A DNA stretch of 64,000 bases from the NCBI GenBank assembly GCA_963722525.1, contig CAVRMM010000002.1, forward strand, positions 3,335,096 to 3,399,095. Direction: 5' to 3'. This document shows, piece after piece, positions 1 through 64,000 of this stretch. The number at the start of each line of letters is the position of its first letter. The first letter of the stretch is position 1. Position numbers and translations under genes: made by a program. Source of the stretch: an uncultured Actinomycetes bacterium. Lineage in GTDB: Bacteria; Actinomycetota; Thermoleophilia; Gaiellales; F1-60-MAGs149. The notes below the pieces were generated by a model. It was not told the DNA's origin. It saw only the letters and a list, made by a program, of their open reading frames with translations, and did not search any database.

Positions 1-771
1 CATCGCGCTGCGCATCGAGGACCTCGACCGGCGACCGCTGCCGGCCGGAGTGGGAGGCGCCACTGCGCGACGACCTCGCACTGGCTCGGCCTCGACTGGG
101 ACCTCGAGCAGCAGCGCCAGTCGGAGCGCGGCGCGGTCTACGACGAGGCGCTCGGCGGCCTGGACGCGGCGGGCGTCGTCTACGAGTGCTTCTGCACGCG
201 GGCCGAGGTGCGGGCGGCGTCGGCGCCGCACGGGCCGGAGCCGGTGTACCCGGGCACGTGCCGCGACCTGTCGGCGGCCGAGCGCGAGCAACGACGCGCG
301 GCGGGCCGGCGGTCGGCGTTGCGGCTGCGCGTCGAGCCGGAGCCGATCGTGTTCGACGACCTCGTCCACGGCCGCTGCGAGCGCGACGTCGCGGAGGGCG
401 GCGACTTCGTCGTCCGCCGCGCCGACGGCCTGCACGCCTACCAGCTGGCGGTGGTCGTCGACGACGGCGCGATCGGCATCACCCACGTGCTGCGCGGCGA
501 CGACCTGTTGTCGTCGACACCGCGGCAGCTGCTGCTGCAGCGGCTGCTCGGGCTGCCGGCGCCGGTGTACGCGCACGTGCCGCTGATGCGCGCGCCGACC
601 GGCGAGCGGCTGGCGAAGCGCCACGGCGACGAGACGCTGCAGTCGCTGCGCGCGGCGGGACGCACGCCCGAGCAGGTGATCGGCGAGCTCGCCGCCTCGA
701 TCGGCCTCGCGACCGAGGGCGAGCAGCTGACGGCGGCCGCGCTCATCCCGCGCTTCGCGCTCCCGCGGTAA
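1..771 (+). pseudogene. gluQ: glutamyl-Q tRNA(Asp) synthetase (GluQRS), 5' end cut by window edge; frame changes twice in nt ~45-80
   Basis: Frame 2 reads IALRIEDLDR, frame 3 PEWEAPLRDDL, frame 1 HWLGLDWD...VYECFCTRAEV...YQLAVVVDD...VLRGDDLL...AKRHG to the stop at 769-771. These are class I GluRS-like motifs of the truncated GluQRS family. Confidence 0.8.
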
Positions 772-780
772 CCTGACCCG

Positions 781-1305
781 ATGGGCATCGTCATCGAGAA
801 CGAGTTCACCGTCGCCGCCGCACCGGATGACGTCTACCAGCTGCTGACCGACGTCGAGCGCGTCGCTCCCACCATCCCCGGCGCGGAGGTGCTCGGCCGG
901 CGTGAGGACGGCGCCTACGACGCCAAGGCGACCGTGAAGATGGGCCCGATGTCGCTCACCTACAAGGGCACGGCCGAGATCACGGAGTCCGACCCGGTCG
1001 CCCGCACGGCGGTGCTGAAGGCGAAGGGCACCGACCAGAAGGGCCAGGGCACGGCGCAGGCGCTGATGTCGATGGCCGTGGAGCCCGACGGCGACGGCAG
1101 CCGCGTGAAGATGTCGAGCGACATCCTCGTCTCGGGCCGCGTCGCGCAGATGGGGCGCGGCATCATGGAGAACGTCGCGACGCGCATGATCGGCGAGATG
1201 GCGAAGGCGCTCGAGGCGACGCTGCAGACCGGCGAGACGGTGCGGGCGGAGACGCCGGGGATGGGCGCCGTGCTCGGATCGATCTTCCGCCGCAAGGACG
1301 ACTGA
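781..1305 (+). CDS. SRPBCC-fold protein, CoxG (carbon monoxide dehydrogenase subunit G)-like
   Basis: Intact 174-aa ORF. N-terminus IENEFTVAAAPDDVYQLLTDVERVAPTIPGAEV and the MGPMSLTYKGTAEI pattern are typical of the CoxG family. Confidence 0.75.
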   Translation: MGIVIENEFTVAAAPDDVYQLLTDVERVAPTIPGAEVLGRREDGAYDAKATVKMGPMSLTYKGTAEITESDPVARTAVLKAKGTDQKGQGTAQALMSMAVEPDGDGSRVKMSSDILVSGRVAQMGRGIMENVATRMIGEMAKALEATLQTGETVRAETPGMGAVLGSIFRRKDD

Positions 1306-1315
1306 CGCCGCGCGC

Positions 1316-2134
1316 TCAGCGCACGGTGCCGGACGTGCGGAACGCGGCGCCGGGAATGGTCTCCGACGCGATCAGGGCGGCCTCGGCGGCCTCCACCTGA
1401 TGCGCCACCAGCGCAGCCCGTTGCGCGTCCTCGACGTGCTTCGCGGGCTCCTGCCACAGGTACGGGTACCAGCGCGGCTCGTCCAGCACGAACCGGGCCT
1501 CGAGCGCGCGCCACATCTGCTCGCCGGTGATCAGGTTGTGCTGCTGCCGCTTCTCGCCCCAGACCGACACGATCTCGTCGGCGTCGGTGAGGCCGGTGCC
1601 GGCCGGCACGACGCCCGCCTGCGTGAGCGAGCCGGTGATCGAGGCCAGCCAGGTGGCGGTCGCGCGGTCGATGCGCTCGGCGCAGAACTCGTCGATGATC
1701 ACGACGCCGCCGGGGGCGAGCAGCAGCGCGGCGCGCTCGGCGGCCGCCCCGACGTCGTCCATGTGGTGCAGCGACCGGCCGAAGCGGATCGCGTCGAACG
1801 AGCCGTCGTGCAGGTTGTCGGCGCCGAACGACGTGTGCAGCACGGTCGCCTCCACGCCCGCCAGCGTGCGGCGGGCGACCGTGCAGGCCTCCTCGGAGGT
1901 GTCGAGCGCCGTCACCTCGTGACCGGCGCGGGCCAGTTCCAGGGCGACGGTGCCGTAGCCGGCGCCGACGTCGAGCACGCGCCGCCGGCCCTCGGTCGCC
2001 CGCAGCGCAAAGGCCACCGCCGGTTGGTAGAACCGCAGCACCAGCGCCGGATGGCGCCAGAGCGTCGCCCCCAGGTCTGGCCGGGGACGAAGCGCGGCCA
2101 GATCGGCCATGAGGTCGGAGACGGTCGCGCTCAC
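1316..2134 (-). CDS. class I SAM-dependent methyltransferase
   Basis: Intact 272-aa ORF with SAM-binding motif I VLDVGAGYGTVALELA and post-I acidic residue (VTALD). Confidence 0.8.
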   Translation of the reverse strand: MSATVSDLMADLAALRPRPDLGATLWRHPALVLRFYQPAVAFALRATEGRRRVLDVGAGYGTVALELARAGHEVTALDTSEEACTVARRTLAGVEATVLHTSFGADNLHDGSFDAIRFGRSLHHMDDVGAAAERAALLLAPGGVVIIDEFCAERIDRATATWLASITGSLTQAGVVPAGTGLTDADEIVSVWGEKRQQHNLITGEQMWRALEARFVLDEPRWYPYLWQEPAKHVEDAQRAALVAHQVEAAEAALIASETIPGAAFRTSGTVR

Positions 2135-2185
2135 GCGCTTCGAACACTACCGGTAGCCGGTTCCCCGGAAAGTAGGATTCGGCCG

Positions 2186-2899
2186 ATGCGAACGTGGGCC
2201 GTCCTGATCGCCCTCGTCGTCGTGGGTTGCGGAGGCGGGAACGCTGCGGCTCCGACGGTGACCGCGCCCGAACCTCCGACCACCACGGCCGCCGTGACCG
2301 GGCAGGCGCCTGCCACCACGGCGGAGCGGCCCGAGCTGACGTTCCCGGCGACCACGGCGAGCGAGGTGCTGGCGCTCGCCGGGCAGCGACCCGCGGGCAT
2401 CTCGGCCTACGAGGTGCAGGTCGTCGGTAGCGATACGACGCCCGGCGTGAACTACAGCGTCGAGATCGCGAGCGACGACACGCGCGCCCGGGTCCACCAG
2501 ATCCAGGACGAGGGCGAGACCTGGGTCGGCCTCGATCTGGCGACGAGCGCCGTTCGCTACACGTGCGCCGCCCCCACCGGCCAGGTGCCGTCCTGCCGGG
2601 ACGGCGACCCGGACGGCGAGGGTGCGCGCGCTGCGGAGCGCATCTCGCGCGTGCTCGGCAACGACTTCGTGACCAACGTATTCGCGCCGATGGCGCTGCA
2701 GACGACCGGCGTGTTCGTGGGCAACGACAACCAGGCCGGCGTGCCGGTCTCGTGCGTGGCATCCGACCAGGGCGGGCGGCTGTGCGTCAGCCGCTCGGGC
2801 TTCATCACCCAGATCTCCGCCGCCGGTGTGACGGCCCTCGCGCAGAGCGTCACGACGACCGTGACGCCGGCCGACCTGGATCCGCCGTCGCAGCAGTGA
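2186..2899 (+). CDS. lipoprotein, unknown function
   Basis: ATG at 2186 inside a longer GC-shadow ORF. Signal peptide MRTWAVLIALVVVGC has a lipobox Cys, followed by a Pro/Thr/Ala linker. Confidence 0.65.
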   Translation: MRTWAVLIALVVVGCGGGNAAAPTVTAPEPPTTTAAVTGQAPATTAERPELTFPATTASEVLALAGQRPAGISAYEVQVVGSDTTPGVNYSVEIASDDTRARVHQIQDEGETWVGLDLATSAVRYTCAAPTGQVPSCRDGDPDGEGARAAERISRVLGNDFVTNVFAPMALQTTGVFVGNDNQAGVPVSCVASDQGGRLCVSRSGFITQISAAGVTALAQSVTTTVTPADLDPPSQQ

Positions 2900-3755
2900 C
2901 GGCGCGGGCGACGACCGTGGTGATCTCGCGGTTCGCGTCCTCCTCCATCGCCGCCTCGTAGGTCGCGCGCGCGAGGTCGTTCACCGGCGTCGCGATGCTG
3001 AGGCGCTCGGCCATGTCCGCGAACAGCCGGTGGTCCTTCAGTTGCAGGCGCACCGCGAAGCCGTCGTCGAACCGCTCGGCCTGCAGGCGCGGCAGCAGGT
3101 AGTCGGTCATGAAGTAGCACTTCGCGTCGGTGTGACGGAAGACCTCGACCAGCCGCTCGGGCGGGATGCCGAGCGCGGCGCCCGCGGCGAAGGCCTCGGC
3201 CACGACCAGCACGTAGGCGCCGGAGCACATGTTCGAGATCAGCTTCACCTCGGAGCCCGCGCCGCTGTCGCCGAGGTGGAACACGTGGTGCCCGAGGCGG
3301 CGCATCACCGGTTCGGCGCGGGCCAGATCCGCGGCGTCGCCACCGACCATGAAGGTCACCGACGCCGCGCGGGCGCCGTCGGTGCCGCCCTCCATCGGCT
3401 CGCCGCCCGACAGCGGCGCGTCGAGGTAGCCGACGCCCTGCTCGCGCGCCGCGGCGTGCCAGCGGCGGTTGGTGCCGGGATCGACGGTGCTCGTGTCGAC
3501 GACCACGGTGCCGGGCTCCGCGGTCTCGAGGATGCCCGCCATGGTGTCGTCGACCGCGGCCGGCGACGGCAGCGACAGGACGATCACGCCCGCCTCCGCG
3601 GCGACCGCCGCCGCGCTGGCGACGCGCGCGACGTCGGGATGGCCGCGCGTCTCGTCGGCGTCGTAGGCGACGACGCGCCCACCGCCCGCTGCGAGGTGCC
3701 CGGCGAAGATCTCGCCCAACATTCCGAGGCCGATCAGACCTACTGTTTGATCCAT
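2850..3755 (-). CDS. NAD(P)-dependent oxidoreductase, 3-hydroxyisobutyrate / 6-phosphogluconate dehydrogenase-like
   Basis: Intact 301-aa ORF. N-terminal Rossmann motif VGLIGLGMLG, DAPLSGG and GSEVKLISN motifs of the HIBADH family. Confidence 0.85.
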   Translation of the reverse strand: MDQTVGLIGLGMLGEIFAGHLAAGGGRVVAYDADETRGHPDVARVASAAAVAAEAGVIVLSLPSPAAVDDTMAGILETAEPGTVVVDTSTVDPGTNRRWHAAAREQGVGYLDAPLSGGEPMEGGTDGARAASVTFMVGGDAADLARAEPVMRRLGHHVFHLGDSGAGSEVKLISNMCSGAYVLVVAEAFAAGAALGIPPERLVEVFRHTDAKCYFMTDYLLPRLQAERFDDGFAVRLQLKDHRLFADMAERLSIATPVNDLARATYEAAMEEDANREITTVVARAVTAATADPGRPASRSS

Positions 3756-3797
3756 GCGGCGAAGCTAGCAGGAGTCGGTCTGCCGCACTCGAAACGG

Positions 3798-4964
3798 ATG
3801 CTCCCCATGCGACGGCTGATCGTTCTTCCCCTGGTGCTGCTCGTCCTGCCCGCGTCCGCCCAGGCGGCGGGTGAGACGCTTACGCTCGCGCTCGATCACC
3901 CGGCGGCTGTGTGGCACACGCCGGTCACCGCGGCGGGCGACGTCACACCCGCGGCTGCCGGGCTCGGCGTCGTCGTCTCGGTCGCGGGCGCCGATGTCGC
4001 GACCGCGACCACCGACGCGGCAGGGCACTTCGCGGTGCCGTTCTCGGCCACGCGCGGCGGAGCGGTCGTCGCGCGGCTCGCTGCCTCGCCGGCCGCCAGC
4101 GCGCCGGTCGCCCTGGCGGTCAGCCCGCTCGTCTCGATCCGCATCCGCAAGGCCGTCGCGTACCGCGGCGCGACGATCGACATCCGCGTGCAGCCGTCGA
4201 CGTGGAAGGGCCGCGTGCTCGCGCGCACCGAGGTCGGCGACAAGGGTGCGGGCGCGCGTCGCGTGCGGATCCGCAAGGGCAAGGCGCGCGTGGTGATCCC
4301 GACGCCGGCCCTGGGTCGCATGCGCGTCGTGGTCGAGGTGCCGGCGGTTGCGCCGTATGCGGCGGCCACCTCGAAGCGCAGCTTCAAGGCGGACGGCCGG
4401 CGGCTGGCGGCGGGCTCCTCGGGCGCCGACGTGCGCGTGCTGTTGCGCGGGCTCGCGAAGCTCGGGTTCCACACACCCGGCATGTCGTCGACGCTGTCGC
4501 GCCAGGCAACCGACTCGATCGTCGCGTTCCAGAAGGCGTACAAGCTGCCGCGCACCTACGTGTTCGACGGTGACGACTGGCGCAAGTTCGCGAAGGCCAA
4601 GCGGATCCGCCCGCGCTTCAAGGGCCCGAAGCTGCACATCGAGATCGACAAGACGCGCCAGATCCTGCTCGTCGTCCGGAACGGCCGCGTGCTGCACATC
4701 CTGCCGACGTCGACGGGCGCCACCGGCAACACGCCGGAGGGCAAGTGGAAGATCCGCTGGAAGGCCCCGTCGAGCACGACCTGGCTGGGCTCCGCGATCC
4801 TCTACCGGACGATGACGTTCAAGGGCAACGAGTTCGCCATCCACGGCTTCGCCCCGGTGCCGTCCTACGCCGCCAGCCACGGCTGCGCGCGGATCCCGAT
4901 GTGGGCCGCCGACTGGCTCTACCGCCAGTCCCCGGTGGGCGAGACCGTCTACGTGTACCGCTAG
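3798..4964 (+). CDS. secreted L,D-transpeptidase with peptidoglycan-binding domain
   Basis: Signal peptide MLPMRRLIVLPLVLLVLPASAQA. PG_binding_1-like LLRGLAKLGF...IVAFQKAYKL. YkuD catalytic motif HGFAPVPSYAASHGCARIP. Confidence 0.85.
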   Translation: MLPMRRLIVLPLVLLVLPASAQAAGETLTLALDHPAAVWHTPVTAAGDVTPAAAGLGVVVSVAGADVATATTDAAGHFAVPFSATRGGAVVARLAASPAASAPVALAVSPLVSIRIRKAVAYRGATIDIRVQPSTWKGRVLARTEVGDKGAGARRVRIRKGKARVVIPTPALGRMRVVVEVPAVAPYAAATSKRSFKADGRRLAAGSSGADVRVLLRGLAKLGFHTPGMSSTLSRQATDSIVAFQKAYKLPRTYVFDGDDWRKFAKAKRIRPRFKGPKLHIEIDKTRQILLVVRNGRVLHILPTSTGATGNTPEGKWKIRWKAPSSTTWLGSAILYRTMTFKGNEFAIHGFAPVPSYAASHGCARIPMWAADWLYRQSPVGETVYVYR

Positions 4965-4977
4965 AGCCGCCTCGAAA

Positions 4978-5018
4978 GCGCGCTGGTTCCGCGCGCACCG
5001 TGCCGACTCGTGCGGCAC
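4978..5018 (+). terminator. two adjacent GC hairpins downstream of the L,D-transpeptidase gene (possible intrinsic terminator, no U-tract)
   Basis: GCGCGC-7 nt-GCGCGC (4978-4996) and GTGCCG-7 nt-CGGCAC (5000-5018) begin 14 nt after the stop codon. Confidence 0.25.
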
Positions 5019-5040
5019 CCGTCACCGACCACACGAACCG

Positions 5041-5135
5041 CGCATATCGGGTGCCTGGCACCGAATCTGTCGCCACGGCACGGTCCTGCGCGGGGCTGTG
5101 TGCGTTTCGGCGCAGTCCGCGCGGCCGCGTTTGCA
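5041..5135 (+). repeat. intergenic repeat family 1, copy A (GGTGCCTGGCACC palindrome + GTCGCCACGGCACGG module)
   Basis: 5049-5095 aligns by eye with 21903-21949 (ggtgcctggcaccgaatctgtcgccacggcacggtcctgcgcgggg vs ggtgcctggcaccggattcgtcgccacggcacggttccgtgcggggg). The similarity continues to gccgcgtttgcac / gcgccgtttgcgc. Confidence 0.8.
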
Positions 5136-5201
5136 CCTTCTGGCGGATCGGTGCCTGGCACGAAAACGCCTTCTGGCGGATCGGTGCCTGGCACGAAAAC
5201 G
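5136..5201 (+). repeat. perfect 33-bp tandem duplication (2 units) carrying the family-1 palindrome core
   Basis: ccttctggcggatcggtgcctggcacgaaaacg occurs at 5136-5168 and again at 5169-5201. Confidence 0.95.
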
Positions 5202-5326
5202 ACAGACATCAGATTCCGGCAGGGCGCCGGATATCCGTCCTGCGACGGAGGCAAGTCATGCTCGGGTGCTAGGCCGAGATCGGTAGGCTGTCGCGGACTG
5301 TCCCGCTTCGTCCCAGGAGTTCTTGC

Positions 5327-6086
5327 ATGTCCGTTGTTCAACCTCCCCCCGCTCCCACGTCCACGGAGATTGTCGTCGAAGGGCGCAACCTGACGAAGGT
5401 CTACGGCTCCGGTGACGCCGAGGTGCACGCCCTCGCGGGCGTCTCGATCTCCTTCCCGCGCGGCCAGTTCACGGCCGTGATGGGGCCGTCGGGTTCGGGC
5501 AAGTCGACGATGATGCACTGCCTCGCCGGACTCGACACGCCCACCAGCGGCGAGGTCCTGATCGAGGGCAAGGACATCACGAAGGCGTCCGACTCCGAGC
5601 TGACGCTGATCCGGCGCGGCAAGGTCGGCTTCATCTTCCAGTTCTTCAACCTCCTGCCGATGCTCACGGCCGAGGAGAACATGGAGCTGCCGCTGCGCCT
5701 CTCCGGCACGGCCGGTGGACGAGGCGTGGAAGAAGGAGCTGATCGACGCGATCCGCCTCGGCGACCGTCTGCATCACCGGCCGGCCGAGCTCTCCGGCGG
5801 CCAGCAGCAGCGCGTCGCCGTCGGCCGTGCCCTGCTGACGCGGCCCGCGATCATCTTCGGCGACGAGCCGACGGGCAACCTCGACTCCAAGACCAGCGCC
5901 GAGGTGATGACGCTGCTGCGCCACTCGGTGGACGAGTTCGGCCAGACGGTCGCGATCGTCACCCACGACCCGCGCGCTGCCAGCTACGCCGACCGCATTG
6001 TCTTCCTGCAGGACGGCCTGATCGTCCGCGACGAGCCGCGCATGAGTTCCGACGACATCCTCGACGTCATGAAGGGCCTGGAGTAG
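5327..6086 (+). pseudogene. ABC transporter ATP-binding protein (MacB/LolD/FtsE-like), one frameshift near 5705-5715
   Basis: Frame 2 carries Walker A GPSGSGKST and the Q-loop up to LRLSGTA. Frame 3 (from 5715) carries LSGGQQQRVAVGRAL, Walker B IIFGDEPTGNLD and H-loop VTHD. Confidence 0.9.
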
Positions 6087-6090
6087 CAGC

Positions 6091-8656
6091 GTGCGACAGG
6101 TCATCGTCCGCGGCTTCCTCGGCCGCAAACTCCGCTCCGTCCTGACGGCGCTGGCGATCATCCTCGGTGTCGCCATGATTGTCGGATCGGCCGTCCTCGA
6201 CGGAACAGATCCGCGGCGCCTTCGACGGCATCTTCCTGCAGGCCCGCAAGGGCACGGACGTCGTCGTCACCAAGAAGGCGACGTTCACGGACGACACCGG
6301 CTCGACGACGGTCCCGTTCGACGAGAACCTGATCGCCAAGGTGCAGGCCGTGACCGGCGTGCAGCAGGCAGTCGGCTCGGTCGTGCAGCGTCTCGGCCGT
6401 CCCGATCACGATCAAGAACGGCAAGCCCGATCCGCTCACGCCGAGCGGTGGTGCACCCGCCCTCGGCAACTCGGTCGCGCCGGCGCCATTCGACCCGACG
6501 ACCATCGTCGACGGCAAGCAGCCGAGCGCGGCGAACGAGGTGTCGCTCGAGGAACGCACGGCGGACAAGGGCGACATCAAGGTCGGCCAGCAGATCGGGC
6601 TGGCGACGTCGACCGGCGTGCATCCGGTGACGGTGGTCGGCATCTTCAAGTTCGCGGGCTCGGTCGGTGGTGCCACGCAGGTGTTCGTCACGTTCCAGGA
6701 CGGCCAGCAGTGGTTCGAACGCACCGGCCAGGTGGACGAGATCGACGTCGAGGCAGCGGCGGGCGTGTCGGAGGCGGAGTTGCGCGACAGCGTGGCCCAG
6801 GCGTTGCCCGGGCTACACCGTGCGCACCGGCGTCGAGCAGGCCAAGCAGGAGTCGGCCGACATCGGCGGCTTCGTCGACATCCTCGGCTACATCCTGATC
6901 GCGATCGGCGTCGTCTCGACGCTCGCCGGCGCGTTCATCATCTTCAACACCTTCTGGATCACGGTCGGCCAGCGCATCAAGGAGCTCGGGCTGTTGCGCA
7001 CGTTCGGCGCCTCGCGGCGCCAGCTGCTGACGAGTGTGATGGCCGAGGCGTTGCTGGTCGGCGTGATCGCGTCGGTGGTCGGCATCTTCGCCGGGCTCGG
7101 CGTCGCGAAGCTGATCGCCCTGCTGTTCGACGCGATCGGCTTCGGCTTGCCCGTCGGCAGCCTCAACCTCGGCGTCGGCACGATCATCGTCGCGATGGTG
7201 ATCGGCATCGGCGTGACGCTGGTCGCATCGTTCGTGCCGGCGTTCCGGTCGACCGAAGATCCCGCCCGTCGCGGCGATCCGCGAGGGCGCGCAGCTGCCG
7301 CCCGGCTGGCTCGCGCGCAAGGGCAAGATCATCGCGCCCATCGTCGCGATCCTCGGTCTCGCCATCGTCGCCGTCGGCCTGTTCGTCGTCGACGGCACGG
7401 CAGCGGTGCTGATCTCGCTCGGCGCCGGCGCCCTGCTGCTCCTGCTCGGGGTCGCGCTGACAGCGCCGTCCGTGGTGCCGATCCTGGCCCGCACGATCGG
7501 CTACCCCGGCGTGAAGTGGGGCGGCATTCCCGGCCGCATCGCGCGCGAGAACGCCGAGCGCAACCCGTCTCGCACGGCGGTGACGGCCGCCGCGCTGATG
7601 ATCGGCATCTTCCTGGTCAGCTTCGTGGCGGTGTTCGCGGCCGGCCTGAAGAAGAGCATCAGCGACGTGCTGTCGACCGACCTGAAGGCGCAGCTGTTCG
7701 TCTCCAACTCGGTCGGCGGCGGCGGCGCGCGCCGCTGCAGCCGGAGCTCGCGCAGGAGATCGCCGCCGTGCCGGGCGTCGCCGCCGTGGCCCCGACCAGC
7801 TTCGTCGCGGCGAAGGTCGTGCCGTCGGGCACGCGACATTCCGGTGTCGTCGGCCTCGCCCGAGTTCGCCGACGCCTACCGGCTGCGCTGGGTCGACGGC
7901 TCCGACGACGGTCGTTCGGAACCTGGAGGCGAACCAGGGCATCCTCGACGAGGACACCGCCAAGGACCTCAAGGCCACGGTCGGGTCTCGCGGTCACGGT
8001 CGAGGCCCGGAACGGCACGAAGGAGACCTACGACGTCGCCGGCATCGTCGAGGGATCGAACCTCGTCTCCGGCCTCCTGACATCACCCGAGGGCCTGCGC
8101 CGATGTCGACAACCAGGGCGTCGCGTTCATGTTCGTGGTCACCGACCCGACGGCCGAGGTCGGCACGGTGCAGGCCGCGGTGCAGACGGTGGCCGAGGCG
8201 TCGAACCCGCTCGCCAACGTGCAGTCGAACCAGGAGGTGATCGACGACATCTCCGGTCAGATCAACTCCGTCGTCTTCCCGCTGTACGCGCTGCTCGCGG
8301 TGATCGTGGTGATCTCGATCGTCGGCATCATCAACACGCTGTTGCTGTCGGTGTTCGAACGGACGAGGGAGATCGGCCTCCTGCGGGCGGTCGGCACGAC
8401 CCGTCGACAGGTGCGGCGGATGGTGCGCTACGAGAGCGTGATCACGTCGGTCATCGGCGCCACGCTCGGGGTGGTGGTCGGCGTCGTGTTCGGCGGCATG
8501 GTGATCTACCGCATCGACGAGATCCCGTTCGCCTTCCCGACCGGGCAGATCATCGCGTTCTTCGTCGTGGCGATCATCGCCGGCATCCTGGCGGCGATCC
8601 TGCCCGCCCGCCGGGCGGCGCGGCTCGACGTGTTGTCCGCGCTGCAGTACGAGTGA
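6091..8656 (+). pseudogene. ABC transporter permease with two FtsX domains (MacB-type), about nine frame changes
   Basis: Recognisable segments switch frames at about 6185, 6390, 6825, 7255, 7725, 7825, 7905, 7985 and 8100. Both FtsX modules are visible (FNTFWITVGQRIKELGLLRTFGASRRQL and NTLLLSVFERTREIGLLRAVGTTRRQV). Confidence 0.85.
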
Positions 8657-8704
8657 CGACCCGGCGGCGGGCGGGATCGCCACCGGGGAAGTAGGATCGG
8701 CGGC

Positions 8705-10609
8705 GTGCGCCGCCTCTATCTGATCGCCATCGGCATCTCGATGCTCGCGGCCGCCGCTCCTGCGGCGGCCGCGGTGCGTCTGAAGCCCTGCACCGACACG
8801 CCCGACGGCCCCGGCGCGCTCTGCGGGTCGATCAGGGTCCCCCTCGACCGCAGCAACCCGGCGCTCGGGCGGATCACGGTGGGCTTCGAGCTCTACCGGC
8901 GCACCGACCGCCGCAAGCCGCGGCTCGGCACGATCGTGTCGGTCGAGGGCGGCCCCGGCTACTCGACCACGTCCGGCCGGGCCCTGCGCCTGTCGTCGCA
9001 CGGGCCGCTGCTCGACCGGCGCGACCTGCTGCTCGTCGACCCGCGCGGCGTCGGCCGCTCGGCGCCGATCGACTGCCCGCGGCTGCAGAACTACATCGGC
9101 GACTACATCAAGGCCGGCGGCGCCTGCGGCCGGCAGCTCGGCAAGACGGCGCACCTGTACGGCTCCGGCCCGGCCTCCGACGACCTCGCCGACGTGCTCG
9201 GCGCCCTGGGCGTCGGCAAGATCGACCTGTACGGCGACTCCTACGGCACGTTCCTCGCCCAGACCTTCGCGGTCCGCCACCCGGCCCGGGTGCGCTCCCT
9301 GGTGCTCGACGCCGCCTACGCCGTCGAGGGCCTGAACCCGCTCTACCCGGAGTACGGCCCGGCGTTCCGCCGTGCCGTCCAGCTGGTCTGCGAGCGCAGC
9401 CCCGCCTGCACGGCCGCGGGCATCGACCCGGTCGGCGTGCTCGCGGCGCTGGCGGCCGACGTGCGCGCGAACCCGCGGACCGTGTCCGCCCCCGACGGCG
9501 ACGGCATCCTGCGCCGCGTTCGCGTCGACCCGCAGACCGTCGTCCAGACGGTCTTCGGCGCCGGCTACGTGACCGTCTCGTGGCGCGACCTGATCGGCGC
9601 CGCTCGCTCGTGGCTGGCCGGCGACCGCCGTCCGTTCGGGCGCCTGGCGGCCGAGACGCTCGGCGACCCTGACATCGTCGGCGGCGACGTGCGCGACTAC
9701 TCCGAGGGGCTCTACCTCGCCGTCACGTGCCACGACTACCCGCAGGCGTGGGACGTCAACGCCCCGATCGGCGTGCGCCGCGACCAGTGGGAGGCCGCGC
9801 GCGCCGCCCTGCCGCCCGACACGTTCGCTCCGTTCACCACCATCGAGTGGACAACGCTGCCGATCGAGGGCCTCGACGCCTGCCTGGAGTGGCCGGCCCC
9901 GCCGCGCTTCGACCCGCCGATCGTGCCCGGCACGCCGTACCCGGCGGTGCCCGTGCTGGTGCTGAACGGCGACCTCGACATCGTCACCACCACCGACGAG
10001 GCGCAGGCCGCCGCCGCGCGCTTCCCGAACGCGACGTACGTCGAGATCCATAACTCCGTGCACGTGACGGCGCTCGGCGACCGGGATCACTGCGCGTCCG
10101 AGATCATGTGGCGGTTCGTGCGTACGCTGTCGGCCGGCGACACCAGTTGCCGGACGCGCGTGCCCGAGGTGCGGGCGATCATCGAGTTCCCGAAGTCGTA
10201 CGCCGACGTGACGCCCGCCACGCCGCGCGCCGGCAACGGCGCGTCGGTGCGCGCGCGCCAGGTGGCGGCCGCAGCCGCGATGACGGTCGCCGACGCCGTG
10301 CAGCGCTGGCAGGTCAACTTCTCCGGCGTCAGCCGCGGCCTGCGCGGCGGGCACTGGAGCTACTCCGGCGACCGTAAGACCCGCTTCGAGTTCGACGCCA
10401 CGCGGTTCGTGGGCGACGTGAGAGTGACGGGCCACGCGACCTGGAACCTCGACACCGGCCGCATCACCGGCAGCGTCCGGACACGCGGCCCCGGCGGCCT
10501 GCCGGGCCGGGTCCGGTTCAGCTGGACGCTCGCGCAGCCGCACGCCGTCGCGCAGCTGCGCGGCACGGTCGGCGGCAACCGCCTCGACGCCACGATGGTC
10601 GCCCCGTAG
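8705..10609 (+). CDS. secreted alpha/beta hydrolase (S33 / tripeptidyl-aminopeptidase-like)
   Basis: Intact 634-aa ORF. Signal peptide MRRLYLIAIGISMLAAAAPAAAA, GGPGYS oxyanion region, nucleophile elbow GDSYGT. Confidence 0.8.
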   Translation: MRRLYLIAIGISMLAAAAPAAAAVRLKPCTDTPDGPGALCGSIRVPLDRSNPALGRITVGFELYRRTDRRKPRLGTIVSVEGGPGYSTTSGRALRLSSHGPLLDRRDLLLVDPRGVGRSAPIDCPRLQNYIGDYIKAGGACGRQLGKTAHLYGSGPASDDLADVLGALGVGKIDLYGDSYGTFLAQTFAVRHPARVRSLVLDAAYAVEGLNPLYPEYGPAFRRAVQLVCERSPACTAAGIDPVGVLAALAADVRANPRTVSAPDGDGILRRVRVDPQTVVQTVFGAGYVTVSWRDLIGAARSWLAGDRRPFGRLAAETLGDPDIVGGDVRDYSEGLYLAVTCHDYPQAWDVNAPIGVRRDQWEAARAALPPDTFAPFTTIEWTTLPIEGLDACLEWPAPPRFDPPIVPGTPYPAVPVLVLNGDLDIVTTTDEAQAAAARFPNATYVEIHNSVHVTALGDRDHCASEIMWRFVRTLSAGDTSCRTRVPEVRAIIEFPKSYADVTPATPRAGNGASVRARQVAAAAAMTVADAVQRWQVNFSGVSRGLRGGHWSYSGDRKTRFEFDATRFVGDVRVTGHATWNLDTGRITGSVRTRGPGGLPGRVRFSWTLAQPHAVAQLRGTVGGNRLDATMVAP

Positions 10610-10612
10610 GGA

Positions 10613-11680
10613 CTAGCTCATCGGGACTTGCCGCTGGATGTGCGGCCCCACGCGCTCGAAGATCTCCTCGAGGCTCGGCCCCGTGATCGTCAGCCCGTGG
10701 TTCTTCAGTCCCACGATCGCGCGGCCCGGGTCGGGCGCGGCGCGCACCAGCTCCGCCACGGCGTCGGCCAGCTCGGCCGTGCCGCACGGGAAGTTGATCT
10801 CGGTCGCCGCGATGCCGTCGACCCACGCGTGGACGTGCATGATCGCGCCCACCTCGGGGTGCTCCAGGTAGATCTTCCAGTGCTCGATCGCGTCGACGGA
10901 GACGCGGCGCGGCTCGATGCCGGGCGGCACCGACAGCACCATCGCGCGCTCCTCCGGCACGTAGCCGGTGACCATCAGGATGTCGCGCCCGACCTCGCGG
11001 AGGTTCGACTTGTCGACGCCCGACGCGCTCATCCAGAACCGGTTCGGGTCCTTGCGCGCGGAGAGGTTGCCGTACGAGAGGCCGCCGATCGAGTAGAGGC
11101 GCTTCACGTGGGCGAGGTCGCGGGCCGAGAGGATCTCGTCGATCGGCCACGGCGCGGGCAGCAGGTTCAGCTTCTCGAGCTGCTCGCCGGCGGCCGTCAG
11201 CGACGCCGTGATCTCGTCGCCGTCCCACAGCTCGGGCTCCAGGTCGGGCGTCCAGATGTTCTCGATCACGAGGTTGGACTCCGCGAGCGGCGCCAGGCGC
11301 TCGACCACGCGGTCGTAGAACGAGTCGGGGCCGTCGGCCACGCGCACCTCGTAGTTGCCCTGCTCGAGCGTCAGGAACCGCGCCATCACGTCGGGCACGA
11401 CGCACGCGGACAGGTTCGACAGCGCCTTCAGCAGCACCGGGTAGCCGATGCGCACGAAATCGTCCGGGGGCGACGCCGCGTACCAGAACGACGCGACGAA
11501 GGTCCACTTGTTCGTGCGCCGGTACGGGCGTGCGTCGGCGGCGTCGACGAAGTTGCAGACCAGGGTGGCGTCGTCGGGCGACTCGAGCTTTTCGTAGCCG
11601 CGGCGAAGCAGCGCGGCCTCGAGACCTGCGCGGAACGTCGTCAGCTCCGGAGGGACGGTGCCGTGGAAGGCGAACTCCAT
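10613..11680 (-). CDS. class II aldolase/adducin-domain protein
   Basis: ATG at 11680 (MEFAFHG) inside a longer ORF. The C-terminal domain has FWMSASGVDK and a metal-binding AIMHVHAW pattern of class II aldolases. Confidence 0.7.
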   Translation of the reverse strand: MEFAFHGTVPPELTTFRAGLEAALLRRGYEKLESPDDATLVCNFVDAADARPYRRTNKWTFVASFWYAASPPDDFVRIGYPVLLKALSNLSACVVPDVMARFLTLEQGNYEVRVADGPDSFYDRVVERLAPLAESNLVIENIWTPDLEPELWDGDEITASLTAAGEQLEKLNLLPAPWPIDEILSARDLAHVKRLYSIGGLSYGNLSARKDPNRFWMSASGVDKSNLREVGRDILMVTGYVPEERAMVLSVPPGIEPRRVSVDAIEHWKIYLEHPEVGAIMHVHAWVDGIAATEINFPCGTAELADAVAELVRAAPDPGRAIVGLKNHGLTITGPSLEEIFERVGPHIQRQVPMS

Positions 11681-12440
11681 GGCAGAGAGGCTAGCACTCA
11701 GGGTGTTTCCCGACGGTAACTTCAGAGCAGGGCGCGTGCAGGCCTCGAGCCGTGACGCGCGCGAGCGACTCGGCCACGCCGACCACGGTCTGCTCCAGGG
11801 CAGTAGTGATCCGTCCTTCCTCCACACGGACCCGTGGCGGGCGCTGCGGATCCTGTCGGAGTTCGTGGAGGGATTCGACGCGCTGGCGCGCTGCGGCCGC
11901 GCCGTGTCGGTGTTCGGCAGCGCCCGGCTGGGGGAGTCGCACCCGCACTACGCCCTCGCGCGAGCGGTGGGCGAGCGGGCCGCGCACGCGGGACTGACGG
12001 TCATCACCGGCGGTGGACCGGGCCTGATGGAGGCGGCCAACCGCGGTGCCCAGGAGGCGGGCGGCTTCTCGGTCGGATGCAACATCGAGTTGCCCCACGA
12101 GCAGGACGCGAACGCCTACCTCGATCTGATGATCGACTTCCGGTACTTCTTCGTGCGCAAGACGATGTTCGTCAAGTACGCGGAGGGCTTCATCGTCTTC
12201 CCCGGCGGCTACGGCACCCTGGACGAGCTGTTCGAGGCGCTGACCCTGATCCAGACGGGCAAGATCGACCGCTTCCCGATCGTGCTGATGGGGACGGCGT
12301 CGTGGCAGGGCCTGCTCGACTGGCTGCACGCCGACGCGCTGATCGACCGGCGGCTCGGCGATGCCGACCTGGCGCTGCTGACCGTCACGGACGATCCGGA
12401 CGAGGCGATCGCGGCCATCCTCGCCGCCCCTCGCTGCTGA
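11679..12440 (+). CDS. LOG-family (TIGR00730) nucleotide 5'-monophosphate nucleosidase / lysine-decarboxylase-like protein; start uncertain
   Basis: VSVFGSAR, ITGGGPGLMEAANRGA and the PGGYGTLDELFE motif. In-frame alternative GTG starts exist at 11703 and downstream. Confidence 0.8.
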   Translation: MAERLALRVFPDGNFRAGRVQASSRDARERLGHADHGLLQGSSDPSFLHTDPWRALRILSEFVEGFDALARCGRAVSVFGSARLGESHPHYALARAVGERAAHAGLTVITGGGPGLMEAANRGAQEAGGFSVGCNIELPHEQDANAYLDLMIDFRYFFVRKTMFVKYAEGFIVFPGGYGTLDELFEALTLIQTGKIDRFPIVLMGTASWQGLLDWLHADALIDRRLGDADLALLTVTDDPDEAIAAILAAPRC

Positions 12441-12514
12441 CTTCCCCCTGCACCCGCGCACCTTGCTAGTGTTCGGACGGACGACAGCTCGGCCCGTGAG
12501 CAGTCGTACGGGGG

Positions 12515-15500
12515 ATGGGACCCCCGATCAAGCGTCCGTCAAAGCGCCGTGTACTCGCCCCTCAGGGCGTTCCCGTAGGCACGCGGCCCGTCTTCATACG
12601 AGGTGCGCGGTTGCCCGAAGAGGTCTCCGCCCAGGCAACGAAGGATCCGAGCGTTGAGCCGGCCCAGCTCGAGCGAGTCGAGCGGTGGGCTGGCGATCGC
12701 CTCGTCCCGGTGGGCGACGACCCGTCCGTGGCGCTTGCGCACGGCACCGCGTTCCGCACGGCCTACGATGAGGCGCTGCTCGAGATCGACGCCGGTCTCG
12801 CATCGCCGTCGCCCACGTGGCGGCGCCGGTTCGCGCTCGTGCTGGGCCTGCAGCGGATCCTCTCCGAGGACAAGCCGCACCTGGCCGACGGCCTCGAGCT
12901 GCGCGCGCACCAGGTCGACGCCCTCGCCGGCATGCTCGCCGCGCTGCTCGGCGACGCGCAGCGCAACTGGGAGGACACCGAGGCGGGTGCCGCGGTCGAG
13001 AACGGCAACGGCAACGGGAACGGCGACGAGGACGATGCGCCGCCGCCGCTGGCCGACGACTCGGGCGAGGCCGCCAGCGCCGGCGCACCGCTGACGCTGA
13101 CGCTCGACTTCGAGCTCGAGGACGACGAGGAGTCGGACGAGACCGAGGACGACGACGAGGACGACGACGCCGACACCGGCGACGAGGAGTCCGAGAGCGA
13201 CGAGGAGACCGCCGACGCCGAGGCCGAGCCGCTGCACGACCCGGGCGTCGTCCGCCGCTACCGCTTCAAGCATCCGACCGCGTCGGGCAAGACCATCGCC
13301 GCCGCCGGCTTCGTCGACGCCGCGACCATCACCGGCGTCCTGATCCTCACGCACCGCCGCCTGCTCGTCGAGCAGTTCAAGCGCGACCTGACCACGCACG
13401 GCTACGGCGGGCGCATCCGCGAGGCCATCCTCGGCGACAAGCGCGGCCCGGCCACGCCGCCGGTCACCATCGAGACGTACGCGTGGTTCATCCGCAACGC
13501 CGAGCTGCTGAACCGCGACGTCTACGGCGTCGTGCTGTGCGACGAGGCCCACACCGCGCTGGGCGAGAAGACTGCCGCTGCCATCCGCGCGCTCGACACG
13601 CCGACCTACATCGGCATGACCGCCACCGACCAGCTGCTGCAGAAGCACGTCGGCGACGTCTTCCCGGCCGAGGTCGCCGACTTCCCGCTCGCCGACGCCG
13701 TCAAGTCGGGCGTCGTCGCGCCGCTGCGCGCCGTCCGCGTGCGGCCGGGCGCGTCGTTGCGCCGGGTGCGCATCGTCGGCGGCGACTTCGACCAGCAGGA
13801 GCTGGCCCAGGCCCTCGACCACGACGCGCTGAACATGGCCGCGGCCATGTACTACCAGCACATGTTCGGCAACAAGCCCGGCATCGTCTACAGCGCCGGC
13901 GTCGACCACGCCGAGCGGGTGGCGGCCGCCATGCGCGTCGTCGGACTCAAGGCCGCGGCGGTGTCGGGGCGGACGCCGCCGCGCGAGCTGGCCTTCACGC
14001 TGGCCGCGTACGAGCGCGGCGAGATCAACGTGCTGGTCAACGCCCAGCTGCTGGCCGAGGGCTGGAACGCCCCGCGCGCGACGGTCTGCATGCACCTCGC
14101 ACCGACGGCATCCAAGCGCGTCTACCAGCAGCGCATCGGCCGCATCATGCGGCTGCACCGTCGCAAGGAGGCAGGCGTCGTCGTCGACTTCTCCGAGGCG
14201 ACCGCGCCGCACTCCGACCGCACCGTCACCGTCCACTCGCTGCTCGGCGTCGATGTGTACCACCCGGGTGCGCTCGTCACGCCGCGCTCGCCGCGCCGCC
14301 GGCAGCGCTGGCGCCGGCTCGCGAAGCCGCTCGTCCGCGAGGCCGGCTGGCTCGTGCCGGTCACCGCCGACCCGCTGAAGCGCCGCGAGATCATCCTGCG
14401 CGACTGGAAGCAGATCGCCATCGACCGGCTGCCCGTCGACGAGCAGGGCATGTGGGCCGAGAACGCCGGCCGCCGCGTCGGCCAGAAGAGACCTTCAGAA
14501 GCTGGCGAAGGTGCTGACGTCGGTCTCCGACGAGACGCGGATGCTGTTCTTCGCCACCTGCGCGGCCGAGAACAAGCACCGCCAGCTGCGGCTGATCGCG
14601 CTCGGCGACCTGGCGCAGAACCGGCCCACGGCGAACGTCTTCGAGCGGGCGGTGCGCCTGGTCGAGGCCGCGCCGACCTGGCGCCTCGACCGCGCGCAGG
14701 GCTCGCGCACGCTGCTGCTGGCGCTCGGCGATCGCCGCGTCGAGGCCTCCGACCACCAGATGGTGGCGTGGGCCTGGCGGCTCGCGCGCGCCTCGCGCGA
14801 CGCGCAGTTCCGCCACCTCACGTCGGCGCACGAGAGCGGCCGCGACGTCGCCCGCGCTCTCGCCGGCAAGAGCGGCGACGACGTCGTCCGCGCCGCCAAG
14901 GGCATCGCCGCGATGGCGCTGGCCTCACCGCTCGACCTTGGCGCCGCGCTGCTCGCCGTCGTGCAGACCACCGATCTCGGCGCCAGCCGCGTCCTCGAGG
15001 ACGCCCGCGACCGCCTCTCGGGCGACGCTGCCATGCTCGCCGCCGCGCTCGGCGCCAACATCCCGCTGCCCCGCGCCCCGCGGCGGCCGCAGCCGGCGAA
15101 GCGACCCGCGCAGCAGCGACCCGCGCGCGAGGCCGCGGCTCCGACGTCGAGCAGACCGAGCCGGGCGACGCCGCGCCGGCACCCGAGGGCGGAGCCCCCG
15201 AGGGCGAGCCGAAGAAGCGCAAGCGTCGCCGCCGTCGTCGCCGCGGCGGCGGCCAGGGAGCCGCCGGTGCAGCGCCCGACGCCGTGCCGTCGGGGGCGAG
15301 GCCGAGGTCACCGTGGTGGAGACGCCGCCCGCCGAGGAGCAGGCACCCGCGAACGACCGGCCCAAGCGCAACCGCCGGCCGAAGAGCGCACCGCTCCCGA
15401 GGCAGCCGTCGACGCGGTGGCCACCGTGCCGGCGCCGCTACCGGCCGCCGACAAGCCGAAGCGCACCCGTCGCTCCAAGGCCGTCGCGCTCGAGGCCGCC

Positions 15501-15599
15501 GCCGAGCCCGTGGCGCAGCCCGTGCCGGCCGCCGAGCCCGTGCCCGTCGCCACGAAGCCGCGTCGCACGCGCCGCCCGAAGGCCGAGCCCGCCGAGTGA
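12515..15599 (+). pseudogene. superfamily-2 DEAH-box helicase (SSL2/COG1061-like) with acidic insert and basic tail; at least one frameshift near 14490-14510
   Basis: LRAHQVDAL, Walker A HPTASGKT, motif II CDEAH, MTATD, motif VI QQRIGRIMR. After VGQK the sensible reading moves to frame 3 (DLQKLAKVLTSVSDETRMLFF...) and runs to the TGA at 15597-15599. Confidence 0.8.
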
Positions 15600-16365
15600 C
15601 GTACGACCGGGTCCTGCTCGACCTGGACGGGACGGTCTACCTCGGGCACGGCGCCGTTCCCGGTGCCGCCGAGGCCATCACCGAGCTGCGGGCGCGCGGC
15701 ACCGCCTCGCGTTCGTGACGAACGATCCGGTCTCGGCCCGCGACGAGTACACCGAGCGGCTGGGCGCGATCGGGATCGCCGTCGCCACCGACGAGCTGGT
15801 CACGTGTGCGTGGGCGACCGCCCAGCTGGTCGCCGAGGAGCACCCGGGAGCCCGCGTGCTGGCGCTCGGCTCGCGTGCGTGGCTGACCGAGCACGAGCTG
15901 GCCGGCCTGACGCTCGTCGACGACTACCGCGAGGCCGACGTGCTGGCGCTGGGTGGCGACTGGACGTTCGGGTACCGGGAGCTCGAGACCGCCATCCGCG
16001 CGATCCTCGGCGGCGCCGCCTTCTACGGCTCGAACCGCGACGCGACGTTCCCGACCGCCGACGGGCCGTCGCCCGGGGCGGGCGCGCTGATCGCCGCCGT
16101 CGAGTACGCGACCGGCACGCGCGCGCGGTGCGCCGGCAAGCCGGAGACGGGGATGTTCCACGAGGCCCAGCGCCTGCTCGGCGCGGGGCGCTACCTGATG
16201 GTCGGCGACCGCCTCGATGCCGACGTGGCCGGCGCCGGCGCCGCGGGGATCGATGCCGCACTCGTCCTGACCGGCTCGGCGACCGCGAGCGACGCGGCCG
16301 CGTGGCAGGGCCTGCAGCCGGTGGTCGTGCTCGGCTCGATCGCCGAGCTGCCCGCCTACTTGTAG
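15596..16365 (+). pseudogene. HAD-IIA (NagD-like) phosphatase, one frameshift near 15700
   Basis: GTG overlaps the helicase stop (GTGA). Motif I LLDLDGTVY is in frame 2; LAFVTNDP..., GKPE and MVGDRLDADV are in frame 1. The break is consistent with one missing C in gcc(c)tcgcg. Confidence 0.85.
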
Positions 16366-16571
16366 CGGTAGGTGATGCGGCCGCGGGTCAGGTCGTAGGG
16401 CGACAGCTCGACCTTGACCCGATCGCCGGGCAGGATCCTGATGTAGTGCCGCCGCATGCGGCCCGAGATGTGCCCGAGCACGTCGTGCCCGTTGTCGAGC
16501 TTCACCCGGAACATCGTGTTCGGCAGGGCCTCCTGGACCTCGCCTTCGACCTCGATCTTCTCTTCGCTCAC
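16356..16571 (-). CDS. infA: translation initiation factor IF-1
   Basis: Intact 71-aa S1-like protein, [74 protein letters not shown] start preceded by GGAGGAG. Confidence 0.97.
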
Positions 16572-16602
16572 CCGCTCCTCCGGACGGTTCGCGAAGACTA
16601 TC

Positions 16603-16931
16603 TCACGCCCAGGCGTCCGCCCAGTGCTGCAACGCGCCGACGAACTCGCGGAGGGCGAGTCCCTTGGGCGTCATGCGGTACTCGACGAGCACCGGCTGCG
16701 ACGCCGTCACGCGGCGTTCCACCACGCCGGCCGCCTCCAGCTCGCGGAGCCGCTCGGAGAGCAGCTTCGGGGTGATGCCGGGGACGGCCTCGCGGAGCTG
16801 GTTGAACCGCACCGGGTCGTGCTCGACGAGCACGGCCACGACGCTGACCGACCAGCGCTTGCAGAGCAGGTCTGCGGCCGCGTGATAGCGGCCGCAGACC
16901 GGTCCGATGCCGCAGGGATCCTGCTCCGGGC

Positions 16932-16935
<4 letters not shown>
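16603..16935 (-). CDS. HxlR-family winged-helix transcriptional regulator
   Basis: 110-aa ORF with [14 protein letters not shown]...[33 protein letters not shown], the HxlR signature region. Confidence 0.85.
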
Positions 16936-19244
<2,309 letters not shown>

Positions 19245-19332
19245 GAATCAGCTTTCCTTTAGAAACTGCTAACGGGGATAGTAACGCACGCCGCGCGGCA
19301 TTCCTTCCCCGGCAGCGGCTAGCGTTCGAGCG

Positions 19333-19926
19333 GTGCTGATGCCGCTGCTCGCGCTGTACGCGATCTGCGTGGTGCTGAACACGATCCCGTCGCTGGTGGC
19401 GACCACCGCCGTCGTGACGGTGTTCGCGCTGCGCTCCGACGTCGGCGACGTCGAGGCGGTCGTGGTCGGCGTCGCGGGCGGCGTCACCGGTCGCCTGATC
19501 TTCGCGCTCGCCATCCGGCACGGCTCGGGGCGGATGATCCGCGGCCGGCTGGCCGGCAACATGGCGTACCTGCGGGCCTACGTGGAGCGGAAGCGCCACG
19601 CCACGCGGTTTCTGGCGCTGTTCGCGATGGCGCCCGTCAACCCGGCGCTGGCGATCTTCGCGACCGCCGGCGCGCTGCGGTTGCACCTGGCGCCGATCGC
19701 CGCCTGCTACGCCGTCGGCCGGGCGTTCGTGTTCGGCTGGGCGGTGTGGACGGCCGGCGTCGCGGCCGAGTCGCTGGAGCGCGTGCTGCGCGACCGGGCC
19801 TCGCCGCTGCCGCTGATCGCCGGCGTGCTGGTGGCGATGACGCCGCTCGTCCTCGCCACGCAGATCGACTGGCAGACGCTGGTCGAGCAGCGTCGTATCC
19901 GCCTCGTGCCGCGCTCGCGGCCGTAG
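19333..19926 (+). CDS. integral membrane protein, unknown function
   Basis: 197-aa ORF (GTG start) with about 5 hydrophobic spans. No family assigned by eye. Confidence 0.5.
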   Translation: MLMPLLALYAICVVLNTIPSLVATTAVVTVFALRSDVGDVEAVVVGVAGGVTGRLIFALAIRHGSGRMIRGRLAGNMAYLRAYVERKRHATRFLALFAMAPVNPALAIFATAGALRLHLAPIAACYAVGRAFVFGWAVWTAGVAAESLERVLRDRASPLPLIAGVLVAMTPLVLATQIDWQTLVEQRRIRLVPRSRP

Positions 19927-19936
19927 GGCTCGCGGC

Positions 19937-20734
19937 TCAGCTGCGCGGAGCGACCACGAGCGTGGCACTGCCGAGCGGCCCGAACGCCGCGACCAGCGTG
20001 TCGCCGGGCTCGGCCGGGCAGATGGAGGTCGCCGTGCCGGTGTTGCAGGTCATGCCGCCGGTCAGGCCGTCACCCGCCGCGCGACGGGCGTTGGCGAGCC
20101 ACGTGAACGCGGTCATCGGGTCGCCGAGGATGTTCGCGCCGGTGCCCTCGCGCACGAGCTCGCCGTTGCGCTCGAGCGTCACGTCCACGGTCGGCAGGTC
20201 GATGTCGCGCCAGTCCGCCGTGCCGTCGCCCACGATCACGGCCCCGTCGGTGCCGTTGTCGGCGATCACCGACCACACGTCGTGGTTGATCCAGTCGTCG
20301 ATGTGCCCGGCCACCACCTCGATGGCGGCGTGCACGGAGCCGACCGCGGCCGCCACCTCGTCGCGCGAGTACGGCTCGGCCCGGGCCGGCAGGTCGTGGG
20401 CGAGCCGGAACGCGAACTCGCACTCGATCACCATCGGCGGGTAGTGGGCCGGGTCGAGCGTGGCCGGGCTTGCGTGGAGGAGGCGCTCGTAGACGCGGGA
20501 CATGTACGGGCCATCGAGGCCGAGCAACCGCTGGATCTCGACGTTCGTCGCGCCGAGGTACCAGCCGGCGACGTCCCAGCCGAGACGCTCGTGCAGGCGC
20601 TCGCCGATGGCGTAGGCGTCGTGCAGGTCGTGAGGGCGGAAGTCCTCGGGCAGGCCGGGGATCGTCGTGACGGCGAGGCGCGCCTCCTCGAGGATGGCAG
20701 CGGCGCGATCGATCTGCGTGGTGGTCAGCGGCAC
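19937..20734 (-). CDS. 2-keto-4-pentenoate hydratase / fumarylacetoacetate-hydrolase-superfamily hydratase (MhpD-like)
   Basis: Intact 265-aa ORF. GWYLGATN...IECEFAFRL...GDPMTAFTWLAN pattern resembles the MhpD/HpcG hydratase family. Confidence 0.7.
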   Translation of the reverse strand: MPLTTTQIDRAAAILEEARLAVTTIPGLPEDFRPHDLHDAYAIGERLHERLGWDVAGWYLGATNVEIQRLLGLDGPYMSRVYERLLHASPATLDPAHYPPMVIECEFAFRLAHDLPARAEPYSRDEVAAAVGSVHAAIEVVAGHIDDWINHDVWSVIADNGTDGAVIVGDGTADWRDIDLPTVDVTLERNGELVREGTGANILGDPMTAFTWLANARRAAGDGLTGGMTCNTGTATSICPAEPGDTLVAAFGPLGSATLVVAPRS

Positions 20735-20764
20735 CGCCGGACTCTACGCGAGTACGCTCTCGCG

Positions 20765-21796
20765 ATGGACCGGGAAGCGACCTTCGAGCTCGTCTCCGCC
20801 CTCGTCGCGCTGCAGGCGCCGTCGGGCGTCGAGGAGGCGATCGACGCCTACCTGGACGAGCGCCTCGCACGACGCGGGCTGCGGGCCGACGGCGGCGGCA
20901 ACCGCATCCTCCGCATCGCCGGGCGCGGCGCGGCGCCGGCCACCGCGATCGCCGCGCACAAGGACGAGATCGGCGCGATCGTGAAGCGCGTGTTCGACGA
21001 CGGCCGCGTGCGGCTGGCGGCGGTGGGCGACGCGTTCCCGTGGGTGTGGGGCGAGGGCGCGATCGACCTGCTCGGCGATACCTCGAAGGTACCTGCGGTG
21101 CTGTCGTTCGGCGCCCGCCACGTGTCGGCGGAGTCGAAGCAGCGAGAGGCGATCGACGGCGGCGCCGTCGAGTGGCGCGACGTGTGGGCCGAGACGAAGC
21201 GCAGCCCGGACGACCTCGCGGCGGCCGGTGTCCGGCCGGGCACCCGCGCGGTGCTGGCGGCGAACCGGCGCGTGCCGGCGCGGCTCGGTGCCGACGGGGC
21301 GTTCATCGCCGCCCCGAACCTCGACGACCGCGTCGCGTGCGCCGTGCTGATCTTGCTCGCCGAGTCGCTGGACCAGCCCGCGGGCGATGTCGAGCTGGTG
21401 TTCACCAGCCGCGAGGAGACGGGGGCGATGGGCGCGCGCTACTACGGCCGCACGGCCGCTGTCGACCGCCTGGTGGCGGTCGAGGTGGCGCCCACCGCCG
21501 AGGAGTACGGCCTGACGTGCGTGGCCGACCCGGTGCTGATCGAGGCCGACACGCGCTCGACGCTCGACCACGGCCTCGGCCGCGAGCTGGCGGCGGCGGC
21601 GCGGGTCGAGGGCCTCGAGCCGCGGCACGTCGTGCTCGACCGCTACGGGTCGGATGCCTCCAACACCTATGCCGACGGCAGCATCGGGCGTGCCGCGTGC
21701 ATCGCCGTCGCCACTGACAACACCCACGGCTGCGAGATCGCGCACCTGGACGCGATCGGCAACGTCACGCGCACGCTGGCGCGCTGGCTCGGCTAG
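20765..21796 (+). CDS. M42-family metallopeptidase (FrvX / glutamyl aminopeptidase-like)
   Basis: ATG at 20765 inside a longer ORF. LVALQAPSGVEE, AHKDEIG, LDDRVACAVL and SREETGAMGA motifs. Confidence 0.8.
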   Translation: MDREATFELVSALVALQAPSGVEEAIDAYLDERLARRGLRADGGGNRILRIAGRGAAPATAIAAHKDEIGAIVKRVFDDGRVRLAAVGDAFPWVWGEGAIDLLGDTSKVPAVLSFGARHVSAESKQREAIDGGAVEWRDVWAETKRSPDDLAAAGVRPGTRAVLAANRRVPARLGADGAFIAAPNLDDRVACAVLILLAESLDQPAGDVELVFTSREETGAMGARYYGRTAAVDRLVAVEVAPTAEEYGLTCVADPVLIEADTRSTLDHGLGRELAAAARVEGLEPRHVVLDRYGSDASNTYADGSIGRAACIAVATDNTHGCEIAHLDAIGNVTRTLARWLG

Positions 21797-21890
21797 ACGC
21801 GTCCGAGCAGCGGTCGAGGCGTCACGACGCGTCACCGCCCCCGCGCGGAGTGCGACCGACGGCGCCCGACGTCGCGCGATCCGGCCCCGC

Positions 21891-21990
21891 CCGCGCAGAT
21901 TCGGTGCCTGGCACCGGATTCGTCGCCACGGCACGGTTCCGTGCGGGGGCGCGGGCGGTCGGGCGCCGTTTGCGCGCTGGACGTGGGATG
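21891..21990 (+). repeat. intergenic repeat family 1, copy B
   Basis: See 5041-5135; same orientation, GGTGCCTGGCACC palindrome at 21903-21915. Confidence 0.8.
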
Positions 21991-22022
21991 CGCGCGCGGC
22001 GCGCGCGCCGCGCCGGCGGCGC

Positions 22023-22277
22023 CTAGAGCTTGCCGCTGGCTGCGAGCTGGAGCCGGCCCCAGAGGGCCTCGGGCACCTTGCTCTTGCGGATGTAGACGCC
22101 GCCGTTGGGCACCGACTCACCCTCCATCGACATCACCGGGCCGCGCTTCGGCGAGGTGGCGTCGAGGTACCAGTCGCCGTCGTCGAGCGACTCGCCGGGA
22201 TCGGAGTACACGACACCCGTGCGCTCGCCGTCGTCCAGGACGTCGAGCCAGCCGAACTCGCGCGTCGCGGTGCTCAC
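22023..22277 (-). CDS. small acidic hypothetical protein (84 aa)
   Basis: GTG at 22277 overlaps the upstream stop (GTGA). Sequence VSTATREFGWLDVLDDGERTG...VYIRKSKVPEALWGRLQLAASGKL. No family recognised. Confidence 0.5.
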   Translation of the reverse strand: MSTATREFGWLDVLDDGERTGVVYSDPGESLDDGDWYLDATSPKRGPVMSMEGESVPNGGVYIRKSKVPEALWGRLQLAASGKL

Positions 22278-22498
22278 TTCTTCTTCGCTGCCTTCTTGGA
22301 TGCCTTCAGCGGGTTCAGCATCTTCTCCTTGGCGTCCGGCGGCGCGTCGTTGAGCGCGACGACGGGCAGGCCGCACGGGCCGAGCGCGCGCACGCGGACG
22401 TGGCGGCACGTCGCGGGCACCGACCACAGCGAGATGGTGCGGTGGCCGTTCTTGCAGATGTAGACGCTGGCGGTCGTTGCGGTCGTGGACGCTTCCAT
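22274..22498 (-). CDS. small Cys/His-containing hypothetical protein with Lys-rich tail (74 aa)
   Basis: ATG at 22498 preceded by a GGAGG-containing run (ccccctcctccgaggagccggt-ATG). MEASTTATTASVYICKNGHRTISLWSVPATCRHVRV...KASKKAAKKK. Confidence 0.55.
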   Translation of the reverse strand: MEASTTATTASVYICKNGHRTISLWSVPATCRHVRVRALGPCGLPVVALNDAPPDAKEKMLNPLKASKKAAKKK

Positions 22499-22535
22499 AC
22501 CGGCTCCTCGGAGGAGGGGGTTTCCTGACCGGAGT

Positions 22536-23036
22536 TTACGCCAGCCGGCGGGCACGAGTGCCAGCGGTGCGGCGCGGCGGCCGCGGGAAGCCATCGGTGG
22601 GCCAGCCGATGTGCACGATCCCGATCACCCGCTCGCCGTCGCCCAGGCCGAGGAGCGTGCCCGACGCCGGCTGCAGCAGCGAGCTCGGCGTCCGCCAGTA
22701 CGACGCGATCTCGCGCGCCCGGGCCGCCAGCATCACGTTCTGGATCGCGCACGCGCACGCGGCGTAGTCCTCGCGCGCGGTGTCCTCGTCGGTGTCGACC
22801 ACCTGCGTCACGACGATCGCCGTCGGCGACCGGGTCAGCTTGCCGTCGTCGGTCGCGGCCACGAGCTGCCCGATCGTGACGGGGCCGATGACGGTGAACC
22901 GCCACGGCTCCGTGGTGTGGTGGTTCGGGGCGTAGACGGCGAGATCGAGCAGCTCGTCGATGACGGCGGGATCGATCGGCTCGGGCGTGAAGCCCTTCAG
23001 CGTCCGGCGCCCCCGGATGACCTCGTCGATCGTCAT
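22536..23036 (-). CDS. nitroreductase-family FMN protein (166 aa)
   Basis: ATG at 23036 overlaps the upstream stop. RRTLKGFTPEPI...APNHHTTEPWRF...ACAIQNVMLAA are typical nitroreductase motifs. Confidence 0.85.
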   Translation of the reverse strand: MTIDEVIRGRRTLKGFTPEPIDPAVIDELLDLAVYAPNHHTTEPWRFTVIGPVTIGQLVAATDDGKLTRSPTAIVVTQVVDTDEDTAREDYAACACAIQNVMLAARAREIASYWRTPSSLLQPASGTLLGLGDGERVIGIVHIGWPTDGFPRPPRRTAGTRARRLA

Positions 23037-24310
23037 CGCACGACGCGGTGGATGAACGCCTTGTTGTCGTTCGTGTTCCACCGGGTGACGTAGACCCCAG
23101 TTCGGGCGACGGCGGTCGTCCAGAACAGGCGCGGCGTCGCGACGCGCAGGCGGGACCGGCTGCGGTTGCCGGGCGCGATCCGCCGTTCGTAGACGCGCGA
23201 GGTGCCGAGGTATTGCTCGACCCAGACCAGCACGCCGCCGCGCAGCGAGGGGTTCGAGAGCAGCTTCCGCCGGGAGCTCCGCACCGTGCTGACGCGGCCG
23301 GTGCGGACGTTGCCGATCAGCAGCCGCGAGCTCGTCATGCTGGTCTTGTGCCAGACGGCGAGCGAGCGGTCGATCGACGGGCGGCCCAGGTCGTCGGCAC
23401 TTCCGATCACGTCGAGGAACTTCCGCTTGCCCGTGCGCATGTCGATGCTCATGACGCGCTTGCGGGCGCCCTGCGAGAGGACCGCCACCAGGTAGGGCCA
23501 GCTGACGGCGGGCTTCGACCAGCCGCCGGCCAGGTGGGTGACGGGCGCGCGGGTGCGCCACTTCACGACGGTCACGCCGGTGGGCTCGTGGTACGCCAGG
23601 TAGTCACCGCGGATCGAGGGCTCGGAGCCGCCGGCGAACGTCAGCGGCGGCCCGGCGGGCGGCCGCACGATGACCGAGGTGGCGCCGCTGTCGGCGCGCT
23701 GGGTGTAGGCGAGTGTGCCGTCGTCGGCGACGGCGGGATCGAGCTGGCTGCCGGGGCCGAGGGCGAGCTTCGCCGCACCCGCGGGCGCGACGAACAGGGC
23801 GAGCGCGAGCGCAGCCAGCGCGAGGGCGTTGACGCGGCGCATCGGGCGGTAGAGCATCGCCATCCGGTCGATGAAGGTCGCCGGCAGCGACGCGCCGGCG
23901 ACGCGGCCGATGCCGAAGGCGGACAGCGCCAGCACGGCGGCCGTCGGACCCGACGCGGCGGCGGCGACGGCGACGACCAGGAACGTGGCGACGGGCTGGT
24001 AGGTGAGGACACCGACGCCGAGGCCCGCGCCGTACCCGAGCGACCAGACGGGCAGCGGCAGCTCGTGGTGCCAGCGCTCCGGCACCTGGCGCCGCGACTG
24101 GGGGACCGGCAGGCGCACGAGGCCCGACTCCCGCAGCACGCCGGCGATGGCGAGCGCGATCGCGACCGGCACCAGCGCCGCCGACCCGAACACGCCGAGC
24201 AGGAGCCCGACCAGCGCCGCGATGCCGATGGAGCCGGCGGCGAAGAGGAGCAGTGCGAGGGCGGTGCGGCGGCGTGTCCCGCACACGGCGGGAGAGATGG
24301 TCTCGACCAT
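23033..24310 (-). CDS. polytopic membrane protein (MauF/CcdA-like N-domain, tentative) fused to an extracytoplasmic domain of 5-6 blade-like repeats
   Basis: ATG 24310 lies 5 nt after GAGGAG (alternative GTG at 24316). About 4-5 TM spans, then a repeated P-[AS]-[VIL]-x4-5-[LV]-[AV]-[YWV] unit every 35-45 aa (DPAVADDGTLAY, EPSIRGDYLAY, KPAVSWPYLVAV, RPSIDRSLAVW, NPSLRGGVLVW). Confidence 0.6.
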   Translation of the reverse strand: MVETISPAVCGTRRRTALALLLFAAGSIGIAALVGLLLGVFGSAALVPVAIALAIAGVLRESGLVRLPVPQSRRQVPERWHHELPLPVWSLGYGAGLGVGVLTYQPVATFLVVAVAAAASGPTAAVLALSAFGIGRVAGASLPATFIDRMAMLYRPMRRVNALALAALALALFVAPAGAAKLALGPGSQLDPAVADDGTLAYTQRADSGATSVIVRPPAGPPLTFAGGSEPSIRGDYLAYHEPTGVTVVKWRTRAPVTHLAGGWSKPAVSWPYLVAVLSQGARKRVMSIDMRTGKRKFLDVIGSADDLGRPSIDRSLAVWHKTSMTSSRLLIGNVRTGRVSTVRSSRRKLLSNPSLRGGVLVWVEQYLGTSRVYERRIAPGNRSRSRLRVATPRLFWTTAVARTGVYVTRWNTNDNKAFIHRVVR

Positions 24311-24319
24311 CGACACTCC

Positions 24320-24388
24320 TCAAGGGCTCCAGGCGCCCGAGACGCCCGCGATCAGGCCGGCCGTGCAGAGCGCGATGATCGTCAGCAC
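24320..24388 (-). CDS. candidate 22-codon hydrophobic micro-ORF (MLTIIALCTAGLIAGVSGAWSP)
   Basis: The GTG overlaps the last codons of the MauA-like gene (ccGTGcTGA). 20 of 21 third-codon positions after the GTG start are G/C, which looks coding. Its TGA lies inside the GAGGAG ribosome-binding site of the next gene. Confidence 0.3.
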   Translation of the reverse strand: MLTIIALCTAGLIAGVSGAWSP

Positions 24389-24963
24389 GGCAGACCGGTG
24401 TCGTAGTAGGCCACGCAGAAGACGTTGCGGCGTCCGTAGCAGTAGCCGTGCAGCGCCGCATCGCCGTTCACGCGCCGGGGATGGTTCGCGCAGCAGTCCA
24501 CGAGCTTGCGGATCTGGCCGCCGCAGCACCGGAACCACGAGCCCTGCATGCGCGCCTCGAGGTGATAGCGCTCGCGCACCCAGTCCTCGCAGATGCGCGT
24601 CCGTGGGGCGCGGGCGAGCAGCGACCCGTCCGGGCCCCGTAGGCGCTTGCCGGCGTTGTTGACCGGGTAGCCGTTGCGGTCGATGAGCCGGCCGAGGTTG
24701 TCGATGCGCTTGCCGTCGCTCGTACGCAGGGGCTTGCCCTGGCGGTCGATGCGCGGCTGCCGGCCGGGATGCGGGCAGGAGCCCGTGGTGAAGATGTGGC
24801 CGCAGAAGTGGTACGACTCCGCCTCCTCCGGCTCGACGGCGGCGGCGACCATGCGGCCGCCGGTGAGGGCCAGGACCCCCACGCCGACGCGCGCCAGGAA
24901 GGACCGTCGCGTGCCCGCGCCCGCAAGGCGCGCCGCGAGGTCGGCCGGGTCAGGCCGCCGCAT
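24382..24963 (-). CDS. TAT-exported methylamine-dehydrogenase light-chain-like (MauA-like) Cys/Trp-rich protein
   Basis: Twin-arginine signal GTRRSFLARVGVGVLAL. 10 Cys in the mature part. FCGHIFTTGSCPHPG and GSWFRCCGG...DCC resemble the conserved C-x-CCGG-x4-CPPG and SW...DCCG segments of MADH/AADH small subunits as I recall them. Confidence 0.6.
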   Translation of the reverse strand: MRRPDPADLAARLAGAGTRRSFLARVGVGVLALTGGRMVAAAVEPEEAESYHFCGHIFTTGSCPHPGRQPRIDRQGKPLRTSDGKRIDNLGRLIDRNGYPVNNAGKRLRGPDGSLLARAPRTRICEDWVRERYHLEARMQGSWFRCCGGQIRKLVDCCANHPRRVNGDAALHGYCYGRRNVFCVAYYDTGLPC

Positions 24964-25790
24964 GCGCCAGCCTCGCCCGGCCGAGGGCCAGCAGGCCCTC
25001 GATCTCCTCCAGCGTGTTGACCGTGCCCTTGGCGACCGTGACGCCATCGCCGAGCGCGACCATGAACGGCGTGCCGGGGACGCCCCAGCGCTCGATCGCC
25101 GCCTCGTCCTCGACGTCGTACACGAGGCGCACCGCCAGGCCCTCGCGGGCCAGCGCGCGCAGGGACGGCTCCAGGTCGTGGCACACGCGGCAGCCGGCGC
25201 CGAGGAAGGCGACCAGCTCCTCGCCGGAGCGCTCGATGCCGTCCAGCTCGGGGGCCTCGACGCCGAGCTCCGGGCCCTCCTCCGCCAGCTCCAGCGCGTG
25301 CCGCGGCGCGATGCGCAGCGCCAGCACACCGACCTGGCGGTACAGCGCCAGCACCAGCACGGCGAGTGCGGCGACGGCCATGCCGAGCACCACGATCGCC
25401 GACACGAGCAGGGCATCGCGAGACGGGGTGGGCGGCGCGATGGCGACGAGCGCGGCCAGCACGGCCAGGCCGAGCGCGCGGGCGATCAGCAGCCAGGCGG
25501 GGCGATCCGCTCCTGCACCGAAGCAGTTGCAGGGCAGAGCGCGTGCGCCGCGGGCCCGCGCGATCACGAGGTGGGTGGCGAACGCCAGCATCAGGAGCGC
25601 CGCAGCGGCGCCGGCGAGTCGCGGCGCGATGCCGCTGACGAGCCAGACCGCGAGGGTCAGCTCGACGGCGATCAGTGCGACCGTCGGGACGAGCCGCCAG
25701 ACGGCGCACGACGGCTTTGCGATCGCGCAGCTTTGCTACCGCCGCCGCCAGGAGTACCCCGGCGACGACGAGTCCGAGTACCGTCGTCAC
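24950..25790 (-). pseudogene. MauE-like membrane protein fused to MauD-like thioredoxin-fold domain; one frameshift near 25690
   Basis: The N-terminus VTTVLGLVVAGVLLAAAVAKLRDRKAV continues in another frame as VPTVALIAVELTLAVWLVSG...LPCNCFG (MauE/DoxX-like). The C-terminal domain has CxxC (GCRVCH) and a cis-Pro motif VPGTPF. Start is GTG 25790 or TTG 25832. Confidence 0.65.
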
Positions 25791-25854
25791 ACTCGCCCTT
25801 TCTTCGGTCTCGCGGAGGACCCCTCCCGTCAATTATGGGTACATTCGCCCGAAC

Positions 25855-26298
25855 ATGCCTGCTTCTCGCACGTTCACGTACGACGTCGGGCTCACCTGGG
25901 ACGGCGGCCGCGCCTCGACCGCCACTGCGGGCGAGCGACCACCGATCCGCGTCGCGCCGCCGGAGGACTTCCCGTTCGGTGATGCCGCCTCCTGGAGCCC
26001 CGAGCATCTGTTCCTCGCGTCCCTGTCGTCCTGCACCCTGCTGGCGTTCCTCGCGCACGCCGCGAACGGCGAGATCGACGTCGACTCGTATACCGCGGAG
26101 GTGTCCGGCACGATCACGCGCCGCAAGGCGGACGGCCGCTACGCGTTCGTCCAGGTCGTGCTGTCGCCCCGGGTCGTGGTCGGTCCCGGCCAGGCCGATG
26201 CGGCACGCGAGCTGACGCCGAAGGCCGAGCGCGACTGCTTCATCTCGGCCGGCACCACGGCCGAGATCGACGTGCGCTGGGAGATCACCGAGCGATGA
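25855..26298 (+). CDS. OsmC/Ohr-family peroxiredoxin-like protein
   Basis: ATG at 25855. Two conserved Cys contexts (LSSCTLLAF and ERDCFIS) typical of the OsmC family. Confidence 0.8.
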   Translation: MPASRTFTYDVGLTWDGGRASTATAGERPPIRVAPPEDFPFGDAASWSPEHLFLASLSSCTLLAFLAHAANGEIDVDSYTAEVSGTITRRKADGRYAFVQVVLSPRVVVGPGQADAARELTPKAERDCFISAGTTAEIDVRWEITER

Positions 26299-26738
26299 TC
26301 CGGGCCCTCGTACCGGCCGATGCCGAGCGCTGCGACGCGATCGTCGCGTCGCTGCCGGACTGGTTCGGCAACGACGAGGGCATCGCCGAGTGCGCCGCCG
26401 CGGTGCGGGCGCAGCCGGGCCTCGTCGAGGTCGTCGACGGCGAGGTGGCCGGCTTCCTGACCTGGAAGCAGCACCACCCCGGATCGGCCGAGATCACCTG
26501 GCTCGCGGTGCACCACGACCACCGCGGCCGCGGGCTCGGGTCGGCGCTGGTCGAGCAGCTCGCGACGACGCTGCCGCCGGCGAGCTACCTGACCGTGAAG
26601 ACGCTGTCGGCCGCGTGCGACTACGAGCCCTACGAGAGCACGCGGGCGTTCTACCGGGGGCGGGGCTTCGCGGAGCTGATCGAGCTCGACATCTGGGGCC
26701 CGGAGAACCCCGCAACGCTGTTCGTGCGGCCGCTGTAG
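26295..26738 (+). CDS. GNAT-family N-acetyltransferase
   Basis: 147-aa ORF overlapping the osmC stop. Acetyl-CoA motif VHHDHRGRGLGSALV. Confidence 0.8.
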   Translation: MIRALVPADAERCDAIVASLPDWFGNDEGIAECAAAVRAQPGLVEVVDGEVAGFLTWKQHHPGSAEITWLAVHHDHRGRGLGSALVEQLATTLPPASYLTVKTLSAACDYEPYESTRAFYRGRGFAELIELDIWGPENPATLFVRPL

Positions 26739-26748
26739 CATCCGCGCC

Positions 26749-27735
26749 ATGCAGCCGAACCGCTCCTACGAGGCCGGCTTCGCCGGAGTCGGCCTCACGT
26801 ACGCCCGCCTGCCGCTCGAGCTCGACCCGGCGGGATACGCGGGCGCCGACGTCGTGATCCTCGGCGCCCCGTTCGACGAGGGCGTCTCGTACCGGCCGGG
26901 CACGCGCTTCGGTCCGCGCGCCATCCGCCAGGCCGAGGACGTCGGAGCGCCGGCCGAGCGCCCGAACATGGAGCTCGGCGTCGATCCCTACAGCGTCATG
27001 CGGGTCGTCGACGGCGGTGACGTCGACGTGCGCTCGGCCAACCTGGTCGCCTCGCACGCGGCCCTCCAGACCGGCGTCGCGCAGGTGCTCGCCGCGGGCG
27101 CGAGCGCCGTCGTGCTGGGCGGCGACCACTCGCTGTCGATGCCCGTGCTGCGGGCGGTCGCCGACCACCACGGCCCCGACGGGTACTCCGTGATTCACTT
27201 CGACACGCACGCCGACACCGGCCTCGACATGTCGGAGGCGCCGCACGGCATCCCGTTCTCGAGCGCCGTGCAGGACGGCTACCTGCGCGGCGGCAACATC
27301 ATCCAGATCGGCCTGCGCGGCAACTGGCCCTACCCCCACGAGTTCGACTGGATGCGCGAGCAGGGCTTCCGCTGGCGGACGATCACCGAGGTGATCGAGC
27401 TGGGCATCGCCGCGGTGGTGCGCGAGGCGATCGACTTCGCGAAGTCCCGGGCCCCGCGCACGTACCTGACGATCGACATCGACGTGCTCGACCCCGCGTT
27501 CGCTCCCGGCACCGGCACCGCCGAGCCCGGCGGGCTGATGACCCGCGAGCTGCTCTACGCCGCACGCACCATCGCGAGCGAGGTCGATCTGTGCGCGATG
27601 GACCTCGTCGAGGTGTCGCCGCCGTACGACCCGACGGGCATCACCGCCATGGCCGGTCATCGCGTCGTCTACGAGACGCTGTCCGGCATGGCGTTGCGGC
27701 GCAGCGGCAACCCGGCGCGGCCCGAGCGCTCGTGA
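26749..27735 (+). CDS. agmatinase-family ureohydrolase (agmatinase / guanidino-acid hydrolase)
   Basis: Intact 328-aa ORF. Mn-binding motifs GGDHS, HFDTHADT, DIDVLDPAFAPGTGT, EVSP. Confidence 0.9.
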   Translation: MQPNRSYEAGFAGVGLTYARLPLELDPAGYAGADVVILGAPFDEGVSYRPGTRFGPRAIRQAEDVGAPAERPNMELGVDPYSVMRVVDGGDVDVRSANLVASHAALQTGVAQVLAAGASAVVLGGDHSLSMPVLRAVADHHGPDGYSVIHFDTHADTGLDMSEAPHGIPFSSAVQDGYLRGGNIIQIGLRGNWPYPHEFDWMREQGFRWRTITEVIELGIAAVVREAIDFAKSRAPRTYLTIDIDVLDPAFAPGTGTAEPGGLMTRELLYAARTIASEVDLCAMDLVEVSPPYDPTGITAMAGHRVVYETLSGMALRRSGNPARPERS

Positions 27736-28832
27736 CGGAGCTCGTCGCCTACGCCGACCTGGCCGGCGACCCGCTCGTGCGCGCGACGCTGGCCGGCGAC
27801 GTCGAGGGTGCCGAGCGGGCCATCTTCGCCGAGCCCGGCGGGCTGGCCGGCGCGGTCGCGCGCCGGGTGCTCGGCTCGGCCGGCCCGTTCGCCCGTGCCG
27901 CCCGGGCGGGCCTCGCCGACGAGGCGCGCCTGCAGATCGCCGGCGCCGAGCTCGAGCGGCTGGGCGCCGCGGCGCACGGGCTGCAGCTGCGGGTGGGCGG
28001 CGCCACCGCGCCGACCGGCCTGGCCGGGCGCCTGGCGGCCGAGAGCGGGTGGGGACGGCACGCCGCCGACCTGGCAGCCTTCCACGAGCGCGAGGGCGTC
28101 GGCGCGCTGGCCGTCAACCGCGTGCTCCGCGTCGACGAGACCGGGCTGCACGGCATCGTGCACGCCGACCCGATCAGCCTCGCCGACCTGGTCGGGCGGG
28201 AGGAGCTGCGCGCCGACCTGCTCTCCGACCTGGCCGCGTTCACCAGCGGCGAGCCGGCCAACGACGCGCTCCTGTACGGCCGGCCGGGCACCGGCAAGTC
28301 GGCCACGGTGCGCGCCTGCGCCGCCGAGTTCGCCGACCGCGGGCTGCGCCTGATCCAGGTCGCCCACGACGAGCTCGAGCACATCGACGCCGTGTTCGAG
28401 GCCGTCGCCGGTACGGGCCCCTGGTGCCTGCTGTTCCTGGACGACCTCGTGTTCGACGACGCGTCGCGCGCCGACCGGGCGCTGCGCGCCGCGCTCGAGG
28501 GCGGCGTCGTGGCGCGCCCGCGCAACGTGCTCGTGTGGGCGACGTCGAACCGGCTCAACATGACCCACATGACGCACTCCGAGCGCGCCGACGAGATCGA
28601 CGAGGTCGAGGCGCGCGGCGAGAAGATGGCGCTCGCCAACCGGTTCGGCCGGCGCGTCCGGTTCGACCTGCGCGGCGAGGACTGGTACCTGCAGATCGCG
28701 CTGCGCCTGGTCCGGGCCCGGCTCGGGCGGGTGCCCGAGGGCGCCGACGTCGCGGCGCTGCGCTACTGCCGCACCGGCGCGGGGCCGACGCCGCGCACCG
28801 CCCACCACTTCGCGGCGCAGTACCGGCCGTGA
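27732..28832 (+). CDS. AAA-type ATPase, DUF815 family
   Basis: GTG overlaps the agmatinase stop (GTGA). Walker A LLYGRPGTGKSA, Walker B LLFLDDL, TSNR. Overall layout resembles the DUF815 family. Confidence 0.7.
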   Translation: MTELVAYADLAGDPLVRATLAGDVEGAERAIFAEPGGLAGAVARRVLGSAGPFARAARAGLADEARLQIAGAELERLGAAAHGLQLRVGGATAPTGLAGRLAAESGWGRHAADLAAFHEREGVGALAVNRVLRVDETGLHGIVHADPISLADLVGREELRADLLSDLAAFTSGEPANDALLYGRPGTGKSATVRACAAEFADRGLRLIQVAHDELEHIDAVFEAVAGTGPWCLLFLDDLVFDDASRADRALRAALEGGVVARPRNVLVWATSNRLNMTHMTHSERADEIDEVEARGEKMALANRFGRRVRFDLRGEDWYLQIALRLVRARLGRVPEGADVAALRYCRTGAGPTPRTAHHFAAQYRP

Positions 28833-29506
28833 GCGGGAGCCGACGCCAAGCGCGCCGCCGCCGAGGCCGCCGTCGCGGCCGAGGTGCGCAGCGGCATGGC
28901 GCTCGGGCTCGGCACCGGCTCGACGGCCAACTTCGTCACGATCGCGATCGGTCGTCTGCTCGTGGACGGCGAGCTCGACGGCATCGTCGCGGTGCCGACG
29001 TCGGAGGCGACGGCGGCGCTGGCGCGCGAGCACGGGGTGCCGCTGACGACGCTCGCCGAGCAGCCGCACCTGGCGGTGTGCATCGACGGAGCCGATGAGA
29101 TCAGCCCCGAGCTCGGGCTCGTGAAGGGCCTCGGCGGCGCGCTGCTGCGCGAGAAGATCGTGGCCTCGGCGGCCGACCGCTTCGTGGTCGTCGCCGACGA
29201 CTCCAAGCGGGTCGCGCGCCTGGGCGAGCGGGCGCCGGTGCCGGTCGAGGTGATCCCCTTCGGCGCCGCGGTGTGCGCCCGCGCGCTGGCGTGCGTTCGG
29301 CTGCGAGCCGGTGCTGCGGGAGGGCGTCGTGACCGACGAGGGCAACGTCATCCTCGACTGCGCGTTCGGTCCGCATCGACGACCCGCAGGCGCTGGCGAC
29401 GGCGATCCGCGCGATCCCGGGCGTGGTCGAGCACGGGCTGTTCCTCGGGATGGCGCAGGCCGCCTACGTGGCCGGCGCGGGCGGCGTCGAGATCGACCTC
29501 AGGTAG
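28829..29506 (+). pseudogene. rpiA: ribose-5-phosphate isomerase A, about three frameshifts
   Basis: [50 protein letters not shown] and VVADDSK lie in one frame. [12 protein letters not shown] and [10 protein letters not shown]...GGVEIDLR lie in two others (breaks at about 28838, 29290, 29368). Confidence 0.85.
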
Positions 29507-31221
29507 CGCGCAGGCGGGCAGTCGCCTCGGCGTCGATCGCGTAGTGCTCCGGCAGCCGCACGAGGCGATCGTCGCCGCCCGTGTAGCGGATCACGACGGA
29601 GTACTCGCGCTCCGCCGCCTCGACCGTCACGAAGCCGAGCACGACGTCGCGCAGCACGTCCTCCGCCGGTCGCGTGAGCGGCTCGCCGTAGCCGGCGCCG
29701 CCCGGGAGCCGCAGGTGCACGTGGGCGTCCAGCTCGAGCGGCACGAGCGTCTTCGCCGGCGGATGCTCGCCGCTCGCGAGCACGTACTCGCCGATCGAGC
29801 CGGGCCTGCCGCCGTCGACGCCGCGGCCGGCGAACTTGAGGCGGTCGATGATGGTCGACACGCCCCAGTAGCCGTCGCCGCGGTAGCTCGACTCGGTCTG
29901 CATGCCGAGCCCGCCCCGCCAGCGACCGGCGCCGCCGGAGTCGGCGAGCAGCTCCTTGCGGTGCATCACGAGCGGCGTGCGGGTCTCGTACACCTCGGCC
30001 GGCACGCCGGCGACGCCGCTCGGGAAGCCGTTCGTCTGCAGGCCGTCCTTCGTCGCGCGCGCGCCGGCGCCCCCGGACTGGAAGAGCGTGAACGTGAACA
30101 GGTCGTCGCGCCCCGGCCAGGTGCCCCGCCAGACGGTCAGCCAGGACGACTCCGCGCCGCCCGCCATCAGCTTGCCCGGCATCGCCTTCGCGAGCGCGCC
30201 GAAGATGGTGCACGGCAGCATGTGGCCGATCAGGTGCCGGGCGGCGACCGCTGCCGGCTCCTGGCAGTTCAGGATCGAGCCCAGCGGCGCCGTCGTGGTG
30301 ACCGGCCGGAAGGCGCCCTCGTTGTGCGGCACCTCCGGGTTCAGCGCCGCCTTGATGGCGAACGACGAGTACGCCTGCGTGTAGTTGAGCACCACGTTGA
30401 TGCCCGACGGGCTCTGGCCCGAGGAGCCGGTGTAGTCGATCCGCACCGAGTCGCCGTCGACGGTCACGGCCACGACGATGTGCACGGGGATGTCGTTGAA
30501 GCCGTCGCTCCACGTGTCGTTGGTGTACGTGCCGTCGGGCAGCGCGCAGGATGGCCTCGCGCAGCGCCTGCTCGGAGCGGCGGATGATCTCGTCCGACAG
30601 CTCCTCGCAGTCGGGCAGGTCGAACTCGTCCAAAAATCGCACGAGGTCGCGCGCGCCGACGTCGTTGCAGGCCATCTGCGCCCACAGGTCGCCGATCGTC
30701 TCGTCCGGCACGCGCACGTTCGCCCGCACCATCCGCACCAGCGTCTCGTTCGGCTCGCCGCGGCGCATGAGGTGCATGATCGGGATCCGGATGCCCTCCT
30801 CGTAGATCTCGTTCGCGCCGCCGCCGTAGACGCGGCCGCCGACGTCGGGCGAGTGGCAGCACGAGGCGAAGAAGGCGACCACGCGGCCACGGTGGAAGAC
30901 CGGCGTCACGACCGTCATGTCGTTGATCTGGCCGGCCGTCTGCCACGGGTCGTTCGTGATCAGCACGTCGCCCGGCTCGAGCGTGTCCGGCGGGTGGGCG
31001 GTCATGAAGTGCCGCATGCCGGTGGCCATCGTGTTGATGTGGCCGGGCGTGCCGGTGAGCGACTGGGCCATCATGTTCGCGTTGCGGTCGAACACGCCGC
31101 ACGCCAGGTCCTGCGACTCGCGGACGACGGTCGAGAAGGCGGTGCGCATCAGCGTCACCTGCTGCTCGTTGACGACCGAGAGGAGGCGGTTCCAGAGCAC
31201 CTCGAGGCGGAGGACGTCCAT
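29499..31221 (-). pseudogene. hyuB: hydantoinase B / oxoprolinase-family subunit, one frameshift near 30545
   Basis: The N-terminal 225 aa ([20 protein letters not shown]...[22 protein letters not shown]) and the C-terminal 345 aa (LPDGTYTND...GGAGYGEP) lie in different frames. The start overlaps the hyuA stop (TGATG). Confidence 0.85.
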
Positions 31222-33284
31222 CACGCCACCGTCACCACGAGGTTCCAGCGGTCGTCGACGACGCCGTCGCCGCCGGGGCCGATGACGAGGGTCGACTCGC
31301 GTTCCTCGACGATCGCCGGCCCCTCGATGCGCGCGCCCGGCGCGAGCCGGTAGCGGTCGTAGACCGGGGTCGCCGTGAGGCCGCCGAGCTCGGGATGCCA
31401 GGCCTGCCGCTCGCCCTTCAGCGCGGGCCCGGACTCGCCCGCCACGGCCAGCGCCACGGTCGGCCGCGGGCCGGACGACTGGACGCGCCAGGAGATCGTC
31501 TCCAGCGCGACGCCCTCGGGCCCGAGCCGGCCGTAGAGCCGCTCGTACTCGGCCTCGAACGCCGCCCGCACGACTGCGGCGTCGCGACTCGCGGGCCACT
31601 CGACGCGGATCTCGTGGCCCTGCCCGACATACCGCATGTCGGCCTCCCGCGTGTGCGTGATCTGGTCGGCGCGACGCCGGACGAGACCAGCACGTCGACG
31701 CCCTCTCGCTCCATCTCGGCCAGCAGGCCCTCGGCCGCGATCCCAGTCGAGCGTGTCGAGCGGCGCCGGCCAGGAGCGCACGAAGTCGAACGCGAGCGGC
31801 GCGACCAGGAAGCCGATGGTCGACATCACGCCGGCGCCGAACGGCACGATCAGCGTCGGCGCGCCGAGCGCGCGGGCGACGCGGTAGCCGTGCACCGGCC
31901 CGGCGCCGCCGAAGGCGAAGACCGGCAGGCCGCGCGGGTCGCGCCCGCGCTCCAGCACGTGCACGCGGGCGGCGTCGGCCATCGACTCGTTGACGATCTG
32001 GTGGATGCCCCAGGCGGCCTCCTCGACCGTCGAGGCCGAGCGGCTCGGCGACACGGTCGGCGATCGCCTCGCGCGCGCCCTCGAGGTCGAGCTCCATGCG
32101 GCCGCCGAGGAAGTACGCCGGGTCGAGGTAGCCCAGCACGAGGTCGGCGTCGGTGACCGTCGGCTCGGTGCCGCCGAGGCCGTAGCAGACCGGCCCGGGA
32201 TCGGCGCCCGCCGAGTCGGGGCCGACCTGCAGCAGGCCGAGCGAGTCGACGCGCGCGATCGAGCCGCCGCCGGCGCCGATCTCGATCATCTCGATGACGC
32301 GCGATCTTGACCGGCAGGCCGGAGCCCTTCTTGAAGCGGTAGCGCGCGGTCGACCTCGAACTCGCTCGCCGTCAGCGGCTCGCCGTCGATGATCACGGCG
32401 AACTTGGCGGTGGTGCCGCCCATGTCGAAGGAGAGCAGGTCCGAGACGCCGGCGGCGGCGCCGTAGTGGGCGGCGGCGAGCGCGCCGGCGGCCGGGCCGG
32501 ACTCCAGCAGGCGCACCGGGAAGCCGCATCGCCGTCTCGACCGTCGCGATGCCGCCGGACGACAGCATCAGGCGGAACACGCCGGCGAACCCGACCCGGG
32601 CGAGGCGCTGCTGCAGCTCGCGCAGGTACTCCTCCGTGCGGCCCTGCACGTAGACATTCACGATCGTCGTCGAGGTGCGCTCGTACTCGCGGAGCTCCGG
32701 CACGACCTCGGACGAGATCGAGATGCGCATGTCGGGCGCGACGCGCAGCACGGCCTCGCGCGCGGCCCGCTCGTCGGCGGGGTTGATGTAGGAGTGCAGG
32801 AAGGCGATCGCCATCGCCTCGACGCCGGCCTCGGCCAGCTCGCGCGCCAGCCGCTCGACGAAGTCGACGTCGAGCGCCTCGCAGCGGCGTGCCGTCGGCG
32901 AGCGTGCGCTGCGGCACGTCGAAGCGCAGGTAGCGCGGCACGATCGGGTCGGGCATCTCCAGGTCGATGTCGTACAGCTCGAAGCGGATCTCGCGGCCGA
33001 TCTCGATGCGCGTCGCGGAAGCCCGCGCGTCGCCAGCAGCGCGGTGCGGGCGCCCTTGCGCTCGATGATCGCGTTCGTGACGAGCGTCGTGCCGTGGATG
33101 ACCTGGTCGATCGACGACGGCTCGACGCGTGGCGCCCGGCCGCGTCGACGAGCACGGTTTCGACCGCGAGGGAGGGGTCGTCGGGCGTCGTCAGCGACTT
33201 CGCGACGGTGAACGCGCCCGTGGCGTCGTCCACGAGGATCAGGTCCGTGAACGTACCGCCGATGTCTGCCCCGACGCGCCGCAT
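31221..33284 (-). pseudogene. hyuA: hydantoinase A / oxoprolinase-family subunit, at least seven frameshifts
   Basis: [19 protein letters not shown] start. Further segments ([11 protein letters not shown]..., [34 protein letters not shown]) are spread over all three minus frames. Confidence 0.85.
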
Positions 33285-34069
33285 CAGAGGCCCGGGAACT
33301 TCTCGAGCCCGAAGATGTCGACGGTCGCCGAGCGCTGCTGCGCGAGCATGCCGCCGTCGGAGAAGACGATCGATCCCGTGACGTACTGGGCGTCGTCCGA
33401 GGCCAGGAAGACCGCCGGCCCCGCCATGTCCTCCGGCGAGCCGATGCGCGCCAGCGGAACGTTCGACCCGCGCTTGCGGCGCTCCTCGTCCGGCAGGCCC
33501 TTGGTGTCGATCGAGCCCGGCACCAGCGTGCAGATGCGGACGCCGTAGGGGCCGAGGTCGAGCGCCAGGGCGCGGGTGAACGCCTCGATGCCGCCCTTGG
33601 CCGCGTCGTACGCCGCGTTGCCGCGGTGCGCCTTCGAGGCGCCGCCGGACGAGAGGTTGATCATCACGCCCGACCGCTGGTCGCACATCAGCTTCGCGGC
33701 CCGCACGGCCATGTTGTACGAGCCCGTCAGGTTGACGGCGATGATCGAGTCCCACCAGTCGTCGTCCGCCTCCAGGAAGTGGCGCTCGGTGGCGGTCAGG
33801 GCCGCGTTGTTGACGAGGATGTCCAGCTTCGAGAACCGCTCGAGCGTGGCCGCGAACACGCGGTCGCAGTCGTCGCGCGAGGTGACGTCGCAGCGCACGG
33901 CGAGCGCGGCCCCGAGCGGCGCGGCGACCTCGTCGGCGGCCTCTCCGTTGACGTCGGCGATGACCACGCTGGCGCCCTCCGCGGCGTAGCGCTCGGCGAT
34001 CGCGCGGCCGATCCCGCTCGCGCCGCCGGTGACGATCGCGACCTTGCCGTTGAGCCGGCCATCAGGCAT
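33284..34069 (-). CDS. short-chain dehydrogenase/reductase (SDR)
   Basis: Intact 261-aa [17 protein letters not shown], catalytic YDAAK. The stop overlaps the hyuA start. Confidence 0.9.
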
Positions 34070-35219
34070 AGCTGTTCTCCCATCTGCCGGTGAGGGCGGG
34101 ACGATCGAGCCGGAACCGGCCGATGTCGTGCGGCGTCGCGCCGTGCGTGGCCAGGTTGGCCAGGATGCGCCCGATCACGACGCCGAACTTGAAGCCGTGC
34201 CCGGAGCAGGCCGAGCCGACCACGATCTGCGGGTGGGCCGGATGGCGGTCGATGATGAAGTCCTCGTCGGGGGTCATGGTGTACCGGCACGACACGTCGG
34301 CGACCGTGCGGCCGGTGAGGCCGACGATCGTCCGCCCCACGAAGGCGTCGAGCTGGCGCCGGATGTCGGGGATGATCGAGCGGTCCTCGTCGGCCGGATC
34401 GACGGCCGGGCCGATGCGGTCGACCATGCACTTGACGCCGACCGGCGTCCCCTCGATCGGGAACGCCGAGCAGAGCGTCGTCGACCCGGGCAGCCGCGCG
34501 ATGACGAGCGGGAAGCGGCCGGGCATGAACGCCGCCGGATCGACCGGCTCGAAGAACGCGAGTTGCTCCTTGAGGATGGTCAGCGACGGCGTCAGGCCGA
34601 GTCCGGCGAGGAGCGGGCCGATCCAGGCGCCGTTCGCGAGTACGCAGGCGTCGCCGGCGACCTCGCCGGCGTCGGTCGACACGCGCACCCCGTCGCCGTC
34701 GGGTGCGACGGCCGTGACCGTGACGCCCTCGCGCAGGTCGGCGCCGGCGGCGCGCGCCTGGGTGGCGAGCCCGGCGAGGCAGCGGTCGGCGCGCAGCATC
34801 GCGTAGTCGGGCTGGTAGAAGCCGACCGCGTCGTCGGTGGGGTTCAGCTGCGGGAACCGGCGGCGGATCTCGGCGGCGTCGAGGTCGTCGTACGGCACGC
34901 CGGCGAGGGCCATGGTGATGCGCATCTCGGCGACGTACTTCGCGTCGGGCGGCCCGAAGTCGAGGCCCCCGGTCGGCACGATCAGCGTCTCGTCGAGGTC
35001 GCCGGCGAGCTCGGCCCACAGCCCGTACGACTCGCGGGCGAGCGCGATGTAGTCGGCCGACTGGTACGTGAGCCGGATGATCCGCGACGGGCCGTGCGAC
35101 GCCCCGCGGTCGTGGCCGAAGGCCCGCGCCTCGAGCACGGTCACCTGTCGGCCGTCGCGCGCGAGGTGGTAGGCGGTCGCGAGGCCCATCAGGCCGCCGC
35201 CGATGACGATGACGTGCAT
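34062..35219 (-). CDS. FAD-dependent oxidase, monomeric sarcosine oxidase / N-methyl-amino-acid oxidase-like
   Basis: ATG at 35219 (MHVIVIGGGLMGLATAYHLA dinucleotide fold). C-terminal SGHGFKF motif of the MSOX/DAO family. 8-nt overlap with the SDR gene. Confidence 0.8.
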   Translation of the reverse strand: MHVIVIGGGLMGLATAYHLARDGRQVTVLEARAFGHDRGASHGPSRIIRLTYQSADYIALARESYGLWAELAGDLDETLIVPTGGLDFGPPDAKYVAEMRITMALAGVPYDDLDAAEIRRRFPQLNPTDDAVGFYQPDYAMLRADRCLAGLATQARAAGADLREGVTVTAVAPDGDGVRVSTDAGEVAGDACVLANGAWIGPLLAGLGLTPSLTILKEQLAFFEPVDPAAFMPGRFPLVIARLPGSTTLCSAFPIEGTPVGVKCMVDRIGPAVDPADEDRSIIPDIRRQLDAFVGRTIVGLTGRTVADVSCRYTMTPDEDFIIDRHPAHPQIVVGSACSGHGFKFGVVIGRILANLATHGATPHDIGRFRLDRPALTGRWENSYA

Positions 35220-35289
35220 GACGGCAGGAAGCGTAAGCGAGCCGGCGGGGTCGCCGCGTCCCTCCATCCGGCTAGCCTCGCCATCGGAC

Positions 35290-35432
35290 CACATCGACGC
35301 GCGCCCGAACTGCAACGCACTCCCACACAACCGCAACGGTCCGCGCCAATCGCGCGATCCGCGCGGCTCCCGCGCGCCTTCCATGTTGGGGTCAGACCCC
35401 AGAAACGCCCATTTCGGGGTCAGACCCCGGCT
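35290..35432. repeat. intergenic repeat family 2, copy A (two GGGGTCAGACCCC palindromes plus ATCGCGCGATCCGCGCG module)
   Basis: Palindromes at 35388-35400 and 35416-35428. Aligns by eye with the reverse complement of 50811-50950. Confidence 0.8.
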
Positions 35433-35477
35433 CTTTCCCGCTGGCCTGGCGGGCGTGCTGGAAGAACTGCAGGCGGG

Positions 35478-36866
35478 CTAGCCGCCGACGAAGCTCGTGG
35501 GATCGAGCGCCGCCAGGCGGAGCGTGAGCGGATCGGTGCGGCTGCCGCGGTCCTCGGCGTCCTCCTTGCGGCGGAGGGCGCGCTTCACCATGTGACCGCC
35601 GATCCACGTGCCGGGCTCCGGCGGGAGGCGGCCGGCCGGCGCGCGGGCCAGCAGGGTCCGCGCCCAGTCGTCGTCGCGCCGCAGCGCCATCGACGCCAGT
35701 GCGCGGCCGGCGGTGTGCGCCGGGGCGACGCCGTTGCCGGAGAAGCCCGCGGCGACGATCACCTCGGGCGCGCCCGGCAGGCGATGCAGGAACGGGAGGC
35801 CGTCCAGCGCGTAGTCGATCGGCCCGCACCAGCTCGCCGCCGCCGGCGTCTCGGCCAGCCGCGGGTAGTTGCGGTGCAGGTGGTGCAGCACGACGTCGGC
35901 GCGGCCCGACGGCGCATCGAACTTGGGGCCGATCCGCCCCGCCAGCGCCAGCAGACCGCCGCCCTTGCCGAACACCACGCGGCCGTCGCGCGTGGGCCGG
36001 TAGTAGTTCACCAGCCGCCGCGAGTCGGACACGCACGGGCCGTCCTGCCACGTCCAGCCGATCTCCTCGAGCACGGCCTCGAGCGGCGGCGTCGCGATCA
36101 CGTCGGACGATGTCACCACCAGCGACCGCCGCACCTCGGGCAGCCGCGCCGCCCAGGCGTTCACCGCCAGCACCACCGCGCCGGCGTGCACGGTGCCGCT
36201 CGCCGTCGTCACGGTGGGCGGCGACGTCCGGCCGAGCTCCGTCATCTCGGTGCCCTCGTGGATGCGGATCCCGCGCGCCTCGGCCACCCGCGCCAGCCCG
36301 CGGGCCAGCGCGGCGGGCTGCAGGTGCGCGACGTCGGGATCGAACACGCCGGCGAGATGCTCGGCGGAGCCGGAGAGGCGCGCCACCTCCGCCGCGTCGA
36401 GCGGCTCGAGCGCCTCGCCGACGCCGGCCGCGGTGAGCGCTGCCACCGTCGCGTCCCACGCGCCGACCTGCGCCTCGCTGGTCGCCGCCCAGACCCAGCC
36501 GTTGCGCCGGTAGGCCGCGTCGATGCCGTGCTCGTCGCAGAAGCGCCCGATGGCGGACACCGACTCCGCCGCCTGCCGCGCCAGCCACACCGCGTCGGCG
36601 GTCGGCCCGAGCTTCTTCAGCGATCCGAACTTCGACCACATCGTCATGGCGAAGCCGCCGTTGCGCCCGCTCGCGCCGCCGCCGCACACGTCGGCCTCGA
36701 GCACCACGATGTCGGCCGACGGCTCGAGCTCGCGGATCTGGAGCGCCGTCCACAGGCCGGTGAACCCGCCGCCGACGACGCACACGTCGCAGCGCACGTC
36801 GCCGGCCAGCTGCGGCCGCCGGGGCACGTCGCCGAGCGCCTCGGTGAGCCAGAGCGAACGTGTCAC
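35478..36866 (-). CDS. FAD-dependent oxidoreductase (DAO family, gamma-glutamylputrescine / amine oxidase-like)
   Basis: GTG at 36866 overlaps the upstream stop (GTGA). VCVVGGGFTGLWTAL dinucleotide fold, GASGRNGG motif. Intact, about 462 aa. Confidence 0.8.
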   Translation of the reverse strand: MTRSLWLTEALGDVPRRPQLAGDVRCDVCVVGGGFTGLWTALQIRELEPSADIVVLEADVCGGGASGRNGGFAMTMWSKFGSLKKLGPTADAVWLARQAAESVSAIGRFCDEHGIDAAYRRNGWVWAATSEAQVGAWDATVAALTAAGVGEALEPLDAAEVARLSGSAEHLAGVFDPDVAHLQPAALARGLARVAEARGIRIHEGTEMTELGRTSPPTVTTASGTVHAGAVVLAVNAWAARLPEVRRSLVVTSSDVIATPPLEAVLEEIGWTWQDGPCVSDSRRLVNYYRPTRDGRVVFGKGGGLLALAGRIGPKFDAPSGRADVVLHHLHRNYPRLAETPAAASWCGPIDYALDGLPFLHRLPGAPEVIVAAGFSGNGVAPAHTAGRALASMALRRDDDWARTLLARAPAGRLPPEPGTWIGGHMVKRALRRKEDAEDRGSRTDPLTLRLAALDPTSFVGG

Positions 36867-38969
36867 GAGAGCGCCGTCCGCTCGCGCTTCCAGGGCAGCG
36901 GGGTGGCCGGGTCGGCGGTGTCGATCTCGCGCGCCAGCCGGTGCCCGTCCCAGATCGCGTCGGCGATCACCCGCGGCGCGACGCAGTCGCCGATCGCGTA
37001 GACGCCCTCCAGGCTCGCCGGGGTCGTCGGCCAGCTCGCGGAACAGCGCGTCGTCGGAGAGGCGCTGCGTCGTCAGCACGACGCCGTCGCAGGCGATCTC
37101 GAACGCGTCGCCGTAGACCGTCTTCGCCGCGCACGCCCGCGGTCGTGATCGCGTGAACGGTGTGGTCGGTGCACGAGGCGGATGCCGAGGTCGTGCAGGT
37201 GCTGGCGCAGCAGCGGGCCCTCCAGCGCCGCGTCCGACTCCGGCGGCCACCTTCTCGAGCGGCGTCACGATCGTCACCTCGCTGCCCTCGCGCGCAGCAG
37301 CTCGGCCAGGCCGGAGCCGGCGTAGTAGCCGTCGCAGTCGTAGACGACCACGGCGGCCGGGCGGGCGCTTGCCCTCGAGCATCACCTGCTCCGGCGTGAG
37401 GCAGTGCGGGACTGCGAGGCGTCGGCGCCGGCGATCGGCCCGCGCGTGACGCCGTTCAGGCCGACCGGCGACCAGCGGGAGCCGGTCGCGATCACGACCA
37501 GCTCGGCGCCGTAGTCGCGCACGGCGTCGGCGGTCAGGCGCTCGGCGGCGATGAGCTCGACCTCGACGTTCCGCAGCTTCTGCCAGCTGGATCCGCCGCC
37601 AGTCGCGCACCGGCCCCACTCGCCGCAGGCCCGGGCAGGCGGGGCACCCAGCGCATGATGCCCGCCGATCTCGCTCGGCGGCCGTCGACGAGCGTGCACG
37701 CGTCCCGACGCCGCGCTTGCCGAGCACGATCGCGCACTCCATGCCGGCCGGCCCGGCCCCGACGACGAGCACGTCGCGCTCGGGCGTTGGCCGCGCGCTG
37801 GAAGCGCTCCGGATGCCAGCCGCGGCGGTACTCCTCGCCGGCGGTCGCGTTCTGCGTGCAGCCGATGTGGCCGTGCGCAGTCGCCCTTGAGATGCAGACT
37901 GTTGCAGCCGATGCACTCGCGGATGTCGTCCGAGCCGCCCCTCGTCGATCTTCTGCGGCAGGAACGGGTCGGCGATCGACGGCCGCGCGGCGCCGATGAT
38001 GTCCCAGACGCCCGAGCGGACGATCTCGGCCATCAGGTCGGCGTTCGTGAGGCGCCCGACGCCGACGATCGGCTTCGCTCGGTCGCCTGCCGCACCTGGC
38101 CCGTCCACTCGAGCTGCCAGCCCTCGCTGGAAGAAGCGCGACGACGCCGGAGTCGACCGACCACTCGGTGATCGAGCCGACGTGGACGTCCCAGAGGTCG
38201 ACGAGGCGGTCGGCGAGGCGGATGAACTCGAGGCCCTCGTCGAGCTGCACGCCGGCCCCGCCCGCCGCGGATCGACGGCGATGCGCGCAGGCGATCGCGC
38301 AGTCGCGGCCGACGGCGTCGCGCACGGCTCGCCAGCAGTCTCGACCCAGAACCGCGCGCGGTTCTCCAGCGAGCCGCCGTACTCGTCGCGTGCGCTGGTT
38401 GTAGTACGGCGACAGGAACTGGCCCAGGCAGGTACGGTGTGCGCGCCGTAGACGTAGACGATGTCGAAGCCGGCGTCGCGCGCCCGCTCCGCGGCGCTTC
38501 ACCCAGTCGGCCTGGATGCGGCGGATGTCGGCCTTGGTCCATCGCCCGCGGCGACGAGGCCGTTGAAGTCGCTGGCGATCTGCGACGGGCCCGAGCGAGC
38601 GGCAGGCGCGACTCGCCGTTCTGCGCCGTGCACGCCGCTGTGCGACAGCTCGATGCCGGCCAGCGCGCCGTGCGGCGTGCGCCGCGCTCGCGCCGTGACG
38701 CCGAGGTGCGCGCATGTCGTCGTCGTCCCACAGCGCGGACGTGCGACGAAGGGCGTCTCGTCGGCGTCGGCGCTGAACGGACGCAGTACTCGGTGCAGAC
38801 CGCGGCCCAGCCGCCCTCGGCCTTCATCGCGCGATGGTGCGCCTGGCGACCACGGCTTCTCGACGCCGAAGCCGGTGCAGTGCGGCACCTGGTAGAAGCG
38901 GTTGCGCAGGGTCTTCGGCCCGATCTGGAGCGGCTCGAAGAGGATGTCGTGGCGCGGGTCGCGGGCCAT
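36863..38969 (-). pseudogene. trimethylamine/dimethylamine dehydrogenase-like FMN/4Fe-4S/ADP flavoprotein, many (>=10) frameshifts
   Basis: The N-terminus MARDPRHDILFEPLQIGPKTLRNRFYQVPHCTGFG closely matches the TMADH N-terminus as I recall it, including the FMN-linking Cys. IIGAARPSIADPFLPQK, IGCTQNATAGEEYRRGWHPERF, LTPEQVM and AIGDCVAPRVIADAIWDGHRLAREI are scattered over three frames. Confidence 0.8.
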
Positions 38970-39002
38970 GCCCGCGAGCGTACGGGCAGCCTGACTGGCG
39001 CG

Positions 39003-40148
39003 TCAAACGCGGGCGGGCGATGCGTCTGCAGCCCCGCCGTCCCGAGGTGTGAACGGGATCACCGCCAGCGTCACCGCCGCCGCGGACACGAACACCAGGG
39101 GCGTGGAGGCGTGGTACAGCGGCAGCCAGGCCACGGGCGCGGCCGCCGCGCCGACGAACTTCGACGCCTGGTAGGCCGAGACGACGCCCGCGCGGTTGGT
39201 GTCCGACGTCTCGACGGCAATGGTATTGAGGCCGGCCCAGAGCAGCGCCGAGGCCGCACCGCCCGCCGTCCAGGCGATCGCCAGCACCAGCGGCGTGTCG
39301 GCGAACCCCAGTGCCGCGACGAACGCCGCACCGACGATCGAGCCGATCACGGCGCCGCGGTGCGCACCGATGCGCTCGACCACGCGGCCGGCGGCGTTGC
39401 CGAGCACGAAGCCGGCGGCGCCGTAGGCGGCGAGGATCAGGCCGCGCGGGGAGGACGCGAGGTCGAACGCGTCGTCGATGCGCAGCGAGACGAGGAACGG
39501 CAGGCCGGTGAACCCGAGATAGCCGGCGCATGCCGCCGCGGTCAGGCAGGCCATCCGCCGGTTCAGCAGCGCCTTCAGGGACGCTCTCTGGCCGCTGGTG
39601 CGGACGGGGTCCTTCGGCGGCATCAGCATCAGCCCCAGCGCCACCACGGCCGGGGCGAAGAACGCGAGCCGCCACGACACCTCGGCCGCGAGGCCGCCGA
39701 GCAGCGGCGCGAACGAGATGCCGGCCGCCTGCACGCCCGCGAAGGTGCCGATCGAGCGACCGAGCCGCGCCCGCGGTACGACGTCGGCCAGCGCGGCCAT
39801 CAGCAGCGGCGTCGTGAAGGCGTTGGCGGCGCCCTGGGCGGCGCGGCCGATCAGGAACACGCCGATCGTCGGCGCCACCGCCGTCGCCACCGACGCGATC
39901 GCGTACGCCAGGTACGCGCCCTGCACGGTACGGCGCCGGCCGAGGCGCTCGCCGAGCGTGCCGCTGAACACCTGCAGCACGGCGAACGGCACCAGGTAGG
40001 CGGGCACCGCGAGCGCGATCTCGCCGGTGGTCGCGCCGAACGCCTCGCGCAGCTCCGGCACCAGCACGGCCAGCACCGCGCCGCCGAACGGACCGATGAA
40101 CCCGCCCAGGTGCAGCGGCAGCGTCGCGAAGCGCCCCGTCCCCGTCAC
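39003..40148 (-). CDS. MFS transporter (12-TMS type)
   Basis: GTG at 40148 overlaps the TetR stop (GTGA). About 381 aa, multiple TM spans, MFS loop motif GTLGERLGRRR. Confidence 0.8.
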   Translation of the reverse strand: MTGTGRFATLPLHLGGFIGPFGGAVLAVLVPELREAFGATTGEIALAVPAYLVPFAVLQVFSGTLGERLGRRRTVQGAYLAYAIASVATAVAPTIGVFLIGRAAQGAANAFTTPLLMAALADVVPRARLGRSIGTFAGVQAAGISFAPLLGGLAAEVSWRLAFFAPAVVALGLMLMPPKDPVRTSGQRASLKALLNRRMACLTAAACAGYLGFTGLPFLVSLRIDDAFDLASSPRGLILAAYGAAGFVLGNAAGRVVERIGAHRGAVIGSIVGAAFVAALGFADTPLVLAIAWTAGGAASALLWAGLNTIAVETSDTNRAGVVSAYQASKFVGAAAAPVAWLPLYHASTPLVFVSAAAVTLAVIPFTPRDGGAADASPARV

Positions 40149-40738
40149 GGGAGCAGTGTGGCGGCGATCTGCTCGCGCGCGATGCGCTCCATGTCGTCGG
40201 CGGTGACCGAGCCCGGGTGCAGGAGCACGTGCAGCGTCAGCCCGTCGACCAGGGCGACGAACCGGCGCGCCCAGTCGTCGGCGTCGACGGCGCGGAACGA
40301 GCCCGCCTCGACACCGGCCCGGACGCTGTCGGCGATGCGCGCGCGCCACGAGTCGTAGATCCGCTCGTGCAGCGCGCGCAGCTCCGGATCGCGCTGCGCC
40401 TGGCGCCAGAACTCGACCCACACGACCTGCGCGGCGATCTGCGCCTCGGTGCGGGGCGTCGCCACCTCGGCGTGGGCGCTCAGCTCCTGCAGCGGCGTCG
40501 ACGCGCCGGCGAGCGCGTCGTCGAGCCGCCGGCCGAAGCGGCGGGCGGCCTCGACCAGCGCCGCGCGCAGCAGGTCGTCGCGGCTCGCGAACCAGTAGGC
40601 GATCGTGCCGGTCGCGACATCCGCCGCGGCAGCGATGTCCCGCACCGTCGTCGCCTCGTAGCCCTTGGAGGCGACGAGGCCGATGGCGGCGTCGAGCAGC
40701 TGTTCGCGGCGGAGCGTCTCGAGCGAGATGCGCGACAT
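40145..40738 (-). CDS. TetR-family transcriptional regulator
   Basis: 197 aa. HTH region LLDAAIGLVASKGYEATTVRDIAAAADVATGTIAYWF. The start overlaps the ACAD stop (TGATG). Confidence 0.9.
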   Translation of the reverse strand: MSRISLETLRREQLLDAAIGLVASKGYEATTVRDIAAAADVATGTIAYWFASRDDLLRAALVEAARRFGRRLDDALAGASTPLQELSAHAEVATPRTEAQIAAQVVWVEFWRQAQRDPELRALHERIYDSWRARIADSVRAGVEAGSFRAVDADDWARRFVALVDGLTLHVLLHPGSVTADDMERIAREQIAATLLP

Positions 40739-41922
40739 CAGCCGAGCGGCGCCGACCCCGGCCAGGCGCAGAGGCCGCCGCGGCCGCGCTTTGCGAGCTC
40801 GTTCGCGACGATCAGCTTCTGGATCTCGTCGGTGCCCTCCCAGATGCGGTCGACGCGCAGGTCGCGGTAGAGGCGCTCGACCGGGTTCTCGCGCATGTAG
40901 CCGCGGCCGCCGAGCACCTGCACGCAGCGGTCGGCGACGCGGTTCGCCATCTGGGAGGCGAACAGCTTCACGGACGCCGACTTGGCGTGGAGCGTCTTGG
41001 CGTCGATCTCCTTGCGGTCGATCTCCCAGGCGATCTGGTACGTCATCGCGCGGGCGGCCTGCAGCTCGACGGCGCAGTCGGCGAGCTGGAACGCGACCGC
41101 CTGGTAGTCGAAGATCCGGCTGCCGAACTGGCGCCGCTCCATGGCGTAGTCGAACGCCACGTCGAGGCAGCGCTCGGCGCCGCCGAGCGAGCGGGCCGCG
41201 ATCAGCAGCCGCTCGTCCATGAACCACTCCTTCGTCAGCTCGAGCCCGCCGCCGAGCCCGCCGAGGATCTTCGCGTCGTCGACGTAGACGTTGTCGAAGG
41301 TGAACTCGGGATGCTCGAAGACGAACGCGTGCATGAAGCGCGGGCGGCGCGACTCGGCCACGCCGTCGAGGCCCTTGTCGACCAGGAAGCTGGTCAGGCC
41401 GTAGCCCTCGGCGTCGGCGACGACGATGAAGTAGTCGGCGATGTCGCCGGTGGTGACGAACCACTTCTCGCCGGTGATGCGCCAGCCGGCACCGTCGCGG
41501 ACGGCCTTCGTCTCGAGCACGGACGGGTCGGACCCGGCGTGCTCCTCGGTGATCGCATACGCGTGGCGGCGCTTGCCGGCGATCTCCGGCCGCACGTACT
41601 CCTCCACCTGCTCGGGCGACGCGTACTTGAGCACGTTCGACGGGCGCCACGGCACGTCCCAGAGCGCGTTCGTGGCGCGGCCGAGCTGCTCGTGGACGAG
41701 CATCTGCTCGAACGACGAGTACGCCTGGCCGCCCCACTCGCGGGGCATGTTGATGCCGTGCAGCTCCAGGTCGATGACGGCGCGGCGGGCCTCGACGAGG
41801 TCGGCGGCCTCGAGGCCGTCGCGCTCGTCGCATGCGATCTCGAGCGGCAGCAGGTACGTGTCGCAGTAGTGCCGCGCCTTCGCGGAGATCTCGCGGTGGC
41901 GGTCGGTGAGCGTGATGTCCAT
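40738..41922 (-). CDS. acyl-CoA dehydrogenase
   Basis: ATG at 41922 preceded by GGGAGA. ACAD middle and C-terminal motifs (YAITEEHAGSD, GEKWFVT, QFGSRIFDYQAV, LGGRGY, IWEGTDEIQ). Confidence 0.9.
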   Translation of the reverse strand: MDITLTDRHREISAKARHYCDTYLLPLEIACDERDGLEAADLVEARRAVIDLELHGINMPREWGGQAYSSFEQMLVHEQLGRATNALWDVPWRPSNVLKYASPEQVEEYVRPEIAGKRRHAYAITEEHAGSDPSVLETKAVRDGAGWRITGEKWFVTTGDIADYFIVVADAEGYGLTSFLVDKGLDGVAESRRPRFMHAFVFEHPEFTFDNVYVDDAKILGGLGGGLELTKEWFMDERLLIAARSLGGAERCLDVAFDYAMERRQFGSRIFDYQAVAFQLADCAVELQAARAMTYQIAWEIDRKEIDAKTLHAKSASVKLFASQMANRVADRCVQVLGGRGYMRENPVERLYRDLRVDRIWEGTDEIQKLIVANELAKRGRGGLCAWPGSAPLG

Positions 41923-41930
41923 GGTCTCCC

Positions 41931-43100
41931 TCAGTTCCTTGAGGAGCTCGCGGGCGACGATCAGGCGCATGATGTCGCTCGTCCCCTCCCAGAGCTCGTG
42001 CAGCTTGGAGTCGCGGAGCCACTTCTCCGCGGGATACTCGGGCGAGTAGCCGTACCCGCCGAGGGTCTTGACGCACGCGTCGGCCGCGAACGATCGCGGC
42101 CTCGGACGCCGCCAGCTTGGCCATCGCGGCCTCCTTGGCGGCCGGCCGGCCGGCGTCGAACAGGTGTGCTGCGTGGTGCGTGATCAGGCGCGCCTGGTCG
42201 ACCTTCATGGCGGCGTCGGCGATGCGGAACGACACGGCCTGGAAGTCGGCGATGCGCTTGCCGAACGCCTGCCGCTCCTTGGCGTAGCCGATGGCGTACT
42301 CGACGGCCGCGCGGCCGGCGCCGACGGCGCTCGCCGCGAGCGTGATGCGCGACGCGTCGAACGTCTCCATGAGCCCGTAGAAGCCCTGGCCCTCTTCGCC
42401 GATTCGCTGGTCGTCGGCGACGAAGCAGTCGTTCAGGAACAGCTCGGCGGTGGGGATCGCGCGCTGGCCGAGCTTCGCCATCGGCGGCCCGACCGCGAAG
42501 CCCTCGGCGCCCTTCTCGACCACGAACGCCGTCACGCCGCGCGAGCGGGTGCCGGGCGCGACGGTCGCGAAGACGATGAAGTACTCCGCGATCGGGGCGT
42601 TCGAGATCCACGTCTTCTGGCCGTTCAGCACGTAGCCGCCGTCGACGCGCCGCGGCATGCGTGGTGATGGACGCGGCGTCCGATCCGGCGCCGGGCTCGG
42701 TGGTCGCGAGCGCGGCGAACACCGGCTTCGGCCCGCACAGCGGCGGCACCCAGCGGCGCTTCTGCGCGTCGTCGCCGAGCGCGATGATGGTGTGCGCGAA
42801 GAAGCCGCCCGAGCAGAGCAGGCTGGACAGGGCGTCGTCGCCCCACGACAGCTCCTCCGACACGAGGCACGCGGTGAACACGTCCTCGATGCCGCCGCCG
42901 CCGTACTCGGCCGGCAGCGAGAAGCTCGGCAGCCCGAGCTCGGCCGCGCGGTGCAGCAGTGGCGTCGGGTCGGGATGGTGGTGGTCGTCGTCGTAGGAGC
43001 GGGCGACGGGCCGCAGCTCGCGCTCGGCGAAGTCGTGGCACACCTCGATGAGTGCCTGCTGCTCGTCGGTGAGGTCGAGGAGGTTCGTCATTCCGGACAT
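41931..43100 (-). pseudogene. acyl-CoA dehydrogenase, two frameshifts (about 42660 and 42085) and no in-frame stop before the next ACAD
   Basis: N-terminal, middle (GYVLNGQKTWISNAP...ERQAFGKRIADFQAV) and C-terminal (LGGYGYSPEYPAEKWLRDSKLHELWEGTSDI) parts lie in three frames. The nearest TGA (41931-41933) is in the +1 frame. Confidence 0.8.
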
Positions 43101-43107
43101 CGCTTTC

Positions 43108-43141
43108 GAACGAATCGTTCAGTTATCTGAACACGCGTTCA
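43108..43141. promoter_or_regulatory. two GAAC-N4/5-GTTC palindromes in the divergent ACAD-operon / thioredoxin intergenic region (candidate TetR operators)
   Basis: GAACGAATCGTTC at 43108-43120 and TGAACACGCGTTCA at 43128-43141, in an AT-richer 87-nt intergenic region. Confidence 0.4.
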
Positions 43142-43187
43142 ATTCTAACCTGACCTGTTCGCTTGCGCGCCGCCGTAAGATGCGATC

Positions 43188-43937
43188 GTGTTCGTCTCCG
43201 ATGCCACCGAGGCCGACTTCCAGCAGCGGGTCCTCGACGTCTCCTTCGATGTCCCCGTGCTGGTCGACTTCTGGGCCGAGTGGTGCGGGCCGTGCCGCAC
43301 GCTGACGCCCGTGCTGGAGGAGGCGGTCGAGGCACGCGGCGGCGCCGTGCGGCTGGTCAAGGTCGACACCGACGCCAACCAGAACCTGGCCGCGCAGTTC
43401 GGCGTGCGCGGCATCCCGAACGTGAAGGCGTTCCGCGACGGCCGGGTGGTCGACGAGTTCACCGGCGTCTCCCGCGCGCGCAGATCGACCGGTTCCTCGA
43501 CGACCTCATCCCCAGCGCCGCCGATCTCGCGGCCGCCTCGGGCGACGAGGAGGCGCTGCGCGCGGCGCTGGTCGACGAGCCGCGCCACCTCGGAGGCGCG
43601 CCTCGCCCTCGGGCGCACGCTGCTGCGCCGCGGCGCGGCCGCCGACGCCGTCGACGTGCTGCGCGAGGCCGGGCACGACGCGGTCGGAGCGGGTCTCCTG
43701 GCGCGCGCCGAGCTGGTCGCGAACCCGGCCGTCGATCCCGAGGCGGCGGCCGCGATCGCGTCGCTCGACGACGATCCGGAGGGCACGCTGGAGCGGCTCA
43801 TCGACGCCATCACCGGCTCCGAGCCCGACCGCCGCGACCGCCTGCGCCGCGTGATGATCGGCATCTTCGGCGAGCGCGGGAACGACGACCCGCTGGTGCA
43901 GCGGTACCGCCGGCGCCTGGCAGCGGCGCTGTACTGA
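43188..43937 (+). pseudogene. thioredoxin-domain protein with TPR-like C-terminal domain (YbbN/CnoX-like); internal pair of compensating frameshifts
   Basis: Active site WAEWCGPC. Between about 43470 and 43590 the sensible reading (RAQIDRFLDDLIPSAADLAAASGDEEALRAAL) is in another frame, while the nominal ORF reads Ser/Arg/Thr-rich junk. Confidence 0.75.
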
Positions 43938-43952
43938 TCGGGCCTCCCGGGG

Positions 43953-45456
43953 TCAGACCTCGACCGGGACCGGCTCGTGGCCGTGCGACTGGGCCGAGCC
44001 CGAGCGCAGGCCGAAGAACGAGACCGCCGCGGCCAGCAGCGTCAGCGCGGCCCCGGCCCACATGGCGCCGTGCATGCCGACCACGAACGCGTCGGCGGCC
44101 CGCGCCTGCGCATCGGCGCCTGCCAGCTGGCCGACCAGCCGCCGTCTGGCCGCCGACGACGAGCTGCTGCAGCTCCTTCGGCGCGTTGCCGAACTCGTCG
44201 GCCGCCAGCTTCGCGACCACCGATCCCATCAGTGCGATGCCGACGGCGCCGCCGATCTGCCTGGCCGAGTTGAGCACGCCCGAGGCGATCCCCGACTTGG
44301 TCGGGTCGACGGCGCTCATCGCGGCGCCCGACAGGGCGGGCATGGTGAGCGAGATGCCGGCGCCGAGCAGGATGAAGAAGGGCCACATCGCGTTGTAGCT
44401 GGACGACTCCGTCAGCTGCGCGAGGCCGGCCATTCCGGCCGCGGCGAGCAGCATGCCGGTCGTCATCAGCGGCCGCGGGCCGATCTTGCCGTTGAGCCGG
44501 CCGGCGAGCGGCGCCACGAACAGGATGATCAGCGTCATCGGCATCGACCGGACACCCGCCTCGAGCGCCGAGTAGCCCTTGATGTTCTGGAAGTAGAGCG
44601 TCACGAAATACAGCGAGCCGAACAGCGACACGCCGACCAGCACGGCCACGGCGTTCGCCGCCGTGAACTGGCGGATCCTGAAGAACGACAGCGGCACCAT
44701 CGGCTGGTCCACCCGCAGCTCCCACCAGATCCAGACCGCCAGCAGCACCACCGCACCGCCCAGCAGCGTGAGGATGTAAGCCGACGTCCACGAGTGCTCG
44801 TTGGTCTTGATGAGGCCGAAGGTGAGCGCCAGCAGGCTGGTCGTCACCAGCACGGTGCCGACGATGTCGAGGCTCGTCGCACTCGGGTCTCGCGACTCCA
44901 CCACCGCCCACAGGCAGACCGCGATCGCGATCACGCCGATCGGGACGTTGACCCAGAACACCGACGCCCAGCCGAAGTGCTCGACCAGCACGCCGCCGAC
45001 GACCGGGCCGATCGCGATGCCGAGGCCGGAGATGCCGGCCCACACGCCGATCGCCATCGGGATCTGGTCGCGGGGGAACGCGCTCACGAGAATCGACAGC
45101 GAGAGCGGGTTCATCAGCGCCGCACCGGTTCCCTGCAGGCAGCGGGCGATGATCAGCTGCGTGTCGGAGTCGGCCACGGCACAGAGGGCCGAGAAGACCG
45201 TGAAGAGGGCGACGCCGACGATGAACATGCGCTTCCGGCCGAACCGGTCGCCAAGCTTGCCGCCGAGCAGGATCAGCGCCGCGAACGTCACGACGTACCC
45301 GTTGACGATCCACTCGAGGTTGGCCGGCGAGGCGTCGAGCTCGCGCTGGATGGTCGGCAGCGCGACGTTCACGATCGTGTTGTCGAGCATGATCATGAAC
45401 AGCGCGAAGCACATCGCGAAGAGCGTCCACCACTTGTGATTGGCGCGTTCGGTCAT
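43953..45456 (-). pseudogene. MFS drug/H+ antiporter, DHA2 (14-TMS, EmrB/QacA-like); C-terminal frameshift near 44150
   Basis: MTERANHKWWTLFAMCFALFMIMLDNTIVNVALP, GKLGDRFGRKR. After ELQQLVVGGQ the hydrophobic reading (MWAGAALTLLAAAVSFFGL) is in another frame and ends at the TGA at 43953-43955. Confidence 0.85.
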
Positions 45457-45785
45457 GGGAGCGGGTCCTCCACGGAGACGAGGGTGAGGAGGGCGCTCAT
45501 GACACGCGCGGTGTCGCGCATGCCCTCGTCGCTCTCGAGTGCACTTCGGTAGGTCGCGAGCAGGCTGATCGCCACGCTGATCCACCCGATCATCTCCGGG
45601 TCGACGTCGGTGCGGATGTCGCCCTTCTCCGGCGCCTGGCGCATCACGCCCGCCGTGGTGGCGCTGTGATGGAACATCGCCGAGCGCAGCGCGCCGCCGA
45701 TAGCCGGGTCGTCGGCCATCGCGATCGCGAGCGCGCGCATGCGCATCAGTTCGAGGATGTGCTCCCGACGCTGATCGCCGGTCAT
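45453..45785 (-). CDS. hypothetical helical protein translationally coupled (ATGA) to the MFS gene; start uncertain (ATG 45785 or GTG 45872)
   Basis: ORF MTGDQRREHILELMRMRALAIAMADDP...; no HTH seen. It could be the ligand-domain remnant of a TetR-like regulator. Confidence 0.4.
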   Translation of the reverse strand: MTGDQRREHILELMRMRALAIAMADDPAIGGALRSAMFHHSATTAGVMRQAPEKGDIRTDVDPEMIGWISVAISLLATYRSALESDEGMRDTARVMSALLTLVSVEDPLP

Positions 45786-45816
45786 GCGGACAGGGGGAGA
45801 CGCGGCCAGGCGATAC

Positions 45817-45844
45817 AGGTTAGTGACTACATACTGACGGTCAA
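45817..45844 (-). promoter_or_regulatory. sigma-70-like promoter candidate TTGACC-N16-TAACCT
   Basis: On the minus strand: TTGACC (45844-45839), a 16-nt spacer, TAACCT (45822-45817). It lies in an unusually AT-rich stretch 32 nt upstream of ATG 45785. Confidence 0.35.
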
Positions 45845-46092
45845 ACGGGATCGTGCGCGTCGCGCTCCTCACGCTTGCGGCGCTCGTGCTGCGAGGCGTG
45901 CACGACCGCCCACGTCGCCGGGATGGCCCAGAAGATGCCGTAGCCGATCGCGCGTCCGACCGGCTGGTGAAGCGGGCCGAGGTGCGCGAAGAACAGCACC
46001 ACGGAGAGCAGCGGCAGCGCGATCACCGCCTGCTTGCCCCCCTCCAGGGACTCCCACCAGAGGACCAGCCGGGGCGGAGGCTTCTGCGACAC
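45841..46092 (-). CDS. small two-TM membrane protein (83 aa)
   Basis: ORF MSQKPPPRLVLWWESLEGGKQAVIALPLLSVVLFFAHLG...IFWAIPATWAVVHAS with a basic tail. No family recognised. Confidence 0.45.
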   Translation of the reverse strand: MSQKPPPRLVLWWESLEGGKQAVIALPLLSVVLFFAHLGPLHQPVGRAIGYGIFWAIPATWAVVHASQHERRKREERDAHDPV

Positions 46093-46122
46093 GTCGGCAG
46101 GATATCGTCCCGCGTTCCATCA

Positions 46123-46145
46123 TACGTTCGTACGTGATAACGTAC
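46123..46145. promoter_or_regulatory. overlapping ACGT-rich palindromes just upstream of the XRE-cupin regulator gene (candidate operator)
   Basis: TACGTTCGTA at 46123-46132 and GTACGTGATAACGTAC at 46130-46145, ending 6 nt before the ATG at 46152. Confidence 0.35.
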
Positions 46146-46151
46146 AGAGCA

Positions 46152-46707
46152 ATGACGGTCGTCGTCGGCACCCGGGTGCGCTCCCTGCGCGAGGATCAGG
46201 GCCTGTCGCTGCGCGACCTCGGCGCCGCGCTCCGGGGTCTCCGCGCCGATGCTCTCGCAGGTCGAGCGCGGCGAGACCTCGCCCACCGTGGCGGTCGCCG
46301 AGCGCATCGCCTCGGGGCTCGACCTGTCGCTGTCGCAGCTGCTGCGCCTGGACGAGGGCCCGCCGTGCGCGTGGTGCGCGCCGGCTCCGCGCCCGCGGTG
46401 GAGCGCGACCGGGCGCCGCTGGGACGCCGTGCTGACGCCCGAGCACTCCCGGCCAGCGGGCCGCCGTCTCGCGCCACGTGCTCGAGCCGGGCGCCGGCAC
46501 CGGCGACGACCCCCTGCACGAGGCCGGCTCCAGCGAGTTCGCGTGGTCGAGGAGGGGCGGGTGCGCCTCGTGGTCGACGGCTGGCCCACGCGCTCGCGCC
46601 CGGGGACAGCGCGATCTTCGACGCCGACCTGCCCCACCGTGTCGAGAACGCCGGCCCCGAGCCGGCCGACTTCCTGTCCGTCGTCTGCGCCGGCCTGAGG
46701 AGGTCGT

Positions 46708-46709
<2 letters not shown>
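46152..46709 (+). pseudogene. XRE-family HTH regulator with C-terminal cupin domain, several frameshifts
   Basis: SLREDQGLSLRDLGAA / MLSQVERGETSPTVAVAERIASGL (HTH_3) and the cupin end LAPGDSAIFDADLPHRVENAGPEPADFLSV lie in alternating frames. Confidence 0.8.
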
Positions 46710-48676
<1,967 letters not shown>

Positions 48677-49553
48677 GCGCCGGTCGCGAGCACGACGAGC
48701 CCTGCCAGCACCAGGCTGCAGCCGACCACGGCGCTCGTCGCGAGGCGCTCGTCGAGCACGACCACGCCGAGCAGCGTCGCCACCAGCGGCTCGGCCAGCA
48801 CGAGGGTTGTGACCGTGGCGGCGGAGAGCCGGCCGAGCCCGCGGGCGAACAGCGTGTAGGCGAGCGCCGTCGGCACGACGCCCAGGTAGAGCGCCGTGAC
48901 GAGGCCGGCCGGCGTGACGATCCAGCCGGGCGAGGTCAAGAGCAGCGCCGGCAGCAGCACGAGGCCGCCGATGCCGAACGCCCACGCGATCGCGGCGCCG
49001 CCCGGCGCGCCGCGGTCGATGATGCTCTTGACCGTGACGGTGTAGCCGGCGTAGCCCAGCGCCGACAGCAGCGCCAGCGCGATGCCGACCGGGTCGACGC
49101 CGCCGGACGGCCCGGCCAGCAGGACGACGCCGCCGACCGCGAACGCGGTCGCGACGCACCAGCGGCGCGGTGGGCCGGCCCTGCCCGACGAGCATCGCGA
49201 TCAGGCCGGCCAGCGGCGGGCCGGCGCCGATCGTGATCACCGTGCCGACGGCGACGCCCGCCCTGTCGAGGCCGGCGAAGAAGGCCAGCTGGTAGACGGC
49301 CGTCAGGAGCCCGGCCACCACCAGCAGGACGCGCGGGATGCTGGCCGGGATCCGCTGGCCGGCGTGGCGGGCGATGCCGATCAGCACGGCGCCGCCGATC
49401 GCGAGGCGGGCCGCGCCGACGCCGAGCGGGCTGGCGGAGGCCGCACCGAGCGCGCGCGCCGTCCCCGTGGTGCCGAACAGCACGGCGGCCACCAGCACCT
49501 CGCCCATGGCGCGGCGCTCGCTCAGCGGAGGCCCGGGCGCATCCATCCGTCGA

Positions 49554-49564
49554 TTGTGACACAA
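49554..49564. promoter_or_regulatory. FadR-type GntR operator candidate TTGTGACACAA
   Basis: Perfect palindrome matching the published FadR-subfamily consensus TNGTNNNACNA. It sits in the 28-nt gap between the divergent EamA and GntR genes. Confidence 0.5.
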
Positions 49565-49574
49565 TGCAACAGCC

Positions 49575-50231
49575 ATGGTCGAACCGATGCCGCTGTCACG
49601 CGTCTCGACCGTCGATGCGCTGGCCGAGGCGTTGCGCTCGAGGATCCTCACCGGCGACCTCGCCCCGGGCGCCCACCTGAGCGAGGTCGAGCTGGCCGGC
49701 GCCTACGGGGTCGGGCGCCATTCGTTGCGCGCCGCCTTCCGCGAGCTCGCCCGCGACGGCCTGCTCGTGCACGAGCCGAACCGCGGCGTGCGCGTGCCGG
49801 TGCCGACGGCGGCGGAGAGCGAGGATCTCTATCGCCACCGGGCGGCGCTCGAGCTCGGTGCGCTCCGGGTGGCGCTGGCCGACGGCCGGTCGTTCGCGGC
49901 CGTCCGCGAGCCGCTCGCGGTGCTGGAGCAGATGCCCGCCGACGAGCCGTGGGACCGCGTCGCGCTCGTCCACGACGCGATCCACGCCGCCATCGTCGAC
50001 GCTGCGGCGAGCCGGCGGCTGTCGGCGGCCTACGTCGCGCTGCAGGGCGAGCTGCTGTTCTTCGTCACCCGCATCAAGCCGCTCTACACCGTGCAGACGA
50101 TGATCGACGCACACCGGCTGCTCGCCGACGCGCTGACGAGCGGCGACCCGGTCGCCGCCGAGACCGCGCTGACGAACGACCTGGCGCAGGGCAGGGTCGC
50201 CCTGCGCACGGCGCTCCCCGCCGACGGCTGA
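49575..50231 (+). CDS. GntR-family transcriptional regulator (FadR subfamily, FCD domain)
   Basis: Intact 218 aa. HTH LSEVELAGAYGVGRHSLRAAFRELARDGLL and an all-helical C-terminal domain. Confidence 0.9.
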   Translation: MVEPMPLSRVSTVDALAEALRSRILTGDLAPGAHLSEVELAGAYGVGRHSLRAAFRELARDGLLVHEPNRGVRVPVPTAAESEDLYRHRAALELGALRVALADGRSFAAVREPLAVLEQMPADEPWDRVALVHDAIHAAIVDAAASRRLSAAYVALQGELLFFVTRIKPLYTVQTMIDAHRLLADALTSGDPVAAETALTNDLAQGRVALRTALPADG

Positions 50232-50233
50232 GG

Positions 50234-50758
50234 TCAGTCGAGCCAGCCGCCGAGGCTGGGCCGCGGGCCGGACGCGACCGGCTCGCTCGCCACCGGCTCC
50301 GGGGCAGCCGCGGGCCGGATCTTGCGGGGCCGGCGCGGCCGGTCGGCCGCCGGCTCCTCGAGCCCGGCGAGGCTCGCGAGGGTATGCTCGGCCAGGCGCC
50401 CGGTGAACGCGTCGTGGGCCTCGAACAGCGTCGCGTGGAGCGCGCACGGCGCAGCGTCGTCGCAGCCGCGCTCCTCGAGCACGCAGCGTGGCTCGGGATC
50501 GACCTCGACGGCGGCGACCACGTCGGCGACGTTCAGCTCGTGGGCGGGCCGTGAGAGCACGTACCCGCCGGTGCGGCCGGCGTACGCGTGCACGATGCCG
50601 CCGCGTACGAGGTCGGCCAGCGCCTGTGCGACGACGGTGGCGGGCGCGTCGATGGCGGCGGCGATCGGGTGGCGCTTGACGCGCTCCCCGTCGTGCCGGG
50701 CGATCTCGACCGCCGCGCGGATCGCGTAGTCGGTGCGGCGCGAGAACGGGGAGCGCAC
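50234..50758 (-). CDS. Rrf2-family transcriptional regulator with three-Cys cluster
   Basis: Intact 174 aa. RTDYAIRAAVEIA N-terminus. CVLEERGCDDAAPC (C-x7-C-x5-C) resembles Fe-S-binding Rrf2 members. Pro/Ala-rich tail. Confidence 0.85.
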   Translation of the reverse strand: MRSPFSRRTDYAIRAAVEIARHDGERVKRHPIAAAIDAPATVVAQALADLVRGGIVHAYAGRTGGYVLSRPAHELNVADVVAAVEVDPEPRCVLEERGCDDAAPCALHATLFEAHDAFTGRLAEHTLASLAGLEEPAADRPRRPRKIRPAAAPEPVASEPVASGPRPSLGGWLD

Positions 50759-50810
50759 GCAGCCACGCTACCGCGCCCGCCGGACACCGTGCAGCGAGGA
50801 GCTCCGCCGG

Positions 50811-50950
50811 CGGTAGTTCTGGGGTCTGACCCCAATCGGAGGTTTGCGGGGGTCAGACCCCGATCACAGGACACGCGCGGAAGGCGCGCGGATCGCGCGA
50901 TCTGTGACAGTGCGTGCGTGTTCGGATGCGGACAATGCGTCATCCGCGCG
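50811..50950. repeat. intergenic repeat family 2, copy B (inverted relative to copy A)
   Basis: GGGGTCTGACCCC at 50821-50833 and GGGGTCAGACCCC at 50849-50861, followed by ggaaggcgcgcggatcgcgcgat, the reverse complement of the copy-A module. Confidence 0.8.
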
Positions 50951-50955
50951 CCTCG

Positions 50956-50982
50956 ATTTGTCTGACTAAAGTCAGACAAATT
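50956..50982. promoter_or_regulatory. AT-rich perfect inverted repeat ATTTGTCTGACT-AA-AGTCAGACAAAT (operator or hairpin)
   Basis: 12-bp arms with a 2-nt centre, 10 nt downstream of the lepB stop and within the Rrf2 upstream region. The composition stands out from the GC-rich surroundings. Confidence 0.4.
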
Positions 50983-50991
50983 CGCCCGCCG

Positions 50992-51486
50992 CTAGCGCGT
51001 GACGGGCCAGATGCGGACGAGCACGCGGCCGACGACGTCGTCCTCGCGGACGGGGCCGAAGTCGCGGGAGTCCTCCGAATTGCCGCGGTTGTCACCGAGC
51101 AGGAAGACCTCGCCGGGCGGGACGTCGATGGGCCCGTAGTAGGAGCCGTCCACGGTGCCGTAGTCGACGTAGGTCTCGCGCAGCGGCTTGCCGTTCACCA
51201 CCAGCACGCCGTCCTCGATGCCGACGGCATCGCCGCCGAGCGCCGCCACGCGCTTCACGACCAGCCCGCCGTTCGGGCTGTTGGCGACCACCAGCTCGCC
51301 TCGGTGCGGGCCGCGCAGGACGAGCGAGAGCCGGTCGACGATGATCTGGTCGCCCGACTCCAGCGTCGGTCGCATGCTGTCCGCGTGGACGCGGATCGGC
51401 TGGAGCGCGAAGAGCGCGAGCGCGACCAGCACGACGAGCGTGATGGGCAGCGCAATGCGTCGGATCAGGCGATGACTCCGGTCCAT
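50992..51486 (-). CDS. lepB: signal peptidase I (S26)
   Basis: ATG at 51486. One TM, catalytic Ser box DSMRPTL, Lys box VKRVAALGGD, GDNRGNSEDSR box. Confidence 0.9.
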   Translation of the reverse strand: MDRSHRLIRRIALPITLVVLVALALFALQPIRVHADSMRPTLESGDQIIVDRLSLVLRGPHRGELVVANSPNGGLVVKRVAALGGDAVGIEDGVLVVNGKPLRETYVDYGTVDGSYYGPIDVPPGEVFLLGDNRGNSEDSRDFGPVREDDVVGRVLVRIWPVTR

Positions 51487-52025
51487 CTGAACACCCAGAG
51501 TGCCGCACCTACGGCACAGAGGACGTTCGTGACGGACCGTCGCCGGCCTTCCGGCAGCATGCTGACGAGCAGGACGACGAGCGCGATCTCCGCGACGAGG
51601 CTGCCGAGATCGAGCAGCCCGACCGACTCGGCGCGACCGTTGAAGTCGGCGTAGACCGCCTGGCCGGGCCCGTGCAGGGGATCGGTGAAGCGGAGCGACG
51701 GAGCCGGTCCGGGGCCGAACGGCATTCCGACGGTGCGGCTCATCACGTAGAGCAGCGTGCTCGTCACCGTTCCGGCGATGGCCGCGTAGAACACCGACGT
51801 CGTCGGGCGCAGCGCCACCGCGATCGCGATCGCCGCGCCGGCGATCGCGATCGCGGCCATCAGGGCGCCGTACCCCCACCACACCTGGGCCTGCTGGGCG
51901 ATCAGCACCGCGTGCACGCCGGCGGCGACCGAGGCCAGCGTGATCGCCGCGAGTCGATTCGCGGGGATCACGGCCGGCTTGGTCGTCACCGCCGCGGTGG
52001 TGCTGGTGGCGGAGACGCTGCTCAC
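51465..52025 (-). CDS. integral membrane protein, unknown function (about 5 TM), between the MCO gene and lepB
   Basis: 186-aa ORF. Its GTG overlaps the MCO stop (GTGA) and its 3' end overlaps the lepB start by 22 nt. Confidence 0.55.
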   Translation of the reverse strand: MSSVSATSTTAAVTTKPAVIPANRLAAITLASVAAGVHAVLIAQQAQVWWGYGALMAAIAIAGAAIAIAVALRPTTSVFYAAIAGTVTSTLLYVMSRTVGMPFGPGPAPSLRFTDPLHGPGQAVYADFNGRAESVGLLDLGSLVAEIALVVLLVSMLPEGRRRSVTNVLCAVGAALWVFRWTGVIA

Positions 52026-53605
52026 AGCGGGTCGTCCGGCTCCGACGAGTTGTGCTTCCCGCGCCAGCCGAGCGGGTCGTCACCGGGATACTCCGGATCG
52101 ATGACCTCGTACTGGGTCATCATGTCGTGGTCTTCGTGCACGAGGTTATGGCAGTGCATCATGTACTTGCCGCACCCCTCGAAGCGCATGATCACGCGCA
52201 CCGACTCGTTCTCGCCGAGGTAAACCACGTCCTTCGGACCCTTCTCGTAGGCGAACGGCGGCTTGCCGTTCCGGTCGAGGATCCTGAAGTCGACCAGGTG
52301 GATGTGCAACGGGTGCTGCCAGCCGCCCGACAGGTTGGTGAGCTCCCAGATCTCGACGGTGTCCTTGATCGGGCGGGCCTCGGTGAGGGTGAAGTTGCTC
52401 TTCACGACGTCGTCCCAGAAATGGCCGTTGATCGCCCACATGCCCTTCCGGCGCGTCAGTGGGATCTTGCGCGTGGCGACCGACTCACTGACCTGCAGGT
52501 TCATCGCCGGGCATTCCGGGTCGAGCACGGCGGGCACCTCGTTGTTCGACGGGTCGAACGCGTCGTCGACGACATCGAACGCCATGATCTTGTCGATGTT
52601 GGCGAAGCTGAGGTTGTTCTTGGGGTTCCTGTTCTTCAGCGTGACGCGCTGTCCCGGCTGGTATTTCGAGAAGTCGATCACGACCTCGTAGCGCTCGGCC
52701 ATGATGTGGCGCATCGACTTGACCGACTGCGGGTACGGCATGAGGCCGGCGTCCGTGGCGATGACGGTGAGGGGGTCACCCGTCGACAGGCTGTACTCGT
52801 AGGACCGGGAGACGGAGGCGTTGAGGATCCGGAAGCGGTACTTGCGGCGCTTCACCTTCATCGTCGGCCACGGCACGCCGTTCACCATGATCACGTCGCC
52901 GTACATGCCCGACTGGTCGTTGTTGGTGAACAGGAACTCGCCGTTCTTCTTGAACATCGCGTCCGAGATGATCAGCGGCACGTCGTACTCGCCCTTCGGC
53001 AGCGGCAGCGACTGCTCGTGTGCGTCGTGCAGCTTGTACATGCCGGCCAGTCCCATGGTCACGTTCTCGGCCGTGTGGTGCACGCCGTGGTCGTGATACC
53101 ACAGCGTGCGCGCGTGCTGGTGATCCGGGTACACGTAGTCCTTGTACTCGCCGGGGTAGCAGATGTCGCTCGCATAGCCGTCGTACTGCGGCAGTGAGGC
53201 GGAGCCGTGCAGGTGCACCGACGTCCAGGGCGTGTACTTCAGCGTCGGGTGTTTCAGCGGCAGCTGGTTGATGAAGCGGACCTTGGCCGTCCGGCCCTGG
53301 TTCGCGACGATCGTGGGGCCGGGGAAGATCCCGTCGTAGCCCCAGATCGTCGTCTGGTAGCCGGGCAGGATCTCCGCCTTGGCTTCCTTCATGTAGATGC
53401 GGTAACAATCCTCACCGTCGTGAACCGAGACAGGGGTTGCAACGGGAGGGATGCGAAAGGGAAGCGTGAACGGCTTCGGCAGGAGGCTCGACGGCATCCG
53501 GCTATCAAGGACTGAGGCGGCGCTCGCGGCTCGGTGGACGGGGAGCGCGAGTGCGGCAGACCCGAACAAACCAACCTTGAACGCTTCGCGGCGGGTGTAC
53601 TGCAA
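52022..53605 (-). CDS. TAT-exported three-domain multicopper oxidase (CotA / bilirubin-oxidase-like)
   Basis: TTG at 53605, 7 nt after GGAGG. TAT signal TRREAFKVGLFGSAALALP. All four Cu motifs are present: SVHLHG, WYHDHG, HPLHIHL, HCHNLVHEDHDMM. Intact, 527 aa. Confidence 0.9.
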   Translation of the reverse strand: MQYTRREAFKVGLFGSAALALPVHRAASAASVLDSRMPSSLLPKPFTLPFRIPPVATPVSVHDGEDCYRIYMKEAKAEILPGYQTTIWGYDGIFPGPTIVANQGRTAKVRFINQLPLKHPTLKYTPWTSVHLHGSASLPQYDGYASDICYPGEYKDYVYPDHQHARTLWYHDHGVHHTAENVTMGLAGMYKLHDAHEQSLPLPKGEYDVPLIISDAMFKKNGEFLFTNNDQSGMYGDVIMVNGVPWPTMKVKRRKYRFRILNASVSRSYEYSLSTGDPLTVIATDAGLMPYPQSVKSMRHIMAERYEVVIDFSKYQPGQRVTLKNRNPKNNLSFANIDKIMAFDVVDDAFDPSNNEVPAVLDPECPAMNLQVSESVATRKIPLTRRKGMWAINGHFWDDVVKSNFTLTEARPIKDTVEIWELTNLSGGWQHPLHIHLVDFRILDRNGKPPFAYEKGPKDVVYLGENESVRVIMRFEGCGKYMMHCHNLVHEDHDMMTQYEVIDPEYPGDDPLGWRGKHNSSEPDDPL

Positions 53606-53645
53606 GGGGGGCCCTCCGGTTAGGCGATCGGACGAGGACCAACGT

Positions 53646-53670
53646 AGGTTCTTAACCTTTGGATAACCTT
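53646..53670. promoter_or_regulatory. AGGTT/AACCT palindrome plus third half-site upstream of the MCO gene
   Basis: AGGTTCTTAACCT at 53646-53658, then ATAACCTT at 53663-53670, in an AT-rich stretch 40-65 nt upstream of the TTG start. Confidence 0.3.
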
Positions 53671-53748
53671 CGGACTGGTACCACCGCGCGCAAATGCGTG
53701 CGCCGGCTCGCAGAAACCGGCGTCGAGCGCTCGGTGCGCCACCCGCGC

Positions 53749-54819
53749 TTACACGTTGAAGCGCACGTTGACGACGTCGCCGTCCGCGACCGTGTAGTCG
53801 CGGCCCTCGACGCGCATCACGCCGCGCTTCAGAGCCTCGGCGTGCGTCTTCGTCAACAGCATGTCGTCGGTCGTGATGACCTCGGCCCGGATGAACCCGC
53901 GGGCGATGTCGGAGTGGATCTTCCCGGCCGCCTCGACGGCGCTGGATCCGCGCCGCAGCGGCCACGCGCGGGCCTCCTTCGGGCCGACGGTGAAGAACGT
54001 GATCAGCTCGAGCAGGCGGAAGGCGGCGCGCGCCACCCGCGGCATGCCGGCCTCCTCCTGCCCGATCTCGGCCAGGAACGCGGCCCGGTCCTCGGGGTCC
54101 TCCATCTCCGCCAGGTCGGCCTCGAAGCGCGCGGCGACCGGCACCACGTCGGCGTCGCCGGCATATGCCTGCAGCGCCGCCACCGCCTCGGCGTCGCCCT
54201 CCTCCGAGGTGTTCGCGACGTAGACAAGCGGCTTCAGCGTCAGCAGGTCGACGCCCGGCGGCACCGGCTCGCCGAACAGCCGCGCGGGCTGACCGCCGTC
54301 CAGGTGCGCGAGCAGCCGGCCGAGCACGTCGGCCTCGGCGGCCGCCGCCTTGTCGCCCGTGCGGGCGGCCTTGGCGAGGCGCTCGATGCGGCGCTCGACG
54401 ATCGCGTGGTCGGCGAGGATCAGCTCGAGGTCGACCGCCTCGGCGTCGGCGACCGGATCGACGCGGCCGTCGACGTGGAACACGTCGGCGTCGGGAAACG
54501 TGCGCACCACGTGGAGGATCGCGTCGGTGGCGCGCAGGTGGCCGAGGAACTCGCCGCCGAGCGATCCGCCCTTCGCGCCGCCGCGCACCAGGCCCGACAC
54601 GTCGGACAGCTGGATCGTCGCGTAGATGGTCTCGCGCGACTCCGCCACCGCGGCCAGATCGTCGAGCCGCGCGTCGGGCACCGGCGCGACGCCGATGTTG
54701 GCCGACGACTGCGTGGCGGCGTACGCCGTCACCTCCGCGCCCGCGTTCGTGAGCGCGTTGAAGACGGAGGTCTTGCCGACGTTGGGAAGGCCGACGATGC
54801 CGATCTCGAGCGAGGCCAT
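53749..54819 (-). CDS. ychF: redox-regulated ATPase YchF (Obg-family)
   Basis: Intact 356 aa. G1 GIVGLPNVGKTS, DVSGLV, C-terminal TGS-like domain FFTVGPKEARAW...GDVVNVRFNV. Confidence 0.95.
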   Translation of the reverse strand: MASLEIGIVGLPNVGKTSVFNALTNAGAEVTAYAATQSSANIGVAPVPDARLDDLAAVAESRETIYATIQLSDVSGLVRGGAKGGSLGGEFLGHLRATDAILHVVRTFPDADVFHVDGRVDPVADAEAVDLELILADHAIVERRIERLAKAARTGDKAAAAEADVLGRLLAHLDGGQPARLFGEPVPPGVDLLTLKPLVYVANTSEEGDAEAVAALQAYAGDADVVPVAARFEADLAEMEDPEDRAAFLAEIGQEEAGMPRVARAAFRLLELITFFTVGPKEARAWPLRRGSSAVEAAGKIHSDIARGFIRAEVITTDDMLLTKTHAEALKRGVMRVEGRDYTVADGDVVNVRFNV

Positions 54820-54841
54820 AGGCCGAGCAGCGTACGGCGGC

Positions 54842-57176
54842 CTAGCGCGCGAAGGCGCCGATCGCCGACTCCGCGATCGCCTCGCCCGAGATGCCGAGCC
54901 AGCCGTACACGGCGGGCTGCGAGCCGCACTGGCCGAAGCGGTCGACGCCGAGCGGAACGAGCGCCATGCCGAGGGCCGCCGCGAGGAAGGCGAGGTGCTG
55001 CGGCGCGGCGTCGTGCGCCGTGATGAGCGGCCGCCCGACCTCCGCCGGCGTCACGATCGGCGGCAGCGTCCGGGCCCGGAAGTGGCGGAACACGAGGTCG
55101 GACGACGTGACGTTGAGGACGGCGGCGCCGATGCCCTCCTCGGCCAGCAGGTCGCGCGCCGCGCAGCGCCTCCGGCAGCAGGGCGCCGCAGCTCGCGATC
55201 ACGCAGCGCCAGCGGTCGAGCCCCTCGCGGCGCCTCGACCAGGCGGTAGGCGCCCGACAGCACGCCGGCCCGCACCGCGGCGCGGTCCTTCTGCGCCAGC
55301 AGGTCGGCGAACGGCTGCTGGCTGACGGGTGTCGTCGAGAGCCGCAGGTACGCCGGACTCGCCGTGCTCGCGGTCGCACGTGCCGCGGATCGCGTCGAGC
55401 AGGATCCACTCCGTCTCGAGCGCGAAGCACGGCTCGTAGAAGCGCAGGCCGGGCAGCTCCGAGCCGATCGACGGCGTGATGGCGGACTGGTGCGCGCCGC
55501 CCTCGCGGGACAGCGAGACGCCGGACGGCGTGCCGGCGAAGACGAACTTCGAGCCGGAGTAGGTGCCGTAGATGAGCGCGTCCAGACCGCGGCAGACGAA
55601 CGGGTCGTAGACGGTGCCGATGGGCAGCAGCTGCGTGTCGTGCAGCTCGGCGGAGAGGCCGAGCTGGCCGAGCAGCAGGAACAGGTTCATCTCGGAGATG
55701 CCGAGCTCGATGTGCTGGCCGTCGCGGGCCCGGCTTCCAGCGCAGCGGCGACACCTCGTCCGACTCGTACACCTCCTCGGCGGTCGGCGCGAACACGCCG
55801 CGCTTGTTGATCCAGCCGCCGAGGCCGGTCGAGATGGACACGTCGGGCGACGTCGTGACGAGGTGCTTGCGCGACGTCGTCGTAGCGGGAGCAGGTCGAC
55901 GCAGCGCGCGCGCGAACGCCTCCTGCGAGGTCGTGTCGCGCGTCGGCGTCGGGCCGAACTCGACCGGCACGGCGGCGCCGTCGAGCGTCACGCGCGGGCG
56001 GTTCTCCGGCTCGGTCAGGCGCGCGGCGGCCGCGGCGCAGACGGCGCCGGCGGGCGTGGCCGGGCGAAGCCGGCCCACTCGTCGTCGGGATCGGCGAGCG
56101 CCAGGCGCAGCGCGTCGATCTGGTCGCCGGAGAGCACCGCGGAGTGGTTCATCGGGTGCCCGGCGATCGGCAGGCCCTAGCCCTTGATGGTGAAGGCGAA
56201 GATGACGCTAGGGCGCTGACGCTCTGCGTCGCAGCGGTCGAGCGCGTCGAGCACGTCGCCCAGGTCGTGGCCCGGCCAGGTCGCCGATCAGGTCGGGCAG
56301 CTCCTCGTCCGAGTAGTCGCGCGAGCACGCGCTCCAGGGCTGCCGCGACTCGCCGCGCGGGCGCCGTCCACGACCAGCGACGCGCAACTGGCTCGCCGGC
56401 CGCCGCAGCAGGCTCTGGTACTCCGGGTTCGGCATGTCGTCGATGCGCCGGCGCAGCGTGTCGCCGCCGGGCAGCTCGTAGGCGGCCCGCAGGCTGCGGG
56501 CCGTACTTGAGCGTCTCGACGTGCCAGCCGTGCTCGGCGGAACACGTTCGCGAGCTCGCCGGAGCGGATGCCCGGGATCACGCGGTCGAGCGACTGGCGG
56601 TTGAAGTCGACGATCCAGGTGACGTTGCCGAGGTCGCGGCACGACGGGTCGGCGATGGCCTCCCACACGTTGCCCTCGTCCAGCTCGGCGTCGCCGATCA
56701 GCGCGACGAACCGCCGGTCGCTGGCGCGGCCGAAGTGCGCGCGAGCGTAGCGGTCGACGACGCCCGCGAACAGCGGCGCCGCGGCGCCGAGGCCGACCGA
56801 GCCGGTGGAGAAGTCGATCGGGTCGGGATCCTTCGTGCGGCTGGGGTAGGCCTGCAGGCCGCCGAAGTCGCGCAGCGTCGGCCGAGGTACGCGCGGTCGA
56901 GCCGACCGAGCAGGTAGTTGATCGGCGTGCAGCACCGGCGAGGCGTGCGGCTTGACCGACACGCGGTCGCCGGCGCGCAGCCAGTGGAAGTAGAGCGCCG
57001 TCATCACGGTCACGACCGAGGCCGACGAGGCCTGGTGGCCGCCGACCTTGAGGCGGTCCGCGGTCGGGCCGCTCGCGGTTGGCGTAGTCGATCATCCGCG
57101 TCGCCAGCCAGAGCACGCGACGCTGGATCTCGTCGAGCTCGGCGAGGGGAGGGGCGTCGGTGCGCGTCACGCTCAT
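54842..57176 (-). pseudogene. aceE: 2-oxoacid (pyruvate) dehydrogenase E1 component, homodimeric AceE-like, many frameshifts
   Basis: MSVTRTDAPPLAELDEIQRRVLWLATRMIDYAN, ThDP motif IGDAELDEGNVWEA...NVTWIVDFNRQSLD, ISEMNLFLLLGQLG and SREGGAHQS are spread over three minus frames. Confidence 0.75.
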
Positions 57177-57273
57177 GGCGGGCAGCATACGCAGCCGCGG
57201 CCATCCGGTTCGCCAGGTTCCGGCGACACCCTGTTTGCAGGACTTTTTCCGAACCACGGGTAGCCTTCGATGC

Positions 57274-57679
57274 ATGGCTGATTGGCAGAGCGCCGACCTT
57301 CGTTCGATTCCCGCCGTCGGACCGGGTGCCGATCCCGCGCTCCTGGGAGGGCTTCGCGCCCGACCCCGCCGCGTACGTCGCCGGCTGGCACGGGGTGCGC
57401 GAGCACTTCGGCCTGAGCGGCTTCGGAGCCAACGCGGTGACGCAGGAAGCGGGCGGCGTGCTGGTCGTGCCGCACGACGAGCTGGAGTTCGGCGGGCAGG
57501 AGGAGCTGTACGTCGTCATCGAGGGGCGCGCGCGCTTCACGTGCGACGGCGAGGACGTCGAGATCGGCGCCGGCGAGGTCGTCGCCGTCGCGGCGCGGGT
57601 GCGACGCAGCGCGGTCGCGCTCGCCTCGCCGACGACGCTCCTCATGGTTTCGGGCGGCACCGTGCCGCCCAATCTCTAG
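57274..57679 (+). pseudogene. cupin-domain protein, probable N-terminal frameshift near 57320
   Basis: MADWQSADLRSIP is in frame 1; the cupin core (FGANAVTQEAGGVLVVPHDE...QEELYVVIEGRARF...GAGEVVAV) is in frame 2. Confidence 0.6.
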
Positions 57680-59674
57680 TGGCATCCGCGCGCCGAACGC
57701 CGACGGCCCTCCTGGTCGCCGGCATCGTGGCGCTGCTCGTCCCCGCCGTGGCCCACGCCGCCGATCCGCCCGCGCCGCTGCAGGCGGCCGACTACTGGGC
57801 GGCGGCCGACACGCTGGCCGCCGATCTCGACCCGAGCTGGGACGAGGGCGCCGGTGCGTTCCGCGAGTCGTCGCGCGGCCTCAGCACGCACGTCAACGTC
57901 GCGATGCTGCTCACCTACTCGCTCGCCGCGCGGGCCGACCACGTGGGGCCGTCGCGCCATGACGAGCGCGCCGTGCGCATCATCTCGCGGCTGATCCGCT
58001 CACCCGCCTTCCGGTCGGCGAGCAAGGGACGGGCGGCGCAGGGCCATGCCCCCGGCTGGCGAGCCGACCTCGTCAACACGGCCTCGTCGCAGCACGTGTC
58101 GACCGACGCACGGGTGGTCGAGGCGCTCGCCGCCGCGTACGTGGCGGCGCCGCAGCTGGCCCTCGACGCGAACACCCGCAGCCTGATCCGCAGCCGCGTC
58201 TGCGCGGTCGCTCGCTCGCGCTTCTTCGCGAAGCCGCGCCTGAACCAGGTGAACTGGATGGCCGACACGTACGCCGCGTGCGAGCGCGTCGGCGGCGGCT
58301 CGGACCTGCTGCGCGGCGCCTACCGCAAGTGGCTCAGCTGGTTCCTCGTCCACGCCCGCACCCGGACGGCGCCCAAGGGCAGCACCAACCTGAACGCCGG
58401 GCTCGGCCTGCACTACCTGCCGCAGCGCACCCGGGCCGCGACTGCGAACCGGATGCCGCCGTCGGAGTACGGCAACATCCTGCTGACGGTGCTCGGCTCG
58501 TACGACACGGCCGTCGAGCACGGCATGCGGCCGCTGCCCGGATCGCTCGTCAACGTCGCCCGGCGCTGGCAGACGCGCGTCCTGTACGGCGACTGGACGC
58601 ACGCCGGCTATCTCAACTGGGACACCGGCCTCGGGTTCGACCGCTGGCACCTGCGCCGGTACTGGGGCTGGGCCGCCGAAGGGCTCGTCACCATCGCGAC
58701 GTCGCGGCGGCTGCGCGCCTCCCCGGCCGTCGCCGGTCAGGCGAAGCAGACCCTCGACGCCGCGCTGCGGCTCTACCTCCGCTTCCGCTCCGACCCGTCG
58801 TCCGGCAGCGTGTCGACGTCGTTCGGCGTCGTCTCGACGTCGTCCGACGCGGTCGGCGACCGGCGCCTCGTCCCGGCCCGGTTCGCCGCCATCGCCGCCC
58901 GCGCCGCGAGCGTCGGACTGGGCTCGGCCGCCACGGGCCCGCGGGTGCCGGCGGTGTACGGCTACGACCCCGACGTCGGCCGGCTCGCGGTCTCGACTCG
59001 CACCTACTCGGCCGCCATCGTCGCACCCTCCACGCTGGTCGGCAACGGCGGCGCCGAGCTGTCGCGCCTCTACGACTCCACCGGGCAACCGGTCTCCGGC
59101 ACGGGCGGCAGCGGCCCGTCGCTGACCTCGTTCGGGCTCCGCGTGATCCGTCGCGGCCGGGTGCTGGCCGAGACCCAGCCAGGCCGGGCCTGGCCGGCGC
59201 GCGCCGCCACGATGCGCGCCGCCGTCCCGGCCGGCGGCGGCAGGTTCGGCACCCTCCGCAGCACCGCCACCGTGGCCGGCATCGGCGCCGTCAAGGTTCG
59301 CGTCGAGCACGTCTTCGGAGCCGACGACGTGCGCGTGCGCCACACGGTCCTCGGCGGCGCCGGCGCGACCGCGGCGCTGCGGTTCCCGGCCTACGGCGCC
59401 GCCGGCTTCACGTCGCGCGGCGGGCTTCGGCCCGGAGATCCCGATCCCGGCCGCCGGCCTGCCGGCCGGGCACGCGCTGCACGTCAAGCTCTTCACCGGC
59501 CGCGGCTACCGGGTGATCTTCGCCACGCCCCTGCCCGCCGGATCGAAGGTCCGGGTGGTCAAGGCGCGGCCGTCGCGGTCGGCGCCCTGGACGACCCGGA
59601 CGATGGTCGTCGACGTGCCGCTGAAGAGCGGTCGCGTGCTCGTCGACTACCGCCTCGTCCCGGATCCTGTCTAG
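57679..59674 (+). pseudogene. secreted protein of unknown function (about 665 aa), C-terminal frameshift near 59420
   Basis: GTG overlaps the cupin TAG. Signal peptide ALLVAGIVALLVPAVAHA. After FPAYGAAGFTSR the protein-like reading (GFGPEIPIPAAGL...VLVDYRLVPDPV) is in another frame and ends at the TAG at 59672-59674. Confidence 0.6.
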
Positions 59675-60585
59675 CGCGTCAGCGCGATCCCGGCCAGTAG
59701 CACGGCACCGCCGACAGCCGTCGACACGACGATCAGCAGCCGGACGAGATCGGAGCGCAGCCCGAAGACGCGCGAGAGCGTGATGATGTGGAACGCGACC
59801 GGCGCGGCCGCCGCGAGGATGAACACCGACGGCACGTCGACGCCGGTGCCCCGCGCCATGGCGAACACCATCAGCGGCGCCACGGCGTGCCGGATGCCGA
59901 GCGCCACCGCCCCCAGGCGGAGGTCGCGGAGGCCGTGCGAGACGCGCTGCAGCGGCAGCCCCAGGCCTAGCTGCAGGAGGCCGACGGGCCCCGACGCCGC
60001 GCCCGCGACGTTCCCGAGCGTCCGCGCGATGTCGGTCAGGTCGACGTGCGCGATGCGCAGCGCGATGGCGCCGACGGCGGCCACCAGCGGCGGGTTCAGG
60101 GCGGTGCGCAGCGCGGCGCGCACGCCGCTCATGCGGCTCGGCCGCTCGGCGCTGTGCAGCCGCGCGACGCTCATCGAGATCGCGATCCCCGGGACGCCGT
60201 AGTAGAACTGCGCGTAGAGCACCTGCAGCGCGAGGCCCTCGGCGCCGTACGCGAAGTTGGCGATCGGATAGCCGAGCGCGACGGTGTTGCCCCAGCCGGA
60301 GGCGAGCACCAGGGCACCGCGCTCGGCCTGGTCGTGGCTGACGAGGCGCGAGGCGCCGATCGCGATGCCGAGCACGAGCCACGACGAGACGGCGACGACG
60401 ATCAGCGACTCGATCAGCGTGCGGTCGATGTCGACGGTCGTGTACGCGTAGATCGCCGCCGCGGGCGCGATCGTCCAGAAGAAGGCCTCCCACGTCCAGC
60501 GCTGCAATTCGGCGTGCCGCGGGTGCCGCTGCAGCAGCAGACCGACGGCGAACGCCGCGGCGAGCAGAGGGGCCTCGAACGACAC
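59671..60585 (-). CDS. AEC-family (auxin efflux carrier-like) membrane transporter
   Basis: About 304 aa from GTG 60585 (alternative ATG 60627). 8-10 TM spans. Overall pattern resembles the AEC/Mem_trans family. Stop codons with the convergent gene share cTAG. Confidence 0.6.
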   Translation of the reverse strand: MSFEAPLLAAAFAVGLLLQRHPRHAELQRWTWEAFFWTIAPAAAIYAYTTVDIDRTLIESLIVVAVSSWLVLGIAIGASRLVSHDQAERGALVLASGWGNTVALGYPIANFAYGAEGLALQVLYAQFYYGVPGIAISMSVARLHSAERPSRMSGVRAALRTALNPPLVAAVGAIALRIAHVDLTDIARTLGNVAGAASGPVGLLQLGLGLPLQRVSHGLRDLRLGAVALGIRHAVAPLMVFAMARGTGVDVPSVFILAAAAPVAFHIITLSRVFGLRSDLVRLLIVVSTAVGGAVLLAGIALTR

Positions 60586-60616
60586 GAGGCGGAAGCTTGC
60601 CGGTACCGTCCCTGCC

Positions 60617-61253
60617 GTGGCGCTCATCCTGCACGCGAACCCCCGCTCGTCGAACGCGCAGAAGGTGCGCTTCCTGCTCGGGGAGCTGGGCCTCGAGGCC
60701 GAGATCCGCGAGGTGCCGTTCGGCGTGGAGCGCCCGGCGTGGCACCTGGCCGTCAACCCGGTCGGCGGCATCCCGGCGCTGGTCGACGGCGACGTGCAGC
60801 TGGCCGAGTCGCACGCCATCCTCCGCTACCTCGCGACGCGCGGAGGGCCGCACCGACCTGTACCCGCAGCACCTGGCCGAGCGGGCCCGCGTCGACTGGC
60901 TGCTGGACGGCATCGCGACGACCGTGCGCGAGGTGACGCGGCCGTTCGACGCCGCCGCGTACGGCTGGCGCCGGCGCCGCGGCATCGGCGCCGAGGCGCC
61001 CGCGGCCGACGGCGGCGCGGCGGCGCTGGCGGAGGCCGCGCCGACGCTGACCGCCTTTGCCGCGCTGCTCGATCCGGAGGCCTACGCGTGTCTCGGCCGG
61101 TTCACCCTGGCCGACGTCGCGGCCGCCCCCTACCTGCAACGGATAGTTGCGAGCGGAAATAGCCTCGTCGGTCTGGAGCGTTACTCCAGTTGGGCCACGG
61201 CGATCCTGCCGCGCGCCGCCTGGCAGGCGATCGCCACCGAGACTGGGGTCTGA
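60617..61253 (+). pseudogene. glutathione S-transferase-family protein, one frameshift near 60845
   Basis: The N-terminal thioredoxin-like domain (ILHANPRSSNAQKVRFLL...IPALVDGDVQLAESHAILRYLA) and the helical C-terminal domain (LYPQHLAERARVDWLLD...FTLADVAAAPYL) lie in different frames. Confidence 0.75.
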
Positions 61254-62129
61254 ATGTCCGTCGACGTCATCCACTTCACCGACCCGGCGTGTCCGTGGGC
61301 GTACTCGGCGGAGCCCGACCTGAATGCGCTCCGGTACCGGTACGGCAACGGCCTGCGCTGGCGGCGCGTGATGATCGGCCTGGCCGAGACGCACGAGCAG
61401 TACGACGGGCGCGGCTACAAGCCGGAGAAGTCGGCCCGCTCGCGGACGTCGTTCGCCCGCCGCTTCGGCATGCCGTTCCGGTTCGAGGCGCGCTCCCGCA
61501 ACCTCGGCACCGGCCTGCCGTGCCGCGCGGTCAAGGCGGCCGAGCTGCAGGACGACGACCTGGCCGAGGCGCTGCTGCGCGCGCTCCGGTTCGGCTACTT
61601 CGCGACGCCGCTGATGATGGACACCGACGACGCGATCCGCACCCAGGCCGAGACCGTCGCCGGCCTGGACGTCGACCGCCTGATGACCGACCTGAAGTCG
61701 GACGCGGTCGAGCAGGCGTACCAGGCCGACTGGGCCGAGACCCGGAACGCCGGCGTCACCGGCCGTCCGATGATCCTGCAGGACAAGCACGCCGACACCG
61801 ACGGCGCCGACCGCTTCACCGCTCCCAGCGTGCTGTTCGAGCGCGACGGCCGGCGGCTCGTCGCGGGCGGCTGGCAGTCGTTTGCCGTCTACGACGCGAT
61901 GGTCGCCAACCTGGCGCCCGAGCTCGAGCGGCGTGAAACGCCCGAGCCCGGAGATCTGCTGCCGCACTTCCCGCACGGCCTGACGACGCAGGAGGTCGCG
62001 GTCGCGTGCACCGCGAACCTGAAGGAGGTGCAGCGCGAGGAGACGCTGCGCAAGCTCGTCGGCCTCGCGTTCGAGGGGAAGGCGCGCCGCGTCGATGTCG
62101 GCGACGACGCGCTCTGGTTCCCCGTCTGA
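61254..62129 (+). CDS. DsbA-like thioredoxin-fold protein (single-Cys CPWA site)
   Basis: Intact 291 aa. VIHFTDPACPWAYSAEP N-terminus typical of the DSBA/FrnE/HCCA-isomerase family. Confidence 0.7.
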   Translation: MSVDVIHFTDPACPWAYSAEPDLNALRYRYGNGLRWRRVMIGLAETHEQYDGRGYKPEKSARSRTSFARRFGMPFRFEARSRNLGTGLPCRAVKAAELQDDDLAEALLRALRFGYFATPLMMDTDDAIRTQAETVAGLDVDRLMTDLKSDAVEQAYQADWAETRNAGVTGRPMILQDKHADTDGADRFTAPSVLFERDGRRLVAGGWQSFAVYDAMVANLAPELERRETPEPGDLLPHFPHGLTTQEVAVACTANLKEVQREETLRKLVGLAFEGKARRVDVGDDALWFPV

Positions 62130-62135
62130 CCGCTC

Positions 62136-63609
62136 CTACCGCACGGCGTCCGCGCCGGCGATCGCGTCGCGGACGGCGCTCGGGCGCCACACGGCGACCA
62201 CGATCACGGCCAGCGCACCTGCCATCAGCACCGCCGATCCCGTCAGCGCGGTGGCGATGCCGTGCGCCAGGTCGTGGCGCGCCGTGACGGCGTCGGTGGC
62301 TGCGGTCGCCGGCCCGCCGGCGGCGGCGAACACCGTCACCAGGATGCCGAGGCCGAGCGAGCCGCCCAGCTGGTGCGCGACGTTGACGAGGCCCGAGGCG
62401 GCACCCGCGTCGCGCTTCGCGACACCCGCCAGCCCGGCCGCCGTCAGGGGCGTGAACGCGGCGCCCATGCCGATGCCGAGCAGCAGCATCGGGATCGCGA
62501 GGCCGGGGAAGTACGGACGTGTCGACCGAGACCTGGCTGAGCCAGGCCATCCCGATCAGGGCCATCGACACGCCGCCGGTCAGGAGCACGCCGTCGCCGA
62601 CGCGTTCGGCGTAGCGCGGCACCGACCGGGCCACCGCGAACATGGCGACGGACATCGGCAGGAAGGCCATGCCGGCCTGCAGCGCGCTGAAGCCGAGCAC
62701 GCCCTGCAGATACTGCGTGACGAAGAAGAACATGCCGAACATGCCGCCGACCAGCAGTACGCGTGCCAGGTACGCGCCGGACCGCTGGCGACTCGCGAAC
62801 AGCCGCAGCGGGGTGATCGGCTGACCGGCGCGGCGCTCGGTCGACACGAAGGCGGCGAGCAGGATGGCGCCGGCGGCGAACGACGCGATGGTGCCGGCGT
62901 CGCCCCAGCCCTCGGCGGCGGTGCGGACGAAGCCGTACACCAGCCCGGTCATGCCGAGCGTCGAGGTGATGGCGCCGGCGAGGTCGAAGTGTCCCGTCGT
63001 GCGCGGGGTCTCCGGCAGGTGGCGCAGGGCGAGCGCGACGAGCGCGATGCCGACCGGGACGTTGATGAACAGGCCGAGACGCCACGAGACCCAGCTCGTG
63101 AGCATGCCCCCGAGCACGAGGCCGATGCTGCCGCCGCCGCTGGCGACGGCGCTGTAGAGGGCCAGCGCACGGGTGCGCTCGGCACCCTCTGCAAAGGTGG
63201 TCATGAGCAGCGCCAGTGCGGCCGGGGCGGCGATGGCGGCGCCGACGCCCTGCAGGGCGCGGGCGGCGAGCAGCAGACCGGCGGACGGCGCGAGGCCGCC
63301 GAGCAGCGAGGCGACGGTGAACACGGCGACGCCGGCCATGAACACACGGCGGCGGCCGAGGATGTCACCGGCGCGGGCGCCCAGCAACAGCAGGCCGCCG
63401 AAGGTCAGCGTGTAGGCGTTCTGCACCCACGAGAGGCCGGTGGACGAGAACCCGAGCGACTCGTGGATGTCGGGCAGGGCGGTGATGACGATCGAGGCGT
63501 CGAGGATGATCAGCAGGTACGTGGCGAGGATGATCACGAGCACCAGCGAGCGGTTGGCGTCACGATCGACGGGGCGGGCGGTGAACGGACGGGCGAGGAC
63601 GAACGACAT
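62136..63609 (-). pseudogene. MFS drug/H+ antiporter, DHA2 14-TMS family, one frameshift near 62500
   Basis: LDASIVITALPDI and GARAGDILGRRR motifs. After the SQVSVDTS region the TM reading continues in another frame (MLLLGIGMGAAFTPLTAAG...). Confidence 0.85.
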
Positions 63610-63647
63610 CGAGGACGAACCTTCTGGCGGAACGGAAGTGCTAAAGT

Positions 63648-63711
63648 GGAGGGCGCCTCCTCTTAGAGATACGGAGGCGACCTCCGGTTAGTATACGGAG
63701 GCATCCTCCGT
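63648..63711. promoter_or_regulatory. three tandem GGAGG-N3-CCTCC palindromes between divergent MFS and TetR genes (candidate TetR operators)
   Basis: GGAGGGCGCCTCC at 63648-63660, ACGGAGGCGACCTCCGG at 63671-63687, and ACGGAGGCATCCTCCGT at 63695-63711 (perfect 7-3-7). Centres are about 24-25 bp apart. Confidence 0.55.
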
Positions 63712-63743
63712 TTATCAAGCGGATTCCGAGAGTTCCCCGACCC

Positions 63744-64000
63744 ATGGCCTCTGACAGCACCGCTCCCACCGTCGTCTCCCGCCCGCTGCGCGCCGACGCG
63801 CGCCGCAACTACGACAAGCTGATCGCCGCCGCCCGCGAGGCGTTCACCGAGCACGACTCGACCGCGTCGCTCGAGGACATCGCCCGCCGCGCCCAGGTCG
63901 GCATCGGCACCCTCTACCGCCACTTCCCGACCCGCAAGGACCTGCTCGCCGCGGTGTACCAGGAGGAGGTCGAGGCGATCTGCCGCTCCGCCGACGAGTA
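63744..64000 (+). CDS. TetR-family transcriptional regulator, 3' end cut by window edge
   Basis: ATG at 63744. RRNYDKLIAAAREAFTEHDSTASLEDIARRAQVGIGTLYRHFPTRKDLL is a canonical TetR HTH. Confidence 0.9.
   Translation, partial: MASDSTAPTVVSRPLRADARRNYDKLIAAAREAFTEHDSTASLEDIARRAQVGIGTLYRHFPTRKDLLAAVYQEEVEAICRSADE

Follow-up and report, generated by a model that had tools for sequence, protein, structure and literature searches.

The stretch of DNA analysed here (64,000 nucleotides, hereafter the window) is very probably, as judged from its sequence, an ordinary piece of a Gaiellales chromosome with intact functional genes, whose numerous reading-frame breaks would be consensus errors, most likely from a long-read (Nanopore-type) assembly. 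The breaks are a technical artefact, i.e. a data-quality problem and not biology, because they represent single-base consensus errors and not decaying genes. The host is a high-GC (72–75%) soil actinobacterium of the order Gaiellales. The best protein matches obtained in three homology searches were only 92–94% identical. Rfam and tRNA scans of the window detected no RNA genes, and neither the cupin nor the 660-aa secreted protein matched a family in NCBIfam.

The indels were placed by DNA alignment against syntenic relatives, the trusted ones being ~91% identical to the window, over a checkable span of 32.6 kb. In the conservative count each indel needed the support of either two short-read MAGs or an intact reference ORF. 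Two of the reference loci, L001 and L003, had contig names of the MEGAHIT short-read style, while L002/L081 belonged to MFD04651.bin.2.118, a Nanopore-only MAG assembled with Flye and a single round of Medaka. The blastx frame chains performed well for sparse breaks but merged frames in the dense blocks, where DNA alignment was used instead. The more distant L088 (75–80% identical) gave many spurious gap pairs with cheap gaps and its use was limited to ORF integrity and isolated sites, and for the permease a metagenome scan produced one useful locus only, L085.

Overall, the window contained ~160 frame-breaking indels, with 145 in the checkable span and ~13 more elsewhere. Among the 145, single-base events dominated (131) and insertions exceeded deletions 3.4:1 (112 vs 33). 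They were far more clumped than a Poisson process would give (index of dispersion 5.2; p = 5e-36 by chi-square; 25 empty 500-bp bins observed vs 7 expected): six blocks of 1.2–2.6 kb, comprising ~20% of the window, included ~80% of the indels, and clean stretches of 3–9 kb alternated sharply with these dirty patches (Table 1). The error density was graded: the TMADH-like gene carried ~1 per 40 nt, leuCD 1/70, E1 1/90 and the ABC and hyu blocks 1/200. Clustered frame breaks had been claimed in the original prediction, and those listed there, apart from a "cupin start" break at ~57330 to which no homologous DNA extended, were confirmed wherever tested, both by the relative alignments and by a codon-position HMM, which switched frame within every block named. 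The break counts given there were, in contrast, 3–5 fold too low in the dense blocks. The coding sequence of the regions 8.7–14.4 and 16.3–25.6 kb was clean, as had been proposed, and the same was true for 39.05–41.9 kb.

Table 1. Location of frame-breaking indel blocks, isolated breaks and clean control regions in the window
Feature	Coordinates	Strand	Observation	Basis
Block 1: mid ABC ATPase gene through most of FtsX/MacB-type permease	5715..8107	+	~13 indels; mostly 1-nt insertions (5715, 6198, 6391, 6806, 7255, 7834, 7911, 7985); deletions 7727, 7742, 8096, 8107	blastx frame chain vs L085; gap lists vs L085, L081, L082
Block 2: helicase C-terminal region and HAD-IIA hydrolase start	14489..15702	+	~7 indels; insertion 14489; several indels 15136-15328 in low-complexity linker; 1-nt deletion 15701/2	3-way alignment; alignment to L081
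Block 3: hyuB/hyuA	30546..33128	-	~13 indels; one insertion in hyuB (30546), ~12 indels in hyuA (31407-33128)	gaps vs L002, L003, L088
Block 4 (densest): inside TMADH-like flavin oxidoreductase gene 36869-38969	37015..38846	-	44 indels, conservative (39 insertions, 5 deletions); 64 with cheap gaps (48:16)	
Block 5: upstream spacer, XRE/cupin regulator, leuC, leuD	45839..48531	+	33 supported indels (23 insertions, 10 deletions), 46152-48531; ~43 by single-reference count	
Block 6: within AceE-type E1 gene 54842-57176	55161..57066	-	21 indels (18 insertions, 3 deletions)	alignment to L083
gluQ-like tRNA synthetase	31..80	+	G insertion ~31, A insertion ~80; frame moved twice	three-frame translation; L081 alignment; HMM switch at 30
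MauE-like membrane protein gene	25685..25695 (break ~25690)	-	single frameshift near codon 32	L089/L088 orthologue
rpiA	29292..29374	+	1-nt insertions, T at 29292 and C at 29374	gaps vs L088
Acyl-CoA dehydrogenase	42092..42653	-	1-nt insertions, G at 42092 and C at 42653	blastx chain; 4-way alignment
Thioredoxin/TPR gene	43469..43592	+	1-nt deletion 43469, then 1-nt insertion 43592	
DHA2-type MFS gene	44143	-	one C insertion near 3' end	
EamA transporter gene	49164	-	one G insertion	
~660-aa secreted protein	59416..59420	+	single frameshift ~85 codons before end	
GST-like gene	60842	+	one G insertion	blastx frames 2 then 3 vs L083; gap list
DHA2 MFS transporter gene	62512	-	single frameshift	HMM switch
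Clean control: lon	16936..19221	-	intact, 770 aa	
Clean control: MFS, TetR, acyl-CoA dehydrogenase	39050..41930	-	zero frameshifting indels	three relatives

The blocks began and ended mid-gene, and indels were also present in the spacers between genes (41935, 43095, 43112, 45839, 46152). The assertion that the blocks ignore gene boundaries held for four of the six, while the TMADH-like and E1 blocks were each confined to one gene; the related argument from blocks extending over both strands was weakened, since it depended on a single outlying break in the EamA gene. In block 2, a frame change at 15596 was rejected as a break, being a gene boundary at which the GTG start of the HAD gene overlaps the helicase stop. 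The break near 15700 had been attributed to a C lost from a C-run, but the 1-nt deletion at 15701 aligned instead to a T in the relative.

When the frames were joined, the broken genes gave continuous, recognizable proteins. The stitched HAD hydrolase produced one continuous HMM match spanning the junction; the rpiA gene, read by blastx in frame 3 and then in frame 2, gave a stitched protein matching one RpiA HMM stretch (positions 6–219 of 223); and the stitched product of the DHA2 gene at 62512 matched TIGR00711 from position 3 to 408, unbroken across the junction at residue ~349. The frameshifted acyl-CoA dehydrogenase was 96–98% identical to the L001 protein inside each of its three frames. 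The secreted protein matched P0300 in the +0 frame up to residue ~574 and in the +1 frame over residues 575–657 (E = 2e-26), and the MauE-like protein had its N-terminus in one frame and the remainder in another relative to its orthologue. The two indels of the thioredoxin/TPR gene made a compensating pair leaving 41 codons out of frame. That corrected frames encode well-conserved proteins would also be expected if the breaks were read through by programmed ribosomal frameshifting, transcriptional slippage or RNA editing; such recoding is, however, practically negligible as an explanation, given ~160 sites with no common motif, up to 64 of them per gene, hits in spacers as well, and no site conserved in the relatives, which use one frame for the same proteins.

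The lesions occurred in the window alone. When the region 35.5–50.5 kb was aligned 4-way, the window had 72 private frameshifting indels compared to 2 in L001, 6 in L003 and 10 in L002, and none was shared with any relative. At least four independent relative assemblies keep intact ORFs where the window is broken, including HyuB (586 aa) and HyuA (685 aa), the TMADH-like protein (688 aa in L001 and 698 aa in L003), LeuC (449 aa in both L001 and L003) and the E1 protein (772 aa in L083).

No evolutionary decay went with the indels. With indel-aware alignment the TMADH-like gene showed 8.5% mismatch to L001, as much as its clean neighbours (7.9–9.0%). The mismatches at the first, second and third codon positions were 4.5/5.9/14.9% in the TMADH-like gene and 4.7/3.5/21.9% in E1, and in the clean genes 2.8/2.5/27.4% (YchF) and 2.3/1.3/12.1% (ACAD2). 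Neither raised substitutions nor their even spread over codon positions, the marks of relaxed selection, were found for E1, ACAD1 or the TMADH-like gene; the broken genes still bear the third-position mismatch pattern of purifying selection. An evenly spread excess of window-specific substitutions, seemingly a neutral decay, did appear with stiff-gap MAFFT, but it was rejected, since segments shifted by 1 nt had been scored as mismatches; cheap gaps removed the excess for the TMADH-like gene and E1. The picture was less clear for leuC, which differed by 9.7/6.6/17.0%, compared to only 1–2% at the first and second positions among the relatives, and the XRE-leuCD operon was more divergent than its surroundings. 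The leuC excess seems in part to be true divergence, and another part may come from substitution errors or from misalignment.

A genuine inactivation in this lineage of the ABC transporter, hyuAB, the TMADH-like gene, XRE-leuCD, E1, rpiA and others, that is, a decaying central metabolism, is very unlikely. The ORFs are indeed disrupted in the sequence, two of the blocks match one gene each and a third matches a three-gene operon, leuC carries the additional first- and second-position differences, and a relative's assembly likewise has a broken TMADH-like gene. Against this, even with 21–64 indels each, the TMADH-like gene and E1 showed no rise in substitutions and kept the third-position bias. 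A density of one indel per 33–42 nt, as in the TMADH-like gene, where insertions prevailed from ~3:1 (cheap gaps) to 8:1 (conservative), corresponds without decay to no evolutionary pattern, and the 3.4:1 bias to single-base insertions is opposite to that of bacterial pseudogenes, which are reportedly deletion-biased. Block limits lying mid-gene and including spacers, the lack of any indel common to a relative, and the same signature among the scattered private errors of the Nanopore-only MAG, lon included, all speak against gene decay. The preference of the original prediction for locally poor sequence over gene decay is thereby supported by the private indels, the intact relative ORFs, the third-position bias, the insertion excess and the MAG-like error context. 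It is exceedingly improbable that the indels are real but very recent, with a local insertion-biased mutagenesis (e.g. by an error-prone polymerase acting over kb tracts) having inactivated several operons before substitutions could accumulate, or, in a milder form, that the errors are technical while the blocks indicate operons that have recombined or vary among strains in the natural population.

The sequence context of the insertions was specific. In the 4-way set an identical base adjoined only 18 of the 53 single-base insertions (20 of 59 with the 3-way set added), while 56% was expected, so that the homopolymer association proposed for testing was not supported. At 35 of these 53 sites both flanking bases differed from the inserted base and none lay in a run longer than 3: run lengths of 1, 2 and 3 were found at 35, 15 and 3 insertions, with 23.7, 18.9 and 8.2 in the null. 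The inserted base matched a neighbour in 34% of cases in the window and in 19% in L002/L081, and it followed its complement in 59 and 81%, respectively (32% expected). The private indels of L002/L081 were nearly all single C/G insertions with the same size, base composition and neighbour context as those of the window. They break the hydrolase, the helicase and lon, among other genes that the window has intact, lon being disrupted by that assembly's own insertions; within 35–50 kb, the TMADH-like gene was the worst-hit part there too. GC content or homopolymers as the cause were rejected: the blocks were not GC-richer than the rest (0.732 vs 0.725) and had fewer runs of at least four bases per kb (3.4 vs 4.7), and the insertions avoided homopolymers.

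The breaks would thus originate from a long-read assembly, probably metagenomic, that had been incompletely corrected, the platform being suggested by the error type. Read support may have been adequate over most of the contig and thin or mixed across kb-scale stretches, presumably through low depth or strain mixture; in the thin stretches the consensus would retain read-level errors, mainly a spurious C or G beside its complementary base, and the graded error density would fit differing local depths. The consensus indels of Nanopore assemblies are coverage-dependent and yield frameshifted gene calls (PMC9262707, PMC12313526). Some observations stand against this model. The errors of the window are non-homopolymer insertions, unlike classical Nanopore and 454 errors, which are homopolymer deletions. 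Furthermore, a purely random dip in depth would predict neither that the TMADH-like and E1 blocks each stay within one gene nor that the relative MAG has its worst-hit part within 35–50 kb in the TMADH-like gene. The first- and second-position excess in leuC also counts against it. The Nanopore-type label for the signature is accordingly a tentative one, its sole support being the match to one Nanopore-only MAG.

An artefact of another origin is a minority possibility: either a hybrid or patched assembly, its accurate short-read contigs being bridged, gap-filled or partly polished with raw long-read sequence, or, without simple low depth, a consensus of co-occurring strains or of paralogous reads drawn to conserved multi-copy families. 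It would account for the sharp switch between clean and dirty stretches, and the worst blocks fall in families that usually occur as paralogues or vary between strains (ABC transporter, hydantoinase, flavin oxidoreductase, aconitase-type LeuCD, transketolase-like E1). The unusual divergence of the XRE-leuCD block points in the same direction, and the error-rich TMADH-like gene of the independent Nanopore MAG hints that the cause may lie in the sequence or the gene family. However, the acyl-CoA dehydrogenases and MFS transporters, other families with many paralogues, were nearly clean, and the isolated errors between blocks are more in keeping with a consensus imperfect throughout than with pristine short-read contigs. 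Block GC and homopolymer density were like those of the rest, and therefore nothing points to a short-read dropout driven by GC.

Read literally, the sequence would suggest that the organism is losing leucine biosynthesis, ribose-5-phosphate isomerase and a pyruvate dehydrogenase E1, a false metabolic inference of a type that finds its way into databases, pseudogene counts and predictions of auxotrophy. The contig is hereby flagged as needing polishing or frameshift-aware annotation. The analysis records, for high-GC long-read MAGs, an error signature biased to C/G insertion and lying outside homopolymers, and indicates that error and decay can be separated without reads, through codon-position analysis against relatives.

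In reductive genomes, such as that of Mycobacterium leprae and those of recent host-restricted pathogens, frameshifted genes, including those of central metabolism, lie beside intact ones, and in this the window is similar, with many frameshifted genes adjoining intact neighbours. True pseudogenes, however, are marked by relaxed selection, deletion bias, larger deletions, stop codons arising by substitution and lineage-shared lesions, none of which was seen in the window, selection on leuC being less clear. The errors of 454, Ion Torrent and Nanopore R9 concentrate in runs of four or more identical bases; they give apparent frameshifts from single-base indels, as in the window, but their homopolymer concentration is different. 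There is a likeness to Nanopore-only MAGs (e.g. Microflora Danica, Flye + Medaka; PMC12313526, PMC9262707), with their single-base indels, fragmented gene calls and variable error density, although the literature on them stresses homopolymer indels, to which the window errors showed no link. The error density in the worst block of the window (~2.5–3%) is near the single-read level, compared to ~0.1–0.25% in L002/L081. Nevertheless, this MAG, the sole one of its kind examined, shares with the window both the insertion bias and the placement of the additional C or G beside its complement.

Frame switches were numerous in a plot of GC3 by frame and in a codon-position HMM of seven states, whose training genes were the clean ones for Lon and a 634-aa hydrolase. 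They lay in the blocks named by the original prediction; long stretches between them kept one frame, and the joined HMM segments yielded readable proteins throughout the window. For the sparse breaks, blastx chains against proteins of the relatives were collinear but frame-changing, not single-frame, with changes at 5710, 6198, 6385, 6810, 7260, 29333/29375, 30547, 42091, 42653, 44140, 49166-85 and 60842. The gluQ break was resolved into two single-base insertions (at ~31 and ~80), a MauE-like gene shifts frame at ~25690, and the joined RpiA, HAD-IIA and DHA2-MFS proteins each matched their NCBIfam models as one collinear stretch over the proposed junctions. At 59416-59420 the match to P0300, a homologue of a ~660-aa secreted protein, runs in the +0 frame up to residue ~574 and resumes in the +1 frame for residues 575-657 (E = 2e-26). 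The frame change at 15596 was rejected as an error, being a normal gene junction at which the GTG start of HAD-IIA overlaps the helicase stop (GAGTGACG, window 15593-15600). The break at 15700, thought to be a C lost from a C-run, is actually a 1-nt deletion at 15701, opposite a T in the relative locus L081.

Indels were counted conservatively, if seen against two short-read-type MAGs, two contigs or a reference with an intact ORF, which was applicable over 32.6 kb of the window. This part contained 145 frameshifting indels (131 single-base; 112 insertions and 33 deletions), and ~13 events beyond the trusted 32.6 kb bring the window total to ~160. The distribution was clustered, with an index of dispersion of 5.2 in 500-bp bins (chi-square p = 5e-36) and 25 empty bins versus 7 expected. 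Aligned with cheap gaps to the intact 688-aa ORF of the relative locus L001, the TMADH-like flavin oxidoreductase gene alone showed 48 insertions and 16 deletions. The initial observation is thus confirmed and is stronger than stated: the clustering stood, but the numbers for the dense blocks were too low by 3-5 fold, since ~160 events were found in the window.

Indel blocks of the window and loci of its relatives
Feature	Window position	Indels (conservative count)	Contig and description	Intact ORFs
ABC ATPase + permease block	5715-8107	~13		
Helicase + HAD block	14489-15702	~7		
hyuB/hyuA block	30546-33128	~13		
TMADH-like block	37015-38846	44		
XRE-leuC-leuD block	46152-48531	33		
E1 block	55161-57066	21		
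L001			JBKJIG010000006.1; MEGAHIT-style contig name	TMADH-like 688 aa, LeuC 449 aa
L002			CAVTAC010000010.1; isolate MFD04651.bin.2.118	
L003			JBBQFB010000010.1; MEGAHIT-style contig name	TMADH-like 698 aa, LeuC 449 aa
L013			more distant than L001, L002, L003	
L081	1-20476		on the contig of L002	
L082	7153-15350			
L083	48389-57197, 59671-62111		JGI contig	E1 772 aa
L084			further relative piece	LeuC 450 aa
L085			further relative piece	
L088			further relative piece	HyuB 586 aa, HyuA 685 aa, RpiA 223 aa
L089			further relative piece	

Syntenic relatives, mostly labelled Gaiellales (Actinomycetota), were located by scanning species-representative genomes with the clean acyl-CoA dehydrogenase gene (window 40738-41970), while additional loci were obtained by homology searches followed by contig look-ups. 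The closest relatives shared ~91-92% nucleotide identity with the window, and the best identity of any collection protein to a window protein was at most 94%. Private indels were assigned from a four-way alignment of 35.5-50.5 kb, in which the window had 72 frameshifting ones (59 insertions, 13 deletions) as against 2 in L001, 6 in L003 and 10 in L002. Since its private indels were far more numerous and the relatives kept full-length ORFs at genes where the window has none, the window is the outlier.

Genuine pseudogenisation of central metabolism, the rival explanation, was not supported. In indel-aware alignment the TMADH-like gene differed from L001 by 8.5%, compared to 7.9-9.0% in its clean neighbours, and its mismatches were concentrated at third codon positions (4.5/5.9/14.9%), as were those of E1 (4.7/3.5/21.9%); the clean genes gave 2.8/2.5/27.4% (YchF), 2.3/1.3/12.1% (ACAD2) and 4.9/3.9/17.5% (hydrolase). 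These are not drifted genes, because 20-60 indels acquired by drift should bring several-fold more substitutions at all positions. An acyl-CoA dehydrogenase with two frameshifts likewise retained 96-98% protein identity to L001 inside each frame. Bacterial pseudogenes have a deletion bias, and the insertion to deletion ratio of 3.4:1 is the reverse of it. An apparent excess of window-specific substitutions, even across codon positions, was rejected as a sign of neutral decay, since 1-base-shifted segments between neighbouring indels had been scored as mismatches. With normal divergence, a third-position mismatch pattern and private indels, the preference for poor local sequence quality over gene decay was upheld, and the frame breaks are a technical artefact.

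The sole less clean case was leuC, with mismatches of 9.7/6.6/17.0% by codon position, while the relatives differ among themselves by 1-2% at first and second positions. The whole XRE-leuC-leuD region (window 46150-48650) diverges from three relatives more than its flanks, and an extra canonical-looking LeuC segment (…PEDWEAAV…), especially at 47385-47500, is missing from all three. Because part of the leuC excess sits in segments reading as a genuine, canonical-looking LeuC variant, the operon may be a recombined or more divergent allele besides being error-ridden.

The blocks were 1.2-2.6 kb long, with densities from ~1 per 40 nt to ~1 per 200 nt, and isolated single errors were scattered between them. 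Such graded density and scatter would fit a contig of generally modest read support, which over kb-scale stretches may drop to a single read, a few reads or a mixture of strains; a hybrid assembly that was patched, or polished only in part, would be an alternative technical source. That blocks ignore gene boundaries was true for four of the six (ABC, helicase/HAD, hyuB/hyuA and XRE-leuCD with its upstream spacer), which cross boundaries or start and stop within genes, but the TMADH-like and E1 blocks lie inside single genes; intergenic spacers also carry indels. The densest block lies in the TMADH-like gene (window 36869-38969; L002 12966-15036), and of the nine single-base insertions private to L002 in the 35.5-50.5 kb alignment, seven also fell in this gene, at other positions than those of the window. 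The coincidence may be due to chance or may have a cause specific to the gene family or the sequence, for instance if reads of paralogues or of co-occurring relatives were cross-recruited.

Apart from this artefact, the window is an ordinary Gaiellales chromosome segment with 72-75% G+C throughout; tRNA and Rfam scans of the whole window gave no matches. On the minus strand, intact genes for InfA (IF-1), an HxlR-type regulator and Lon are arranged in tandem (16360-19221). A multicopper oxidase region (52000-53600), also found in L083, has 64% G+C against 72-75% in its surroundings and may be an old horizontal acquisition. In all three close relatives a gene for a 385-aa signal-peptide protein (L001 6847-8004) stands between the thioredoxin/TPR and MFS genes; it is missing at the window junction 43938-43950, a difference of ~1.17 kb reflecting either gene content or an assembly deletion. 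In L003 the TMADH-like gene is separated from the MFS gene by an insertion of ~1.17 kb (window-equivalent 39022-39036), apparently one more gene, which the window, L001 and L002 all lack. The cupin gene and the gene of the ~660-aa secreted protein (57198-59670) are missing from L083, where an AEC transporter gene adjoins E1 directly; the secreted protein matched no NCBIfam family and has hundreds of metagenome homologues.

An association of the errors with homopolymers was not found: 35 of the 53 private single-base insertions had a different base on both sides (23.7 expected), none lay at a run longer than 3, and neither G+C content nor homopolymer density was higher in the blocks than elsewhere in the window. 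C or G made up 76% of the inserted bases, and 59% came after their complement (G[C] or C[G]), versus 32% expected. In the contig of L002 and L081 (CAVTAC010000010.1; ERZ25039524 contig_4807), single-base C/G insertions of its own occur about once in 0.4-1.5 kb and split the gene calls of lon, the 634-aa hydrolase, the helicase, an FtsX permease and the TMADH-like gene. Nineteen private single-base insertions fell into the equivalent of window 7.4-14.6 kb, which is clean in the window, and further ones of L081 are distributed along the equivalent of 0-20.5 kb, three of them in lon. This contig comes from the long-read catalogue of Microflora Danica, which consists of Nanopore-only MAGs built with Flye and given one round of Medaka polishing, and whose authors noted Nanopore-associated errors at lower coverage (PMC12313526); indels in Nanopore consensus are coverage-dependent and fragment gene calls (PMC9262707). 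The result is of practical interest only: it is a caution for gene annotation and for inferring metabolism, and it illustrates an insertion-biased error signature, outside homopolymers, in high-GC assemblies of long reads. Mainly because of the matching signature, the window errors are attributed to a similar long-read consensus process, and its platform was probably of the same long-read type. Like the window, the Nanopore-only L002/L081 MAG has insertions of C or G (24 of 26) placed beside the complement (81%), with few touching an identical base (19%).

Follow-up and report, generated by a model that had tools for sequence, protein, structure and literature searches.

The cassette analysed here, in which a MauF-type membrane domain is fused to a β-propeller, is a version of the Mau system that has so far gone undescribed. 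The fusion protein has an architecture of five MauF-type helices, with a cytoplasmic N terminus and a last helix that leads out of the membrane to a six-bladed, TolB-like propeller. In soil Thermoleophilia, its gene always comes after those of a MauE–thioredoxin fusion and of an exported, cysteine-rich small protein related to MauA. The reading that best accommodates the evidence, to which we assign a probability of about one half, is that the fusion protein is a membrane-tethered putative partner of, or assembly platform for, the MauA-like small protein.

MauF assists the assembly of methylamine dehydrogenase (MADH) but is poorly understood: to our knowledge, no mechanism has been assigned to it since the sequencing of the mau clusters in the 1990s. 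Mutants of Methylorubrum extorquens and Paracoccus denitrificans in mauF, mauE or mauD are missing the MADH small subunit. Nothing on MauF function or on a MauF–propeller architecture emerged from the literature searched for MauF, Gaiella and the mauFBEDACJGMN operon, and searches by mau gene names returned genome papers only.

The window—the whole 64,000-nucleotide stretch of DNA that was analysed—comprises forward-strand positions 3,335,096–3,399,095 of contig CAVRMM010000002.1 (assembly GCA_963722525.1), from an uncultured Actinomycetes bacterium (GTDB lineage Bacteria; Actinomycetota; Thermoleophilia; Gaiellales; F1-60-MAGs149). The genes that concern us lie on its minus strand:

24950..25790, minus strand: first gene of the cassette, a fusion of a DsbB-like MauE with the motif CNC and a MauD-like thioredoxin with CRVC, from matches to Pfam MauE and Thioredoxin_3 and to NCBIfam MauD
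24382..24963, minus strand: TAT-type exported cysteine-rich protein of 193 aa, a divergent MauA relative, from its homologues, invariant columns and hhalign
23033..24310, minus strand: gene of the MauF-like membrane domain and six-bladed β-propeller (the target), 425 aa, ATG at 24310
23033-24316, minus strand: the open reading frame as listed, GTG at 24316, 427 aa
22536..23036, minus strand: downstream nitroreductase-family gene, 166 aa (PF00881, E = 2.8e-22)

The target reading frame at 23033-24316 proved genuine and uninterrupted. Its start codon is likely the ATG at 24310, with a Shine–Dalgarno sequence (GAGGAG) 8 nt before it, and the resulting 425-residue product is 100% the same as the called database protein P0001; residues are nevertheless numbered throughout in the 427-residue frame. 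A database search retrieved 232 homologues, some of which carry the label CcdA and one the label TolB, and of 80 related genomes, 70 match a profile of the whole protein with one single open reading frame. Scanned against Pfam and NCBIfam, neither this protein nor the small protein gave anything usable, and no repeat family rose above threshold in the former. The domains and sites discussed below map as follows:

23762..24316, minus strand: membrane domain, residues 1-185, from hydropathy, AlphaFold2 helices, hhalign to MauF and K+R counts per loop
24281..24283, minus strand: codon of Cys12, in the peptide T-I-S/T-P-A-V-C-G, invariant in 81/81 sequences
24002..24115, minus strand: arginine-rich cytoplasmic loop and start of TM3, residues 68-105, RLPVPQSRRQVPERW...PLPVW..YGAGLGVGVLTY, a signature common to MauF
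23036..23761, minus strand: six-bladed β-propeller, extracytoplasmic, residues 186-427, from DSSP strands, pLDDT and Foldseek

The N-terminal domain is polytopic, as the initial annotation had it, with five hydrophobic spans by hydropathy (about residues 17-43, 47-63, 89-122, 125-142 and 158-180) that coincide with the helices of an AlphaFold2 model of the whole protein (mean pLDDT 90). The same annotation had seen a faint reminder of a CcdA/MauF-type motif at the extreme N terminus, and the MauF-like character of the domain was borne out on a much broader basis: hhalign against 27 MauF proteins gave 98.0% and E = 2.2e-13, and against the single P. denitrificans MauF 95.8% and E = 6.7e-9. Membership of the MauF family was judged by hhalign because Pfam and NCBIfam hold no curated MauF model. 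The region of homology corresponds to MauF residues ~70-277, with alignments spanning about 150-185 residues, and includes the loop/TM3 segment, where RLPVPQSRRQVPERW...PLPVW..YGAGLGVGVLTY aligns with MauF FLRVPYPQRRAQVPHDAR...YGLSLGLDYLTY. A loop of the form RxPxPQxRxQVP and a helix of the form YGxxLGxxxLTY are common to both families; the loop from PxPQxRxQVP and the helix are invariant in both alignments and are mutually aligned; invariant in the target family are Q77, V78, P79, W82, P87, L88, W91, Y95, G96, G98, L99, G100, G102 and T105. As the extended hhalign alignment reaches the C terminus of MauF, the propeller is fused where, in mauFBEDA, mauF gives way to mauB.

The N-terminal peptide, MVETI[ST]PAVCG, is almost invariant among 81 homologues, and C12 within it is the sole invariant cysteine of the family. 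The peptide may correspond to the SPCG motif of MauF: S-P-A-V-C-G (residues 8-13) falls on SPCG only in a greedy hhalign extension, in which confidence is near zero and gaps of 2 and 13 residues are needed.

Charge distribution across the same 81 sequences suggests how this domain sits in the membrane. Lysine and arginine average 3.4 per sequence in the N terminus, 4.3 in loop 64-88 and 4.6 in loop 143-157, compared with 0.6 in each of the other two loops and 0.37 in the stretch after TM5. The protein is accordingly predicted to cross the membrane five times, with its N terminus inside and its C terminus outside. In a topology check set beforehand, which turned on whether the repeat domain would be cytoplasmic, the positive-inside rule thus places the propeller outside, the side that the TAT-exported protein also occupies.

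A β-propeller had been proposed for the C-terminal half from its repeats, and the AlphaFold2 model bears this out: each of the six repeat units listed earlier corresponds to strands 1 and 2 of a single blade, and the unit described as a degenerate sixth is a genuine sixth blade. DSSP assigns 23 strands to the stretch from residue 190 to residue 426 (pLDDT 96-98), with blades starting at about 190, 231, 266, 314, 352 and 396 and following a pattern of an x-P-[SA]-[ILV] strand and then an [LV]-[AV]-[YWV] strand. Foldseek returned 553 PDB matches at E<=0.001, headed by the six-bladed propellers of TolB (E 3e-8 to 1e-6, 17-19% identity, rmsd 3.6-4.5 Å over 223-238 columns). Across the 81 sequences, the propeller contains no conserved cysteine.

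The initial annotation had seen this domain in the position expected for a heavy chain. No sequence relation to MauB was detected (hhalign probability 0.5%), the propeller has six blades rather than seven and it resembles TolB. Homology to MauB was rejected; there is no PF06433 match either, and the MADH heavy chain is absent from the best 50 Foldseek PDB fold matches of the target.

The gene directly upstream had been called MauA-like, a description that stands in part. Its product has 685 homologues, with 61-80% identity among those listed, and its invariant residues comprise ten cysteines together with W128, W143, D156 and Y174. It also carries the motif HFCGH, has ~55 aa inserted and has a cysteine near or at the C-terminal end. 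The kinship is clearest at the N terminus, where the long TAT leader of MauA type is conserved and where leader and first cysteine segment match a MauA alignment at 96.4% and E = 1.1e-9 (hhalign). Residues 6-85 align there with MauA 6-125, placing C54 on β-Cys29 and C63-P64 on β-Cys46-Pro47. Weaker matches extend this to the region of the TTQ tryptophan: GSW143FRCC..VD156CC falls on MauA ASW57VASC..RD76CC (E = 0.013), and the W..CC..DCC core matches the MauA-like proteins of Thermomicrobium (E = 0.00099), so that W143 and D156-C157-C158 are aligned, weakly (E 0.013 / 0.00099), with Trp57 and Asp76-Cys77-Cys78. By-eye comparison suggests that the invariant Y174-C175 occupies the site of MauA Trp108-Cys109, that is, that the second TTQ tryptophan seems to be missing.

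What did not stand is membership of the established families and a fold match. None of 40 members of the small-protein family matches PF02975 at E<=10, and the protein of the window has no TIGR02659 match at E<=10; the controls, MauA of P. denitrificans and the proteins from Thermomicrobium, do match these models. When the insert was removed and the remainder compared with mature MauA by hhalign, the W..CC..DCC segment alone aligned (E = 0.029), with no full-length collinear alignment. PDB sequence searches with the single sequence and with a profile produced chance matches only. Foldseek of the predicted model against the PDB found nothing below E=1, a weak negative given pLDDT values of 61-96 per 10-residue block in the mature part and a poorly modelled leader. 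In a representative-library search with the profile, the best 150 matches were only family fragments and frameshift fusions.

The small protein and its two neighbours form a fixed unit. The cassette was surveyed in the best 80 of at least 551 species genomes with the small-protein gene, all 80 being Thermoleophilia. In every one of them the small gene is immediately preceded by a thioredoxin part, and in 79 of the 80 it is followed, after 72-155 nt, by a match to the target profile, the sole exception being one of two loci cut by a contig end. Among the surveyed loci, the target is a full-length open reading frame in 70, split by a frameshift in 7 and partial in 1. The order MauE–thioredoxin, small protein, MauF–propeller is constant in every testable locus of these genomes, whereas the flanking genes vary between lineages (four annotated loci); the co-occurrence of propeller and small protein, which the initial annotation had named as a check, is thus found wherever it can be examined. 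None of MauB, MauG, amicyanin and MauJ was found, whether within 7 kb in the 80 loci or anywhere in the 64-kb window. The downstream nitroreductase gene, whose ATG overlaps the TGA of the target (ATGA), is present in loci L003, L004 and L006-L008 and absent from the other 77 loci; it is confined to the closest relatives and was rejected as a conserved member of the cassette.

The first gene has a blemish in the window. A one-base insertion near 25696-25700 causes an apparent frameshift—DNA alignment shows one base more than in L003 and L004—and tblastn against intact orthologues, which have 268-280 aa, ends at 25681; the two parts lie in different reading frames. The MauE part reads CNC, then FG. 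According to a 2026 preprint (10.64898/2026.03.05.709764), MauE resembles DsbB, forms disulfides by way of a CXC site and is frequently found fused to thioredoxin, and the cassette fits the proposal made there that MauE is a general disulfide-forming enzyme. Taken together, the cassette is a counterpart, domain by domain, of the mauF-mauB-mauE-mauD-mauA core: MauE and a MauD-like thioredoxin, a divergent MauA-like precursor, and MauF with a propeller at the mauF–mauB junction.

These observations lead us to favour the tethered partner or platform. The small protein would be exported, and the MauE–thioredoxin module would oxidise its ten cysteines. The tethered propeller would then receive it as its docking partner, taking over the function of the heavy chain or, at the very least, serving as an assembly platform, while the MauF-like domain may carry out for the small protein the same step as for the small subunit of MADH. 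The outcome would be a complex retained on the outer face of the membrane.

A lesser but real possibility is that the fusion protein is a maturation factor or chaperone only, its propeller transiently holding the precursor or its leader during export, disulfide formation or leader removal, after which a soluble product is released. The MauF homology of the membrane domain, the MauA-type leader conserved in the small protein and the structural resemblance to TolB propellers all agree with such a role; TolB-type propellers bind peptides and proteins. The tempo of evolution also leans this way: the propeller is the fastest-evolving of the three parts, with 23-39% identity outside the three closest relatives compared with 54-69% for the small protein, which is easier to square with a loose, transient contact; this divergence also fits a scaffold without being proof of one. 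Moreover, some TTQ clusters do without MauF, for example Novosphingobium L087, making MauF an accessory rather than a structural component. Yet canonical MauF needs no propeller, the best 120 MauF homologues all having <=306 aa; the fusion point mirrors the mauF–mauB junction, suggesting that the propeller replaces the missing heavy chain; and no other candidate partner is encoded within the cassette.

It is unlikely that the protein is instead a thiol–disulfide transporter of CcdA/DsbD type, a reducing arm opposite the oxidising MauE–thioredoxin module that would correct the disulfides of a ten-cysteine client, with the propeller as substrate adaptor. The cysteine-rich client, the invariant cysteine in its SP..CG context, the CcdA labels in the database and weak matches to DsbD_2 (PF13386), reaching E 2.9e-6 at best and seen in 18 members out of 81, are what one would expect of such a transporter, but the protein of the window has no DsbD_2 match at E<=1 and the family has just one invariant cysteine; column 116, which is cysteine in 59 of 81 sequences, is alanine in the window. 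A propeller with no conserved cysteine, furthermore, cannot relay electrons as the periplasmic domains of DsbD do. The remaining explanation, an anchored TolB-like propeller for envelope maintenance whose gene neighbours the other two by accident, can point to the TolB fold match and to the one entry called TolB but is highly improbable, being close to refuted by a three-gene order and spacing that stay constant in every testable locus (80 genomes) while the flanks change, by the MauF-like membrane domain, and by the lack both of a TolB N-terminal domain and of any Tol-Pal gene in the gene calls of the four loci that are annotated.

A bolder version of the tethered-partner reading, which we think doubtful, would have the cassette encode a new kind of membrane-anchored cross-linked-cofactor protein: a MauA-descended subunit with W143 as its quinone tryptophan, with D156 as its catalytic aspartate, and with the invariant Y174 replacing the second tryptophan, matured without MauG and seated on the MauF-fused propeller. 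A TTQ enzyme as such is unlikely, because MauG is absent from the loci and the second tryptophan is apparently a tyrosine (by eye). If the small protein does carry a modified tryptophan, it would represent a new quinocofactor variant made without MauG; and if the cross-linked-cofactor reading is true, the fusion would offer, for the first time, a physical hint that MauF acts at the joining of heavy and light chains. Independently of this, that a MauF core has been joined to an extracytoplasmic propeller at the mauF–mauB point is a hint, in the Rosetta-stone style, that MauF works beside a propeller subunit, and the three-gene cassette offers a compact system for testing the role of MauF. It also shows that Mau-type machinery (MauE, MauD, MauF and a MauA-like protein) reaches beyond methylotrophic Proteobacteria, with a small-protein gene in at least 551 species genomes and cassette proteins that are essentially devoid of domain annotation.

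Comparison with known systems places the cassette among, but not within, several of them. On the megaplasmid of Thermomicrobium roseum (NC_011961), likewise outside Proteobacteria, MauA-type small proteins adjoin membrane-anchored proteins of ~400 aa with weak propeller signals, and these small proteins bridge MauA and the family of the window (FCGH, GAW.CC, DCC and a C-terminal cysteine). They differ in matching PF02975 or TIGR02659 and in keeping the second tryptophan, and their partner proteins have a single N-terminal helix and no MauF domain; homology of these ~400-aa partners to the target was rejected, no similarity having been detected, propeller included.

The C-terminal propeller of TolB has an equal number of blades, is the best structural match and is covered over the whole domain, and its PD40-type repeats have a similar signature, with a proline starting strand 1 and an aromatic residue closing strand 2. 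The target nevertheless has no PD40 match in Pfam and no TolB family match in Pfam or NCBIfam, and in place of the TolB N-terminal domain and Tol-Pal context it has a polytopic membrane domain. With CcdA and DsbD_2 proteins, some relatives of the target share a distant sequence similarity, and the arrangement of helices appears similar, with the C terminus outside; in DsbD, a periplasmic domain follows the membrane core and the C terminus is outside. The DsbD_2 family, however, has two invariant cysteines where the target family has one, and the domain appended to the target is not of thioredoxin fold and lacks a conserved cysteine.

The closest parallels are with the Mau proteins themselves. 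MauB (PF06433) and the target propeller are both β-propellers outside the cytoplasmic membrane, encoded with a small protein of MauA type, and in the classical cluster mauB begins right after mauF, which is the fusion point of the target; the target propeller has six four-stranded blades and is tethered to the membrane, whereas MauB has seven and is soluble. MauF, from mauFBEDACJG of P. denitrificans and M. extorquens, is a stand-alone membrane protein of about 275 aa, from which the target differs in lacking roughly the first 70 residues and in carrying an additional 240-residue C-terminal propeller, an extension seen in none of the best 120 MauF homologues. The target occurs in Thermoleophilia (Actinomycetota) in a cassette without MauB, MauG or amicyanin, and MauF in Proteobacteria. 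Common to both are the homologous membrane core, perhaps a lone membrane cysteine set within SP(xx)CG, and a place in the genome alongside MauE, MauD and a precursor of MauA type.

The reading frame at 23033–24316 on the minus strand is intact, lies in DNA of 72–74% G+C and encodes a MauF-like membrane domain fused to a C-terminal propeller. From ATG 24310, preceded by a GAGGAG box at 8 nt, it yields a 425-residue product identical to a called database protein (NCBI, ENA); residues are numbered here in the 427-residue frame of the listed ORF. Neither Pfam nor NCBIfam recognizes the protein. Elsewhere in the window, G+C falls to 0.643 at 52001–54000, against 0.70–0.76 in the rest.

Features of the window and of related loci
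22536–23036, minus strand: nitroreductase-family gene (PF00881), its start codon overlapping the MauF–propeller stop (ATGA)
23033–24316, minus strand: MauF–propeller gene
24382–24963, minus strand: small-protein gene (193 aa), upstream of the MauF–propeller gene
24598–24762, minus strand: insert of ~55 residues in the small protein (residues about 68–122)
24950–25790, minus strand: MauE–thioredoxin gene, with a one-base insertion at 25690–25700 relative to intact orthologues in related loci L003 and L004
25675–26298, plus strand: OsmC/Ohr-family peroxiredoxin gene, divergent from the cassette
Related locus L002, 2381–2908, opposite strand: cupredoxin gene (Cupredoxin_1/Copper-bind), 1.6 kb upstream of the cassette
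Thermomicrobium roseum megaplasmid NC_011961, 6871–15778: three MauA-like small genes, each adjoining a gene for an anchored 391–434-aa protein

Hydropathy identifies five hydrophobic spans in residues 1–185, coincident with helices of an AlphaFold2 model (mean pLDDT 90, 81 homologues as input), in line with the four to five counted in the initial annotation. At residues 190–426 the model has 23 β-strands at pLDDT 96–98. Each of the six repeat units previously read as possible blades corresponds to strands one and two of a blade in this model; the domain is therefore a six-bladed propeller whose sixth unit, earlier called degenerate, is genuine. Mean K+R content per segment over 81 sequences is 3.4 at the N terminus and start of TM1, 4.3 in loop 64–88, 4.6 in loop 143–157, 0.6 in each of the two remaining loops and 0.37 in the 15 residues past TM5. 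This charge bias points to an N-in, C-out topology with five crossings that places the propeller outside the cell and not in the cytoplasm, the location named at the outset as incompatible with an exported partner.

Profile–profile comparison relates the membrane domain to MauF, with 95.8% probability against the protein from the plasmid-borne Paracoccus denitrificans mau cluster and 98.0% (E = 2.2e-13) against a 27-member MauF alignment. The families share an arginine-rich loop (RLPxPQSRRQVPERW in the target family, RVPYPQRRAQVPHDAR in MauF) and, after it, a second motif (YGAGLGxGxLTY and YGLSLGLDYLTY, respectively). Greedy extension aligns target residues 1–179 with MauF 70–277, up to the very end of MauF, which puts the propeller at the MauF C terminus. 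The nearly invariant N-terminal peptide T-I-S/T-P-A-V-C-G may be the counterpart of the invariant SPCG of MauF, at a spot where the alignment carries no confidence.

One genome per species was scanned for relatives of the small protein, which occur in at least 551 species genomes; the best 80 come without exception from Thermoleophilia MAGs (Gaiellales, Solirubrobacterales). In 80/80 of these loci the small-protein gene has the thioredoxin part immediately upstream, and a whole-target profile matches 72–155 nt downstream in 79; the exception is one of two loci cut by a contig end. A single ORF spans both target domains in 70 of the 80; the target is split over frames in seven, chiefly in long-read MAGs, and one locus has it in partial form. 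Among annotated loci, the genes flanking this strictly linked cassette vary between lineages. MauG, MauB, amicyanin and MauJ were found neither within 7 kb of the cassette in the 80 loci nor anywhere in the 64-kb window, and a P. denitrificans amicyanin query matched none of the 80.

The small protein carries a twin-arginine motif (TRRSFL) and a C-terminal cysteine; ten of its cysteines are invariant, as are W128, W143, D156 and Y174. It is much the better conserved of the two: its listed database homologues are 61–80% identical, compared with 36–49% for most target homologues. Searches of Pfam, NCBIfam and the PDB returned no curated family, PDB sequence or fold. With one MauA sequence as the reference, alignment was confined to the leader, which is unusually long (81%); against six proteobacterial light chains plus the three Thermomicrobium MauA-like proteins, the match reached 96.4% (E = 1.1e-9) over the leader and first cysteine segment (HFCGH..GSCP versus WRHC..NCPPG). 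The C-terminal halves alone aligned GSW143FRCC..VD156CC with ASW57VASC..RD76CC (E = 0.013; 0.00099 against the Thermomicrobium sequences), so that W143 falls on the tryptophan that carries the quinone in methylamine dehydrogenase and D156 on that enzyme's catalytic aspartate. By eye, the partner tryptophan of MauA (IIW108C) would lie opposite invariant Y174-C175. The earlier description as MauA-like therefore holds for these segments: the protein is a divergent MauA relative outside the curated family. With neither MauG nor the second tryptophan present, a true TTQ amine dehydrogenase is unlikely; another kind of cross-linked cofactor is improbable.

The insert comprises short D-x-x-G-x-P type units (IDRQGKPLRTSDGKRIDNLGRLIDRNGYPV...) and is the part of the small protein that is modelled most confidently; its profile also recovers long proteins whose repeats are DUF3659-like and plectin-like. 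On the Thermomicrobium megaplasmid, the anchored proteins give weak BamB/PQQ_2 propeller signals, a fourth such protein follows, and a further ~200-aa membrane protein situated between these genes has no Pfam match; the PLSDB gene table lacks two of the three MauA-like genes. These pairs look like a separate, uncharacterised MauA-like and propeller lineage outside Proteobacteria.

The remaining cassette gene fuses a MauE domain (CNC-FG motif) to a MauD-like thioredoxin (CRVC). MauE can replace DsbB and uses a CXC site, and thioredoxin fusions account for 8% of cases (2026 preprint, 10.64898/2026.03.05.709764). In the window, the one-base insertion puts the first MauE helix (from GTG 25790) out of frame with the rest: the gene is a pseudogene, or else the assembly is in error here. 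Similar breaks affect the target gene in several related long-read MAGs. The MauE–thioredoxin and small-protein genes share a 14-nt overlap, each in its own frame, and three database proteins joining both products (P0364, P0400 and P0415; 429–455 aa) may be frameshift artefacts or, alternatively, real fusions. The ATGA overlap suggests translational coupling of the nitroreductase, of interest as a small flavoprotein adjoining a possible cofactor-bearing protein, in a linkage confined to the closest relatives (L003, L004, L006–L008). The divergent OsmC/Ohr-family arrangement recurs in L003 and L004 and is absent from more distant loci; the cupredoxin gene was seen in just one of the four annotated loci, that of a distant relative.

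We propose, at a probability of roughly 0.5, that the propeller is the partner of the exported small protein, which it would receive as a stable heavy-chain stand-in or assembly platform, with the MauF core carrying out its usual step. A purely transient role in maturation is a weaker candidate. A CcdA-like reductant role, towards which weak DsbD_2 matches in 18 of 81 aligned relatives might point, seems improbable; the target falls outside the two-cysteine CcdA/DsbD definition because its family has only one invariant cysteine, that of the N-terminal peptide. An unrelated envelope role is very improbable beside such strict gene linkage.

No description of this architecture, or of a mechanism for MauF, was found in the literature searched, and the listed database entries of its family all lack a name, are called hypothetical or bear a loose CcdA, TauE/SafE or TolB label. 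Foldseek retrieved 553 PDB matches at E ≤ 0.001, led by TolB propellers, which likewise have six blades (E = 3e-8 to 1e-6; 17–19% identity; r.m.s.d. 3.6–4.5 Å over about 225 columns); the top 50 include no heavy chain of methylamine dehydrogenase. MauA differs from the small protein in having twelve cysteines instead of ten and in lacking the insert. In the classical mauF-mauB-mauE-mauD-mauA order, the heavy-chain gene starts where the target's propeller is fused. Each domain of that core has a counterpart here, as fused E and D, an A-like precursor and F with a propeller.
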